Below the pieces are notes generated by a model. It had not been told where the DNA came from. It made no database searches and saw only the letters and a program-made list of their open reading frames with translations. Both the position numbers and the translations under genes were made by a program. From assembly GCA_965203905.1 (NCBI GenBank), contig CBDBDQ010000005.1:1248001-1312000 (forward strand): DNA of 64,000 bases. The letters run 5' to 3'. Source of the DNA: Spirochaetia bacterium. Its GTDB lineage: Bacteria > Spirochaetota > Spirochaetia > SZUA-6 > Bin103. Shown one piece after another: positions 1 to 64,000 of the stretch. Within the stretch, counting starts at the first letter, position 1; every line of letters starts with the position of its first letter.

Positions 1-231
1 GCACTCCTGAGCCGGGCGCGGCTTCGTGCGCTGAGGCGGACGGCCGCCGGCAGTTCGGGCGATACTTCATGCTACAAGAGCCCTCCATTGCTCGTAATGA
101 ACAACGGCACGCGATTCGTGGCGCTTTGCAGGAAGGAGGCGAGGCGTGAGCGAAGGCCGGCAGGAGCCTGGCGAGAGCCGCCGGCCGGTCACCGGCAACG
201 AAGGTGGAGTGGAACCTCACCGACATCACGC

Positions 232-385
232 TCGATCGCCGTGGAAGAGGCGAGCAGCCGCGGCCGCCTGGACATGGCGGTGCGCACCGGCGGGCACGTC
301 TACCTGTTCGAGTTCAAGGTGGTGGAGTTGGCGCCGCCGGGAGCGGCGCTGGCGCAACTCCAGGAGCGCCGCTACGCCGAGCAGC
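232..385 (+). pseudogene. Fragment of a PD-(D/E)XK nuclease domain (PDDEXK_9-like C-terminus)
   Basis: Translation IAVEEASSRGRLDMAVRTGGHVYLFEFKVVE...AALAQLQERRYAE has the GRxD...EFK...ALxQ motif; no intact N- or C-terminus. Confidence 0.65.
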
Positions 386-660
386 TACTGGCACACTGCT
401 GTCGCACGTGGACCCGCACCTGACGCTGGGGCAACTGGTGGCGCGGCTGGTGCAGGACGGCCTGCAGCGCTCCGACCCGGGGCGGCCGCCGCGCGGGCGC
501 AGAGGTGGACGCCGGGAGGCAAGCGCGGACCAGGCGCGGGAGCCCAAGCCGCAGGAATGGCCGGCGGGCGGGGCGACTTCGCTGGCGAAGCGGGATGCGC
601 AAGGGCAACCCCGAGTGCCGCCGCCGCCGGAGGGCACGAGCGCCGGTGGCGGCACCCCGC

Positions 661-832
661 TTGGCCGGGGCGTGGTTCTTGGTTGGGGCGTGGTTCTTGG
701 TCGGGGCGTGGTTCTTGGTTGGGGCGTGGTTCTTGGTCGGGGCGTGGTTCTTGGCCGGGGCGTGGTTCTTGGCCGGGGCGTGGTTCTTGGTCGGGGCGTG
801 GTTCTTGGTTGGGGCGTGGTTCTTGGCCGGGG
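661..832. repeat. 18-bp tandem repeat (VNTR), 9 full units plus a partial unit of TTGGYYGGGGCGTGGTTC
   Basis: Read directly; units differ only at positions 5-6 (CC/TC/TT); ends 3 bp before the stop codon of the 836-2314 gene. Confidence 0.97.
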
Positions 833-835
833 TGG

Positions 836-2314
836 TCATTCGAAGGTTAGGCGGAAGGGGACGTATAGGGTGCCGCCGGGGGATTCGATGACGATTGAGG
901 TGCGGATCCAGTAACCGGAGGAGCAGAGGGCGAAGGTGCCGGGCACCAGGTTCATGGTCCAGTTGGTTCGGTAGAACTGGGCCGAGCCGGCGAGGAAGCG
1001 TCCCAGGGCATCGTAGTAGGAGACCAGTTGCCGTGGGTCGTAGGTTTGGCTCAAGGTGCCACCGGTTGCCGCGGCCAGCTCGAACAGCGCGGCGATATCC
1101 GCCTCGTTGGACAGGGCGACCGGGTGGATCTCGACACCGTTCGCCGTAGCGAAGTCGATGACCTGCTGCTGGGTGGCGGTGCTGCCGTCATCGCTGCCGT
1201 CGGTGAAGACGACAACGGCTCGCTGCGCATTGCGGGCACTCTTGCGGGCAAGCTCGACCGCGACCTCGAGGGCGTCAAGGAGGGGCCTGGTGCCGCCTTC
1301 CAGGCTGGCCAGGGAGCGCAGGTAGCTGGCGAACTGATCCGGATTCGTGGTGAAGTCGTTGCCGTCCGTGTCGCGGTAGTTGGTGACGGGGGAGAACGGG
1401 AGTCTGCCGTCGGCGGCGAATGCGAGCAGCGCGACTTCGTCGCCGGAGGAGAGATTGTCCATGAACGCGGCCGCGGCGCCGAGCCGGGCATCGTTCGGAT
1501 CGCTGGTCGACACCGTGCTGCTCTGATCCAGCAACAGCGCGGCGGAATAGGGCTGGGCCGAACCTGGGCCGATCAATTCAGTGCTGGTCGGGGTAAACAC
1601 GTGGCGCTCACCGGCGGGGTATGCCAGCTCGAACTCTTCGATTGCGAAATCGGCAGCACTCAGGCCGGCATAGAGCTGCGAATCGGGACCGACGGCAAGG
1701 AGATCGACCGTGAACTCCGCCGTGGGGCTGGAACAGCTCGTCAGCTCGGCGCTGAGCAATCCCGCGGACGCTTGCGCGGTGGCGGTGTCGCAGGCGTCGC
1801 CCTGGCCGTCGCCGTCGCTGTCGAGCTGGGCGGGGTTGGCGGCGTTCCGACAGTTGTCACGGGCATCGGCGATGCCGTCGCCGTCGCTGTCATCGAAGGC
1901 GTCGCAGGCATCGCCGTGGCCGTCACCGTCGCGGTCGCCCTGATCGGGATTGGGGATGGTCACACAATTGTCGTCGGCGTCGGCAACACCGTCGCCGTCG
2001 CGGTCGGTGAGCGCGTCGCAGGCGTCGCCCTGGCCGTCGCCGTCGCTGTCGCGTTGATCGGGATTCTTGACGGCGGGGCAATTGTCGAATTCATCGGCGA
2101 CGCCGTCGCCGTCACTGTCGTTGCGGAAGTCGCAGGCATCGCCCTGGCCGTCGCCGTCGGTATCGACCTGATCGGGATTCTTGACGACCAGGCAGTTGTC
2201 ATCCTTGTCGTCGACGCCGTCGTGGTCGAGGTCGCGCGGCTCCTCGCAGGCCACGAGAGTCAATACCAGAATGACAACGAACAGGAGCCCGGCTAATCGT
2301 AGTTTCATGTGCAA
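836..2314 (-). CDS. Lipoprotein with thrombospondin type-3 Ca-binding repeats and a C-terminal vWA domain
   Basis: Lipobox LVA-C after a hydrophobic signal; repeated DxDGDGxGDACD and DNC...NPDQ units; vWA motifs [23 protein letters not shown]. Confidence 0.9.
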
Positions 2315-2384
2315 TCGGTGAATCGGTAGTGGTTCACAAAACAGTATCGGCGCTCCGCTGGAGCGTCAACGGTCCGCTGGAGCG

Positions 2385-4655
2385 TCAACGGTGCGGCGCG
2401 GCCTCGGCGGCCTCGGCGGCCTCGGCGTCCTCGGCGGCCTCCGCGGCCTCGGCGTCGAGGCGCAGGGCGCGCTCCAGGTGCTCCGCCGCCGCCTCGGGGC
2501 GGCCCAGCTCCTGCGCCGCGCGGCCCATGAGGCGCTGCAGGCGGGCGGCATACGGCGCGTCGGGCTGCAGGGCATACGCGTGCGCCAGCGCCGCCAGTGC
2601 CTCCTCGTAGCGCTGCAGTTGGAACAGCACCACGCCCACGCCGGCATGGGCGGGCGCGTGGGCGGGGTCGACTTCCACTGCCGCGCGGTACGCGGCGAGC
2701 GCCTCCGGGTAGCGTTGCTGGCGCATGCGGGTTTCGGCGACCTGGTACCACCTGCCGCTCTCCGTGACCTGCAGGATGTACACGTCGTCCTCGACCCACA
2801 GGCCGGAATCCGCGGGCAGCGGCGCAAACGCGTGCATGTTGAGCTCCGGCCGCTGCGTCGGGTAGTAGAACACGTCCGGTTGGGCGGCCACCGTGTAGTG
2901 CGCCCCGGCCCATTCCCAGTACTCGTCGATCGATCCCCCGAAGATGACGATCCAGTCGGGAACGTGCTGCCCGAAGTAGAGCGGCGCGCCGAGCGCCTCC
3001 ACCGTGGCGCGCGGCAGTGGGGAGTCCTGGTTCAGCCCGCAGCAGAACAGCACCCGGTGACCGGCGGCGAAGGTGAGCGCCTCGCGGTCGGCGAACACCG
3101 GCACGTACACCAGGTCGTCCTGCTCGGCGTGCTCCAGCAGGTAGTCGGACACCACCCGGATCGAGTCGCGGTAGGGCCGGTGGATCTCGGCGACGAACTG
3201 CAACAGGTGCAGCCCGAGCGTCGGCTTGCCGCTGAAGTAGTTGGTGACGTTGAACGGCCATGCCCCGGCGCTGGAGAACAGCAGCACGGCGATCGCCGCG
3301 GCGCCCGCCGGCCTCGACCGGCGCCAGGCCCACTCGGCGAACAGCCCCTTCATGACCAGCAGCAGCGGCAGCGCCCCCATGTAGTAGCGCAGGTCGGCGG
3401 TCGGGTTCATCCACACCGGTTGCACCGACAGCGCCGCCGAGCACAGCGCGAACAACGCGCCCATCAGCACGATCGCCCCCGCCGCGGCCAGCGGCAGCGC
3501 CTCCCCGGACGCGTGTTCCGGCGCCGTGACCTGCGCGGCGCCCGGTTCGCGCGCCGACCGTGCCGGTGCGTCCGCCTGCCGCAGCCGCCGGTCGCGGCGC
3601 CGCCGGAGCCACGGCAGCGCCAGCATCCCCGCGAACCAGAGCGCGACCGGCCACGAGATCCAGTCCGCGGTGAACAGCTCGCGCAGGTAGATGCCGACGC
3701 GCAGCAGCATGAGCGGCGTCGCTCCCTGGTACTCGCCAATGCCGGGAACTCCCGTGAACGCCAGATACCCGCTGCGCTCCCCGCCGAGCACCCCCAGCCA
3801 GGCGAGATACGCGGTGCCCACCGCCACCACCACGAGCCCGCTGCCGGCCAGCGCCCACCACTGCCGCGGCGCCGTGACGCGGGCGCGGAACAGCAGGTGC
3901 CAGGCGGCCAGCGCCAGCATGGTCGCGGCACCGCCCACGTAGTGGTTGAAGAACGCCAGTACCGCCACCAGCGTCAACGCGCCCAGGTACCCGGCCTTGC
4001 CACTGCGCCACCAGCGCTCGTACAGGTAGAACGCGGCGATCAGCGCGAACGCCAGGAACGCGAAGTAGCGCGACTGGCGAAAGAACAGCAGCAGTTGCGG
4101 CGACCAGGCCGCATAGAGCAGGCACCAGAGGACCAGTCGCGGATGGTCCGGCAGGTGCTGCCGCAGCAGCAGGTAAAGCAGCCCGAGGGTGGCGATCCCG
4201 AGCAGCGCCGGGATGCTGCGCGCGCCGGTCTCGTTGACCCCGAACAGGGCCATGCCCGCCGCGTTGAGCACGTAGGTCAACGGCGGCAGCACGTCGCGCA
4301 ACTCGTGGTTGAGGGTGCGCCCGTTGGTGCCGCCGACCAGGTTGCGGCCGTCCCAGCCGGAGATGTCGCCGCGCTGCAGCAGGTTGCGGCCGATCAGCGC
4401 CGCCGGCGCCTCGTCGTGCCACAGCGCCGCGTAGTCCAGGTTCACCAGGCACAGGTAGGCGGCAACGGCCAGCACGCCCAGCGCAAGTGCCGCGTACGGT
4501 GCCGCGCGCACCCGGCCGAGCAGGCCGGTGCCAAGCGGCGGCCCAGCGGCCTCCATGCGAGGCGCGCCGCCCGCGCCGGGGGCGGCCTGCGTGCGCCTCT
4601 TGTCGGTCATGGGTACCGCTCCGCCGGGGTAGTGTTCCCGGCGGAGCGGCTGCAT
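2385..4655 (-). CDS. Integral-membrane GT-C glycosyltransferase (ArnT/PMT-like) with C-terminal TPRs
   Basis: LWHDEA first-loop motif, GVNETGAR, RQSRYFA, many TM helices, TPR helices at the C-terminus, EAA tail repeats; the true start may be the downstream ATG at 4610. Confidence 0.8.
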   Translation of the reverse strand: MQPLRREHYPGGAVPMTDKRRTQAAPGAGGAPRMEAAGPPLGTGLLGRVRAAPYAALALGVLAVAAYLCLVNLDYAALWHDEAPAALIGRNLLQRGDISGWDGRNLVGGTNGRTLNHELRDVLPPLTYVLNAAGMALFGVNETGARSIPALLGIATLGLLYLLLRQHLPDHPRLVLWCLLYAAWSPQLLLFFRQSRYFAFLAFALIAAFYLYERWWRSGKAGYLGALTLVAVLAFFNHYVGGAATMLALAAWHLLFRARVTAPRQWWALAGSGLVVVAVGTAYLAWLGVLGGERSGYLAFTGVPGIGEYQGATPLMLLRVGIYLRELFTADWISWPVALWFAGMLALPWLRRRRDRRLRQADAPARSAREPGAAQVTAPEHASGEALPLAAAGAIVLMGALFALCSAALSVQPVWMNPTADLRYYMGALPLLLVMKGLFAEWAWRRSRPAGAAAIAVLLFSSAGAWPFNVTNYFSGKPTLGLHLLQFVAEIHRPYRDSIRVVSDYLLEHAEQDDLVYVPVFADREALTFAAGHRVLFCCGLNQDSPLPRATVEALGAPLYFGQHVPDWIVIFGGSIDEYWEWAGAHYTVAAQPDVFYYPTQRPELNMHAFAPLPADSGLWVEDDVYILQVTESGRWYQVAETRMRQQRYPEALAAYRAAVEVDPAHAPAHAGVGVVLFQLQRYEEALAALAHAYALQPDAPYAARLQRLMGRAAQELGRPEAAAEHLERALRLDAEAAEAAEDAEAAEAAEAAPHR

Positions 4656-4662
4656 TGATTGC

Positions 4663-7600
4663 TTACTGGAGCAGTCTCAGTTGCACCGTGAGGAACTGCT
4701 CGGCGTCGCCGCCGGCCACTTCCTCGTGGGTGCCCTCGGCGCTCAGCTCGAAGCCGTGGTCCAGCTCCAGGCGGGCGCCGAGGTGGTAGACCGTGGGCAC
4801 GTTGTCGGAGAACTTGGCCGCGCCGTAAGGCGTGAGCATGCCGTTCTCGAATACCGCCAGGCCGTAGCCGATCTCGGCGTTCAGGCCGGCGGCACCGATG
4901 ATCCCCGTGCCGCTCCAGGACGGAACGAGGCTGACCTGCGGTCCCACGCCGGTGCCCAGCGGCCGCCAGCGGACCACACCGCTCACGCTCCAGTTGCGGA
5001 GCGCCGGCGCCTCATCCGCGTCGTCGGCCTCTTCCTCCGGCAGGTTGGCCAGGGAGGCCTGACCGCGCGCCTCGACCATCAGGCCGGCCGCCGCGGCATC
5101 GAAGCGCACCGCACCGGCGAGGTCGAGACCGACCCCGGTCTCCGCATCGCCGCCGTCGAAGCGCACGCCGGCCTCCAGCACCGGCGCCAGGCTCACGCCC
5201 TCACCCAACAGGAAGGCGAAGGAGTTTTCCAGCCCCAGGCGCAGGCGGGAGCTGCCGGCTTCCACCGCCGGCATGTCGTCCGTTTCCGCGGACCCCATCT
5301 GCACCACGTTGCCGTCGGCCTGGATCGCCAGGATCCAGGTTTCCGCCAGGCTCAGATCCACCCGCACGTCCGCCGCCGCCATGATCGGCATGCCCATACC
5401 GAGCTCCACGGTCTCGCCACCGGCCTGCTCGATGCGCAGGTCGCCGGTACCGAAGCCGATGCTGCCTCCGATGTGGAACATGTCGTCCACGGTCACGCGC
5501 ACGTAGGGGTGCAGGCTGAACAGGTTGCTCCCGATGTCGCCTTCCGCCGAGCCGGAGCCCAGGCCGCTGAAGGTTCCCGAACCGCCATGGTACGCCAGGG
5601 CAAGGCCCAGCACGTGGTTGGCGCCCTCGTGGTCGACACCGAGGATGGCGGACATCACGCCGCCGTCCATCTCGTAGCTGCCGCGAGGCGTCATCTCGAA
5701 CTGGCCGTAGCCGCCGGCGCCCCAGACGTTCAGGTAGCCCTCGGCGAAGCTGCGCTCCAGGTCGAAGCCGGTGCCGTTGGCCAGCTCCTCGAGAGTCAGC
5801 GCGGTTGCCACGCTCTCCTCCCAGGGCTCGACCACCGGTGCGAGCTGCACCGCCGCCGGCGCCGGTCCCAGCGACACCTGCCGCCCGGCCATCATCAGCG
5901 ACGAGTCGCCGACCGCCGCCGCATCGTTCATGCGCCGGGCGATGGCGTCCAGGGTGGCGTTCGCGGCCCCGCGGCCGAAGCGCGCCATCCAGTCCTTGGC
6001 CACCTGCGGCAGCGGATCGTCGTCCGTGATCGTGCCGGTCGCCTTGCCCTTGCCCGCGGCAATGGTCGCGTTGCTCGGGTTGCGCAGCTCGATCTCTACC
6101 GTCTCGTCTTCCTCGTACTCGTTGTCACCCAGCACCAGCACGCGGATGGTCTGCGTGGTCTGATCCGCCGCGAAGGTCAGCGTGCCCTGCCGGACCGCCC
6201 GGTAGTCGGTACCGGACTCCGCCGTGCCCTTGCCGGTGTCCCGGTAGGAAACGGTCGCCACCCGCTCGGTGGGTCCGCTCTTGGTCACCGTGAACAGCAG
6301 CGCGGTGGTAGAGTCCGCATCGCCCTCGGTGACGGTCGAGCCGCTGATCGCGAGCGTCGGCGCGGCGTCGTCGTTGACGATGATGCCGGATGCCAGGCCG
6401 GTCACGATCACGCCGTGGGTCACGTGGCCCAACACGATGTCGACGGTCTCGTTGTCCTCGAACACGGCGTCGCCGTGCACCACGACGCTGATGGTCATCA
6501 CGTCCTCGTCGGGCGCGAAGGTCAGCATCCCCGGCACGATCTCCTCGTAGTCGGTGCCGGAGGTCGCCGTGCCGGTGCCGGCATCCGCGTACCCGACCGT
6601 CGTCGCCACCTCGCTGGGGAGTCCGGTCTTGGTCACCGTGAACACCAGCTCGACGGTACTGCCCGCGTCGCCCTCGACGACGCCAGTCCCGCTGATCGCG
6701 AGCGCCGGCGCCGCTTCGTCGTTGACGATGGTGCCGGAAGCGGTGCCCGTCGCTATGGTGCCGTGCACCACGTTGCTGAGCACGATGTCCACGGTCTCGT
6801 CATCTTCGTAGATGGTATCGCCGAGCACCGTGATGGTGATCATCTGCTCGAACTCGTCGGCCGCGAAGGTCAGCGTACCCGCCACCACCGCCTCGTAGTC
6901 GGTGCCGGAGGTCGCCGTGCCGCTGCCGGCGTCGGAGAAGTCCACCGTCGTCGCCACCTGGCTCACGGAACCGGTCTTGGTCACCGTGAACACCAGCTCC
7001 GCGGTAGTCCCGTCCGCTCCCTCGGCGACGCGGGCGCCGACGATGGAGAGTTCCGGCGCCGCGTCGTCGTTGGCGATGATGCCGGACGCCATTGCCGTCT
7101 CTATCGTTCCGTGCGTCGCGTTGCTGAGCACGATGTCGACGGTTTCGTCTTCCTCGTAGATGGCGTCACCCAGCACCTTGACGCTGATGTTCTTCTCGGT
7201 CTCACCGGCCGCGAAGGTCAGCGTGCCCGGTACCAGCGCCTCGTAGTCGGTGCCCGACTCCGCCGTGCCGCTAAGCGCATCCGCGTAGTCGACCGTCGTC
7301 GCCACCTGACTCACCGAACCGGTCTTGGTCACGGTGAACACCAGCTCCGACATGGTCCCGTCCGCGCCCTCGTCAATGCTCATGCCGCTGATCGACAGCA
7401 CCGGTTGCGCGTCGTCGTTGAGGATGGTGCCGGAACCGGTCTCCGTCACCAGCGTTGCGTGGTCCGGGTTGCTCAGCCTGATGTCGACGGTCTCGTCTTC
7501 CTCGTAGATGGCGTCGCCGTACACCATGACGGTGATGGTCTGCGAATCCTCGCCCGGGCGAAGGTCAGCATGCCGGGCATGACCGGCTCGTAGTCGGTGC

Positions 7601-10600
7601 CGGAATCCGCCGTGCCGGTGCCGGCATCCACGTACTCGACCGTCGTCGCCACCTCGGTTTCGGCGCCGCTCTTGGTCACGGTGAACACCAGCTCCGACAT
7701 GGTGCCGTCCTCGCCCTCGGTCACGCTGGTCCCGCCGATCGACAGCACCGGCCGGGTATCGTCGTCGACGATGGTGCCGGCAGCGGTACCCACCGCAATC
7801 GTGGCGTGGGTCGCGTTGTTCAGCGAGAGTTCGATGCTCTCGTCAAGCTCGTAGGTAGCGTCTCCGCGCACGATGACGCGGATCTCCTGCGAGGTCTCCC
7901 CCGCGGCGAAGGTCAGCGTACCCGGGGTGACAGCCGTATAGTCGCTGTCCAGGGTAGCCGTGCCTCGAAAGGTGTCCGCGTAGTCGACCGTCGCCACCTC
8001 GCTGGTGGCTCCGCTCTTGGTCACCGTGAACAGCAGCACCGAGTTGGTGCCCGCATCGCCCTCGGCGACGCGCCCGCCGTCGATCGAGAATTCCGGTGCC
8101 GGATCGTCGTTGGTGATGGTGCCGGCGGCCATGGCCGTGGCCAGCTCCCCGTTGATCAGGTTGTCGTTGTCCAGCAGCTCGACGTAGATGGTCTCGTCGA
8201 CCTCGTAGGTGTTGTCGTCCCACACCGTGACCGTGATGGACTTCGCGGTCTCACCGGCGGCGAAGGTCAGGGTCCCCGCCACGAGCGGGGCGTAGTCCAT
8301 CCCCGAGTCCGCGCTGCCGCTAAGGTTATCCCTGTACTCGACCTCCGTCGCCACGGCGCTCTCGGGTCCGCTCTTCGTCACCGTGAACACCAGCTCCGAC
8401 ATGGTCCCGTCCGCGCCCTCGGCAACGTCCGACCCGCTGATGGACAGCACTGGTGCCGCGTCGTTGTCGGTCAGTGCGACCGTGGTGCCGAATACCGCTA
8501 CCCCCGGCAACGTCGCCGCTACCGTGATGCTCTCTTCACCCTCGTACACGAGGTCTTCCCGCGGCTGCAGCGTGAAGGTCGCCGAGGCGCCGGCAGCGCC
8601 GGCGGGGATGGTAATCGTGAAGTCGGCGACGGCAACGTAGTCGGTTCTCGCGGTAGCGCTGTCGCCTCCGGCGCCTACTTGGACGGTGAGCGTCTGCGCA
8701 GTGCCGAAGCGCGTTCCGACCGGGGTCGCCGTCACCGTTATCTGCCGCGCGTTGTCACCCTCGCTCACGCTCGGAACGTCCGTGGTAAGCGTGATTCCCG
8801 CCGGCGCCGCGTCGTCGTCGGTTACGATCACCGCGACCGTCTCCACGGTGCTGTGGCCGGAACCGCTGGGCGTGTGGGAAATGGTCGCCGAGCGCGCGTC
8901 GCCCGGGTTGTCCACGTCGTCATCGACGCCGGTCACGGTAACGCTCTGCGGCGTCGACCAGTTGGTGGACGTGAAGACCAGCTCTTCCGGACTCACCGTG
9001 GCGGCAAACGGATCGCTGCTGGCCAGCGCAACGGTCACGTTGCCGGTGGGTTCGGCCCTCAACGCCAGGGTATAGGAAGCCGTGCCCCCTGCCTCGCCGA
9101 CGGTTACGTCCGCCTGAGACGCCTGCAGGCCCTCGTCGTCCGTTACCGTCACACTCACGCTGACGGGCTCGGTACTGTCGTAGCCGCCACCGCTGGGCGT
9201 GTTCGTGATGCTCGTCGAGCGGCTGCCGCCGGAGTTATCCACGCGGTCGTTCACGCCGTTCACGGTCACGGTCTGCACCGCCGCGTAGTTGGCGGGCGTA
9301 AAGGTCAACTCGGCCGGGCTCACCGTGGCCACGCCGGAATCGCCGCTCTCCAACTCGACGGTCACGTTGCCATTGGGCCTGCCGTCCAGCTTCACTGTGT
9401 ACGTGCCGGTGCCGGTCTCGGAGACCGTTACCGCCTGCGAGGACAGCGCCAGCGTGGCGTCATCCTCCATCACCGTAACGTCCACCGTTGCCGTGTAATC
9501 GTAGTTGTGCTCCCCGCCGTCGGAGGAATGGTTGATCGTTGCCTTGCGGTCGCCGGTGACCACTTCGTCGTCGGTGCCGGTAACGGTGATCTGCTGCGGA
9601 CTGTCCCAGTCTGTCGTCGTGAACGTCAGCGAAGCAGAAGAGACCGTAGCCGCGGGACTCCCGCTTGAGATCGCTACGGTCACGTCGCCCTCGGGCGCGG
9701 CGTTCAACTCGACCGTGTAGGTAGCGGTGGCGCCCTCGACCACCGTCAGCTCTGTCGGCGTTAGCCTCAGCCCCGGCGAGGTGTCTTCCTGCACCGTGAC
9801 GGTGACACGCCCGGTCTGACCCGAGCCGTAGCCCCCGCCGGAGGGTGCGTTGGTAATCGTGGCGGTACGATCACCCCGGGTCGAATCAAGCACGCCGGTG
9901 ACCAGGACGGTCTGCGACCTGTTCCAACCTGTCATTTCGTGGTCATCGGGCGTGAACCTGAGCATACTCTTGTCCACCTTAGCGGCGTCCAAGTTGCTGC
10001 TGCTGACGGCAACATGCACCGTTCCCGTGGGAACGGTCGCAAGCTTCACGACGTAAGACTGAGTACCGCCGTTCTCGTTGATCGACAGGTCGGTTGGCGC
10101 GATATCCAATGCCGCGGTGTCGTCGTCTCTGACCGTTACCCGCTCGGTCTTCGCCAAGGCAGGTCCGTAGTCACCGTCGCCGCTGGGGGTGAACGTAATG
10201 TCGACGCTACGGCTTGTACCGGGGTTGTCGACGTTATCACTTGCAGCGGTAACGGTAATCGTGTGCACCTCAGTGCCGGATGTGAATGCCAAGCCGGTAT
10301 CCGTCAGCGTGTCGGGCACCGTGGCGATGCTCGGATCCGTGCTTACCACGCGTACGTTCACCGAAGTCTCGGGTGCGGAGTTCAGTTTCACTTCGTACTG
10401 GACCGTGCCGCCCTCGGTGACCGCTTCAGGTCCTACGGGCGTAACCAGCAATCGTGCGACGTCGTCGTCAATCACCGTGACCGTCATGTTGGCACCGATG
10501 ATATCGGTTGCCGTGTGGCTGATGCGTGCCGATCGGTTGCCACCGTTGTCGACTTCGTCCGCCACCGGAGTAATGGTGATTGTCTTTCCTTGGGTATAGT

Positions 10601-12662
10601 CACCGCTGTTGAAACTGAGCGACGCAGATGAACCTGGGCTACCGCCTTCGTCGGCTACTTCGACTGCGCTACCGGATACGGCGACGCTTACGTTAACGGA
10701 CGTTCCCGGATCCTCCCGCAGCCTAACCGTGTACGGTATTCCCTGCGACGCGGACTCCCTTAGACTTGCCGAGCTCCGTGAGATCAAAATGCCCGCCGTT
10801 CCGTCGTTGTCGTTGACCGTCACCGCCACGTTCTTCTGCGCGACGCGCTCGTAACCTCCGTCAGTAAACGTATGCTCGATGGTCGCAAGTCGCCGTCCGC
10901 CAGCGTTGTCGATCGTGTCCTCTACGGCGGTAACGGTCACGGTCTGTGCCACGTTCCAATCAGCGGCGGGGAAAGTCACGTTCTGAACGGTAGCTGTACT
11001 GGTATCGGTCGACGTGACGTTTACCGTCACGGTGGCGGTGGGTTCGGAGGTCAGCACGACCGTATAGGTCGCCGTTGTGCCCTCGACGATCGTCAGACGA
11101 GATTCGGAGAGTACTGCGCCAGCGACGTCGTTGTCGTTCACCGTCACCGCGACAGATTCGATGGTGTCATCACCTGCGGTGGTGTATCTGCCACCACTTG
11201 CCGTGTTCGTGATTTGCACCACCCGATTGGGGCCGTCATCGTCTATGTCGTCATCCTGAGCGGTAACGGTGACCGTCTGCGCCTTACTCCAGTCCGAGGC
11301 GGTGAACGTGAGCGTTGCCGGAGACACGTCAGCTACGGCGTCCCCCCCGTCACTCGCCACGTTCACGGTCACCGGATTATTGGATCGCAACGCCACCGTG
11401 TAGGTTGCGGTATTGCCCTCGTCGACCAGCGTGAGCGCCTTGGTAGAAAGCGCCAGCCCGGCGGTGTCGTCGTCCCTTAACCCCACCATCACGTCCAGCC
11501 CATCAGTTGTGACGTAGCCTCCGCCAGAAGGCCGGTGGGTTATTGTCGTCGTTCTTGCGTCGGTGGGGTCGTTGTCCACGTCATCATTGAAACCGGTGAC
11601 TGTAACGGTCTGTACCGTGTCCCAGTTGGCCGTGGTGAACGTCAGGAACTGGGGGCTGATCCTGACGTGGTTGGGTATATTCCTATTCAATTCCACGGTG
11701 ACAGTACTACCGGCGGGTTCGGGTTCGGACATCAACTTCACCGTGTAGGTCGTCTGTTGGCCTTCAGTGACAACCGGGTCTGTGGGAGAAACGACGAGTC
11801 CCTTGGTTTCATCATGTGGGGTTGCAGTTTGCCCTGCGTCTGCCACATTCACCGTCACCATACCAGCCTCGTCGGTCCCGTAGCCGCCACCGGTCGGCAA
11901 GTGGTTGATGGTCACCGATCGGGCAGGGTCATTGTCTACTTTATCGTCCACGCCGGTTACGGTAACCGTCTGCACGTCCATCCACTTCGCCGGGGAGAAC
12001 GTCAACACTGCAGGACTCACCGTGGCGGCGCTGGTATCGCTACTGACTACGTCCACGATCACGTCATCCGTGGGCTTACTAGCCAGCCTCACGAAGTAGG
12101 ACTCCTTCTGGTCCGGACCTCCCTCGTTGACCCCGACCGCATCGGAATCGGACAGCACCGTGGGTGGGTCCATTTGGTCAGAATAAAATAGCAGACCTGC
12201 TACGTCATTGTTGTAGAGGGTCACCTCTACGGACTTGGCAGCGCTGAAACCGCCACCGCTGGGCGTGTTGGTGATATCCACCACGCGCTCGTCACCGGCG
12301 TTGTCCACTTCGTCGTCTACGCCGGCAACGGTAACCTCCTGATCCATGTACCAGTCGGCGGCCGTGAACGTCAGCGTATCAGGACTCACGGTAGCGATTG
12401 CTTTGTCAGCGCTCGCCACGGTGACGGTCACGTCGCTGCTCGGCTGTGTGCTCAGCTTTACTTCGTAGGTAGTGGTGTTGCCCGGGGCGACCTCGGTGAC
12501 CGTCAGCGGGGACTCCGAAGGCGTAAACACCAGGACCCGTTGCACCTGCGCGGCGGCCACAGTCGGCAGGGCCAGGAGCAGGGCGGTGGCCAGGAGCGGG
12601 AGGGCGGCTCCCGTCAGTCTTCGTCGCAGCGTTTCCGTAAAGGTGGAGGCAGGTGTGCGCAT
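4663..12662 (-). CDS. Giant Calx-beta/cadherin-like repeat surface protein with C-terminal autotransporter-like beta-barrel; one frameshift near 7555
   Basis: ORFs 7473-12737 and 4663-7527 join if GCC-CG-GGC is read as GCC-CCG-GGC (LTFAPGEDSQTITV). AGGAG RBS precedes ATG 12662, followed by a signal peptide ending AAA-Q. Repeats LTFT..NW..QTVTVTGVDD and Calx-beta GTATSGTDY/LTFAAGET/GTIxNDD; WMARFGR linker then a beta-rich barrel. Confidence 0.85.
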
Positions 12663-12976
12663 CTCACTCCTATTTTCGGCACATTGGGTTGCATTGCTGG
12701 ATAGAAACGTTCGCAGATTGGTGCTAGTCGCGTGCATCGGGGTCCCTCCCTGGCTCCCGACACCGGGGGTGCCGAGTCCTTCCGCTCAAGAGCGTGCTGA
12801 ATGCACACCGATCCTGTCGCGGCGGGTTAACCGCTTCAGGTCGAGTCATGATCCAGCATAATTAGTCGCTGAGGATACCCAGAATGCAGAAAAACTGTCA
12901 ACTGCCTGTTTTGCGCTTTTCAGACGGACAGAATGACATGACTCGGCGCGGCCGAAGCGTCAGCCTCCGGGCAGTT

Positions 12977-14270
12977 CTAACGATCGGCGGCTACCGTTCC
13001 GCGAAGCGAATCCCGGCGTCGGCCGGAGGTGGCGGGGCTTGGGAGTCGACCTGGCCTATGATCTCGTGCGCGAGTGGATGGATGATGACCGGGGGCGTAC
13101 TCCTGCCACTCGTGCACGGGCGCGTCAGTTGCCGCGCGTCTCAGGACGCGGATGGCGCCGAAATCGCGCTCCTGCGAATAGCCCGGGACCGCCAACTCGG
13201 GATCCGCAGTAACCAGGTGCGTGACCGCCGCCGAGACTGTCGCAACGTCGCGGTTGATGGCATGTCCGTGGAAGTGTCGTAGAACGGGATCGCGCGATGC
13301 AGGTAGTAGTAGCCCGACAGGTTGAAGTAGTAGCGGTCCACCTGCCGGCGGCGACGCCGGGCGCACGGGATAGGTAGCGGTAGACGGCGAAGATCGGATC
13401 CTGGTTGCGCACGAAACGCACCAGTGCGGTCTCCCAAGACCAGGCTTGATACACGCGTTCCTGGTACGGAGCGTGTTCAGCACGCCGGCCGCGGAAACTG
13501 CCGCGAACAGAGCCGCCGCTACTCCCGCCACCAGGCGTGAGCGGTCCTCGCTCCCCCGCGCGAGCTGCCACCCAGCCCGCGAAGCGCGTCACCAGGTCAG
13601 CGCCGAGCAGCAGCCACAGCGGAATGACCGCGAAGATGAAGCGGTACTCCTTGTGCGTCTGCAGGGAGTGGCTCAGCAGGACCAGGGAAATCAGCGCCAG
13701 CAGTAGCCCTATCGTCGCGGCCAGCAGTAGGGGCGCGGTGGCCACGAACTCGGTCATCGGCTTGTGCGCGAACCCGACCAACTCGTACCAGAATGCGCCG
13801 GCCAGCAGCGCCGCCCGCGCCGCGGCCTCGCTGAAGTGGCGGCGCGCAAACCGGTACATGCCCACCGGGATCGCCCGCGATAGCGCGCAGAGCAGCAGCT
13901 TGACGGCGCCCACGTACCACCACGGCTGGCCCAGGCCCACCACGTCGAACAGCTTCAGCACCCCGGCCACCACGCCGGCACCAGCCACGAGCGCGCGCTG
14001 TAGAAATACTCCCAGTAGATCACGCCGTTGCCGAACGCCAGGCGGTGGGCCGGCTCCAGGTACTGCATGATCTCGTCCGGGCAGCACGAAGTCGCCAGCC
14101 AGGGCGATGGCCGCACGCACGCCAAAGGCAAGCGCAAGCACCGCCGGCAGGTAGTTCCAGGACGGCTCGGCGGGCACGCGCGCATGCAGCAGCGCCTCCC
14201 CCTGTGCCGCGGCCGTTCGTGCGAGCGCCTTCGCTCGCGCTTTCAACCAGGTCCGACCGGCAGCCTCCAT
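12977..14270 (-). pseudogene. Degraded GT22 (PIG-B/Alg9-like) mannosyltransferase
   Basis: Pieces PDEIMQYLEPAHRLAFGNG, HKPMTEFVAT, HKEYRFIF, YYYLHRAIP lie in different frames; large internal deletion relative to the intact paralog at 50789-52615. Confidence 0.85.
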
Positions 14271-14430
14271 TCAAGGCAGCCTATCAGGGCTGCCGGTCCT
14301 CCCGACTGGGTTTGCCCGCGACGCGCGCGGTTGCGTTGCGTTGCGGCGATGCGGTGGCAGTAGGCGGGTACCGGCCACGCGGATATGATTCGTATGCCCG
14401 GTAGCGGAGCGTTCCAGCGGGAGGATTTCT

Positions 14431-15552
14431 TTGAACAAGGACACTTCCACACCACGGGTGTGCTTCGTGATCCCAACCTACAACGAAGCGGACAACATCA
14501 CGCTCCTGTTGCAGCGGCTGAGCGAGCTTTATCGGGACCCGAGCATGATGTTCCTGGTGGTGGACGACGAGAGCCCCGACGGTACCGGACGCCTGGTGCG
14601 GGAGTTTGCGGCGGGAGATGCCCGCGTGCACCTGCTGGAGGGCAAGAAGCGCGGGCTGGGGGCCGCCTACGTACGCGGGATCACGCATGCCATGGATCAG
14701 CTCGATGCCGAGGTGGTGATCCAGATGGACGCCGACTTCTCGCACGACCCGGCGGACGCCGGCCGGCTGGTGGCGCGGGTGGCGGCGGACGCCGACGTGG
14801 CGATCGGCAGCCGCTATGTCCCCGGCGGCTCGGTGGACGAGAGCTGGGGCTTTCGGCGCCGGCAGCTCTCGCTGTGGGGCAACCGCCTGGCGCGCTGGAT
14901 CGCCGGCTTGAGAGGGGTGCGCGACTGCACCGCCGGCTTCAAGGCGATCAGGACGACGGCGCTGAGGGCGGCGAAGGTGGCGGAGATCAGCGTGCTCGGC
15001 TATGCTTTTCAGGTGGCCCTGCTGCACCGCCTGCTGCATGCCGGGGCGCGGGTGGTGGAGGAGCCGATCTACTTCCGCGACCGCGAGCGCGGGGTGACCA
15101 AGCTCGGCATGGACAGCATGCTGGAGTTCTTCTACCACATCTGGTGGCTGCGCCTGACCACCCATCGGACCTTCATCAAGTTCGCTTTGACGGGGCTCAG
15201 CGGGGTGTTCGTCAACCTGGGCTCGTTCCAGCTCCTGACCGTCCTTGGCGTGCACCGCTACCTTGCCTCGCCGATCGCTATCGAGCTGTCCATCATCTCC
15301 AACTTCCTGATCAACAACTACTGGACCTTCGCCGACCGCGAGCTGACCGGCGCCAGGCGGATCCGCGGCCTGAAGTTCCACTTGGTCTCGCTGCTGTCGC
15401 TGGCGGTGAGTTACGGCACCTTTCTGCTGCTGTCGCTGCTGCTGCCGCAGGTGACGCCGGTATGGCTGCAGGGACTGGCGATCGTGCCGGCGGTGCTGGT
15501 CAACTATGGCCTCAACTCCTCGTGGACGTTTCGCGAGTCGAACCGCGAGTAG
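14431..15552 (+). CDS. GT2 polyprenol-phosphate mannose synthase-like glycosyltransferase fused to a GtrA flippase-like domain
   Basis: VIPTYNEADNI, VVDDESPDGTG, GLGAAY, QMDADFSHDP, IGSRYVPGG, DCTAGFKA; C-terminal 4-TM GtrA-like FIKFALTG...NNYWTF...SWTF. Confidence 0.92.
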   Translation: MNKDTSTPRVCFVIPTYNEADNITLLLQRLSELYRDPSMMFLVVDDESPDGTGRLVREFAAGDARVHLLEGKKRGLGAAYVRGITHAMDQLDAEVVIQMDADFSHDPADAGRLVARVAADADVAIGSRYVPGGSVDESWGFRRRQLSLWGNRLARWIAGLRGVRDCTAGFKAIRTTALRAAKVAEISVLGYAFQVALLHRLLHAGARVVEEPIYFRDRERGVTKLGMDSMLEFFYHIWWLRLTTHRTFIKFALTGLSGVFVNLGSFQLLTVLGVHRYLASPIAIELSIISNFLINNYWTFADRELTGARRIRGLKFHLVSLLSLAVSYGTFLLLSLLLPQVTPVWLQGLAIVPAVLVNYGLNSSWTFRESNRE

Positions 15553-15604
15553 GGGCTGAGCGAACCCCGCCCAGCGGGGCGTCACACCGGTCCTGAAGCG
15601 GGAG

Positions 15605-17317
15605 ATGACGCCAAGAGCAATAGCAGGGGTGTGGTACGCGGTACGGGCGCGGCCGTGGCTGGCCCCGCTGGCGCTGTGCCTGCCGGTGCTGGTGAGCTAC
15701 CTGCCGGCGATGCTGTGGGGCGACTTCGTCTGGGACGACCTGATGATGGTCCGCACCCCGGCGGTGCGCGAGGCGGGCGGGCTGCGGACGATCTGGTTGG
15801 CGCCGGACCAGATCAAGGCCGAGGGCCATTACTGGCCGCTGGTCTATACCCTGTTCTGGCTGCAGCACAAGCTGTGGGGCTTCCACCCGGCCGGCTACCA
15901 CGTCGTCAACGTCCTGCTGCACCTGGCCAACACGCTGTTGCTGTGGCAGCTTCTGCGGCGCCTGGCGGTGCCCGGAGCCTGGGTCGTGGCCGCGGTGTTC
16001 TCGGTCCATCCCGTGCGCGTCGAGTCGGTGGCGTGGGTGATCGAGCTCAAGGATGTGCTCTCCGGCCTGCTCTACCTGTCGGCGGCGCTGGCATGGCTGC
16101 GCTTCACCGAGGCGCCGCGGCCGCGGTGGTACGTGGCGTCGGTCGCACTGTACGCCGCCGGCCTGCTGGCCAAGTCGGTGGTGGTCACGCTGCCGGCAGC
16201 CCTGCTGATCCGGCAGTGGTGGAAACAGGGCCGCGTGACCGTGACCGATCTGCTGCGGATGGCGCCGTTCTTCGTGGTGGGCGCGGCCATCACGGCCGCG
16301 GACCTGGCGTTCAACCGATCGCGCGGAGTGGGTGGCTTCGGCTACTCGCTGCTGGAGCGCACCCTGATCGCCGCACGCGCCGTGTGGTTCTACGTGGGCA
16401 AGATCTTCTGGCCGGTCGACGTGGGCCTGATCTACCCGCACTGGGAAGTGAGAGCCGGGGATCCCCTGGCTTGGGCGGGCCTGGCAGGCATAGCCGGCCT
16501 CGTTGCCGCGCTCTGGTTGCTGCGCCACAAGATCGGACGCGGTCCGTTGGCAGGGGTGCTGTTCTTCGGCGTGACGCTGTCGCCGACGCTGGGTTTCGTG
16601 GACTACCACTACATGCTGTCGTCGTTCGTGGCGGACCGCTTTCAGTACCTCGCCGGCATCGGCGTGCTGGCGGTCCTCATTGGGGCCGCCGCGCGCGGTC
16701 TCAGTGCCGATCGTGGCACCGACGGGCCACGGCACTTCGCGTTGACCGCGGTGCTGGTCGCCGCCCTGCTGGGCGTGCTGGGAACGTTGACCTGGCAGCA
16801 CGCGGCCAAGTACCGGGACGGCATCACGTTCTTCCGCTACATCATCGCGCACCACCCGCAGGCACGCGAAGCGCACCTCAATCTCGGCAGCGCGCTACTG
16901 CAGTGGAACCGGCTGGAAGAGGCTCTCGGTGCCTACCGCGTCGCCGAGCAGCAGCGCCCGGAGGACTGCAAGCCCCCGTACGGCGCCGGTCTGGCGCTGT
17001 ATCACCTGGGACGGCTGGAAGAAGCAGAGGATGCTTACCTCCGCGCCCTGCAAACCTGCCCGCGCTACGGCGCCGCGCTTGCGGATCTGGGCGAACTGCG
17101 GCTCACTCGGCAGCGTTACGAAGCAGCCCTGGCAGCGTTACAGACCGCCACCGAAATCAACCCGGCCAACGTGGACGTCTGGATCAACCACGGCCTCGCA
17201 TTGCATCACCTTGGGCGATCCGACGAGGCACTGCAGAGCCTGGACCGCGCGCTGGCGCTCGACCCGAACCTGCACAGAGCGCATGACGTCCGCGCGCAAG
17301 TGCTGCGAGACTCGTAA
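15605..17317 (+). CDS. TMTC-like membrane protein O-mannosyltransferase with C-terminal TPRs
   Basis: FVWDD, YWPL, YHVVNVLLHLAN, FSVHPVRVESVAWV, LLAKS, ADRFQYL motifs followed by TPR repeats. Confidence 0.85.
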   Translation: MTPRAIAGVWYAVRARPWLAPLALCLPVLVSYLPAMLWGDFVWDDLMMVRTPAVREAGGLRTIWLAPDQIKAEGHYWPLVYTLFWLQHKLWGFHPAGYHVVNVLLHLANTLLLWQLLRRLAVPGAWVVAAVFSVHPVRVESVAWVIELKDVLSGLLYLSAALAWLRFTEAPRPRWYVASVALYAAGLLAKSVVVTLPAALLIRQWWKQGRVTVTDLLRMAPFFVVGAAITAADLAFNRSRGVGGFGYSLLERTLIAARAVWFYVGKIFWPVDVGLIYPHWEVRAGDPLAWAGLAGIAGLVAALWLLRHKIGRGPLAGVLFFGVTLSPTLGFVDYHYMLSSFVADRFQYLAGIGVLAVLIGAAARGLSADRGTDGPRHFALTAVLVAALLGVLGTLTWQHAAKYRDGITFFRYIIAHHPQAREAHLNLGSALLQWNRLEEALGAYRVAEQQRPEDCKPPYGAGLALYHLGRLEEAEDAYLRALQTCPRYGAALADLGELRLTRQRYEAALAALQTATEINPANVDVWINHGLALHHLGRSDEALQSLDRALALDPNLHRAHDVRAQVLRDS

Positions 17318-17549
17318 CGTTATGGTATCGTCGCTGGATCGGCTCTTCGTCACCTTACTTAGTCCAGGTGTTATTCCCTCGGCGTCCAGAGGATCCGGAT
17401 ACCGCTGTAAGCGACCTCACTGACCATCTGCCTGCATCGGTGATGAGCGACACAGTGCGAGGACATCGTCCCAACGGATAGTGCCCGTGATGCCAAGGCG
17501 CGCTGAAGAGCCCCCGCGTCTTGCTCAGCGACAATCCCATACGGTCCGC

Positions 17550-17899
17550 CTTCCCCCGTGTTCGGGCTTCGGTCCTGTCGAGTCGACCTACTGTGCTGTT
17601 CCCTCTGCTGACCTTCTGACATCTCAGCCGCGCTCTCGACGCATGCCGCGCTCTCTGACGGCGTTCTGTCAGACCTCCCCAGGATTAGGGGACTTCCACG
17701 CCCTCGTCCCCCGCGGCTGCCTTTCGTATGCAATTCCTGTTCGTCAGGCCAGCGATTTACTTCCGGCTTCCTTCAGGCCCGCCTTACGACGGGCACCCTT
17801 GCCTCTCGCTAACCGTTCCCTTGTCGGCCTGATAGAGGACTTGCGGTCTTCCGCGCGACCCCCGCTCACCTCGAAGTGAAAGCCCATGGTTGGGCGCAC
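17550..17899 (-). mobile_element. Group IIC intron 5' fragment (approx. domains I-III); no RT ORF or domain V/VI seen
   Basis: Minus strand begins GTGCGCCCAACCATGGGC immediately after a terminator stem-loop and T-run; later AGGTCAGCAGAGG...CACAGTAG...GAAGCCCGAAC resembles the DIII/DIV junction. Confidence 0.75.
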
Positions 17900-17938
17900 A
17901 AAAAAGGAAGGGGCCGACGAACGATGTCCGCCGACCCC
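17900..17938 (-). terminator. Rho-independent terminator of the collagen lipoprotein gene
   Basis: Minus strand GGGGTCGGCGGA-CATCG-TTCGTCGGCCCC-TTCCTTTTTT; the G-U pairs only work on the minus strand. Confidence 0.85.
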
Positions 17939-17975
17939 ATCCAACTTTCCCCCTTGGTGGGGAAGAGCTAACGCG

Positions 17976-19397
17976 TTACTCTGGCAGAACAGTCACAGTG
18001 AACGTGTCTGCTACGGTCTGTCCGAAACCGATGTGAGTATCAACGTCACTATCACTATCGGTATCAGTAGGCTCCTTCGCTGTCACCGTAACAGTTGTCA
18101 TTCCCGCCTTAAGCGGATTGATTCGTAATCCATGGACTCCTGCATCGCACCCACCAGTAGCATTAACCGCCGTCGGCGCCGAGAGGACACCGGCAGTGTC
18201 CGTGACACAGACTACCGAGACCCCAATGTTCTTATTGCTGATAGCGCTCTCATACGTGAGGGCTCCATCCTCGGGATCCTCGAAATGACCGTCGATCCGT
18301 GCCAACCTCAGAGGAGACGACGCGGTCTCCGACAACCTGATAGCTACATCGCGCAACGTGCCAGTGCTGCTCAGCTTCGGAGCCTCATTGACTGAGACGG
18401 TGAAAAGGGACGCCAAGGCCTTGGTCAGACCACCGCTATCGGTTGCCGTCACATCGACAGCAATCGGTTGCTCTTCTGTTCCCGTCGGTCCGGTCCGAGT
18501 AGACTTCAGCCCCTGGACCATGAGGTTTTTCCCGCTCATGACCATTATGAAAGATCCCTTCCCGGCAATGTTCGTTACACCTGAGAGGGTAAGAGCGTCG
18601 TCGTCCATGAAGGCGCCAGCGACACCCGCAGCTGCCGGCTTAGAAGCATTCGGATGCTGAGTGCCAACCCAGAGGACATCGAGAGCAGTGGTAGGAGCGG
18701 TCCCGTCAGGCGCCTTGTTACGCCGCACGGCAACGTCCTTCTTTTCCGATCCGCCATCGCTATCGCCAATGGTAACGGACACCGTGTAATCCGAGTACGG
18801 GAAGTTCACATTGTGAACAAGCGCCACGGACAGCATTCCGTCTGCGGTCACTGACGCGTCCACCGCGTCTGGAGAAGACGTCACTTCGTACGTATAGGGG
18901 GCTACGCCGCCACTCACCAGGCCCGACAAATCGCGCACCATGGCATCGGTGTCCAGCACCTTCCCCGCCTTGTCGTTGAAGACAAATGCATCAATCGCCT
19001 TCACGGCAAACGGACTGATGCCGATCGGTCCTGCGGGTCCTTGCGGCCCTTCCGGTCCTTGCGACCCTTCGGGTCCTGCCGGTCCTTCGGGTCCTTGTGG
19101 TCCTTCCGGTCCTACTGGCCCTTCCGGTCCTGCGGGTCCTTCCGGTCCCATTTCACCCTGCGGGCCTTGCGGTCCCGTTTCACCCTGTGGGCCTGCGGGT
19201 CCTGCCGGTCCTGCGGGGCCCGTTTCGCCCTGCGGCCCAGCCGGTCCGGTGGGTCCAACGGGGCCGGTCACGCCCCCGGGGCCCTCACACGCTACCCAGG
19301 CAAAAGCGGTAATGAGCGAAATGACGCCGAGTGTCAGCCAGCGCCTTACTATTTTTTCGGTCACTTTGTACCTCGTGTATGAAACGTGGCGCATCAC
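17976..19397 (-). CDS. Lipoprotein with a collagen-like (Gly-X-Y) region and Ig/cadherin-like C-terminal domains
   Basis: Lipobox WVA-C; long GPxGPx run; D-x-D-G and FxDPED beta-sandwich motifs; likely start is GTG 19364 after GAGG. Confidence 0.88.
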
Positions 19398-19627
19398 TAC
19401 GCCGTCGATCGCTCAGGCATCACCTGAGCTCCTTTGCCGATGGCCTTGCGGCCCTTGGTGCCCTCGCCATTAGGTGGCCCTGTCTGCCCCACCTCCTCTT
19501 CGTCGTAGGCCGCGTCCTCGATCATCTTCTCGACCGCGGCCCTTACATGTGGAAGGCGTTCGGCGACCATGTACCGCCGCGCGAGATCGAAATGCCGCGC
19601 GGTAAGCGATACTCTGTGCACAGTCAC
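19397..19627 (-). CDS. Small putative ribbon-helix-helix DNA-binding protein
   Basis: GGAGG then GTG: (M)[39 protein letters not shown] has a strand-helix-helix pattern; its stop adjoins the collagen gene. Confidence 0.5.
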
Positions 19628-19642
19628 GTACCTCCGGGCGTT

Positions 19643-19672
19643 GTTGTACATCAGGAACCTGAGGTATGTCAA
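19643..19672 (-). promoter_or_regulatory. Sigma70-type promoter with an internal palindrome
   Basis: TTGACA-N18-TACAAC, with TCAGG-TT-CCTGA in the spacer. Confidence 0.55.
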
Positions 19673-20108
19673 CACCCTGTGAAGAATTTCGTGAGCAGCA
19701 TGCCTTCCGGCTACACTACCAGGCGATAGACCCAGCGGTGGCCGGGTCCCCTGAGTAGATTTTCGGCACGTAGTGCCGGTTCCTTGACTTTGCCTGCAAC
19801 TCCCCTCCCTGTCGCGCATTACCATAATGACCCACGGGCTGCCAAGTCAAGCACGCCGATTTGCCGGCGAGTCCCGGTGAACAACGCCGCGCAGCGCGCC
19901 CGCTCCGAACCCGTCGAGCACCGCTTAACTATTTTCATAGAACAAGTTGCATCACTCGTCCATGGGTCCCACGATGCTGGCACCTGCCGCGATGGTGCCA
20001 GGCCGCCCACCCTGTCTCCCCGTATTGCGCCGCCGCCCCATGAGGCCCCGGCGGCGGCCGGAGCCGCTCCGCTCGGCGCCGGGCGGTGGTTCTGGTATGT
20101 TGGTGGCG

Positions 20109-20753
20109 ATGCAACCGGTGCCCATGTCGCGGCAAGGTTCAGGTCGCCGGGTTCGCTGCTCCGGGTCGGCAGGAAACGGGAGGGCGGGCGGCGGCCGGAG
20201 CAGGGCGGCCGTCACCCTGTTAGCCGCCCTGCTGACCGCGTGCAGCTTCGAATACTCCGATGCCGACGCATCACCCACGCAACTGCTTGGGCACATACCC
20301 GAAACCGAGCTCACCGAGGTAACCCACACCATCGTACGCAACGGGCGCGTGGCGGCGGAGTTCCGCGCCCGGCAGGTGCGCAACTTCCCCCGCGCGGGGC
20401 GCACGGAGCTGGATGCGGTGAACTACTCCGAATTCGACCGCAATGGCACTCTGGTGACCGCCGGCAACGCCGACCGCGCCGTGTACTTCACTGAGCGCGA
20501 GGACGCCGAGGTGGCCGGCGCGATCCGCCTGCGCTCCCAGTCGCAGGGCGTCTGGCTGGAAGCCGAGACCCTGCGCTGGGAGGATGCCAGCCACCGGCTG
20601 TCCTCCGGCCCCGAGGAGACGGTGGCGGTTACCCGCGACGACGGCTCGCAGGTGACCGGGGTCGGTCTCCAGGTCGACGTGCGCCGCAAGACCATCCGCT
20701 TCTCGGGACCCGTCAGTGGGACCCTGGTCGCGGAAACGAGCGCGGAGGAGTAG
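20109..20753 (+). CDS. lptC: LptC-like LPS export periplasmic lipoprotein, copy 1 (intact)
   Basis: LLTAC-SFEY lipobox; beta-jellyroll pattern ending LEAETLRWED...VTRDDGSQVTGVGLQVD...FSGPVSG, as in spirochaete LptC. Confidence 0.78.
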   Translation: MQPVPMSRQGSGRRVRCSGSAGNGRAGGGRSRAAVTLLAALLTACSFEYSDADASPTQLLGHIPETELTEVTHTIVRNGRVAAEFRARQVRNFPRAGRTELDAVNYSEFDRNGTLVTAGNADRAVYFTEREDAEVAGAIRLRSQSQGVWLEAETLRWEDASHRLSSGPEETVAVTRDDGSQVTGVGLQVDVRRKTIRFSGPVSGTLVAETSAEE

Positions 20754-21362
20754 GCGGGAGGCCGCCGCCGGGAGGCGCGGGCGGGGCGGTGTGCGACCGC
20801 TACGGCAATCGGTCATGCGCGGCAGGCGCCGGCAGCCGAACCCGGCGCGTCGGGACCGCTGGCGTAGTTCATCGTGCGCAACGGTTGGGCGCGGGCTGGG
20901 GGTTGGGGCGCCGGCGGCTTCGCCTATGCCGCCGACGACCATGCCGCTGCCGCCATCACGGAGGCCTACGACACGACCCTGTAATGCCACGCTCCCGCAA
21001 CTCGCGCGAAAGCTCGGTAGTGCCTCATTGTGAATATGGGGAAGGGCAGCAGCCCGGCACTGGGCTGGGCTATTCGTCTTCGTCGGTGGTAAACGGGCTC
21101 TCCAACCCGATGCCGCTTGGTAAAGGAGCCTTCTTGCTTCCGCCGCACGCACCCTTGCGCGGGGCTTGGCGCCAAAGGCATCCAAGTCGCGACGACCTTG
21201 CTCGAAGGCCGTTGCTGAGGCACATAGCTCGCGCTCCATGGCAGGATCTGCGCTTCGAACCCGCGAATGGCAGCATCCGCCGGCGATGAGTAAGTTGCGC
21301 CATCCGCCTCTCCTGATGGATGTATTGGGATGCGCAGGGAGCTGCGACTCGGAGGTACGACC

Positions 21363-22250
21363 TTAACCTTGACGGACTACCATCAGCAGGCGGCAATGAT
21401 CGCTGGCCCCCCACTCTGCCACGCTGTTCATGGCCTTCACGTCGATACTTTCGTGAAAGCCCCGTGAGGCGAACACGTAGTCCAGTTGCCGGTCGGCAGC
21501 TTCGGGGCCGCCCTTGTTCGGGGCGAAGGTCACGACATTTTTGTTGTCAGGCTCCATAAAGGGAGGCACGGGGTCAGCCTGGCGCCCGTTGGGGTGCTGC
21601 GGCCCCAGAAACTCCAGACCCAGCACATTCATCCTGTCCCAAACGGTATGTTCGCGCGCCACGTCCCACTTTGGGTCGTGGCCTGCCTTGGAACCGTAGA
21701 CCATGTTCAGATCGCCAGCCGCAAGTATTCGGTGTGTCGAAGGGTCTACGTTGCCGATAAACGCCGACAAGTCAGAGATTATTCGATGCGCTGATCCGTC
21801 GGGAAACCCTACGCGCCACTTGCTGCCAGTAACCGGGTGCGGCGCGATCCACCGGGCGTACATAGACGCAACGATGAATGGTGGCGTAGCGTGGTCTTTG
21901 GGAATGACCCGCGCCGCCGCCACCGTGCCGATTCCGCTAACGGGAAACTGGTTGAGGCCAGGTACCATGATCGGGCTGATTTGTTTGAACCACTCGACAT
22001 CCACCCGGTCCGAAAGGCGTACCACCATAGCCCAGCGGTCGTACAGGAAATCGAATTGAAGCTTCCACCAGCACGAGTTCCAATAGTTGGCGTTCCAGTG
22101 CTCTACGGGGCCGGTGCAGACTTTCCCGGCAACATCTCCCGGCGGCCGGCGGGCTTCCTGTAGCAGGGCTACGTCCGCGTCCATCTCAAGTAGTTGCCTC
22201 CACGGTTCATGCCAAGCGTTTATGTTCCAACTGACTATCTTGATTCCCAA
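21363..22250 (-). CDS. Endonuclease/exonuclease/phosphatase (EEP) family protein
   Basis: IVSWNI, ALLQE, AAGDLN, LDYVF, SDH catalytic motifs. Confidence 0.9.
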   Translation of the reverse strand: MGIKIVSWNINAWHEPWRQLLEMDADVALLQEARRPPGDVAGKVCTGPVEHWNANYWNSCWWKLQFDFLYDRWAMVVRLSDRVDVEWFKQISPIMVPGLNQFPVSGIGTVAAARVIPKDHATPPFIVASMYARWIAPHPVTGSKWRVGFPDGSAHRIISDLSAFIGNVDPSTHRILAAGDLNMVYGSKAGHDPKWDVAREHTVWDRMNVLGLEFLGPQHPNGRQADPVPPFMEPDNKNVVTFAPNKGGPEAADRQLDYVFASRGFHESIDVKAMNSVAEWGASDHCRLLMVVRQG

Positions 22251-22284
22251 ACGCGCGGCTGCTACGCAATGGCGAGGGCCAGCA

Positions 22285-22445
22285 AGTGCACGTGCCGACG
22301 CCAGGGGACCAGGCGGTGCGCGACTATCCGCGCTGCCGGGACGATCTGCGCCAGGAGCTACGCCGCTATCGGCAGCGGTTGCAGCAAGCCCTGATCCGGC
22401 ATGGCTATGGCTACCGTGGCGGACGCAACTGGACGCAGAGCTGCA
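22285..22445 (+). pseudogene. IS110-family transposase internal fragment
   Basis: HVPTPGDQAVRD...DDLRQELRRYRQRLQQALIRHGYGY...NWTQ resembles the IS110 coiled-coil region. Confidence 0.55.
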
Positions 22446-23065
22446 GAGCTACCGGCGCTGATTGGGAGAGCGTGCTGACAAAGGCACATCTCGGCTTCAC
22501 CTCCTTGGGGGCGAGACCGTGGCGAACCACGTCCGCGATGCCTGGGTGGACGTGGAGTTCAAGCTCTGGCAACGCCGGTTGTCGTAGAACTGGATCAATG
22601 GTCTTCCGGCGGGCGCTTGGGCTGCCGCACCCAAGCGACTCACATGCCGACTTCGGTTGGCCGGCGCGGAGCACTTACCAGGAGTGCGCCATCCCGGATT
22701 CCGCCTGATCAGACCACCTTCGGTAAGCTCCGTGGGCGCTGCGCAGGGGCTATCCAGGTGCGACGCGCGCCGCATGGGGGCGCCGCGCAGGGCGGTGAGA
22801 GCCGGCGCGAACAACCCCTGCAACGGATATACCAACGACAACGGGATCCGTACTGACACTTTGATTACGCCCCACGAGCTTGGTTAGCCGCACCCCGGAT
22901 AGTAAGCGCGCGTTGGCAAGGGTTTCCCCTGCATGGAAGATGCGCCCTTCCAGGTTGCCGTGCAACGGGTCAGTCGATCTTTTTGGATCGTTCCTCTGTA
23001 CTCAACTCTCGCGTGTCGATACCTCGTAACTCATTGAGCTATCTGATTTGCACACACTCCCGTTA

Positions 23066-23953
23066 TTAAGGCAGCGATACCGGCCCGTGAGTCCCACCGC
23101 AGAACAACCCTATCGTACTGAGTTCCACTGTCTCGCCGCCAGCAGGGCAAGTTTGACAGCAGGCTTCGCAGCTTTCAGAGCCGTCGATTCCGACGCCCCA
23201 AATATCGACTCCCCATTCATCCTCTGCTCCAAAACAGACCTTCGCATCTGTTCTACACGCAAGATTGTATGAATCTAATTGGTCCAGGGTATATGCACTA
23301 TCGGGTCCCGGCCACACCAAATCATTGGTTACATCAAAAAACCGTATGTAGTTCTGAAGTGCATCGTCGCAGGCATCCACGAACCACCAGATGATATTCC
23401 CGATGGTGGGGCAGCCAGGCACGCGCCCGCTCACATCGCAACCAGACACGGCAGTCAGATTGACACCTCTCATGTCGGCCCTCCGCAGGTCGGCGTCGGT
23501 CAAGGTGGCGGCCGTCAGGTCCACGCCCGCCAAGTTCGCGTCGCGCAGGTTTACCCTGGTCAGGTCAGCTCCCCGCAGAATCGCGCCAGCAAGATTGGCG
23601 TTATTCAGGTTAGCTCCGGTAAGGTCGGCTCCACTCAGGTCAGCACCACGTAGAACGGTCGAGATCATTCTGGCACCACGCAAGTCGGCTCCGCGCAAGT
23701 CGGCCCCGTCGAGGTCCGTGTTGCTCAGATTCGCGCCAGCTAGGCTCGCTTCTCTGAGGTTGGCCTCGCGCAGATTGGTCCCAGCCAAATCCGCATCGTT
23801 TAGATCTGCACCAGAGCAGTCCGGTAGACATGCAAGTCCCGTTGCTTGCGGGTCTTGAGACGTAGTTGTGGCTACTTCGTCGCATCCGCCTATCACCATG
23901 GCTACCAGAGCCAGCAATGCACCTGCGGTCATCGACATCGGATAGTTTCTCAT
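23066..23953 (-). CDS. Lipoprotein with pentapeptide repeats and a Cys-rich C-terminal domain
   Basis: Lipobox IGG-C; A(D/N)LxxA pentapeptide run; C-terminal WPG...C...C.G...WGVG...CxxCCxxC; GGAG RBS. Confidence 0.88.
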   Translation of the reverse strand: MRNYPMSMTAGALLALVAMVIGGCDEVATTTSQDPQATGLACLPDCSGADLNDADLAGTNLREANLREASLAGANLSNTDLDGADLRGADLRGARMISTVLRGADLSGADLTGANLNNANLAGAILRGADLTRVNLRDANLAGVDLTAATLTDADLRRADMRGVNLTAVSGCDVSGRVPGCPTIGNIIWWFVDACDDALQNYIRFFDVTNDLVWPGPDSAYTLDQLDSYNLACRTDAKVCFGAEDEWGVDIWGVGIDGSESCEACCQTCPAGGETVELSTIGLFCGGTHGPVSLP

Positions 23954-24231
23954 CGGGTGAGTCCTCCAGCGCCCGTTTTAGTGTTATAGCCCGAGCAAAC
24001 CGAGGTTAGTACCACGCAACACTGTCCACAAGGGAACAATGTGATCTTTCTGTGACAAGATCCCTTGCTTCAGTGAATATTTTGTGATCTATTGCCGGTT
24101 TCATTTTCCCGAGCCAACTGGTAGCTACCTGCAAGGATGGCACCATCAGCGCTCTTCGCCCGTTCTCCATACTTGAGACTTCGATTACACCGGCTAACAC
24201 TACCTTACCTAAGATGACACTCCATCGGTCC

Positions 24232-24475
24232 ATTCGCGAAATGGCGAATTTCTTGTGCGTTTGGCGACTGTTACGCCAATTCGCGAATTTGACAGATTGA
24301 AGTCTATCTCATTGCTCTACGAATGTTTGACTGTTCTCATCAATTTACTTTCGGAGAGACGATTTACTCGCGCTGGTTTAATATTGTGCATAGAAGTCCG
24401 ACCTATCGCGAAATAGCGAACATCAGAGTAGATTCGCGAACTTTCCGCGAATTCGCGAACTCGCGAATTCGCGAG
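24232..24475. repeat. Cluster of palindromic TCGCGA / ATTCGCGAA motifs in an AT-rich intergenic region
   Basis: Copies near 24232, 24279 and 24405, and several nested copies in 24432-24475. Confidence 0.75.
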
Positions 24476-25199
24476 AGAGAGTTCGGTGCTTAGGCGAGGA
24501 TTTGGGTCGGAAGGCCAAGGGACTGCCCGCCCGCAGTAGTGGCTGTGTGTCGTTCCGCCAACTCCGCCGCCCGCACCTTCCCGGATCCATTACCACGCCG
24601 GCATCTCGCAGGTGGCTCGCCCGCGCGATCTGCTGGGCACGCTTGTAGCACTCACGGTCCTCGTGGGGGACGCCCCATCGCCATGGCGACCGACCCGGCC
24701 TGGAGTCGACGTGAGCCAGGTATGGCGAGCCGAGCCCAAGTGTCGCCCGCGCGCGCCCCGCCCACTCCAGGAACTGAACAACGCCGTCAACTGGTTGAAC
24801 GTGATGCACATCTGCGCGCCCCCCCCCCAGGCTGAAGATCGAGCGCAGCCACGGGTCGGTCTCGGCCGCCTCTGGGCTCCCCTCCGCCAGCGCCACCGGC
24901 TGCAAGCCGTCCGCGAACGGCTTGCAGCCGCACAGGTACTGCTGGCCCTGGACGAACAGGTGGTCGATCAGCAACGCCCGGTATCGCCGCCGTCGCGGTC
25001 ACGTCGGGGCGGCGACGACGCGGTCCCGGCCGTCCCGTTCATCGAGCGGGAGCCACGCGACCTCGACGCCTCGTTGGTCGCAGCGCCCGGCAGCGGTCGC
25101 CAAGCAGGGCGGTCTTGCCGAAGCCGCCGTGGGCTTGCAGCACGGTGAGACGGCGGTCCAGAAGACCGCACCGTCCCTCCACCTCTCGACAGAGGCGCC

Positions 25200-26010
25200 A
25201 GCTGTGCGTTCAGAATCGTGAGCACCGTTGCCAGACACACTTTGCGGGCAAACTCCATGTCCAGCGTATCCGGAGTGTCGCTTGGCTGGTGGTAGTGCGG
25301 CGACCGCTGGTCCGCCGTGTCGGTAAGCATGATCGCGGGCAAGCCCCGTTTCCAGAACGAATAGTGATCCGACCGAAACAGATCACGGAAGTGGCACTCC
25401 ATCTTTTTCAGCGGGACATCGACGAAGACAGCAGGAAGGTCTACCCGTCTGCGGCACTGCTCGAAACATTTCCTACCGAGGTCATCCGAGTGCTCGCAAC
25501 TCAGAATGGCGACAGAATTGCAAAATTGCCACGGTTCCGATCAAACCGGTAATTGGGGATACACTCCGGCTCGATACCTGCTGGATAGCTCTGAGAGTCG
25601 GCCACGTAGCCTACCGATTCCAGGTTGATGACGCCGCCAACTTCGATGCCGCGGCAATTCAGGCTGTCCACCCACTCACGACTGCCGATGAACGGCCTCG
25701 ACCGGGCTGCCCACTTCCAAGGTGAAGCCGATGCAACGGATCGGACGGTCGGAGCGGTGTTCGATCAGCAACCGGGCTGCTTCGAGCATCACCGCCACCG
25801 CGCAGGCATTGTCGCCGGCGCCGTGACTGTTGCACACGGTGTCGTAGTGGGCGCAAATGACCAGCTCCAGCCCGGCCGTTCTGGCCGTTCCCGCGTTGAT
25901 CAAGCCCTCGACGTTGCGAAACACTCCGCAAGAGCCGGGTACCGTAAAGAAGTGTTCGCTGAGCGCCGCACCTGCCTCATACAGTCGCTGTCCAATGTAG
26001 TTTTGCCGCC
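25200..26010 (-). pseudogene. M28-family aminopeptidase, frameshifted
   Basis: NVEG...AHYDT...GAGDNACAVA...FTLE; NLESVGY; RSDHYSFW...DTA...YHQPSDT, spread over several frames. Confidence 0.8.
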
Positions 26011-26169
26011 CCGTCGAGCCCCTTCGGGCCGATGTTCGGATGACGAATCCCGGTGAGGGCCTCTACGTGCCCCCGAATTCGTGCAACGTCCACCCGCACG
26101 TACTAGCACCTTGCGTTTCCATACTCTGCCTCCCTATAAGTGTTCACGTATGACCCGTACGCGCTCCGA

Positions 26170-26698
26170 GGGCGACGCCGGCTCTCTGCTTGGCCGCTAC
26201 GATGATCAGTTGGTGTTCCTGCCACTGGCGCACCGGCGGCCTGGCGGCATCGCAGCGCATGATGCGGACGTTGCCGCACTCGCGCTCCAGCGAGTAGCCG
26301 GACACGACAAGGTCCGGGGCCGCGGCCACTATGTTGCTCATGGCGGCCGTCAGCGCGCCAAGTCGCGGCGGATACCGCGTCCGAGGAACGCGTCGTACAG
26401 GGGTATCGACTCTGCAAGTAATAGTAGCCCGGCGTGGAGAGTAGCTGCCACACGCCGTCGACTCCGGAGGGCGAGCGCCAGGTAGCGGTAGACGGGGTAG
26501 AGCGGGGCTTGGTTGCGCAGGAAGCCGAACAGCGTGGCCTCGTTCGACCAGCCGCGATACGCCAGCACCTGGGCGGGCAGCACCTTCAGCATGCCGGCGC
26601 AGGACACCACCGGCGAACAGCGCCCCGGCAAGGTACAGCACGCTCAACCCTCCGCCGGCGAGCACCAACCACCACAGCAGCGCATGCGCCGGATCCCG
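26170..26698 (-). pseudogene. C-terminal fragment of the GT22 mannosyltransferase with internal deletions
   Basis: DPAHALLWW, SCAGMLKVLPAQVLAYR...EATLFGF and YSLERECGNVRI match the 50789-52615 gene. Confidence 0.85.
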
Positions 26699-26875
26699 TC
26701 AGACGGTGTCGCCGTGGCGCTTGCGCAGCTCGTCGCTGACGTACTCGGGGGAGAGCTTGCCCAAGCTGGAGAGGTCGGCGGCGGCCAGCCGGTGAGCGGG
26801 CAGGCAGGCGCGCAGCACGTCCTGGACCATGAGCGGGGAGGCGAACAGGCGTTTGTAGTTCTCGTCGTGCAGCAT
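26699..26875 (-). pseudogene. N-terminal fragment of an Rpn/YhgA-like nuclease
   Basis: MLHDENYKRLFASPLMVQDVLR...DLSSLGKLSPEYVSDELRKRHGDTV*; directly abuts the GT22 fragment. Confidence 0.75.
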
Positions 26876-27212
26876 GGGTACGGGCGGGCGCTCTCCGCAT
26901 AGCCCACTTGACGTACCCCAAAAAGGGCGATGCGCGAAGCGCCGAAAAACCCCACCCTATATGACGATGTGGAACAGCGGCTACGTGCGCAGCTGTCGGA
27001 CGCAGAAGGTAGGCCAGTGAGATTCGGAATTCACGCCAGCGAGGCGTTGTGCCATATCCGAGAGCGGTTCATCGAGCACGTGGACCGGATGGTCCAGGCT
27101 GGCGGCGTGGCGAGGCGGGAGCCGGCATGGCGCGGGGCGCCCGGCACGGGCAACCGCACGGGCGTCCGGCCGTCGGGGGCGAACCCACCGTATCACGCAT
27201 CCAGGAGGAATA

Positions 27213-27938
27213 ATGACACTGCCGACGGCCACGAGGAGCCAGTCTACAGAGACCTGGGAAAAAGCACTCGATGAGTACCGATACCCGGCCGATCTCACGC
27301 TGTTCCGCGATGCCGGAAAGTACCAGAGTTGGTTCAACTGGGACATCAATCTGGGGAATCGGAGCCAGACAATGGAGTTCGAAGCCCGATTCAAGGCACA
27401 GGCCATCCATCATCTGGAGGCATGGGCCGAGGTCATGTTCTGGAAGCTGTATACCACGGGAGAGCGGGCAAGAAATGAAAGAACTCTGCATCTGCTGCAT
27501 TCCAGGATCTCTCCCGGTGAGTTGTGGTCGGCATGCAAGGACTACATCGAAAGCCCTGGCGTAGAAACGTTCAGGGTGTTCAGAAACAAACTGTTTCGCT
27601 CGCCGGTGGTGGCGACAGCTGCCACATTCCCTGCGTTCATCTGTCCCGAGAAGTTTCCGATGGTGGACATGCAGGTGATAAAATGGGCAAGAAAATATGG
27701 TGATCGGCATCGCTACTCAGGAGTCGGCGGCCCTAATCTTGCCGATGTTCCTGCCTTAGAACGAAACGGCAATCTTCAGGAAAGCCACTGGTCGTTCATT
27801 GGTTCTTGGATTGATTGGTGTCGGTTCACTGCACGTAGACTGAATGAACTCACGGAACGGGCATGGCGCGCACGGGACGTAGAGATGGCAGTTTTCACCG
27901 CGCAAAGATTCAAGCTGCCGCTCCAACCGCTAACGTGA
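27213..27938 (+). CDS. Hypothetical protein, possible OGG/HhH DNA-glycosylase-like fold
   Basis: Strong AGGAGG RBS; WK...; ATFPAFICPEKFPMVD; WRARDVEMAVF. The fold is inference. Confidence 0.65.
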   Translation: MTLPTATRSQSTETWEKALDEYRYPADLTLFRDAGKYQSWFNWDINLGNRSQTMEFEARFKAQAIHHLEAWAEVMFWKLYTTGERARNERTLHLLHSRISPGELWSACKDYIESPGVETFRVFRNKLFRSPVVATAATFPAFICPEKFPMVDMQVIKWARKYGDRHRYSGVGGPNLADVPALERNGNLQESHWSFIGSWIDWCRFTARRLNELTERAWRARDVEMAVFTAQRFKLPLQPLT

Positions 27939-28642
27939 AGTGCTGCTGCCGTGGAGCTGATGCCAGCGGTTACAGGTTTCTTGGCGGCAACCATGATCGC
28001 GGGCGCCTTAGCTAGGTATGTGGACGGCTGAGGACATCGTCGGTGAATTGAACCCGACAACCGGTGAGCTAATCGAAGAACGGACATCGTTTATGGCTGG
28101 AGCGATCATATAGGTCCTATGCCGAACCGTCGACTCTCTTTCCGAGAGCGAAGTTCGACACCGAACATGATGCTCCTTCCCACGGCTACATCCGAGTAGC
28201 GCACTTCTTCGTCAGTTTGGGAGTGGCCAGCCCGGCAGCTAGTGTGCACTGGGCTATTCGTGTTCCGACCGGTCTTCGCCACCACCCAGCGTGCCATATC
28301 CACTGATTCACAAAGCGTTGCCAGCGCAGTACCACGCCATCCCCAAGCGCAGTAGATTTAAGCATCCACGCCTCCAGGTTCCAGGCCATTCCCGGTGATT
28401 GCGAAGTACGCCTGATTAGCGGTCAGCGAGCCAGTCGGCACATACGCCATTCCCGGCCCGCACTTACGCCGGGGACCCCTTCAGCGCCATCGCCAACCAT
28501 AGTGACGACCATCAGCTTCGGCGGAGCGGGCGAATCGCTTGGCCGACCGGATCCTGTCGAAGCTTTGGGTCGCGGACTGGAGATCGCGGGCGGTAACGAT
28601 ACACCGAACGTGAATGGTGCGCCGTTTCTTCTCGACCTGCAA

Positions 28643-29189
28643 TCAATAGTTGGCGCTTCGACCCTTTCTCGATCTGACCAGCTGCCACAGGGCATTCAAG
28701 TCGAGGCTGCATCCGTGGAACTCGGGTCGCAGGGTCACGATTCTGCCCAGACCCGATCGAATGGGCTCGCCGAAAGATATCGTCGTGCGGCCCAGAAATG
28801 ATCAAGCTCGCCAAAGCTGTGAGCAACCGATCGGTTTCGGCCTCGCGTTCTTGCAACGGAATCCGAATATGGAGCCACGAATGCACGTTGGGGTCGAACT
28901 CGTCGAAGTCGCGGTCGATCATCAACAAGCTCGGGGTCTTCAGGATCTCCCGCTCCGCGCGGTCCGACCAAGGCTTGTCCAGAACCTGCCCTCGCGTAGC
29001 CTGAATATCGGGAGTGAACGGTCGTACGAGCGCCGCTTCGCTCTTCAGGTTGCGTGCAAAGCGTTCCAAGCTCGCCATCAGTCTTTTCGAGAACTCAAGT
29101 TCTTCCTCAACGTCATCCCGAAGGAGTAGGAAGAAGAGGTAGCTGTAGCGACCGCTAGTGGCAGACAGATACGTGTGGGTGATTACCAT
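28643..29189 (-). CDS. Hypothetical protein, probably frameshifted near 28750
   Basis: Lower-GC ORF MVITHTYLS...; an alternative frame gives a plausible C-terminus IVTLRPEFHGCSLDLNALWQ...*. Confidence 0.55.
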
Positions 29190-29384
29190 GGCGCGAGACC
29201 CAGAAAAGGAAAATCTGCCACGCATCCTAGCGCAAGTTGATCATTTTTTGGAGAAAGGTGGCGAGATTTGGTGGAGATACCGGTGAAAGGAGCGTCTGAG
29301 GGCGAGAAGATCGGTGCCAGCGGACGGATATTTCGCGTGTAGTTATAACTCACATGGATCTACATTTTTGTATGATCCAATACG

Positions 29385-29413
29385 TTGACTCATCTTCACC
29401 CCTTTGGTATCTT
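29385..29413 (+). promoter_or_regulatory. Transposase promoter
   Basis: TTGACT-N17-TATCTT with an extended TG, just upstream of GTG 29422; also conserved in the partial copy. Confidence 0.65.
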
Positions 29414-29421
29414 CCAGGTGC

Positions 29422-31248
29422 GTGTTCATCGGCCAGCTCAAGGTCTCCCGCAACGGTCGCTCCTACACCTACCACCGCCTCCTGGAGTCGGTACGCACCG
29501 ATAAAGGCCCACGCCAGCGGCTGGTCTTGAGCCTCGGCACCCTCGAGCTGCCCAAGTCCGAGTGGCCGCGCTTGGCCGAGCGCATCGAAGATCTGCTCAA
29601 TCATCAGGAACAGATTCCGTTCGGAGCTTCTGACCTGGACCAACTGGCAGCGCCGTTCGCCGAACGCATCCGCCACAAACAGCAGCGGCGCCGCGCGCAG
29701 CAGGAGGGACAGGGAACGGCCAAGGAGGTATATCCCGAACGCAGCAGCAGTGAGCATGTTCGCGAACTCGGCCCGGAATACGTCGCGCATGTGTTCTGGC
29801 AGCGCCTGCACTGCGACCAGTTGTTGCAGCGCTGCGGATTCTCGCCACGGCAGTGCCGGCTGGCCGAGATCCAGGTGGCCGGCAGACTGATAGCGCCACG
29901 CAGTGAGCGCGGCACCGCGGGCTGGTTTGCGCGCACGGCGCTCGCTGAACTGATGCCCGACCGCGTGCCGAGCGTCAATAAAGATGCGCTGTACCGGATC
30001 TCCGATCAGTTGTATGAGCACCGAGTCGCTATCGAGACCGGGTTGGCAGCGCGCGAGCGCGAACTGTTCGCGCTGGAAGAAACGATCATCCTCTACGACC
30101 TGTCTTCGACGTACTTCGAGGGCATCGCGACGCGCAACAAGAAGGCGGCGCACGGGTACTCGCGCGATCATCGGCCCGACTGCAGGCAGGTGGTGGTCGG
30201 TCTGGTGCTGGATGGCGAGGGGTTCCCGAAGGCGCACGAGGTGTTCACCGGCAACACCAAAGACGAGAACAGCATGCCGCAGATGCTCGCCAGCCTGGAC
30301 CGCCGCAGCGGCAGCATCGCCGGGTGGCCGAGTCAACCCACGGTGATCATGGACCGTGGTCTGGCCAGCGACGAGAATCTGAACCTGCTGCGGGCGCGCG
30401 GCCAGCACTACATCGTTGCCAGCCAGCAGAGCGAGCGCCACGAGTTGTTTCCCGAGATTGACGCCTGCCGATACGTGCCGGTGAAAGTGGACGCGAAAGG
30501 CAGGACCGTGGTCTCCGGCCAGTTGCGGTTACATCAGGGCGAGCTGTATGTGCTGTGCCACAGCGTCGCTCGGGCGGCCAAGGATGGCGCGATACGGCAG
30601 CGGTTCGAGCAACGGTTCGAACAGGATGCCAACAAGCTCACGGCACGGGTGGCGGCTGGTCGGTTGAAGCAGCCGGAGAAGATCAACCAGGCCATCGGGC
30701 GCCTGCTGGGGCGCTATCCGCGCGTGGCGCGCTACTACACGGTGCAGATGCTCACCGATGAGGAGGGCCGAGCAGAGGTCAGGTGGGCCCGGAAGGACGC
30801 CCAGCGGCAACTCGCCGAGGAGCTTGACGGGACTTATCTGCTGCGCACCGATCGCACCGACTTGACGGAAGCCGACCTCTGGAAGCTGTACGTGCTGCTG
30901 GCGCGCATCGAACGCTCATTTCGCTACCTGAAGAGCAACTTGGGGATCCGCCCGGTATTCCATCAGCGCACCGAGCGCGCGGACGCGCACATTTTCATCT
31001 CGTTGCTGGCCTACCACCTGCTGCATGCCATCGAACGGCGCCTGCAGGAGAACGGCGACCATCGCTCCTGGCCGACGATCCGGGACCTGTTGTCAACCCA
31101 TCAGATGGTGACCATCGTGCACCAGTGCACCGACGGGACGGTCCTGCGGGTGCGGCGACCTTCGCAGCCGGAGTTGGAGCAGCGCAAGATTTACCGGGCG
31201 CTGCGGATACCGGCCACCCCGCCGATGCCAGGGAGGAGCCGATTGTAG
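29422..31248 (+). CDS. IS1634-family DDE transposase
   Basis: LYDLSSTYFEG, GYSRDHRPDCRQV, IMDRG, IERSFRYLKS..L.IRPVFH, AHIFIS.LAY. Confidence 0.93.
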   Translation: MFIGQLKVSRNGRSYTYHRLLESVRTDKGPRQRLVLSLGTLELPKSEWPRLAERIEDLLNHQEQIPFGASDLDQLAAPFAERIRHKQQRRRAQQEGQGTAKEVYPERSSSEHVRELGPEYVAHVFWQRLHCDQLLQRCGFSPRQCRLAEIQVAGRLIAPRSERGTAGWFARTALAELMPDRVPSVNKDALYRISDQLYEHRVAIETGLAARERELFALEETIILYDLSSTYFEGIATRNKKAAHGYSRDHRPDCRQVVVGLVLDGEGFPKAHEVFTGNTKDENSMPQMLASLDRRSGSIAGWPSQPTVIMDRGLASDENLNLLRARGQHYIVASQQSERHELFPEIDACRYVPVKVDAKGRTVVSGQLRLHQGELYVLCHSVARAAKDGAIRQRFEQRFEQDANKLTARVAAGRLKQPEKINQAIGRLLGRYPRVARYYTVQMLTDEEGRAEVRWARKDAQRQLAEELDGTYLLRTDRTDLTEADLWKLYVLLARIERSFRYLKSNLGIRPVFHQRTERADAHIFISLLAYHLLHAIERRLQENGDHRSWPTIRDLLSTHQMVTIVHQCTDGTVLRVRRPSQPELEQRKIYRALRIPATPPMPGRSRL

Positions 31249-31579
31249 TGACAAACAAAAATGCCAACTTTCGGCACAGCAACAATATCCGTCTGACAAA
31301 TGCTCAACTTGCGCTAGTGGGATCATGGCGGGCTGTCAACCAGCCGTCCTGACTCATTCTGACTCATCAAGAATCTAACCCCGCGGAAAGCGTGCCTCAT
31401 TAAATTAAAGTCTAAGCCGAAGTTCCAGAGGGTTTGAGCGCACTTAATCTTTTGTTGTAGAGACAATTAAGGTCCATTGGATCTAAGCGGTATGTGGCTC
31501 ACTTTCTGAGCGGCGTGTGCATCATGCAAGGCGGATCGGAGGAGCATGTTGTAGAAGCCGAAGAACTGGGCCGACGTGG

Positions 31580-32206
31580 TAGCCGGCAAGTTTCACGTTG
31601 CCGGGTTCGCCGGCCCGGATCGGCGGGAAACGGGAAGGCGGGCGGCAGCCGGAGCAGGGCTGCCGTCACCCTGTTCGCCGCCCTGCTGACCGCCTGCAGC
31701 TTCGAGTACTCCGATGCCGACGCATCACCCACGCAACTGCTTGGGCACATACCCGAGACCGAGCTCACCGAGGTACGCCACACCATCGTCCGCAACGGCC
31801 GCGTGGCGGCCGAGTTCCGCGCCCGCCAGGTACGCAATTTCCCCGCGCCGGCCGCACCGAGCCGGATGACGTGCACTACTCCGAATACGACCGCAACGGC
31901 ATCCTGGTCACCGCCGGCAACGCCGACCGCGCCGTGTACTTCACCGAGCGCGAGGACGCCGAGGTGGCCGGTGCGATCCGCTTGCGCTCGCAGTCGCAGG
32001 GCGTCTGGCTGCAAGCGGAGACCCTGCGCTGGGAGGACGCCAGCCACCGGCTGTTCTCGGATCCCGAGGAGACGGTGGCGGTTACCCGCGACGACGGCTC
32101 GCAGGTGACCGGGGTCGGTCTCCAGGTGGACGTGCGCCGCAAGACCATCCGGTTCTCGGGGCCCGTCAGCGGGACCCTGGTTGCGGAGACCGGGGCGGGG
32201 GAGTAG
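31580..32206 (+). pseudogene. lptC: lptC copy 2 (frameshift near 31845)
   Basis: Near-identical to copy 1, split between ORFs 31494-32108 and 31598-32206. Confidence 0.8.
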
Positions 32207-32939
32207 GCGGAAGGCGCGGGGGCGGGGGGCGCGGCGAGGCGGTGTGCGGCCGCTACGGCAGTCGGTCATGCGCGCTAGGCGCCAATCGAGAACCGGGGGG
32301 CGCTGGGACCGCCGGCGCAGCGCCTGCGCGGGCGTTGCGGCCCTACGGTGGAACGCACGGATGGACTGGCTCGACGGCACCTGGGACCGGGCCATACGCA
32401 CGCACGGCGAACCGGAGGTGTATCGGACGGGCACCGAGCGCGACGGTCACCCGCTCTACCCGGAGGGATCTGAGTTGCTGCTGCATCATGCGTAACAGTA
32501 GAGGCAAAAGCCCGCGATAGGGTCGCCTCGCGGGGGATCGCGTGTATGCACTCCCTGCCGCACAGGGGGCGCAGCGCCCGGTCGTTGGCCAGCCCTCGCA
32601 CAGCGCCCTGGAAGTGTCCATATGGAATTCTGCCTTGGCGATGAAGGCGTCGCCACCCGATCCAGTTGTGGGCGAGCGCGCAGCAGCCGGCTCCGGGCGA
32701 TCGTCCAGTGCCACCCCGACAGCGGACTCGATGGTTACCCGCCCCGACGACCTGATTGCCACAGGCAACTCCGCCCGCAGGGTCTCGGCCAGATCGTCAT
32801 CCGAAGCCACCGGTGGGGCCGGCAAGGCCGTCGCGAGGACTCCCGGCAGACGTAAGCGTCCGGTAAACCCAGTCCGGTTGCGCGTCGGCACGGTCGGGGA
32901 GTCCGCGACGGGGCCGGGACGGCGGATCCTGCGGAGCGT

Positions 32940-34573
32940 CTATGACGGAGGGGGCGCTGGCCGGGCAGTGGGCAGGAGCGAGAGGTAGTCGGCCTGGGTG
33001 CGAGCATGGGGCAGCTTCTCGAACAGCTCACGCAGATACCAGTAGGGCTCGCAGCCGTTGGCCTTGGCGGTCTCGATCAGGCTGTACAGGGTCGCGCTCG
33101 CAGCCGCGCCGCGCGGACTTCCAGAGAACAGCCAATTCTTGCGTCCCACCACGAACGGCCGGATCGCCTGCTCGCAGGCGTTGGTGTCCGGGGTGAGCTG
33201 CGCGTGTTCCAGATAGCGGATCAGCTTCGGCCACTGGCTCAAGGCGAAGGCGACCGCCTTGCCGAGCGCCGAGCCGGGCAGCACTTGACCGTGTTTCTTG
33301 TGCAGCCAGGCGTGCAGTTGCTCCAGCGGCGGCTCTACTTGGGCACGCCGCTCGGCGACAAAGCGCTCAGGATCCGCGGCACGATACTCGGATAACTCTG
33401 ACTCGGCGCGGTACAGCTTGGCGATGAAGCTCAGCGCCTGCAGTGCCGCACCAGCGCGGCTCGATACCTTGCCCAGCGCGTCGGCCGCCTCTTTGAACGG
33501 ACGCCGTACGTGCGCCCAACACCCCACGTGCCGGATCCCCGGCTGACTACACGGACGGTCGTAGGCTTCGTAGCCGTCGGTCTGCACGTAGCCCTGGTAG
33601 TCGCCGATGATCGCGGCAGCGACTTGTGCGCCGCGGCTCGGTTCATAGCGGTACACCAGCACCGGCTCTGACGGTGGGCCGCCGCGCGCCACCTATAGGT
33701 AGCTGATGGTGGTGTTGGCCCGCCCCGGTTCCTTCAGCACCTGCACCGTGGTCTCGTCAATCTGTAGTTCGGTCCGGCGCGCAGCTTGGCATGCAACGCC
33801 TCCAGCAACGGCACACAGGCGCCAGCGACCGCGATCATCCAGTCCGACATCGTGCGTCGTGACAGCTCCACCCCGAGGCGCGCGAACTGCTGCTCCTGCC
33901 GGTACAGCGGCAGCGCGTCGCAGAACTTGGCGGTGACGATGAACGCCAGCAGCCCCTCGCTGGCCAGCCCCTTCGGGATCAGCGCTGGCGGCGGCGGCGC
34001 TACCCGTACCGCAGGATGCTCCTCGTCGCCGGAGCCCTCGCAGTGATGGCAGGCGTACTTGGGCCGCACCGTGCGGATCACTTGCACCCGCGGCGGGATC
34101 ACGTCCAGCTTCTCCGAGCTCTCCTCGCCGATCCGCACCAAGCGGTGGCCACAGGCGCACTGCTGCTGTTCCTCGGGCAAGTCGATAATCCGCTCCACCC
34201 GCGGCAGCGACTGCGGCAGCGGCTTGCGCCGCGGCCGGCGGCGGGTTGCGGCCGCCGCTGGCTCCGGTGCCGGCTCATCCTCCGGCGCTTCGCGGTCGGC
34301 GCTGGCTTCAATCTCGTCGAACAGCCGCATCTGCAACCGCTCGGCGTCGCTGAGCTGTTCATTGCTGCGCCCGTACAGCTTGTTCTTGTACCAAGCCAAC
34401 TCTTCTTCGTAGAGCGCCAGCTTCTTGTTCAGTTCCTGGAGCTTGCTGTCCAGGTCACTGGTCCTGGTCTCCAGCTGACCGTTTTGCGCGGTCAACTCGT
34501 CCTTTTCCAGAATCAGTCGACGATTCTCCAAGCGCAACTGATCGCGTTCTTGGGCGACCGAAAGAGCATCCAC
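32940..34573 (-). pseudogene. tnpC: IS66 TnpC transposase, with frameshift and stop near 33695-33780
   Basis: CACG...GEE..EKLD...RPKYAC, KFCDALPLYRQ, QIDETT, QTDGY, CWAHVRR, DTNACEQAIRP...GRKNWLF. Confidence 0.9.
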
Positions 34574-34773
34574 AGACAGAATTCCGTCCGATCCCAGTAC
34601 ACCGCCTTCAGCACCCGCCGCTGCCGGTTGCAGAACACGAACAGCGCCGGCTCGAACGGACTCAGCTGCATCTGCTCCTGCACCAGCAGCACCAGCCCGT
34701 TGATCTGCTTGCGCATATCGGTCGCTCCCGGCCGCACGAAGATCCGCGCCGTTCCCAGCTCCAGGTGGATCAC
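34513..34773 (-). pseudogene. tnpB: IS66 TnpB accessory protein, C-terminally deleted
   Basis: TDMRKQINGL...ALFVFCNRQRRVLKAVYWD; homology is lost at the junction with tnpC. Confidence 0.85.
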
Positions 34774-35087
34774 CGATCGTCCTCCAGCGCCGCCAGCACC
34801 TCGCGTAGCTGCGCCGCTCGCACATTCGGCCACAGCTTCAGCAGGTAGCGCTTGCCCACCACCAGCTCGATCGCCGCGCCCGCCTCCGGACCACTGACCC
34901 GCTCCAGTTCCACCAGGCGCTGGGTCTCCGGCGCTGCCGGCTTTGCCGGCGCTGGCGATAGCTGAGCCGTCCAATAGCGCAGCGACCAATAGGACAGACC
35001 GTGCTCCTCGCAATATGCTTTTTTCGACTGTCCGCTGCGCCGCCACGCTGCTACCTGGCGGCTCCAATAGTCTCGCCCCTGTCTCAT
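34770..35087 (-). CDS. tnpA: IS66 TnpA accessory protein
   Basis: W..QVAAWRRSGQSKKAYCEEHGLSYWSLRYW HTH; the stop overlaps the tnpB start. Confidence 0.88.
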   Translation of the reverse strand: MRQGRDYWSRQVAAWRRSGQSKKAYCEEHGLSYWSLRYWTAQLSPAPAKPAAPETQRLVELERVSGPEAGAAIELVVGKRYLLKLWPNVRAAQLREVLAALEDDR

Positions 35088-35309
35088 CGTTCGTCCCTCC
35101 GGGACGAAACAATGATCCGTCTATCTCAGGCTCGGTAAGGTGTGTTTTGGCGGACGCTTACCGGCAGACCGCTCAGGGCCGATGGATCATAGAGCGTAGC
35201 CTACCAATTCGGATGAACTGACGCCTGGTTCGCCGCTGCGTCAGCTCGGGGAATAGGGCGTGAATGCATGGAGGCTCCGAATCCGCAGCAGGCCCGATGA
35301 GCTCGGAGA

Positions 35310-35445
35310 GCACATACCGGAGACCGAGCTCATCGACGTTATACACACCATCGTGCGCGACGGAAGGGTGTTGGTGGAGTTCCACGCTCGATAGGTAAGG
35401 AACTTTCCCCGCTACGCCCCTACCGAGCTGGAAGCCGCGGTCTAT
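35310..35445 (+). pseudogene. lptC: Highly degenerate lptC fragment
   Basis: HIPETELIDVIHTIVRDGRVLVEFHAR*VRNFPRYAPTELEA versus HIPETELTEVTHTIVRNGRVAAEFRARQVRNFPRAGRTELDA. Confidence 0.8.
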
Positions 35446-35485
35446 AGGCTTGACATATCCCGCATCGGTCCTGCAATCTTAATGT

Positions 35486-35515
35486 ACACCTTCTTGCGAT
35501 GACGCAAGAAGGTGT
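35486..35515. other. Perfect 13-bp inverted repeat (hairpin)
   Basis: ACACCTTCTTGCG-ATGA-CGCAAGAAGGTGT. Confidence 0.85.
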
Positions 35516-35997
35516 GGGCGATGGCACTATTGAGTTGGGCTTGGTGGACGTGAGAGCGTCGCGTGTTTAGATCTATAAACCAGGCCGAGATTAAGCCATC
35601 TGTAAGATCGACGCGAATCGGAAGAGGTTATGTACGTAATAGTAATACGGCTGGATACTGGCGTAGCGGGTGCGCTAAGCAATCTTGTTACACACATTTC
35701 GAGCAACCTAAGGGCGAATAAGCTACCTGGATTTGGTGTTGCTACGATGGAGCCTCGAATGGCGATGTTCGCGGGTGACCGCAATTCAATTGGGTGCGGC
35801 TCTTTTAGGACGACCTCTATCTTCAGTTTGATGCGTTAATTGGGGGAGTTCTGTCGGACGCCCGGCGCTGGTTCAGCGGCATACGCTTGGGGAACGGGGC
35901 CATAGGCTGCCGTAGCCACGTATCGTGCTGACGGGCATAGCAAGGGGCTGGACAAAACCCCCACGACTCGGTACGGTGCCTCCGTTGTCAGCGGAGG

Positions 35998-36903
35998 GTG
36001 CCGATGAATGCCAACAACGAGGGCGTGCGCAGCGCCGGCAGAACGTTCAGTGAGGCTGAACTGCGGATCGTCTGCCAGATCGTTGCCGCCGGTGGCCGCC
36101 TCAGTCGTACGCAGTTGATGGTGCAGGTGTGTCGGCGGCTGCGCTGGCAGCGCCCGAACGGTGCGCTGAAGGTCCGCGAATGTCGTGATCTGTTTGCAAT
36201 GCTGCAGCGCAGCGGTCGCCTGCGCCTGCCGCCGAAGCGCAGCACCGGGCGCCCGCTGGGCTCGCACACCGAGGTGCCGTGCACGCCGGCTGGCGAGCCG
36301 GGGCGGCCAGTATGCGGCACCGTCGGGCAGTTCGGCAGCGTACACCTGGAGCCGGTCACGACTGCCGGCGAGCAGCGCTGGTGGCGGGAGCTGGTGGGCC
36401 GCTATCACTACCTGGGCTACCGGGTGCCGTTCGGTGCCCAACTGCGCTACCTGGCGTTCGTCAGCGAGCCCACCACGACGCTGGTGGCGGCGTTGCAACT
36501 GTCCTCGCCGGCGTGGCGGCTGGCGGCGCGCGAGCGCTGGATCGGCTGGGACGAACCGACTCGGACACGCAATCTGCAACGGGTGGTCAACAACAGTCGC
36601 TTCCTGGTGCTGCCGTGGGTCCGGGTGAAGAACTTGGCCAGCCGCCTGCTGGCGCTGCTGGCCGGGCGGCTGGCTGCCGATTGGCAGCAGCGGTTCGCGG
36701 TCGAGCCGCTGCTGCTGGAGACGCTGGTGGATAGCGGTCGCTTTGCCGGCACCTGCTACCGGGCTGCCAACTGGATCGAGTTGGGCGCCACGGCAGGTCG
36801 GGGACGCATGGACCGCGCCCATACCCGTCATGGGCAAGCGCCGAAGCGGGTTCTGGTGTATCCTCTGGTGGCCGACGCGCAACGCCGGCTGGCGCAGGGC
36901 TGA
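35998..36903 (+). CDS. DUF4338 (DruA-like) domain protein
   Basis: YHYLGY..PFGAQLRYL, AWRLAARERWIGW, VVNNSRFLVLPWV.VKNLAS, LLETLVD..RF.GTCYRAANW. Confidence 0.88.
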   Translation: MPMNANNEGVRSAGRTFSEAELRIVCQIVAAGGRLSRTQLMVQVCRRLRWQRPNGALKVRECRDLFAMLQRSGRLRLPPKRSTGRPLGSHTEVPCTPAGEPGRPVCGTVGQFGSVHLEPVTTAGEQRWWRELVGRYHYLGYRVPFGAQLRYLAFVSEPTTTLVAALQLSSPAWRLAARERWIGWDEPTRTRNLQRVVNNSRFLVLPWVRVKNLASRLLALLAGRLAADWQQRFAVEPLLLETLVDSGRFAGTCYRAANWIELGATAGRGRMDRAHTRHGQAPKRVLVYPLVADAQRRLAQG

Positions 36904-38517
36904 GTGATGGGCGCTCCTCAGGCGTGGGCGAGTGAGCCGGCCGCCGACCCCTTCGCTGCCACGCGGGCGCGGTTCGAGCACCTGCTGCGAATAGCCAACG
37001 ACGTAGAGACGCGACAGATGAAGCACAGTGACCTGGAGCGACTGCTGACCAGCGAAGGTCAGGAACTGTTACGGCAACTCTACCAGAACTGTCTTGACCA
37101 GCAGGCCGAGGCGCAGGTCAGCGCAGAGGTGGTGGATGCGCAAGGCCAGCCGCGCACGCGCCAGCGGACCCAGCAGCGCCAGTTGGAGACGATCTTCGGC
37201 ACCGTCCAGGTAGCGCGCACCGGCTACGGGGCGGAGGGGCAAGCGAGCCTGCATCCGCTGGATGCGCAGTTGAACCTTCCCGCCGAGCGCTACTCGCTGG
37301 AGGTGCGGCGGCGAGTAGCGCTGGAAGCATCGAAGAACTCGTTTGACGAGACGGTGGAGACGCTCAATCGCTGCACCGGTGCCAAGATCGGCAAGCGGCA
37401 GGTGGAAGAACTGGTCAGTCGGGCGGCGCAGGACTTCGACGCCTTCTACCAGCAGCGGCGCCAGCAAGCGTCTGCGGAGCAGACGGTCGCCGACCACGGA
37501 GCGGTCGCGCCGCAGGCGACTGAGGATGCCCTGCTGGTGATCACCAGCGACGCCAAGGGCGTGGTCATGCACCAGCAGGACCTGCGACCTGCCACGCGCG
37601 CGGCCAGCGAGCGCACGGCGCGTGGCAAGCTGGCCACGCGCCTGAGCAAGGGCGAGAAACGCAACCGCAAGCGCATGGCCACGGTGGCGGTCGTCTACTC
37701 GGTGGCCGCCCACGTGCGCACGCCGCAGCAGATGCTGGCGCTGCTGGCGCGCGCTGAGGACGCCGAGCAGCAACGCTCGCCGCCGCGACCGCGACCGCAG
37801 CACAAGCGCGTGTGGGCGAGTCTGAAGCAGGAACCTCGGCAGATGTTGCAGGAGGCGTTCCGAGAAGCGCGCGAGCGCGATCCGCAGCAGCAGCAGACCT
37901 GGGTCGCGGTGGTCGACGGCAACCGGACGCAGTTGGACCTCCTGGCAGAGTTGGCCGCGCACCACGGGGTGCAGGTGACCATCGTGCTGGACATCTTTCA
38001 CGTGCTCGAATACCTGTGGAAAGCCGGCCACGCCCTGGAGGCCGAAGGCAGCCAACGGTTGGAGCAGTGGGTCTTGCAGCGCCTGGGACGTATCCTGGAA
38101 GGCCGCGCCCGCTCGGTGGCTGCCGGCATGCGCCGGAGCGCCACCAGGCGCCGCCTGACGAAGCGGCAGCGGCGACCGATCGACCAGTGCGCCAACTACC
38201 TGCTGAAGTACCAGGGCTACCTGGCCTACGACCGCTACCTGGCCGCTGGGCTGCCGATTGGCTCGGGCGTCGTCGAAGGCGCCTGCCGGCACTTGGTCAA
38301 CGACCGCCTTGGCATTACCGGTGCGCGCTGGCGACTACGCTCGGCCGAAGCGGTACTGCGCCTCAGGGCGCTGCGCAGCAGCGGCGATTTCGACGCCTAC
38401 TGGACGTTCCACGAGCAGCAGGAGTGGGAGCGTACCCACCGCCAACGTTACGCTGAAGGCAACGTGCCGTCGCTGGAACACCCGAACCCCGTGCCGCACC
38501 TGAGACTCGTCCGGTAG
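36904..38517 (+). CDS. ISKra4-family transposase
   Basis: LETIFG.V...R.GY, HPLDAQLNLP, DAKGVVM, VDG, LDIFHVLEYLW, Y..YLAAGLPIGSGVVEGACRHLV.DRL...GARW. Confidence 0.9.
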   Translation: MMGAPQAWASEPAADPFAATRARFEHLLRIANDVETRQMKHSDLERLLTSEGQELLRQLYQNCLDQQAEAQVSAEVVDAQGQPRTRQRTQQRQLETIFGTVQVARTGYGAEGQASLHPLDAQLNLPAERYSLEVRRRVALEASKNSFDETVETLNRCTGAKIGKRQVEELVSRAAQDFDAFYQQRRQQASAEQTVADHGAVAPQATEDALLVITSDAKGVVMHQQDLRPATRAASERTARGKLATRLSKGEKRNRKRMATVAVVYSVAAHVRTPQQMLALLARAEDAEQQRSPPRPRPQHKRVWASLKQEPRQMLQEAFREARERDPQQQQTWVAVVDGNRTQLDLLAELAAHHGVQVTIVLDIFHVLEYLWKAGHALEAEGSQRLEQWVLQRLGRILEGRARSVAAGMRRSATRRRLTKRQRRPIDQCANYLLKYQGYLAYDRYLAAGLPIGSGVVEGACRHLVNDRLGITGARWRLRSAEAVLRLRALRSSGDFDAYWTFHEQQEWERTHRQRYAEGNVPSLEHPNPVPHLRLVR

Positions 38518-38973
38518 CGCCCCAGCTTTCCAGCGCTCACCTGCGCCCGCCACCCGCCGCCTGCGTACCGGCTCATCTGCGTCCGTCACGCTCCTGACTT
38601 AACTTGCCGTCCGCAGCCCCCATCGCAACGCGGAATCCCCGCCGTAGCCAGGAGTAATACATGCTCTCCCCACCACGCCTATGCCCTCCCCCGCGTCGTC
38701 GCAAAAGAGCCGCACCCAATTCAATTGAGGGTATTAAAGGGCTACTCGAGGCGAATCCGGTGAGCGGCGTGGCGCAAGTCTTTGATTTCGGAAAATTGAG
38801 CCATACTTTCCGCTTTTGATATTCGAAGCCCTTGAATGAGGACGGCTGCACGGTCGAATGTTCCGCCGATGTACTTGTCGAGTCGTGGCACTCTGAGTCG
38901 AGGATGCAAGGTTGTTCGAGGAAGGACATCAAGTGGCATTCACGGCGTCGGGATCTTCGTTTTCACACTGCCA

Positions 38974-39332
38974 GATGCGCTCGGCCAAGCGCGGCCACTC
39001 GGACTTGGGCAGCTCGAGGGTGCCGAGGCTCAAGACCAGTCGCTGGCGTGGGCCTTTATCGGTGCGTACCGACTCCAGGAGGCGGTGATAGGTGTAGGAG
39101 CGACCGTTGCGGGAGACCTTGAGCTGACCGATGAACACGCACCTGGAAGATACCAGAGGGGTGAAGATGAGTCAACGCCTTGGTCTCACCAGAATACAAA
39201 TCCATGTGAGTTATAACTACACGCGACATATCCGTCCGCTGGCACCGATCTTCTCGCCCTCAGGCGCTCCTTTCACCGGTATCTCCACCAAATCGCGCCA
39301 CCTTTCTCCAAAAAATGATCAACTTGCGCTAG
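38974..39332 (-). mobile_element. Truncated, inverted IS1634 isoform (left end plus first ~55 codons)
   Basis: Reverse complement of 29227-29587 with scattered differences; ends ...TCAACTTGCGCTAG. Confidence 0.92.
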
Positions 39333-39605
39333 TTACGGGCAGCTCGTGACCGGAGGTCATCTTACCCAGAATCTGCTGTCGCGGCTTACGATGTCCCCTA
39401 TGTGGCCATACGCGATCCAGTTCACCGGATCGCTACCTTCGCAACATGTGCATTATAATGGCCGTTCGGACAGTTTCTCTATCGTGGTCGTCGGAGTCGC
39501 GAGTCCCGGCGCACGTATCAACCTGGGAACCAGGACCGGTTTGAATGGGAGCCCGTACCGCCGACTAGTGCGCTCTTCCGACCTTCAGCGAATAGCTTCT
39601 GTGCA

Positions 39606-40754
39606 CTATCCATCGTGAAGACGGATAGTCTGTATCAACTCGTCAGCTACTCGGCTTGCCAATTGTCGGCGAACTCCATCTAACTCTTCCTTCGTTCTGG
39701 CTGTGAACTCGCATTGACTACCACCGATCTTTCTTGCCGACGACACCGTCTCCTGGTAGGACGGTGTGAGCTTCGGCGGATCCTGTCCGAACCGTCGTTC
39801 TCTCTCACTCTCGGTATTAAGTTGTGCGACGCGCCGCCGCAATTGTGCGCAATTCGAACAAGTGCGCTCATACGTAACCTCAAATACGACTCCAGCGTTA
39901 TTGTCCTCTTGATCAATCTCAGTAACCTTATGACTACCTATCCATACGACATTTCCTGTGGCTACCTCAATGAGCTTCGCGTCTAAGGAGGCTTGCGCGA
40001 AGTCGCAGTTGTAGTAGCCGAATGACTCGTTGGTGAACTTGGTTTCTACTGCCCGATATTGGTCAGCGAAATCCCTTAGACTAGCATTTGAGAGCAGGTT
40101 AACTGACTCCGATCTTCGTTCAAGCGGAGAGAACTTGCTGATCTGCAAGATGAAATCGGCACGTACTTCCGTTGCACTCGCGGCCCGTATCACTTCCGAA
40201 GTATCAATTAGATGGCCCTGTCCGGCCCTCTCAATCTGTAATTTGCTGCGAAGTTCACGTACACGATCTGCAAACTCATCTTGTGTTATTTCCTCCTTCT
40301 CTAGTTGACTCCGTAGGTCCTGGTATGCCGGTCCAAGAACCGAGTCGTCAGCAAGACCATCGTCGCGTAAATCGCGCAGAATGGCCTCGAACTTGGCTCT
40401 ATCTTTCACAACGAAGCCCCCTACAAGTAGCTGTTTTTCCATCGCTCGCTCAGCAACATTGAAGTATCCGGACGTGCTGAACTCGTCTGCGTTGGTTGCT
40501 TCAGAAGCCTCCGAAGCGACGCGAAGTCTCGGAACGTCTATAACAACGCTACTTCCGCGCAAAATCCTGGCAACGGGCGACGAGACCGAGTTCTCACTGG
40601 CGTCCGAGATCGGGCTGGTAACAAGCCGAAATTCTACTCTTTCTCGCTGGTCTGGATCGTAGCTCGGCATCTTCACGGGCGGCGCCATCGGAGTAGCGCA
40701 ACACATGATCATGATTGCCGCAGGTATCGAGAGGGCTACTTTCAGATTTGGCAT
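39606..40754 (-). CDS. Putative lipoprotein with a CsgG/HfaB-like domain
   Basis: AAGGAG RBS; hydrophobic leader ending IMCC; GFVVKDRAKFEAIL, ADFIL, AKLIEVATGNVVW. Confidence 0.7.
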   Translation of the reverse strand: MPNLKVALSIPAAIMIMCCATPMAPPVKMPSYDPDQRERVEFRLVTSPISDASENSVSSPVARILRGSSVVIDVPRLRVASEASEATNADEFSTSGYFNVAERAMEKQLLVGGFVVKDRAKFEAILRDLRDDGLADDSVLGPAYQDLRSQLEKEEITQDEFADRVRELRSKLQIERAGQGHLIDTSEVIRAASATEVRADFILQISKFSPLERRSESVNLLSNASLRDFADQYRAVETKFTNESFGYYNCDFAQASLDAKLIEVATGNVVWIGSHKVTEIDQEDNNAGVVFEVTYERTCSNCAQLRRRVAQLNTESERERRFGQDPPKLTPSYQETVSSARKIGGSQCEFTARTKEELDGVRRQLASRVADELIQTIRLHDG

Positions 40755-41313
40755 TTGACTCTCCTTGCTAACGCAGTAAGTCTTGGAACTCAACTGCACG
40801 CTGAGTACTTTGTGGGACAGATGTTGCTGCCGCCAGGATCATCGCCACGACCAGCGCGGGTACGGCGGTATGGCGCCCTTGGGCATCTGGGGCGTGGGTA
40901 GGGCCTCACGACGCGACACGACGCGGGTCGGCGGTACAGGGTAGTTGGGCGGGAGAGCGGATGTCTGGGACGGTAGCGGGATAATTGGGAACAGGAGATT
41001 GACCCTGTCGCGAATTCGCACAGGGGGCGCGCGGTGACCAGCCCCGCAGCCTGCGCGGGTTCGGGTTCGCATCCTATGCCTGCTCGCCTTCCCCTCATGC
41101 ACAAGACTCCCTTCCAGCTCGACCCCACGCCCCTCCGCGCCTTGCCTCCGTGCACTCGTGCGGATCAAACGGCCCCACCCGATCAGAATATGCGATCTGG
41201 TGGCGCACTATCCAGGAGATGCAAGTGGACCCGTGTAGCGTTTGAAATTAACTCAGCTGCCCACACCCCGTACCAGCGGCGTCGACCCAACCGAATCTCC
41301 CCGTGAAACCACT

Positions 41314-41865
41314 TCAACCAGGCGGGATAACCACTACCTTTAGGCGGTACCCGGCTATTACGGCCACGCCCGCCTGAATCGCGGATGGCGTACCCGTCAT
41401 CTGGACAGCGATTACACCTTGGCTGTAAGCGTATGTCGTACTGAGAATTACGTTGTCAGAGAACTGGAACACCTCCGGTAGCGCATACCATGATCTACCG
41501 CCACCAAGATCATAGTACGCCTCGACTACTCCAGAGCTGGCCGCTTCCGCGGTTATCTCTGGCACGTTGTACAGTGCCGTGGCGACCTCGCCACTCGCGG
41601 ATATAGAGAAATCGCTGCTGGATATCAGAAACAGACGACTTGCTACGGCAATGCCGGTCTGCCCCGGTTCCCCCTGAGGACCAGAGGGTCCCTGCGGCCC
41701 ACGTGGACCGGTCTGCCCTGGTAGGCCCATCGGACCGCGTTCGCCCTGCTCGCCTTGCGGCCCGGCTGGCCCGCGAGGCCCCTCCATCGGCTCGCACGCG
41801 ACAATCAAAACGGATATGGCGATCGCCGCCAGCACGGCGACCCTTCTTTGTAGCGCAGCTGTCAT
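41314..41865 (-). CDS. Collagen-like lipoprotein
   Basis: Lipobox IVA-C, Gly-X-Y run, C-terminal WYALP...LKVVVIP domain. Confidence 0.88.
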
Positions 41866-42133
41866 TCTGCCCCCTGTGTCCTGGCACGGCACAAAGGTGC
41901 CGAGCCGTCGCAGAGAAGGCCGCCACACCTGACCCACAGCATATCCTTGGTACTCGCTCCCCGGCCGGAGTAGCGACTCCCCGCCGTCTGGAGGTTGTAT
42001 TCGGCCAGTGACCGGCATGACGCGCATCACACTAGCCTCCTCTGCGCCATCAAGGGTAAATGCTTACAGCCGGCTCGTAAAGCAGCAGCCGGAGCGCTTC
42101 GCTCGGCGCAGGTGGTTCTGGTTGTTGGTGGCG

Positions 42134-42778
42134 ATGCAACCCGTGCCCCAGGTCGCGGCAAGGTTCATGTTGCCGGGCTCGCCGCTCCGGATCGGCAGGA
42201 ACGGGACGGCGGGCGGCGGCCGGAGCAGGGCGGCCGTCACCCTGTTCGCCGCCCTGCTGACCGCATGCAGCTTCGAATACTCCGATGCCGACGCAGCACC
42301 CACGCAACTGCTTGGGCACATTCCCGAGACCGAGCTCACCGAGGTAACCCACGCCATCGTCCGCAACGGCCGCGTAGCGGCCGAGTTCCGCGCCCGGCAG
42401 GTGCGCAACTTCCCCCGCGCCGGCCGTACGGAGTTGGATGACGTGCTCTACCACGAGTACGACCGCAACGGCATTCTGGTGACCGTCGGCAACGCCGAGC
42501 GCGCCGTGTACTACACCGAGCGCGAGGACGCCGAGCTGGCCGGCGCGATCCGCTTGCGCTCCCAGTCGCAGGGCGTCTGGCTGGAAGCGGAGACCCTGCG
42601 CTGGGAGGACGCCAGTCACCGGCTGTCCTCGGGCCCGGAGGAGACCGTGGCGGTTACCCGCGACGACGGCTCGCAGGTGACCGGCGTCGGTCTCCAGGTC
42701 GACGTGCGCCGCAAGACCATCCGCTTCTCGGGACCCGTCAGCGGGACCCTGGTCGCCGAGACCGGGGCGGGGGAGTAG
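42134..42778 (+). CDS. lptC: LptC-like protein, copy 3 (intact)
   Basis: Same length as copy 1 from the ATG of MQPVP; shares the upstream leader with copy 1. Confidence 0.78.
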   Translation: MQPVPQVAARFMLPGSPLRIGRNGTAGGGRSRAAVTLFAALLTACSFEYSDADAAPTQLLGHIPETELTEVTHAIVRNGRVAAEFRARQVRNFPRAGRTELDDVLYHEYDRNGILVTVGNAERAVYYTEREDAELAGAIRLRSQSQGVWLEAETLRWEDASHRLSSGPEETVAVTRDDGSQVTGVGLQVDVRRKTIRFSGPVSGTLVAETGAGE

Positions 42779-42974
42779 GCGGGAGGGCGCGCGGCCGGGG
42801 GCCGTGGGGCGTGGCGAGACGGTGTGCCACCGCTTCGACCATCGGTCATGCGCGCGAGGCGCCTGCTACCGAACCGGCTGGTGCTGCGACCGCCGGCGCA
42901 GCGGCGCAGCGCCCGCACCCGGCGTTGCAGCCTGCCGTGAGACGCACGGATGAACCGGCTCGACCACGGAAGGC

Positions 42975-43235
42975 AACGGCGCTGTTCTACCCGGGCGCGG
43001 TGCTGGCGTGGCTGCGCCTGATGGGGGGAGGCGCGGGCCGGCCACTACCTGCTGCTGGTGCTGTTCGCGGCCGGCCTGCTGAGCAAGTCGGTGGCGATGA
43101 CGTTGCCGCTGCTGCTGGTGCAGTGGTGGCGACGTGGCCAGGGTGGCCGGGTGACGCCGGTGGATCTGCTGCGGGTGGCGCCGCTGGTGGTGCTCGGGGC
43201 GGTGATCACGGCGGCCGACCTGGCGTTCTACCGGG
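42975..43235 (+). pseudogene. TMTC-like transferase internal fragment
   Basis: LFAAGLLSKSVAMTLP..LVQWW...RVTPVDLLRVAP...GAVITAADLAF matches about 16060-16315. Confidence 0.8.
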
Positions 43236-43718
43236 GCGGCAACCGCCGCCCCGACGCCGAAGATAGGCGCAGTAAGTGCCTCGCGGTACGCGACCTGGCC
43301 GCCGCTCACGGCTTCGCCGCCGGCGCCAGGTCGCGGCTCGTGTCGTGCAGCCACCAGGGGTCCGCGACGTGGTCGTCCGGGTCCGGCTTCCAGGTCGCGC
43401 CCTCCAGCGCTACCAGGTGCCCGCCTCCGTCCGCCGCGCCCAGTACCTCCGCGCGACCGGCGTAGCGCCAATGCCGTGATGACGCCGCGCCGGGTTCACG
43501 GTTGCTGTGCCCACCGCGGCGCCGTAGCAGGAGGTGCAGCCTCCACGTCATCCGGTGTGCAGGAACTTGGCTCGCCCTCGAAAGCGCCAACGAACGGTGT
43601 CCCGTTGTAACCGGTATGGCTCGCAACTTCTCCAGGCACCTGCCCGGTCGCGCCGGCCGCGGTACGATTCTCGTGGTCACCGCCGCGTGGTATGCTCACG
43701 GGGTCAGGAGGGACCGTG

Positions 43719-44576
43719 ATGGCAAGCTCGGTACTCGCTCCCGCCCAGGTTGAATACCCCTCGTCGGACGGACGACCGGTGGCGGAGAGCGATCACCAGT
43801 TCATCCCGCTGACCTATGCCGCGAACCGGCTGCGGGAACACTTTCGCGAGCGCGAGGACGTGTACGTGGCGGGGAACCTGTTGATCTACTACGAGGAAGG
43901 GACGCAGGCGCGGGTGGCGCCGGACGTGTTCGTGGTGCTGGGTGCGCCGCGGCGGAAGCGAACGAGCTACGTGCTGTGGCAGGAGCCGAAGGCGCCCGAC
44001 TTCGTGCTGGAGGTGACCTCGCGCAGCACGCACGTGGAGGACCAGGGCTCGAAGCGGAGGCTGTACCAGAGGCTCGGGGTGCGGGAGTACTGGCAGTACG
44101 ACCCGACGGGGGACTACCTGGAGCCGGCGTTGCAGGGACTGGAGTTGGTGCCGGGGGAGTACGCGAGGCTGCCGGAACGGGAGCTGGCGGACGGGACGCT
44201 GGTGCTGACGAGCGCGGTGCTGGAGTTGGAGTTGCGGCTGACCGAGCGCGGGCTGCGGTTCCACGATCCGGTGACGGCGCGCGAGCTGCCGGACCTCGGG
44301 GAGACGGACGCGGCCTGGCGGGAGGCCGAGCAGGGGTGGGAGCAGGAGCGCCAGGAACGCGAACGGGCGGAGCAGGAACGCGAACGGGCGGAGCAGAAAC
44401 GCGAGCGGGCGGAGCAGCGGTGGCGCCGGGCCGAGCAGGATCGCCGGCGGGAGCGGGACGCGCGCCATCACGCCGAGCAGGATCGCCGGCGGGAACGGGA
44501 GGCCCGGCAGGCGGCGGAGGCGCGGATCGCCGAACTCGAAGCCAGGCTGCGCGACCGTGATAACTCCGAGCCGTAA
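43719..44576 (+). CDS. Uma2-family PD-(D/E)XK endonuclease with a repetitive coiled-coil tail
   Basis: YPSSDGRPVAES..., VAPDVFVV, PDFVLEVTS.ST...D...K...Y..LGV.EYW.YDP; AGGAGG RBS; TGnTATGCT extended -10. Confidence 0.92.
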   Translation: MASSVLAPAQVEYPSSDGRPVAESDHQFIPLTYAANRLREHFREREDVYVAGNLLIYYEEGTQARVAPDVFVVLGAPRRKRTSYVLWQEPKAPDFVLEVTSRSTHVEDQGSKRRLYQRLGVREYWQYDPTGDYLEPALQGLELVPGEYARLPERELADGTLVLTSAVLELELRLTERGLRFHDPVTARELPDLGETDAAWREAEQGWEQERQERERAEQERERAEQKRERAEQRWRRAEQDRRRERDARHHAEQDRRREREARQAAEARIAELEARLRDRDNSEP

Positions 44577-44696
44577 GCTGCCACCCGTCTGGTTCGAGGT
44601 CGTCATGCCTCGTTGTCGACAGATTAGACAGAGCGGCAGATGATTTGCGTGCGTGCAGCCGTCGGTGCGCTCCAGAATCATGGTCCGAAATGAACT

Positions 44697-44885
44697 CGCC
44701 GTCCCCCGGACCGGCGTCCGGGCCAGGCTCCGGCGTCAAGGTCAGCGTGGCCGCTCCGTAGCACGCCACGCTCCACACCATCAGCCGGTCGTTCATCGCA
44801 TAGCACCCCCAGGGGTAGAGCCCGGTCAGCGTCCAGGCGACCTCCCCGTCGAGCGTGAGCATGACGCGGCCCGTCACCTTGCCCG
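44697..44885 (-). pseudogene. Fragment of an autotransporter-like beta-barrel gene
   Basis: GEVAWTLTGLYPWG.YA...VW.VA.YG.ATLTLTPE. Confidence 0.6.
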
Positions 44886-44888
44886 GGC

Positions 44889-45497
44889 ATGTGCGCCGGG
44901 CAGTCCGGATCGGGAGGAACCGGGAGGGCGAGCGGCGGCCGGAGCAGGGCTGCCGTCGCCCTGTGCGCCGCCCTGCTGACCGCATGCAGCTTCGAATACT
45001 CCGATGCCGACGCATCACCCACGCAACTGCTTGGGCACATACCCGAAACCGAGCTCACCGAGGTAACCCACACCATCGTACGCAACGGGCGCGTGGCGGC
45101 CGAGTTCCGCGCCCGGCACGTGCGCAACTTCCCCCGCTCCGGCCGCACGGAGCTGGATGCGGTGCACTACTCCGAATACGACCGCAACGGCATCCTGGTG
45201 ACCGCCGGCAACGCCGAGCGCGCCGTGTACTTCACCGAGCGCGAGGACGCCGAGGTGGCCGGCGCGATCCGCTTGCGCTCGCAGTCGCAGGGCGTGTGGC
45301 TGGAGGCCGAGACCCTGCGCTGGGAGGACGCCAGCCACCGGCTGTTCTCGGGCCCCGAGGAGACGGTGGCGGTTACCCGCGACGACGGCTCGCAGGTGAC
45401 CGGCGTCGGTCTCCAGGTCGACGTGCGCCGCAAGACCATCCGCTTCTCGGGACCCGTCAGCGGGACCCTGGTTGCTGAAACCGGGGCGGGGGAGTAG
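44889..45497 (+). CDS. lptC: LptC-like protein, copy 4 (replaced 5' end)
   Basis: Intact frame; homology starts near 44905. Confidence 0.72.
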   Translation: MCAGQSGSGGTGRASGGRSRAAVALCAALLTACSFEYSDADASPTQLLGHIPETELTEVTHTIVRNGRVAAEFRARHVRNFPRSGRTELDAVHYSEYDRNGILVTAGNAERAVYFTEREDAEVAGAIRLRSQSQGVWLEAETLRWEDASHRLFSGPEETVAVTRDDGSQVTGVGLQVDVRRKTIRFSGPVSGTLVAETGAGE

Positions 45498-45971
45498 GCG
45501 GGGGCGCGCGGCCGGGGGCCGCTGGCCGCGGGGCGCGGCGAGACGGTGTGCGACCTGTACGAGATCGGTACACGACCCCGCTCTCAGTGCTTGCCTCCCA
45601 AGACTTGGAAGTCGTCTACCTCGAGCTGCTCGGGGAAGCCGGGACCGTATGCCTGCCGTACCACGCGCCCGTGGACGATCACGCTGCGCTGCTGCAGGCC
45701 CCACAGCTCGGTGGTGCTCTCCGACGAGCTCGTAGTACTCGGTGGCAGTGGCGAGCACCAGGATCACGTGGCGATCTGAACCGGTCGTCGTCACCGGTCC
45801 GGTCACCATTATGCCGGAGTCCGAAGGGTCACGATCGACAGGCCAAAGGAGGGCATGGTGGCGGCATCGACATCATCGCGCGTCCGATGGAACAAGATCC
45901 CCAGTCCCCGTTTCCGCCAGCTTGCTTACGTATGCAAAAGCGCTGGCGCACCACTTCCCGTTGTACCGGGT

Positions 45972-47006
45972 ATGGCCGGCGAGATTACCACGCCCCACAA
46001 CAACCTGTTCCGCTCCGTGTTCGGCGACACCGCCGAGGCGTCCGCCCTGCTGCGCGCACATCTGCCCCAGGCGATCAGCCGTCAGTTGCTCTGGTCCACC
46101 CTCGCCTTGCAGCCGGTCGGCTTCATCGACAGCCGCCTGCGCGACAGCGAGTCCGACCTGCTCTACCTGATCCGGCGCAAGACCGACGCCGCGCCGGTCT
46201 GGCTCTACGTCCTGCTGGAGCACCAGTCGACCCCGGACCCCTGGTTGCGCCTGCGCCTGCTCAAGTACAGCATCCGAATCTGGGAACGCGATCGCAGGCG
46301 GCATCGGAACGACAAGCAACTGCGTCCCATCCTGCCTCTGGTGTTGTACCAGGGCAGGCGCCGCTGGCGTCACGGCCGCGAGTTCTCGGAGCTGTTTGCG
46401 CAGCAGGTCCGTCACTGGCCGTGGGTGCCGCATTACGCACACCTCTTGATCGACCAGACCAGGGCACGGCCGCACCAGGTGCGCGGCGAGTTGCGCGGTC
46501 GCATCGCGCAACTCGCGATGATGGCGACGTTCCGGAAAAGCTGGCCCCTGTTGCAGCGGTTGGTGCCGCTGCTGGCGGAGTTGGCACGGGTCGGCGCCGC
46601 CGCCGAGGACTGGGAGGAGATCATCGTGTACATTGCAGCCACGACAACGCGACAACCGCGGCGCTGGCAACGGTTCGCAGACGCGGTCCGGCGGCGCGTA
46701 CCGGGAGGTGCAGAACTGATGAACAAGACTGAACGGATGCGTCAGATCTACGGCGACGTCAGGGAGCAGGAAGGCCGTCGGGAGGGCCACCAGGAAGGCC
46801 GTCGAGAGGGCCGCAAGGAAGGCCGTCGGGAGGGCCGCAAGGAAGGTGAGTTGCGAGGCAAGGTGCTGACCATCGAGGCACTCCTCGGACGAGATGTCCC
46901 CTGGACCACCATCCAAACCGCGACCGGAATCGACCAGGCCACCTTCCACCGGCTCAAGCACCAGCTCGAGGCCGCCGCCGGCAGCAGCCGCCACCACGCC
47001 AACTGA
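45972..47006 (+). CDS. Rpn/YhgA-like recombination-promoting nuclease
   Basis: TPHNNLFRSVF, FID..LR..ESDLLY, YVLLEHQSTPD, PILPLVLYQG, and a C-terminal EGRREG repeat. Confidence 0.92.
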   Translation: MAGEITTPHNNLFRSVFGDTAEASALLRAHLPQAISRQLLWSTLALQPVGFIDSRLRDSESDLLYLIRRKTDAAPVWLYVLLEHQSTPDPWLRLRLLKYSIRIWERDRRRHRNDKQLRPILPLVLYQGRRRWRHGREFSELFAQQVRHWPWVPHYAHLLIDQTRARPHQVRGELRGRIAQLAMMATFRKSWPLLQRLVPLLAELARVGAAAEDWEEIIVYIAATTTRQPRRWQRFADAVRRRVPGGAELMNKTERMRQIYGDVREQEGRREGHQEGRREGRKEGRREGRKEGELRGKVLTIEALLGRDVPWTTIQTATGIDQATFHRLKHQLEAAAGSSRHHAN

Positions 47007-47039
47007 GCCACCCCCGCCACCGGACCACCAGGGAGCCGC

Positions 47040-47130
47040 AACGCCCGGCACCAGCCACGAACGTGCGCCGTAGAAGTACTTCCAGTAGATCGGCCCGTTG
47101 CCGAACGCCAGCCGGTGGCCCGGTTCCACG
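47040..47130 (-). pseudogene. N-terminal GT22 fragment
   Basis: VEPGHRLAFGNGPIYWKYFYGARSWLVPGV matches 52160-52250. Confidence 0.85.
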
Positions 47131-47135
47131 TACAC

Positions 47136-47247
47136 GACGATCCGCTGACACTGCGCTACGTGCGCGAGGTGCTGACGGCCGCGGGCTATGCGCCGCTGGT
47201 GACCGGCGGCGATGGCGATCGGTCCAGATCATCCGGACCGAGAAGCT
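47136..47247 (+). pseudogene. Response-regulator receiver fragment
   Basis: DDPLTLRYVREVLTAAGYAPLVTG...IIRTEK matches 58137-58250 on the opposite strand. Confidence 0.8.
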
Positions 47248-47335
47248 GCGTGCCGAAGCGGTACCTGATTCGGCTGCGGCCGGACAGGGCGCCCCCGGCA
47301 TTTAGCCCCGTACAACTCGGCTTGGTGAACCGTAC

Positions 47336-47853
47336 GCCTGCAGCTTCGAATACTCCGATGCCGACGCAGCACCCACGCAACTGCTTGGGCACATACCCGA
47401 AACCGAGCTCACCGAGGTAACCCACACCATATCGTCCGCAACGGGCGCCTGGCAGCCGAGTTCCGCGCCCAGCAGGTGCGCAACTTCCCCCGCGCCGGCC
47501 GCACGGAACTGGATGCGGTGCACTACTCCGAATACGACCGCAACGGCATTCTGGTGACCGCCGGCAACGCCGAGCGCGCCGTGTACTTCACCGAGCGCGA
47601 GGACGCCGAGCTGGCCGGCGCGATCCGCTTGCGCTCGCAGTCGCAGGGCGTCTGGCTGGAAGCCGAGACCCTGCGCTGGGAGGACGCCAGCCACCGGCTG
47701 TTCTCGGGCCCCGAGGAGACGGTGGCGGTTACCCGCGACGACGGCTCACAGGTGACCGGCGTCGGTCTCCAGGTCGACGTGCGCCGCAAGACCATCCGCT
47801 TCTCGGGGCCTGTCAGCGGGACCCTGGTCGCGGAGACCGGGGCGGGCGAATAG
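47336..47853 (+). pseudogene. lptC: lptC copy 5 (5' truncated, frameshift near 47430)
   Basis: Begins at ACSFEY; 2-bp insertion CACCATATCGTC. Confidence 0.8.
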
Positions 47854-48802
47854 GCGGGAGGGCGCGCGGCCGGGGGCCGGGGGGCGTGGCGAGACGGTGT
47901 GCCACCGCTTCGGCAATCGGTCATGCGCGCCAGGCGCCTGCTACCGAACCGGCTGGTGCTGCGACCGCCGGCGCAGCGGCGCAGCGCCCGCACCCGGCGT
48001 TGCAGCCTGCCGTGAGACGCACGGATGAACCGGCTCGACCACGGGACGGCAACGGCGCTGTTCTACCCGGGCGCGGTGCTGGCGTGGCTGCGCCTGATGG
48101 GGGGAGGCGCGGGCCGGCCACTACCTGCTGCTGGTGCTGTTCGCGGCCGGCCTGCTGAGCAAGTCGGTGGCGATGACGTTGCCGCTGCTGCTGTTGCAGT
48201 GGTGGCGACGTGGCCGGGGTGGCCGGGTGACCGGGTGACGCCGGTGGATCTGCTGCCGGTGGCGCCGCTGGTGGTGCTCGGGGCGGTGATCACGGCCGCC
48301 GACCTGGCGTTCTACCGGGGCGGCAACCGCCGCCCCGGCGCCGAAGATAGGCGCAGTACGTGCCTCGCGGTACGCGACCTGGCCGCCGCTCACGGGTTCC
48401 CCGCCGGCGCCAGGTCGCGGCTCGTGTCGTGCAGCCACCAGGGGTCCGCGACGTGGTCGTCCGGGTCCGGCTTCCAGGTCGCGCCCTCCAGCGCTACCAG
48501 GTGCCCGCCTCCGTCCGCCGCGCCCACTACCTCCGCGCGACCGGCGTAGCGCCAATGCCGTGATGACGCCGCGCCGGGTTCACGGTTGCTGTGCCCACCG
48601 CGGCGCCGTAGCAGGAGGTGCAGCCTCCACGTCATCCGGTGTGCAGGAACTTGGCTCGCCCTCGAAAGCGCCAACGAACGGTGTCCCGTTGTAACGGGTA
48701 TGGCTCGCAACTTCTCCAGGCACCTGCCCGGTCGCGCCGGCCGCGGTACGATTCTCGTGGTCACCGCCGCGTGGTATGCTCACGGGGTCAGGAGGGACCG
48801 TG

Positions 48803-49555
48803 ATGGCAAGCTCGGTACTCGCTCCCGCCCAGGTTGAATACCCCTCGTCGGACGGACGACCGGTGGCGGAGAGCGATCACCAGTTCATCCCGCTGACCTA
48901 TGCCGCGAACCGGCTGCGGGAACACTTTCGCGAGCGCGAGGACGTGTACGTGGCGGGGAACCTGTTGATCTACTACGAGGAAGGGACGCAGGAGCGGGTG
49001 GCGCCGGACGTGTTCGTGGTGCTGGGTGCGCCGCGGCGGAAGCGAACGAGCTACGTGCTGTGGCAGGAGCCGAAGGCGCCCGACTTCGTGCTGGAGGTGA
49101 CCTCGCGCAGCACGCACGTGGAGGACCAGGGCTCGAAGCGGAGGCTGTACCAGAGGCTCGGGGTGCGGGAGTACTGGCAGTACGACCCGACGGGGGACTA
49201 CCTGGAGCCGGCGTTGCAGGGACTGGAGTTGGTGGCGGGGGAGTACGCGAGGCTGCCGGAACGGGAGCTGGCGGACGGGACGCCGGTGCTGACGAGCGCG
49301 GTGCTGGAGTTGGAGTTGCGGCTGACCGAGCGCGGGCTGCGGTTCCACGATCCGGTGACGGCGCGCGAGCTGCCGGACCTCGGGGAGACGGACGCGGCCT
49401 GGCGGCGGGAGCGGCAGGCACGCGAACGGGCCGAGCAGCGGTGGCGCCGGGCCGAGCAGGATCGCCGGCAGGAACGGGAGGCCCGGCAGGCGGCGGAGGC
49501 GCGGATCGCCGAACTCGAAGCCAGGCTGCGCGACCGTGATAACTCCGAGCCGTAA
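48803..49555 (+). CDS. Uma2-family endonuclease, copy 2 (shorter tail)
   Basis: Near-identical to 43719-44576; 35 aa shorter in the AEQ(E/D)RER region. Confidence 0.92.
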   Translation: MASSVLAPAQVEYPSSDGRPVAESDHQFIPLTYAANRLREHFREREDVYVAGNLLIYYEEGTQERVAPDVFVVLGAPRRKRTSYVLWQEPKAPDFVLEVTSRSTHVEDQGSKRRLYQRLGVREYWQYDPTGDYLEPALQGLELVAGEYARLPERELADGTPVLTSAVLELELRLTERGLRFHDPVTARELPDLGETDAAWRRERQARERAEQRWRRAEQDRRQEREARQAAEARIAELEARLRDRDNSEP

Positions 49556-50118
49556 GCTGCCACCCGTCTGGTTCGAGGTCGTCATGCCTCGTTGTCGACA
49601 GATTAGATTAGAGCAAGTTAAGGGTTCAGTAGTCGACAGAGCGGCAGATGATTGCGTGCGTGCAGCCGTCGGTGCGCTCCAGAATCATGGTCCGAAATGA
49701 AGCGGTCTCCGAAGACGGCGAAGCCGTAGCCGAGCTTCATCTCGAAGCGGGGGTTCGCGAGCTCCCCGCCGTCGTCGTTCGCCGCAAGCCCGTGGCGTGT
49801 GCGCCGCCCGAGCAGCGCGTCCGCACCGCCGCTCTCCGAGCGCCCCACCGTCTGCGTGAGTGAGCCGGGGCGCCAGCGTGCTCGTGCCGAGGCTGAACGC
49901 GAGAGCCATGTCGGTCGTGAGCGCCTCCCCGTCCCCCGGACCGGCGTCCGGGCCAGGCTCCGGCGTCAAGGTCAGCGTGGCCGCCCCGTAGCACGCCACG
50001 CTCCACACCGTCAGCCGGTCGTTCATCGCATAGCACCCCCAGGGGTAGAGCCCGGTCAGCGTCCAGGCGACCTCGCCGTCGAGCGTGAGCGTGACGCGGC
50101 CCGTCACCTTGCCCGGGC

Positions 50119-50507
50119 ATGTGGGCCGGGCAGTCCGGATCGGGAGGAACCGGGAGGGCGAGCGGCGGCCGGAGCAGGGCTGCCGTCGCCCTGTTCGCCG
50201 CCCTGCTGACCGCCTGCAGCTTCGAATACTCCGATGCCGACGCATCACCCACGCAACTGCTTGGGCACATACCCGAGACCGAGCTCACCGAGGTAACCCA
50301 CACCATCGTCCGCAACGGCCGCGTGGCGGCCGAGTTCCGCGCCCGGCAGGTGCGCAACTTCCCCCGCGCCGGCTGCACGGAACTGGATGCGGTGCACTAC
50401 TCCGAATACGACCGCAACGGCATCCTGATGACCGCCGGCAACGCCGACCGCGCCGTGTACTACACCGAGCGCGAGGACGCCGAGCTGGCCGGCGCGATCC
50501 GCCTGCG
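50119..50507 (+). pseudogene. lptC: lptC copy 6 (3' truncated)
   Basis: Homology stops at AGAIRLR. Confidence 0.8.
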
Positions 50508-50788
50508 AACTTCGAGGAGCTGTGCCGGGAGATCGACAGTCGCCAGGAAGGGCACCTGCAGGGTCTGTGCGAGGCAGTGGCCGCACGCTTCCGCCCATGG
50601 TCCGGAGCTGCCGAAGCCAGCCGCGGCACTGGCAGCCAACCGACGCCCGGCTGACCCTCCGATTCCAACAGCGTTGACCATCCCATCCCGGTGACCCACG
50701 AGCATGGCGCTACGGGCGACGGCGACTACTCCCGGGGTCCCACGGAGCGTCCACTTCGCTCCGACCGCGACGGCGTTGCACCATTCTC

Positions 50789-52615
50789 CTACGGTCGGGC
50801 GGTGAAACGGATCGCGGCGTTCGCCGGCGGGGCGGGGAAGTCGGCGTCGATCTGCTGCATGGTCGACCACACGAGGTCGAAGACGATGACCGGTTTGTGT
50901 TCCCGCCACTGCCGTACCGGCGGCTCGGCGGCATCCCGGCGCAGGATGCGGACGTTGCCGAACTCCCGCTCCAGCGAGTAGCCGGGAACAACCAGGCCCG
51001 GGACTGCTGCCACCACGTGGCTCACGGTGGCGGTCAGCGTCGCCAGGTCCTGGCCCACCCCGCGTCCGACGTACGCGTCGTACAGGGGTATCGCGCGGTG
51101 CAGGTAGTAGTAGCCCGGCGTGGAGGAGTAACCGCGGTCGACCTGCCACACCGCGTCGACTCCCGGCGCACGCGCCAGGTAGCGGTACGCGGCGTAGAGC
51201 GGGTCCTGGTTGCGCACGAACCCAAACAGCGTGGCCTCGTCCGACAAGTCCCGATACGCCAGCACCTGCGCCGGCAGCGCCTTCAGCATGCCGGCGCAGG
51301 ACACCACCGCGAACAGTGCGGCGGCCGCTCCCAGGGTCGAGCGGGCGGCGGCCGGGTGCGCCGGCAGCCGCCCGCCGACCCACGCCGAAGCGCGCGCCGC
51401 GAGGTCGGACCCGATCAGCAGCCACAGCGGAATCACCGCGAATATGAAGCGGTACTCCTTGTGCGCCGACATGGAGTGGGTGACCAGCACCAGGGCGACC
51501 AGGGCCAGGAGCAGAGCGTAGCGCCGCGGCCAGCGCAACGCCCCGGCGAGGCACAGCAGGCTCAACCCGCCGCCGGCGAGCGCGAACCACCACAGCAGCG
51601 CATGCGCCGGATCCCCGCCCATGAACTCCGCCCCCGCCATCAGGTTGAAGCGCAGGTTGACCAGGTAGGAGTGGAACAGGTCGCCGCCCCACGACAGGCC
51701 GTCGAAGATGCCGACCGCGAAGAATGCCGCTGCCGCTGCCACAGCGAGCAGCAGCTTCAGCGGCGTGCGCAAGAACACGATGGCCAGCAGCACCACGGCG
51801 ACGGGGGCGTACTGCATGCGGATAGCGGCCGCCAGCACCGCGAGCCCCGCCGCCTCCCAGGCCGCGCCTGCGCGGTCGATGCGGGGCCGCATGCTCAGCG
51901 CCAACAGCCCCAGCAGCGGCGCCGTGGCCACGAACTCGGTGAGCGGCTTGTGGGCGAAGCCGGCCAGTTCGTACCAGAAGGCGCCGGCGAGCAGCGCGAT
52001 GCGCGCCGCGGTCTCGCCGAAGTGGCGGCGCGCGAAGCAGTACATCGCGGCCGGGACTGCCAGCGAGAGGGCGCAGAAGAACAGCTTGACGCCGGCCACG
52101 TACCAGAGCGGCTCGCCGAGCCCGCCGAGGTCGAACAGCTTCAATACGCCGGCCACCACGCCCGGCACCAGCCAGGAGCGGGCGCCGTAGTAGTACTCCC
52201 AGTAGATCACCCCGTTGCCGAACACCAGCCGGTGGGCCGGTTCCAGGTACTGCATCACCTCGTCCGGGTGCAGCACGAAGTCGCCGTTCAGGGCCACCGC
52301 CGCGCGTACCGCGAACGCGAGGGTCAATATCAACGGCAGGAGTTTCCAGGGCCCCTGCTCCGGCGTGATCAGGTGGAGCATTCCGTCGAACGCGGTGCGC
52401 CGCCGCGGGGCGCGCTGCGCCTGGTCCCGCCTCCCGGCGTCCGCTGCCGCTGCCTGGTGTCGGGTCCCGGTGCGAGGCTGCTCCGCCCCCGCGGGCCGGC
52501 GCCGGCTCCGCACGGCAGCGTTCCCGGGCGCGCGGGCAGTGCCACTGCCGCGCCCGCGGGCACGGCCCCTTGCTCCGGTTCCTCCCGTTCTCGTCCTGCT
52601 CCTGCGGCTCGCCAT
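50789..52615 (-). CDS. GT22 (PIG-B/Alg9-like) membrane mannosyltransferase, intact
   Basis: HPDEVMQYLEPAHRLVFG...WEY..GARSW and HKEYRF motifs typical of GT22; multi-TM. Confidence 0.85.
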   Translation of the reverse strand: MASRRSRTRTGGTGARGRARGRGSGTARAPGNAAVRSRRRPAGAEQPRTGTRHQAAAADAGRRDQAQRAPRRRTAFDGMLHLITPEQGPWKLLPLILTLAFAVRAAVALNGDFVLHPDEVMQYLEPAHRLVFGNGVIYWEYYYGARSWLVPGVVAGVLKLFDLGGLGEPLWYVAGVKLFFCALSLAVPAAMYCFARRHFGETAARIALLAGAFWYELAGFAHKPLTEFVATAPLLGLLALSMRPRIDRAGAAWEAAGLAVLAAAIRMQYAPVAVVLLAIVFLRTPLKLLLAVAAAAAFFAVGIFDGLSWGGDLFHSYLVNLRFNLMAGAEFMGGDPAHALLWWFALAGGGLSLLCLAGALRWPRRYALLLALVALVLVTHSMSAHKEYRFIFAVIPLWLLIGSDLAARASAWVGGRLPAHPAAARSTLGAAAALFAVVSCAGMLKALPAQVLAYRDLSDEATLFGFVRNQDPLYAAYRYLARAPGVDAVWQVDRGYSSTPGYYYLHRAIPLYDAYVGRGVGQDLATLTATVSHVVAAVPGLVVPGYSLEREFGNVRILRRDAAEPPVRQWREHKPVIVFDLVWSTMQQIDADFPAPPANAAIRFTARP

Positions 52616-53293
52616 GGTCGTCGGGAGACTACCCATCCGGGGAGGGCTCGCCTTGCAGCACGCGGTCAACGGCGCTCGTCGCATCTCGATCCTTCCACGA
52701 ACCGCCACTCCTACGTCGCCGGGAAACTGCGACGGGCGGGAGCCGTGTTCCGCATGGAAGACAACGCGATCCTGCGCTGCGCCGATCCCGAGGTGCTGAC
52801 CACCATCGCCGACCGCCTCGACGAGCGCGGCAGCGCGCCACCTATTGGGCCAGCCGCCTGGCGCCCTGTTTCAGTGCCCGCGACCGCGCCAGCCGTCAAC
52901 TCCACTATCAGTGGTCAGTGGCGCAGATCGAACTCGCCCGCGTCGTGATCTTTCGATCTTTCGGCGCCGGGCGCACCTGCATGACCTATTTCAGCGCGCA
53001 GTGGTCATCCGTCATCCACGTCCTCGTGTGATTCGCACCATCCTCTTGCCGTGCAGACTCGCGCCGATTTGGGGACAATGCGGAAATCCCTTTGCTCCCC
53101 TCTCAGAAATAATCTGGGAATCCACCCGCGATTCTACGTGGAATACAACACCGTGAATTCTTCCCGTTCTACCGGACTCAAATCGATAGTGTACAGCCTC
53201 AATTTCACCCTCCCAGTGTGACTGTGATGGTCTGAGCTATACATCGGTCCCAACCGCCTCATGTTGCGCGGTTGAGCCACTACTAGGCGCACG

Positions 53294-53752
53294 TCAATCA
53301 TCGGCCAGCCACCCCGCCACCTGTTCGACGAGCCACCACTGCGCGTCATTGAAGAAAGATCGATGCTCCTCGGCGTTATGCTTGATGTCCAGCGGAAGGC
53401 TGGGGGTGTTGTACGTCACCGCTGCCGCGCGCCAGTCGATCACCATCTCGATGATGTCGAGCCATCCCATGCCATGCCGCTCGTGGTGCTCGGGATGATG
53501 GCTCTCGCGGTCGCGATGGCGTCTGACGCAACCGTACTTCTCGGCTTTCTCCCGCAACTCTTTGAACTCGGGACTGTGACGAGGACACTGGCTCAATTCC
53601 GCGTACTCCGGAAATTCGTTATTCTCCAGCTTGCTGCGGTCGTGCACGCGGGCGCGCCGACGCAACTCGTCAGCGAGTTCCTCCAGCTTCTCAGCCACCG
53701 CCTCACGATGTCGCATAATCGTCAGCAGCGCCTTCATCTCTCCGTTCATCAT
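53294..53752 (-). CDS. DUF5662-like HD-fold protein
   Basis: RH...V...L...HDRSKL..., H...HHPEH, M..LDIIEMVIDW; AGGAGG RBS. Confidence 0.78.
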   Translation of the reverse strand: MMNGEMKALLTIMRHREAVAEKLEELADELRRRARVHDRSKLENNEFPEYAELSQCPRHSPEFKELREKAEKYGCVRRHRDRESHHPEHHERHGMGWLDIIEMVIDWRAAAVTYNTPSLPLDIKHNAEEHRSFFNDAQWWLVEQVAGWLADD

Positions 53753-53870
53753 GTTCTCCTCCTGGTCGGACGGAAGGGACGGCACCCGTCCCCCGCGGTC
53801 ATTCGACGTGCAGCGACGGGGCGCCGTCCGATGCGGTAGGCGTAGGCGGTGCTGAAAGACGCCATCGCTC

Positions 53871-53963
53871 CCACGTAAGCGCCGTACTTTGCCGCCTGCG
53901 GCTCTGCAGCTTCCCGGCTGACGAACTCGGCGTTGACCTGCACCTCGATCGTGAGTCCGTCGC
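53871..53963 (-). pseudogene. Short fragment of the 61717-62850 metallopeptidase gene
   Basis: DGLTIEVQVNAEF.SREAAEPQAAKY.AYVG is near-identical to 62181-62273. Confidence 0.9.
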
Positions 53964-53988
53964 GGTGCCTACTTTCCAAGGTAGAAGC

Positions 53989-54157
53989 GTTGCGTATGCG
54001 CGTAGTCGGCGTGTACGCAGCGCTCCCTCACGTGCTTAGGTATATTGCGGTCCCGAATGCACCGCAGATCAACAGTGGAAGCAAGGTTTGTGTGGTTTCT
54101 GGTCGTACGCCTCGGTAACTACCGATTCGGCAGATGTCGACCGTCGTTGGCAATCAC
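53989..54157. repeat. Structured non-coding repeat, copy 1
   Basis: Shares GTATATTGCGGTCCCGAATGCACCGCAG..ATCAACAGTGGAAG and flanks with copies 2 and 3. Confidence 0.9.
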
Positions 54158-54273
54158 CCAGACGGTGTACCAGGCGCCCGCGCGCGACGCGACCGTGGGG
54201 ACCGGCAGTCGAGGTGGGCAGCGACCTGCTCCCGACGTGGCGCTGGAGGCAGCGAGCTTCCGTATCTGCCGTG

Positions 54274-54450
54274 ATGAAGGTCGCGGACGAGTCGGTCGCG
54301 ACCAGCGACACCGCGCCAGTACAAAATTCCGCCGCCGTTTACCTCGACCGCCTCCACCCGTCCGGCCGCGGCAGCATGCGCCGCGAACTCGACTGCGCGG
54401 TCGCAATCTTCACTGACCAGGCCGTCACAGATGCGATGGCGTTCGTCTGA
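54274..54450 (+). pseudogene. Possible N-terminal fragment of a tyrosine recombinase
   Basis: NSAAVYLDRLHPSGRGSMRRELD..VAIFT....DAMAF resembles the NPAxxYLxxLxPxSRxTMxxxL start of a XerC-like integrase family; no catalytic domain. Confidence 0.45.
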
Positions 54451-54461
54451 GGGGTGAGGCG

Positions 54462-56828
54462 CTACCGGTGCGTCTTGCGGATCTCCTCGAGGGCGGTGCG
54501 GGCCGTTTCCAGCGCCGGGTCCAGCGAGAGCGCATGCTCGAAGCTGCGCAGGGCTTCATCGATCCGCCCCAGGTGGTACAGGGCGACCGCCAGGTTGGCG
54601 TGGGTCTGCGCGCTCTCCGGGTCGATCTCGAGCAGCCTCCGATACAGGTCGAGGGCCGCGGCGTACCGCTGCTGCTCGAACCGCACCAGGGCAAGACGGT
54701 CGAGCGCCTCCCAGTCGTGCGGGTCCAACTGCGCTGCGCGCTCGAAGTGCTCCGCTGCCGCCTCGGACTGGCCCAGTTCGTACGCCGCGCGGCCCATGAG
54801 ACGGCGCATGGCGCCGGCACGCGACAGGTCGGGCTGCAAGGTCAACGCCCGCGCCAGCGCCGCCAGCGCCGCCTCGTAGCGCTGCAGCCGGAACAGCGCT
54901 TCACCCATGCCGGCGTGCGCCGGCGCGTAGCCGGGGTCGGTCTGCAGCGCCTCGCGATACCTCGCCAGTGCCGCCGCGTAGCGCCCCTGCATCAGGAGCG
55001 CGGCGGCCGCTTCCCGCAGCCTGTCCGCCGCCTTGCGCCGCAGGATCTGCACGCCCTGCTGCGCCGCAGGCAGCGGCGTGAACGCGTGCATGTTGATTTC
55101 CGGCCGCTGCGTCGGATAGGAGAACACCTCCGGTTGCGCAACCAGGTCGAAACTCGCCGTGACTTGGTTCCAGTACTCCTCCGGCGGCTCCCCGAACAGC
55201 ACCACCCAGTCGGGAGTGGTGCCCTTGACCAGGAGCCGCGCGGGCAGCGACTCCACCGTCGCCGGCGGCAGCGGTGTGGCTGCATCCAGCACACAGCAGA
55301 ACAGCACCTGCCGACCGCGGGTGAAGGTCAGCGCCTCGCGGTCGGCAAACCCCGGTACGTACACCAGGTCGTCCTGCGCGGCGTGCGCCAAGAGATAGTC
55401 GGAGACCACGCCAATCGAGTCGCGGTAGGGCCGGTGGATCTCCCGTATGAACTGGACCAGGTGCAGCCCCAGGGTCGGCTCGCCGGTGTGCAGGCTGCGT
55501 ATGTTGAACGGCCAGGCCCCGGCGCTGGAGAACAGCAGCACCGCGACCGCCGCCGCGCCCGCGAGCTTCGACTTGCGCCACGTCCACTCGACAAACAGCC
55601 CCTTCATGGCCAACAGCAGCGGCAGAGCCCCCATGTAATAGCGCAGATCGGCGAAGGGAACTTTAAACGCCCACACCGGCTGTACCGACAGCGCCGCCGA
55701 GAACAGCGCGAACAGCGCGCCCATCAGCACGATCCCGGCGACCGCTTTCACCGGCAGCTCGGCGCCGCGAGCTTCCCGTGGGCTGCGTTCCGCTGCAACC
55801 TCCCGGGCGCCGGCCGCGGCGCGCCTTGGCCGTTTGCTGCCAGCGCCCCGCCGCGCCTTGCGGGCCGCAGGAGTGCCGCGGCGGCTTCGCGCAAGCGGCA
55901 GCAGCAGCATCCCCGCGAACCAGAGGAATACCGGCCACGAGATCCAATCCGCGGCGAACAGGTCGCGGGTGTAGATTCCGATTCGCTGCAGCACGCCCAG
56001 AAGAAACCACGGAGCAGGCCGGCGGACTTCGGCCATCGCGGTCACGCCCGTGAACCCCTGGAACCCTCTGCGCTCGCCGCCGATCACCCCCACCCAGGCG
56101 AGATACGCGGTTCCCAGGGCCGCCACCACCATGGCGCCGGCCGCCAGGGCCAGCCACTGCCGCGGCGTGGTCGTCCGGCCGCGATGTATCAGATGCCACG
56201 CCGCGAGCGCCAGCATGGTCGCCGCGCCGCCGTTGTAGTGATTGAAGAACGCCAGCAGGGCGACCAGCGTCAGCGCACCCAGATACACCGTCTTTCCGCT
56301 TCGCCACCAGCGCTCGTAGAAGTAGAACGCGGCGATCAGCGCGCACGCCATGAACGCGTAATAACGCGACTGGCGGAAGTACAGCAGCAGTTGCGGCGAG
56401 CAGGCGGCGAACAGGAGGCAGCACAGGATCAGCCGCGGCTGTTGCGCCAGGTGCTGCCGCAGAAGCAGGTAGAGCAGCCCGAGCGACAGAATCCCGATCA
56501 ACGCCGGCATGATGCGCGCACCGGTCTCGTTGACCCCGAACACCGCCATTCCCGCCGCGTTCAGCACGTACATCAGGGGCGGCAGCACGTCGCGCAACTC
56601 GTCGTTCAGGGTGCGGCCATTGGTCCCCCCCACCAGGTTGCGCCCGTCCCACCCCGTGATGTCCCCCTGCTGCAGCAGGTTGCGGCCGATCAGCGCCGCC
56701 GGCGCCTCGTCGTGCCACAGGGCGGCGTAGTCCAGGTTCGCCAGGCACAGATAGGCGGCCGCGGCCAACACGCACAGGGTCGGCACCGCGTACGGCGCGC
56801 CGCGTATATGTCGAGCCAGGCGCCACAC
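54462..56828 (-). CDS. GT-C glycosyltransferase with TPRs, paralog of 2385-4655
   Basis: LWHDEAPAALIGRNLL...; colinear with the first copy and has a longer TPR tail. Confidence 0.82.
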   Translation of the reverse strand: MWRLARHIRGAPYAVPTLCVLAAAAYLCLANLDYAALWHDEAPAALIGRNLLQQGDITGWDGRNLVGGTNGRTLNDELRDVLPPLMYVLNAAGMAVFGVNETGARIMPALIGILSLGLLYLLLRQHLAQQPRLILCCLLFAACSPQLLLYFRQSRYYAFMACALIAAFYFYERWWRSGKTVYLGALTLVALLAFFNHYNGGAATMLALAAWHLIHRGRTTTPRQWLALAAGAMVVAALGTAYLAWVGVIGGERRGFQGFTGVTAMAEVRRPAPWFLLGVLQRIGIYTRDLFAADWISWPVFLWFAGMLLLPLARSRRGTPAARKARRGAGSKRPRRAAAGAREVAAERSPREARGAELPVKAVAGIVLMGALFALFSAALSVQPVWAFKVPFADLRYYMGALPLLLAMKGLFVEWTWRKSKLAGAAAVAVLLFSSAGAWPFNIRSLHTGEPTLGLHLVQFIREIHRPYRDSIGVVSDYLLAHAAQDDLVYVPGFADREALTFTRGRQVLFCCVLDAATPLPPATVESLPARLLVKGTTPDWVVLFGEPPEEYWNQVTASFDLVAQPEVFSYPTQRPEINMHAFTPLPAAQQGVQILRRKAADRLREAAAALLMQGRYAAALARYREALQTDPGYAPAHAGMGEALFRLQRYEAALAALARALTLQPDLSRAGAMRRLMGRAAYELGQSEAAAEHFERAAQLDPHDWEALDRLALVRFEQQRYAAALDLYRRLLEIDPESAQTHANLAVALYHLGRIDEALRSFEHALSLDPALETARTALEEIRKTHR

Positions 56829-57110
56829 TTGCCGAGCAGTCGCGGCGTCAGCCGCGTGCCAGCCGCGCTACCGGTTCGGCAAGGACTCCGCGACCGACCT
56901 GGAGCAACTGGAGTTTGACGAAATGGAGTTGCAAACGCGGCAATAGTGGGCTATTAATTGGTCATAATCGCAATTATAGGCGCAATGATCAGCCCAATTA
57001 CTGCAATGACAGCAACGTCAATCAAGATAGTGAATCAAAGCGATTAGTCCGCCGATCATCCCCAAAAATGGCCACTGCTTTTCCCATGATCTACTCTTTG
57101 ACTATAACCA

Positions 57111-57307
57111 CGCCGGTACGGCCTTTGTTGCGTATGTTCCGTAGTCGACGTTGTACGCAGCGCTCCCTCGCTCCCTTACGTGATTACGTATATTGCGGTC
57201 CCGAATGCACCGCAGATCAACAGTGGAAGGAAGGTTTTTGTGGTAGCTGGTCGTACGCCTCGGCAACTACCGACTCGGTAGATTTCGACCGTCGTTGGCG
57301 ATCGCAC
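57111..57307. repeat. Structured non-coding repeat, copy 2
   Basis: See copy 1. Confidence 0.9.
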
Positions 57308-57585
57308 TTTGAGCTCCTGGAGGAGCGATTTCTCGGCCACGGCCAGGATACGCCCACATCACGCTGGAGCCGCTGATTGCCGCTGTCCGTAGTTGGGGCC
57401 GCGGCGAGTCGGTGGATGCCGGACGCGTCGTGGTCAGCGCCAGGGACACCTATTGACGGTTCGTACTAACAGGACAGGCCACCTGAGGTCGGCCTCCCAA
57501 ATTAGACTAGTAGGTCCTATCCCGTGACCGCGATCTTCGGTGGGCTATGGCGCGGGCCTGATCGATAGTGGAGGGGCGGGTCGCC

Positions 57586-58600
57586 TCACCGCGCGCTCGG
57601 TCTGGGCATGCGGTAGCCGACCCCGCGCTCGGTCAAGATGTAGGTGGGCTTGGCGGGGACATCGCCGAGCTTGCGGCGCAGAGTTTTCACCAGGGTGCGC
57701 ACCCGCTCCGAGCTGCCTGAGTGGGGCAGGCGCCACACTTGGCGCAGCAGCTCGTCGTAGGTCACCAGGCGCCCGGCGTTCACCGAGAGCACGCGCAGCA
57801 ATTCGTATTCGGTCGCCGTCAGCCGCACCTCGCGATTCGCCACGGTCACCCGGCGTTCCAGGTAGTCGATGGAAAGCCCCTTCAGGACGAACGGTTTCGC
57901 CCGGTTCGGGCTCGCTGCGGCGGCGCAGCGCCGCGTTGATCCGCGCCGTGAGCTCGGTCGCCGAGAACGGCTTGACGATATAGTCGGCGGCGCCGGTCTC
58001 CAGGGCCTTGGCGATGGTCTCGCCCCGTTCGTAGCCGGAGATGAAGATGACCGGCAGATCGGCCAGTTCGGGCAGCTCCTCCATCAGCTCGATCCCATCG
58101 GTCCCGGGCAGCACCAGGTCCAGCAGGATGAGCTGGGGCTTCTCGGCGCGGATGATATGGGCCAACTCCTGATGATCACCGGTGACGATCGGGTCGTAGC
58201 CGGCCGTGGCGAGTGCATCGCGCACGTAGCGCAGCATCAGCGGATCGTCGTCTACCACCAGAATGCGTGTCGGCTCGGGTCCTTCCGCCCATCCGCGAGA
58301 CCTGCTCCGGGCGACCTCGCGCACGGCGCCGGCGGCGGCCTCCACCACAGGAATCGTGAACGTGAACCGCATGCCCTGGCCCTCACCGGCACTCTCGGCC
58401 CAGATGCGGCCGCCGTGCGCTTCCACCAGCCCCTTGCAGATGGCGAGGCCCAAGCCGGAGCTCCCGAGTCCGCGCTCCGCGTCCCCGCCGCCGACGTGTT
58501 TCCGAAACAGGTGCGGAAGCCGCTCCTGCGGCATGCCCCTGCCCTGGTCGGAGACCGAGATCGCCACGTGCACCGCTTCTTGCACCGCGGCGACCCGGAT
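57586..58600 (-). pseudogene. Hybrid HATPase-receiver-winged-helix regulator, N-truncated, frameshift near 57900
   Basis: VSDQGRG, GLGLAICKGLVEAHGG; ILVVDDD, LLDLVLP, DYIVKPF; LTATEYELL...YILTERGVGY. Confidence 0.85.
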
Positions 58601-58683
58601 CGAGGAGGAGGTCGGGGTTGCCGACTTGTGGTCGCCGCGTGCGGGAATGAGGGCACGGAGTCGGAGGTTCCGATGGTTGGCGG

Positions 58684-58970
58684 CACATCTTGTGGCTGCG
58701 TCTGACCAGCCACCGCATCTTCATCAAGTTCTCTCTGACCGGTGCGAGCCGGTTGTTCGTCAATCTGGGCTCGTTCACCTGCTGCTGCAGCTCGGCCTGC
58801 ACCGCTACCTGGCCTCGCCGCTTGCCATCGAGCACGCGGATCCGGGCGGTGAAGTTCAACGCGGTGTCCCTGTTGGCGCTGGGCGTGAGCTACGGCACGT
58901 TCCCGCTGCCGTCGCGGGCGGCGCCGGAGTGGCTGCAGGGACTGGTGATCCTGCCCGCGGCGCTGGTCAC
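58684..58970 (+). pseudogene. GT2-GtrA C-terminal fragment
   Basis: WLRLTSHRIFIKF...FVNLGSF...VSYGTF...WLQGL matches 15136-15500 with deletions. Confidence 0.85.
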
Positions 58971-58988
58971 TTTCGGGAGCACCTGATT

Positions 58989-59168
58989 CTAAGGATTACT
59001 CCGGCGAATCAATACCCACGTGACACCATGATCTCCGCGCTGACATGGTGGGAACGTTTCATCTTCGGAAAGGGGAATCTCGGGGCGATGAAAACATTGA
59101 GCTCTATAGACGCCAGAGCGTTGACATGTTTGCCCCGTTCTTCCGATCACTATTGAATATCTGTTCAT
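58989..59168 (-). CDS. YjzC-like small protein
   Basis: RTGQTCQRSGVY...C.H..EIPL...ETFPPC....V.W.L. Confidence 0.72.
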   Translation of the reverse strand: MNRYSIVIGRTGQTCQRSGVYRAQCFHRPEIPLSEDETFPPCQRGDHGVTWVLIRRSNP

Positions 59169-59371
59169 ATCTTTCATACCACGGAACAAGGTCCTTTGCT
59201 GAATCTAAAACAAGTGACGCCTTGGTAAGCCTTGTGAGCCCGATTGGTACCGGGCTGTTTTGCAGGAGCCAAGGGTCGTAGATCGCGATGGTGGTGATCA
59301 ACGGTAGAAGCCGTAGTTTTTCAGTAGCCGGTCAAGCACCGTGCAACCTACCGAATCGGTGGTCAACGACA

Positions 59372-59460
59372 GGCGTCACCAAGCTCGGCTTCGCCAGCGT
59401 ACTGGAGCTCTTCTACCACATCTCGTGGCTGCGCCTGACCAGCCATCGCACATTTATAAA
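59372..59460 (+). pseudogene. GT2-GtrA linker fragment
   Basis: GVTKLGFASVLELFYHISWLRLTSHRTFI matches 15091-15180. Confidence 0.85.
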
Positions 59461-59567
59461 TGCTGGACAGTTGACAGCAATCTCAAGTGTGGTAAGCTGG
59501 CGTCTGTCGAAATCGGCGCGGCATCTCTCTACGAGCAGGTGCCCAGCGTCCAAATGGGAGAAGCACT

Positions 59568-59897
59568 ATGATCTACAAGGTCTTCAAGGTGGTAGCGATA
59601 TTGACTGCTGGTGTTCTGTTCGCGACGGGCTGTGCCGGCGTTACCCACACGGTGGAGGTGGGGTTCTTCCACCACCCGCCCGACGAATTTGAAGACAACG
59701 GAGGATCAAACCTGACATTAGGTGGGACGGCTAATCTGCAGTTTGGCGCCAAGGGCATCGAAACCGTGGAGGGCTGCGGCTCGGTCCGATACGGGTTTTG
59801 GGAAACCGACGACGATAACAGGACGGCGAGCAACACCATCCCTGCAGAGTTCTGCACGGAGTGGGATCTGCTCTACGCTGACTCCAGCGACGAGTAA
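59568..59897 (+). CDS. Small lipoprotein
   Basis: GGGAG RBS; lipobox ATG-C (Ala-Thr-Gly-Cys). Confidence 0.75.
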   Translation: MIYKVFKVVAILTAGVLFATGCAGVTHTVEVGFFHHPPDEFEDNGGSNLTLGGTANLQFGAKGIETVEGCGSVRYGFWETDDDNRTASNTIPAEFCTEWDLLYADSSDE

Positions 59898-60075
59898 CGA
59901 ATCGTAGCGATGGCGTTGAACCGGCGGGGTCTGAGTTCTTGACCGGCGGGCGTGGCGTACTTGCTATACTTGTCACGTCCGCTGAGGAGCATGATAAAAG
60001 GCTGAGTCGAATCGATCGGCTCGCGGACCGATGGCTCATGCGTCTGGTTCAGCGTTCTTCTTGCGGGCATGCAGA

Positions 60076-61085
60076 ATGAGCGGCGCTACTAGATTCCGAT
60101 TGATGGCAGCGCGCCTCGTCCTGATGAGCGCACTGGGCTTGTACCTGAGTTCCTGTGACCTGTTTCTGCCGCCCTCCGAGCCGAAGTTCGGCAGTCGCAC
60201 GATTCCGGAACCGACGCCCACTACTTCAGGGTGGAGGTGCAATCCTCCGCCCGCCTGATTGCCGCCACCGACGGCAATCACAGGTACGCGGATACGGTCG
60301 TCAGCATCGAGGGCGTGCCCGGCCACGAGCCGAACACCTCGGACTCGATGGATGCGGTGCAGGAGGTCCCAGTGGCAGTGCCGGGAGATCGCACCTCCGT
60401 TCGGCGCCTACGTCGACGATCTGCTGATCTACGTCTACCTGGAGCACCTGGATGGATTCGCGGGACGCGGCGGCCCTGTTTTCACGCTCAGCGCAAGCGG
60501 ACGGCGCACCGGGGCTGCCCGACATCGGTACCATGTGGTTCGACCCGCGGCACCTGTCCGCGGACACACTGCACTTCACGGCGCTGCACGAGGCAGGTCA
60601 CGTGCTCGGCTTCGGCACGCTGTGGGACCGCTTCGGATACCTGCAGGACCCATCCGCCGCTGCTGCCCGGCCGCCGGACACCCACTTCAGCGGCGAGGTG
60701 GCCATCGCCGCCTTCAATCGCGCCGGCGGCGCAAGCTATCCCGGCGCCAAGGTCCCGGTGGAGAACGATACCGCCCGCTACCCGGGTGCCGAAAGACAGC
60801 CACTGACGCGAATCGGTGTTCGGCGACGAACTGATGACCGGCGGCGCGCGCGGCGTCCGGGGTACGTTCGAACCGCTCAGCAGGGTGACCGTCGCCTCCC
60901 TGGCCGACCTCGGCTATGCCGTCAACTACCCCGCGGCGGACGCCTTCCGCCTGCCGCGTCCCAGCTCCGCGCTCCGCGACGCGCTGCAACGCGGTACCAT
61001 CCACGTCGCCGGGGACACCTTCCCGGAGCCACCGACGGTGGTGGATCTGCCCGAGACCGTTACCCGCGTCCTTAACCGCGACTGA
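60076..61085 (+). pseudogene. Leishmanolysin-like zinc metallopeptidase lipoprotein, degraded
   Basis: Lipobox LSS-C; VDDLLI; LHEAGHVLGFG; VPVEN; SH*RESVFGDELMT (W replaced by stop); ASLADLGY. Confidence 0.82.
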
Positions 61086-61147
61086 CCGTGCCGCATCAAA
61101 AGCACGCCCTACTGATGCGACTGCGTACGGACTGCCAAGATGCACAA

Positions 61148-61717
61148 TCACTCGCCTCGTGGTGGATCACACCGACTCCTGTAGTCTCCAGTCGCAGCTG
61201 CACTGTCCGTATTCGAATAGTCAATACGCACCAATGCATCCCTTATCTCGAATACAAGAGTCGCTTCAACTTGAGACAACTCGTCAACAAAGCTCGTCAC
61301 TATGTCAACGGCATCCGTCACGGCGCCACCATTCTCAGTTATCCATGCTTCCTCATATGTGTCGCCTTTATCAAAGCGATATCGTACATCGATCGGATTG
61401 CCCCCGTCATAGTAACTTCGAGCATCGAGATTCGGTCTCATCATGATTCTATGGCGCACCTCGTCATTGCACGACAGGAACACCATATCTTCAGAGATGC
61501 GCCCCACTCTTTTTTCGAGAGACATCAGTTTCGCAGGATTAATGATATAACCTGGGACACAAATCAATCCGTGTGTCATCTCGTCAGTAAAATCATCGAT
61601 ATCCGTGAATACGTCACAAATACCGTACGACTTTACGTCCTTTACTTCAGCCCACATGGATATCGGAGAAAGAACCAACAAAACAAGCATCGATAGTCGT
61701 CGGGAAAACGTCAACAT
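61148..61717 (-). CDS. Secreted hypothetical protein, lower GC
   Basis: Signal-like leader; the ATG overlaps the upstream stop (TGATG); DDFTD and VRYRFDK motifs. Confidence 0.7.
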   Translation of the reverse strand: MLTFSRRLSMLVLLVLSPISMWAEVKDVKSYGICDVFTDIDDFTDEMTHGLICVPGYIINPAKLMSLEKRVGRISEDMVFLSCNDEVRHRIMMRPNLDARSYYDGGNPIDVRYRFDKGDTYEEAWITENGGAVTDAVDIVTSFVDELSQVEATLVFEIRDALVRIDYSNTDSAAATGDYRSRCDPPRGE

Positions 61718-62850
61718 CACGGACAGTGGCTCGGCACCACCGGGCACCACGAGCCCGACAGCTCCGCGTCAAGGTAGGCGATCCGATTGGGGATCGTGAC
61801 GCTGATCAGGTCGACCATCGCCTCCGTTGCCCGCTCCGCTCGATACCGGACTATCAGGTACGGCACGAAACTCTCCGCGAGGTCCTCACGCATCGGACGG
61901 TCCTGAGCGTAGGTGGAGATGAACGTTGGATCTGCGGCCTGTGCCGCCAGCCAGCCGGGCGCCAGCTCGTGGATCTCGTCAAGGGACGTGTGCACCCCCT
62001 CATGGAGCAACACTTCCTCGAGATAGTTGCCGGGGCCGCTGGGCGAATAGTCTCCGTTCTCCCTGCGCTCGGCGCGATCGGTATGAATCAGGATGTTGCG
62101 GTTTCCACCCCCGAAGCTCTCGTCGCCGCGATGAATCCACAAGGTCTCGACGTTCACGCGCAGCAACCTCGGTAGCTTTCCGACGTAGGCTGCGTACTTT
62201 GCCGCCTGCGGCTCCGCAGCTTCCCGGCTGCCGAACTCGGCGTTGACCTGCACCTCGATCGTGAGTCCGTCGCCGTACGTGGCATCGAACAGGTACGCCT
62301 CGGTATCCGCGAAACTGCCGGTCCGCCTGTCGAACATCACTCGCGTGCCGATCCCGGTGTAGGTCAGGGACTCGAACATCGTCGGGTCAGCGTCGGTGAT
62401 GACGTCCGGGTTGATGAACACCGTACCGGAGTAGGGCGGCTCGGTAGGCTGCACAGTGATGCTGAAGGCAACCGTGGCGGCGTCGCTCACAGCGGTGTTG
62501 GCGTCGCCATCCTGCACTTGGTAGGTCATCTCATAGATGCCGGCGGCGGTCGGCGTACCGCTCAGCGTGCGCGACGCGGTGGCAAACGTCAGCCCCGGGA
62601 CCGCCGGTTCGAGCGAGTAGGACAGCGGGCCGTTGCCGCCGCTGGCCGCCGGCAGGGTCAGACGGGTGATGACCTCGCCCACGGCGTACGTCTGGTCGGG
62701 CACGGTGGCGGTATCAGCGAAGGCAGGGGCGGTGTCGGAGACCGCGGTGGCCCCCCTGCAGGCGGCCAACCCCAGTACCGCGCCAAGCGCCGCGGGGAGC
62801 AGCAGCAGCATCGGGCTGCTGATCTTCCGGTTCGGTTTGGACCTCGACAT
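61717..62850 (-). CDS. Lipoprotein with a putative Ig (He_PIG-like) domain and an HExxH metallopeptidase-like domain
   Basis: GGGAGG RBS; LAA-C; LTLPAASGGNGPLSYSL...GLTF....RTLSGTPT; LLHEGVH; ISTYA...EDLAES. Confidence 0.85.
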   Translation of the reverse strand: MSRSKPNRKISSPMLLLLPAALGAVLGLAACRGATAVSDTAPAFADTATVPDQTYAVGEVITRLTLPAASGGNGPLSYSLEPAVPGLTFATASRTLSGTPTAAGIYEMTYQVQDGDANTAVSDAATVAFSITVQPTEPPYSGTVFINPDVITDADPTMFESLTYTGIGTRVMFDRRTGSFADTEAYLFDATYGDGLTIEVQVNAEFGSREAAEPQAAKYAAYVGKLPRLLRVNVETLWIHRGDESFGGGNRNILIHTDRAERRENGDYSPSGPGNYLEEVLLHEGVHTSLDEIHELAPGWLAAQAADPTFISTYAQDRPMREDLAESFVPYLIVRYRAERATEAMVDLISVTIPNRIAYLDAELSGSWCPVVPSHCP

Positions 62851-63001
62851 CGTGCCCTCCCGGTGACAAATGCCCTGTGGGCGAGGCACCGCCGCGACCG
62901 CATGAGGACGGCCCACGCCCCTTCCGGGGCCGCATTGCTCCCAGGCACCGACCATTGCCCTGGCGGTTGGTCGCCACTCGGCCGGTCGAACGAATGAACC
63001 G

Positions 63002-63177
63002 CGCCGGGTACGGCCTTTGTTGCGCAGGTTCCGTAGTCGGCGTTGTACGCAGCGCTCTCTCACGTGCTTAGGTATATTGCGGTCCCGAATGCACCGCAGG
63101 ATCAACAGTGGAAGCAAGGTTTTTGTGGTAGCTGGTCCTACGCCTCGGTAACTACCGACTCGGCAGATGTCGACCGT
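63002..63177. repeat. Structured non-coding repeat, copy 3
   Basis: See copy 1. Confidence 0.9.
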
Positions 63178-63491
63178 TCGGAGCAAACACACCTACCCCA
63201 CGACCTACCGGGCGACCGACGAAAAGGACCGGTCCGCCACCCTGAAGTACACGGTCACCGTAGTCGGCGCGATCGGCGGCAGCCCCGCGACGGCCACCGT
63301 CATCCGGCCCGGCTCTCCGATCCGCGGCGAGCTCGAACCGGGGACCGATGCCACTACTTCAAGGTCGACGTGCAATCCTGCGCCAGCCTTATTGCCGCCA
63401 CGGATAGCAACCAGAGGTACCGGATACGCGACTGCACCGGCTCAAGGCTCAAGGCTCAAGGCGATCCCGGGCCGGTCGTTGCGTTCGAGTG

Positions 63492-63597
63492 GGTGCGGGA
63501 GATCAGCGTGCTCGGCTACGCCTTTCAGGTGTCACTGCTGCGCTGCCTGCTGCACAGCGGCGCGTGGGTGATGGAGGAACCGATCCACTTCCGCGGC
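63492..63597 (+). pseudogene. GT2 internal fragment
   Basis: EISVLGYAFQVSLLRCLLHSGAWVMEEPIHFR matches 14977-15080. Confidence 0.88.
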
Positions 63598-64000
63598 CAC
63601 GCTCGCGGCTGCCGACGGGACCGTGGCGGGTTCTGTAGGACAACAGCATGCGCGCCGGACAGCGCCGTGAAGAGCACAGCCGAGCAACGATCTCTCATCC
63701 TCGTGAGATTGGCTTGGCCTCACGCTGTACCGCGTACTTCCGATGCTCTTGCGCCAAATCGTAGATCGCCTGCATCCGCATCCAGTGTTCTGCGTCGCTC
63801 CAGCCAATCCGCTCCAGCGCCCGGGCCAGCGCCGCCGACACGCCGGCGTGCCCGTTCAGCACCCGTGACCGCGCTACCCGGCTTATGGTACCCTAATCTA
63901 CTGGGGTGGTGATTTAGAATCATGATTCTTGGATCATCCAAAGGTAAAGTTAGTGTTGGAGGCTATAGTAATGAGTTTTGATACGCTTGTAGACTATTTT

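What the first reader, a model, noticed from the sequence alone, without database searches (positions are those of the whole stretch)
20050..50507. Seven co-oriented lptC copies punctuate an array of foreign cargo: candidate housekeeping-gene-anchored cassette system
Seen: lptC-like sequence occurs at 20109, 31580, 35310, 42134, 44889, 47336 and 50119, all on the + strand. None is followed by lptA/lptB. Several keep a shared downstream spacer and differ in where homology starts or stops. Between them lie unrelated, often lower-GC genes. Copies 1 and 3 each sit divergently next to a different collagen-like lipoprotein. Established: lptC is normally single-copy in an lptC-lptA-lptB operon. Inference: lptC serves as a repeated recombination anchor. 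Incoming cargo+lptC DNA from relatives would integrate additively, building an integron-like array without attC sites or IntI.
Basis: partly seen in the sequence, partly recalled or inferred. Interest (0 to 1): 0.82.

Follow-up and report, generated by a model that had tools for sequence, protein, structure and literature searches.

The report
Amplified lptC copies in duplication hotspot
A normally single-copy gene for lipopolysaccharide transport (lptC) has been copied about ten times, mostly into decaying copies, inside this genome's most duplication-prone region; this looks like ordinary gene duplication and copy-to-copy exchange, not a new gene-capture system.

Summary
Seven co-oriented lptC-like stretches lie at the stated places. 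Three more lie just past the window (about 73.5k, 74.4k and 87.3k in window numbering).

The gene is a true lptC. It passes NCBI's LptC equivalog model, folds like solved LptC, and in same-genus relatives its ortholog sits in an lptC-lptA-lptB operon. It is effectively single-copy in 39 of 40 relatives searched; one incomplete genome showed no match.

Only c1, c3 and c4 are intact. The other copies are frameshifted, truncated or fragments.

The integron-like reading is not supported:
- There is no recombinase within about 600 kb.
- The copies share no common cassette boundary.
- Much of the identifiable "cargo" is the genome's own IS elements, local paralog fragments and one internally duplicated block.
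- All copies cluster together, not with other genomes' copies.

Best reading: birth-and-death amplification by segmental duplication and recombination between copies. The region ranks first and second of 78 bins for local duplication. The copies are mosaics. The one recent duplicated block has both ends inside lptC, so lptC does act as an internal recombination substrate. The case is unusual for lptC, but the mechanism is ordinary.

The parts
20051..20867 (+). lptC copy c1: intact (ORF ending 20753, signal peptide + lipobox LLTAC), plus 114 nt of the shared downstream spacer
   Evidence: TIGR04409 58.1 bits, cut-off 38
31584..32375 (+). lptC copy c2: full length but with a 1-nt deletion frameshift; about 170 nt of spacer
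   Evidence: (two tblastn pieces)
35293..35445 (+). c2b: old, diverged lptC fragment (about 74% nt, 65% aa identity, TAG stop inside) between the IS66 and ISKra4 elements
42082..42964 (+). lptC copy c3: intact; shares 186 nt of upstream sequence with c1 and about 185 nt of spacer with c2, c5 and c8
   Evidence: 57.0 bits
44695..45569 (+). lptC copy c4: intact (ORF 44889-45497); its upstream 286 nt are shared with c6; only 72 nt of spacer
   Evidence: 58.6 bits; LptC fold
47335..48039 (+). lptC copy c5: 5' end lost exactly at the lipobox Cys codon, plus a 2-nt (AT) insertion frameshift
49925..50507 (+). lptC copy c6: intact 5' end, cut off at 50507 after 131 codons
   Evidence: the junction is bridged by a zero-mismatch contig 50473-50926 in run X8
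42262..45277 (+). Duplicated block, first copy: lptC 3' part, spacer, x ORF (a PMT_2-like fragment), Uma2, lptC 5' part. Second copy at 47335-50507
   Evidence: the non-lptC parts are 97.0-99.6% identical, the lptC ends only 93.8% and 96.1%
47335..50507 (+). Duplicated block, second copy; both of its ends lie inside lptC (offset 0 and offset 296)
17976..19394 (-). Collagen-like lipoprotein, divergent from c1
   Evidence: Collagen 46 bits; lipobox-like FAWVAC; motif recalled
41314..42027 (-). Second, different collagen-like lipoprotein, divergent from c3
   Evidence: no nucleotide similarity to the first
29227..31400 (+). IS4-like element (DDE_Tnp_1 transposase 29404-31248); another 100% identical copy lies elsewhere in the genome
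32940..35109 (-). IS66-family element with a broken transposase (split ORFs) and a TnpB_IS66 gene
35998..38517 (+). ISKra4-family IS (DUF4338 'DruA-like' gene + transposase, 353 bits); 4 more 99% copies elsewhere
38974..39332 (-). Inverted partial copy of the IS4-like left end (95% to 29227-29586)
45855..47006 (+). Rpn-family (YhgA-like, Transposase_31) nuclease gene between c4 and c5; paralogs precede c7 and lie upstream of the single lptC in relative G010
   Evidence: TIGR01784 58.3 bits, cut-off 52.1
43692..44576 (+). Uma2-family PD-(D/E)XK nuclease gene (twin at 48776-49555)
47035..47133 (.). Fragment of a GT22 glycosyltransferase gene (88% to 52152-52250), directly before c5
50789..52708 (-). 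Full GT22 (Alg9-like) glycosyltransferase gene after c6; paralogs or fragments at 13125-14270, 26199-26697 and outside the window after c8
21363..23953 (-). Lower-GC genes without close copies in the genome (Exo_endo_phos 21363-22250; pentapeptide 23066-23953, one 71% relative elsewhere); plausibly acquired horizontally
39606..40799 (-). Lower-GC (0.54) unique ORF of 397 aa with no family match

Best explanation
This is the organism's genuine lptC. The family-wide form has a lipoprotein-type N-terminus. In this lineage lptC had already been separated from lptA-lptB. It then became caught in the genome's most duplication-prone zone, roughly window -8k to 119k. There it underwent repeated segmental duplication of different ages: fragments at 70-75% identity, most copies at 88-93%, and the newest block at 97-99.6%. 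Homologous recombination and gene conversion between the co-oriented copies keep them similar and make them mosaic. That same recombination also produces further duplications and deletions whose ends lie inside lptC. Active IS elements and a few foreign genes have inserted between copies. Redundant copies decay, leaving 3 intact and 7 broken. Shown: the gene's identity, the copy number and state of each copy, the lineage specificity, the mosaicism, the lptC-bounded recent duplication, and the hotspot status. Inferred: the order of events, RecA-type recombination as the engine, and any contribution of the neighbouring Rpn or Uma2 nucleases.
For: Identity. TIGR04409 scores 57.0-58.6 bits against a cut-off of 38 for c1, c3 and c4. 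An AlphaFold model (mean pLDDT 75, core blocks 80-92) has solved LptC chains as its top five Foldseek hits (6mit_C, 3my2, 4b54_B, 4b54_A, 6mjp_C; TM up to 0.82). Orthologs in G007 and G001 lie in lptC-lptA-lptB order. Lineage specificity. 39 of 40 relatives have the gene, 37 as one match and 2 as adjacent split pieces; G000 has 13 matches, about 10 copies. Same-genus orthologs are only 46-59% identical, while G000 copies are 82-96% identical to c4. Origin within the lineage. All six G000 copies in the tree form one clade with P0002 (92/90). Copies on other presumed contigs share contig-specific residues. Decay. c2, c5 and c7 are frameshifted, c5 and c6 are truncated, and c2b, c7b and c8 are fragments. 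Exchange between copies. 140 of 253 informative site pairs are incompatible and a PHI-like test gives p=0.02; nearest-neighbour painting switches partner along each copy. In the recent block the flanks are 97.0-99.6% identical but the lptC ends are 93.8% and 96.1%. Hotspot. The two 100-kb bins holding the zone rank 1 and 2 of 78 for local diverged duplication (29% and 21% against a mean of 5%). GT22, PMT_2-TPR, Rpn, Uma2 and He_PIG genes are also duplicated there. Other hotspots amplify other genes. Real DNA. Zero-mismatch short-read contigs bridge copy-specific junctions at 39303-42237, 45443-46043, 50473-50926 and 35079-35819. Homologs 85-91% identical, some of them frameshifted, occur two or three per contig in other assemblies.
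Against: dN/dS between copies is low (0.11-0.50 over 28 pairs, dS 0.07-0.28), even between broken copies. Simple redundancy after in-place duplication predicts relaxed selection. I explain the low values by gene conversion from working copies and by recent decay, but I have not shown this. Most intervals between copies share no detectable similarity, so the large duplications I infer must have been heavily overwritten. That several homologs share a contig in other assemblies rests on identical 'longest contig' lengths and not on contig names. Run X8 may be the sample the genome was assembled from, so the junction support is not independent. No DNA from a close relative (over 85% identity) was available beyond one 1.4-kb contig.
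Confidence: 0.68

Rival explanations
1. lptC is a homology anchor, and circular DNA from relatives carrying lptC plus cargo integrates by single crossover. Each event adds one cargo unit and one more co-oriented lptC, giving an integron-like array without IntI or attC.
For: All copies are co-oriented. Divergence accumulated under purifying selection, as expected if the copies diverged as working single-copy genes in separate lineages. Some intervals hold lower-GC genes without close copies in the genome. One block has both ends inside lptC with overlapping offsets, which is the geometry of a single-crossover insertion. In relatives G010 and G009, lptC is a conserved gene whose upstream side is not syntenic with G000.
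Against: G000 copies form one clade and are not interleaved with copies from other assemblies. The only lptC-bounded block that can be dated is a copy of a neighbouring block of the same array, 97-99.6% identical, so it is not foreign DNA. Much of the identifiable cargo is the genome's own IS elements and fragments of local genes. The copies have native-like GC3 (0.79-0.91). Homology end-points differ from copy to copy. 7 of 10 copies are decayed. No lptC lies on the four small contigs.
Confidence: 0.08
2. Selection keeps several working LptC isoforms. The three intact copies (c1, c3, c4) serve different envelope states, perhaps together with the GT-C glycosyltransferase paralogs (PMT_2-TPR, GT22) and surface lipoproteins duplicated in the same zone. 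The broken copies are by-products. This concerns why copies persist and is compatible with the duplication origin.
For: Three copies keep a start, a signal peptide, a lipobox and a full reading frame. dN/dS among c1, c3 and c4 is 0.17-0.21. c1/c3 and c4/c6 have two different upstream regions, so regulation may differ. Envelope glycosyltransferases and collagen-like lipoproteins are co-amplified. A preprint reports Lpt paralogs used for another lipid in Caulobacter (10.64898/2026.04.12.717747; title and opening of the abstract seen).
Against: The intact copies differ at only about 4-9% of residues. I did not map those differences onto the LptC fold, and most of the variation seen is synonymous. 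Gene conversion alone can hold dN/dS low. No expression data were obtained. A single LptF/G pair and a single LptA/LptB pair are present.
Confidence: 0.15
3. Assembly artefact: strain variants of one lptC locus were strung together by the assembler.
For: The marker-gene estimate reports 7.9% contamination. Reads contain at least one joint that is not in the assembly (46977 to 31636 through a 33-nt linker).
Against: Each copy has private flanks, and five copy-specific junctions are bridged by zero-mismatch short-read contigs. The copies differ in truncation and frameshift state, so they are more than allelic variants. Other assemblies also carry two or three homologs per contig. The whole genome is repeat-rich (13%), which by itself can raise the contamination estimate.
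Confidence: 0.03

Closest known systems
Birth-and-death multigene families made by segmental duplication, homogenised by gene conversion (concerted evolution), in bacterial plasticity zones
   Same: Copies of several ages, mosaic copies, pseudogenes and fragments, co-duplicated neighbours, IS elements between copies, and a location in the genome's top duplication hotspot.
   Different: The amplified gene is lptC, an LPS-transport component that is single-copy in 39 of 40 relatives searched. I found no paper describing multi-copy lptC arrays in two full-text searches (titles and abstract openings read).
Canonical lptC of the lptC-lptA-lptB operon (E. coli YrbK/LptC; structures 3MY2, 6MIT)
   Same: Passes the equivalog HMM, has the same beta-jellyroll fold, and its orthologs in same-genus genomes are operonic with lptA and lptB.
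   Different: It is unlinked from lptAB in this genome and in G010/G009. Its N-terminus is a lipoprotein-type signal, where E. coli LptC has a transmembrane helix (sequence; the E. coli anchor is recalled). There are ten copies.
Integrons (IntI, attI, attC cassette arrays)
   Same: A co-oriented array in which a repeated element separates variable genes.
   Different: No IntI or any tyrosine recombinase nearby, no attC-like site or fixed boundary, the units are not single promoterless ORFs, and the repeated element is an 0.6-0.9 kb gene.
Tandem accretion of integrative islands at one target gene (tRNA/tmRNA or 3' ends of protein genes), which leaves direct repeats of the target
   Same: Co-oriented partial copies of one gene flanking blocks of accessory DNA.
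   Different: No integrase. The copies are not a fixed 3' or 5' segment: some are full length, some 5'-truncated, some 3'-truncated, some internal fragments.

Membership tests
LptC (TIGR04409 / PF06835) | Sequence passes the curated family model | tested here: met
   TIGR04409 58.6, 58.1 and 57.0 bits against a cut-off of 38 for c4, c1 and c3. For PF06835, 5 of 6 ORFs are above the cut-off of 21, and frameshifted c2 scores 19.6.
LptC (TIGR04409 / PF06835) | Beta-jellyroll fold of solved LptC | tested here: met
   Model of c4 from a 21-sequence alignment: mean pLDDT 75.1, ten-residue blocks from residue 51 to 190 at 80-92. The top five Foldseek PDB hits are LptC chains, E 9e-8 to 1e-5, TM (target) 0.63-0.82. 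phmmer against PDB sequences found nothing.
LptC (TIGR04409 / PF06835) | Gene context lptC-lptA-lptB | tested here: not met
   Not met for any G000 copy; lptA-like and lptB lie 4.2 Mb away with no lptC beside them. Met for the orthologs in G007 and G001. In G004 lptC is followed by an lptA-like gene, and lptB was not resolved by my ORF filter. So orthology holds, and the operon was broken in this lineage and in G010/G009.
LptC (TIGR04409 / PF06835) | N-terminal inner-membrane anchor | tested here: inconclusive
   Intact copies and the four relatives' orthologs examined carry a signal peptide ending in a lipobox-like motif (LLTAC, AAAC, GGC) and no plain TM helix. The lipobox pattern is recalled; no predictor was run.
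LptC (TIGR04409 / PF06835) | Binds LptF/G and LptA and passes LPS | not testable with these tools
   No complex prediction or assay was run.
Integron | IntI-type tyrosine recombinase next to the array | tested here: not met
   There are 28 Phage_integrase matches in the genome; the nearest is at C5:1915527, about 600 kb away. The Pfam scans of the zone found none.
Integron | attC-like recombination site at every cassette boundary | tested here: not met
   Homology among units ends at different positions on both sides, and no shared site lies at the boundaries.
Integron | Cassettes of one mostly promoterless ORF | tested here: not met
   Intervals of 1.7-23 kb hold IS elements, genes on both strands and gene fragments.
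Segmental-duplication paralog array with gene conversion | Copies share flanking non-coding DNA and co-duplicated neighbours | tested here: met
   Upstream 186 nt shared by c1 and c3; 286 nt shared by c4 and c6; downstream spacer shared by seven copies; x-Uma2 co-duplicated.
Segmental-duplication paralog array with gene conversion | Mosaic copies (recombination signal) | tested here: met
   140 of 253 site pairs fail the four-gamete test; PHI-like p=0.02 on six copies (c6 and c8 left out as partial). Painting. The lptC ends are more diverged than the flanks of the same duplicon.
Segmental-duplication paralog array with gene conversion | Copies of one genome group together against other genomes | tested here: met
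   The clade of G000 copies plus P0002 has support 92/90.

The most novel reading that the evidence does not exclude
The co-oriented lptC copies work as a built-in, RecA-type shuffling scaffold. Recombination between any two copies would excise the DNA between them as a circle carrying one hybrid lptC, and such a circle could re-enter at any other copy. Envelope genes, nuclease/defence genes and acquired genes would then be duplicated, lost and reordered at high frequency within the population. This would be a homology-driven functional analogue of a cassette array that needs no dedicated recombinase. The x-Uma2 block, whose ends lie at lptC offsets 0 and 296, and the read joint that is absent from the assembly would be traces of this.
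Probability: 0.2. Interest if true: 0.65.

Novelty: new member of a known kind. Interest (0 to 1): 0.36.

Why it matters
lptC is treated as a single-copy, essential part of the LPS export machine. A lineage with three intact and seven decaying copies, unlinked from lptAB, shows that even such a gene can enter a birth-and-death cycle when it lands in a recombination hotspot. It offers a natural test of whether LptC dosage or isoforms are tolerated. It also warns annotators and completeness estimators that duplicated housekeeping genes in repeat-rich genomes need not mean contamination. For genome evolution, it is a clean example in which gene conversion hides the age of duplicates and keeps broken copies looking selected. 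It does not reveal a new gene-capture system.

Tried and rejected
1. Native lptC beside lptA-lptB: none was found upstream of the lptA-like gene at C5:5504040-5504804.

2. Origin of the shared flanks. The downstream spacer is not derived from the ancestral lptC-downstream DNA: only 18-34 nt chance-level matches to G000 118.3-120.4k or to the G010/G009 downstream regions. There were no upstream matches, and no fragment of the 118.9k gene lies inside the zone.

3. Druantia. The 'DruA' Pfam hit is a DUF4338 gene of an ISKra4 element. The PADLOC DruA scores are only 16-18 bits, and none of the 13 cargo proteins scanned gave any other Druantia-type match.

4. DNA context from close relatives.

5. 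phmmer of c4 against PDB sequences: no match at E up to 1.

6. Earlier scan notes: nothing by place or by sequence.

7. Flank alignment of all copies in one MAFFT run was too noisy to read boundaries; BLAST end-points were used instead.

8. Habitat.

9. Parts of the laid stretch with low or zero contig depth in X1 and X10 (for example 39.7-41.7k) are not interpreted.

10. A simple unequal crossover between c3 and c4 does not explain the c5-c6 block, because Rpn and a GT22 fragment lie between c4 and c5. A fixed-att integrative-island model was rejected because the copy end-points differ.

Full report
**Observation**

The window is G000:C5:1248001-1312000 of an 8.0 Mb, 66% GC genome in five contigs. 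The homology spans are:
- c1 20051-20867
- c2 31584-32375
- c2b 35293-35445 (a diverged fragment)
- c3 42082-42964
- c4 44695-45569
- c5 47335-48039
- c6 49925-50507

The family continues past the window (coordinates in window numbering):
- c7 at 73467-74187
- c7b at 74356-74534, a 70% identical 3' fragment
- c8 at 87343-87810, a 3' fragment

tblastn with c4 finds nothing else in the genome; the next hit has E=0.12. All six Pfam LptC matches in the genome lie in this neighbourhood.

**Is it lptC?**

Yes, on four lines of evidence.
- The three intact copies score 57.0-58.6 bits on NCBI's LptC equivalog model TIGR04409, cut-off 38.
- Pfam LptC is passed by 5 of 6 ORFs.
- A model of c4 built from a 21-sequence alignment (mean pLDDT 75.1, core 80-92) has solved LptC chains as its top five Foldseek matches: 6mit_C, 3my2, 4b54_B, 4b54_A and 6mjp_C, with target TM 0.63-0.82. 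LptA and LptD chains come next.
- In same-genus genomes G007 and G001, the ortholog is followed directly by the orthologs of G000's lptA-like and lptB genes. In G004 it is followed by the lptA-like gene.

In G000 itself, lptA-like and lptB sit at C5:5503264-5504804 with no lptC beside them, and lptF/lptG sit at C5:5560487-5562804. In G010 and G009, whose flanking genes are the most similar to G000's (82-93% aa), lptC is also separate from lptAB. Their lptC is followed by the orthologs of G000 genes at window 118914-120270. So the ancestral slot lies about 31 kb past c8. No lptC remnant was found there.

**Copy number in relatives**

Of 40 relatives searched (10 same genus, 13 same family, 17 same order), 39 have the gene. 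In 37 it is one match. In G011 and G034 there are two adjacent pieces of one gene. G003, 76% complete, has none. G000 has 13 matches, which is about ten copies. Same-genus orthologs are 46-59% identical to c4. G000's own copies are 82-96% identical to it. The amplification is therefore specific to this lineage.

In the large protein collection, 77 proteins match at E <= 1e-10. The 85-91% identical ones come in groups that share one 'longest contig' length:
- 16258: P0001 and P0002
- 59300: P0004 and P0005
- 14450: P0007 and P0062
- 65789: P0008, P0066 and P0073

Several of these are visibly frameshifted or truncated. More distant homologs (66-76%) on long contigs appear singly. I take this as evidence that decaying multi-copy arrays recur in the closest relatives.

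**State of the copies**

Reading each copy in three frames and aligning the nucleotides gives:
- c1, c3 and c4 are intact, with a basic N-terminus, a hydrophobic stretch and a lipobox-like LLTAC.
- c2 has a 1-nt deletion.
- c5 begins exactly at the Cys codon and has a 2-nt insertion.
- c6 stops being lptC at 50507.
- c7 has two 1-nt deletions.
- c8, c2b and c7b are fragments.

That makes three intact copies and seven decayed ones. The orthologs in G010, G009, G007 and G001 have the same lipoprotein-type N-terminus. The lipobox pattern itself is recalled, not computed.

**What lies between the copies**
- c1 to c2: an Exo_endo_phos gene, a pentapeptide-repeat gene, an M28 peptidase fragment, GT22 fragments, unknown ORFs, and an IS4-like element. 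That element has another 100% identical copy elsewhere in the genome.
- c2 to c3: a broken IS66; c2b; an ISKra4 element (DUF4338 gene plus a transposase at 353 bits, with four more 99% copies elsewhere); an inverted IS4-like end; a unique low-GC ORF; and a collagen-like lipoprotein gene.
- c3 to c4 and c5 to c6: the same block, a PMT_2-like fragment 'x' plus a Uma2 nuclease gene.
- c4 to c5: an Rpn-family nuclease gene and a 99-nt GT22 fragment.
- After c6: a full GT22 gene.

Rpn, Uma2, GT22, PMT_2-TPR, He_PIG and collagen-like genes all recur in the zone. Rpn-like and Uma2 genes also lie just upstream of the single lptC of G010. No tyrosine recombinase lies nearer than about 600 kb, out of 28 matches genome-wide. 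The shared downstream spacer ends after about 72 nt (c4), 114 nt (c1), about 150 nt (c7) or about 185 nt (c2, c3, c5, c8). The upstream homology is of two kinds, c1/c3 and c4/c6. So there is no common unit boundary.

**How the copies relate**

A maximum-likelihood tree had 27 rows: six G000 copies, 17 of the 77 database proteins, and four relatives. c6 and c8 were left out as partial. It places all G000 copies with P0002 in one clade (92/90), unresolved inside, apart from the other assemblies' proteins. Copies assigned to one foreign contig share contig-specific residues.

Nei-Gojobori estimates over 28 pairs, using codons 31 onward with indel columns removed, give dS 0.07-0.28 and dN/dS 0.11-0.50. 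The values are low even between broken copies.

Among six full-length copies, 514 ungapped columns hold 85 variable sites and 23 informative sites. 140 of 253 informative site pairs fail the four-gamete test, and a PHI-like permutation gives p=0.02. Nearest-neighbour painting changes partner along each copy. For example, c3 matches c7 over offsets of roughly 100-200 and matches c4/c5 elsewhere; c1 matches c4 at the 5' end and c8 at the 3' tail.

The most telling result concerns the block 42262-45277 and its twin 47335-50507:

| Segment | Identity between the twins |
|---|---|
| spacer | 98.2% |
| x ORF | 97.8% |
| intergenic | 99.6% |
| Uma2 N-terminal part | 99.4% |
| Uma2 C-terminal, repeat-rich part | 97.0% |
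| Uma2-to-c4 interval | 98.4% |
| lptC end, c3/c5 | 93.8% |
| lptC end, c4/c6 | 96.1% |

lptC sequence has therefore been exchanged with other copies since that recent duplication, or the duplication was itself made by recombination inside lptC. The block begins at lptC offset 0 and ends at offset 296, so both of its ends lie in lptC.

**Genomic setting**

13% of C5 is repeated at 200 bp or longer and 80% identity or higher. The two 100-kb bins holding the zone rank first and second of 78 for local diverged duplication, at 29% and 21% against a mean of 5%. Other hotspots amplify other genes in the same co-oriented way: an ABC-transporter permease unit at least six times at 6.63-6.68 Mb, and a UvrD-like helicase gene at 2.82-2.85 Mb. 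Arrays of paralogs are a habit of this genome and are not special to lptC.

**Is the assembly sound?**

Ten public runs hold part of 41500-51000. I laid Logan contigs from four of them on 31001-51000. In X8, zero-mismatch contigs bridge these junctions:
- 39303-42237: unknown ORF, collagen-like gene, c3
- 45443-46043: c4 into Rpn
- 50473-50926: the c6 break into GT22
- 35079-35819: c2b with both flanks
- 32397-32881: the region just downstream of c2

In X9, one contig bridges 32140-32539. X8 may be the source sample, so this is a consistency check and not independent proof. No single contig spans two copies.

Contigs in X8, X9 and X10 join the Rpn 3' end (46977) to an lptC 5' region (31636) through a 33-nt linker that is absent from the assembly. 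X1 joins an lptC 3' part (42685) to 50675 through 36 other letters. So related populations carry other arrangements of this array.

**Explanation**

The simplest account that fits all of this is a birth-and-death process:
1. lptC was already detached from lptAB and lay beside Rpn and Uma2 nuclease genes.
2. It was duplicated repeatedly together with pieces of its surroundings.
3. The co-oriented copies recombine and convert one another. This explains the single clade, the mosaics, the low dN/dS of broken copies, and the lptC ends that are older-looking than their own flanks.
4. IS elements and a few foreign genes have landed between copies.
5. Surplus copies are being lost.

I put this at about 0.68. 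The import model is at about 0.08, selection for several working isoforms at about 0.15 (compatible with the duplication origin), and an assembly artefact at about 0.03. A role for the Rpn nucleases rests on adjacency alone. Two abstracts describe them as promoting RecA-independent recombination (PMC5350276) or as toxin-antitoxin anti-phage defence (10.1101/2023.05.02.539157); I saw the search listing and the openings of the abstracts only.

**Comparison and novelty**

The array works like any set of direct repeats in a recombination-proficient cell, and so only loosely like a cassette array. It fails each integron criterion I tested: recombinase, attC-like sites, and cassette form. It also lacks the integrase and the fixed repeat of tandem island accretion.

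It is a new example of a known kind, a duplication-and-conversion paralog array, and what is unusual is which gene is amplified. Two full-text searches found no description of multi-copy lptC arrays: 'lptC, paralogs, duplication' returned 5 papers, and 'lptC, multiple copies' returned 14 with 10 listed. I read titles and abstract openings only.

The boldest reading still open is that the copies serve as a homology scaffold that shuffles the intervening genes through circles. I give it 0.2.

Noticed in passing
window 44889-45497 (also c1, c3; L016-L019 orthologs): LptC here, and in the four relatives whose orthologs I translated, has a lipoprotein-type signal (lipobox-like LLTAC / AAAC / GGC). 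E. coli LptC has a plain transmembrane anchor (recalled). A lipid-anchored LptC may be the norm in this order.
   Followed up: partly
G000 C5:5503264-5504804 versus window; L016, L017: lptC is unlinked from lptA-lptB in G000 and in relatives G010 and G009, but operonic in G007 and G001. Between G000 and G010/G009, lptC is only 59-65% identical while the neighbouring conserved genes are 82-93% identical, so lptC evolves unusually fast in this group.
   Followed up: partly
window 29227-39332: A 10.1-kb segment bounded by 360-bp inverted repeats (29227-29586 and 38974-39332, 95% identical; these are ends of the IS4-like element). It encloses c2, a broken IS66, c2b and an ISKra4 element, which is composite-transposon-like geometry.
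   Followed up: no
window 46977 and 31636 (reads of X8, X9, X10): Public-run contigs join the Rpn gene's 3' end to an lptC 5' region through a 33-nt linker that is absent from the assembled genome. This is a structural variant or an unassembled further copy.
   Followed up: partly
G000 C5:6630751-6680316; C5:5035548-5075121; C5:2822674-2853316: Other local paralog arrays: a 1.3-1.8 kb unit containing an ABC-transporter permease gene repeated at least six times co-oriented at 80-95% identity; a 1.3-2 kb unit repeated four times, one copy inverted, with no Pfam match; and UvrD-like helicase genes duplicated at 80-87%.
   Followed up: partly
window 2385-4655, 15605-17317, 54462-56828; 13125-14270, 50789-52705: Three PMT_2 + TPR (ArnT-like GT-C) glycosyltransferase genes and several GT22 (Alg9-like) genes or fragments are co-amplified in the same zone as lptC. 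This hints at diversification of envelope glycosylation.
   Followed up: no
window 44343-44509 and 49406-49488: The C-terminal part of both Uma2 genes holds 21-nt tandem repeats encoding an E/R/Q-rich low-complexity tail. The repeat number differs between the two twins: 105 gap columns in that segment.
   Followed up: no
window 4663-12737: Two very large minus-strand ORFs (954 and 1754 aa) with internal repeats of about 350 bp period at 69-74% identity (6007-8470). They were not characterised.
   Followed up: no
window +113788 to +114885 (C5:1361788-1362885): A ceramidase-family ORF (32.1 bits, just under the Pfam cut-off of 32.5) lies in the same variable zone. This may be of interest given a preprint on Lpt paralogs and sphingolipid transport (10.64898/2026.04.12.717747; abstract opening only).
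   Followed up: no
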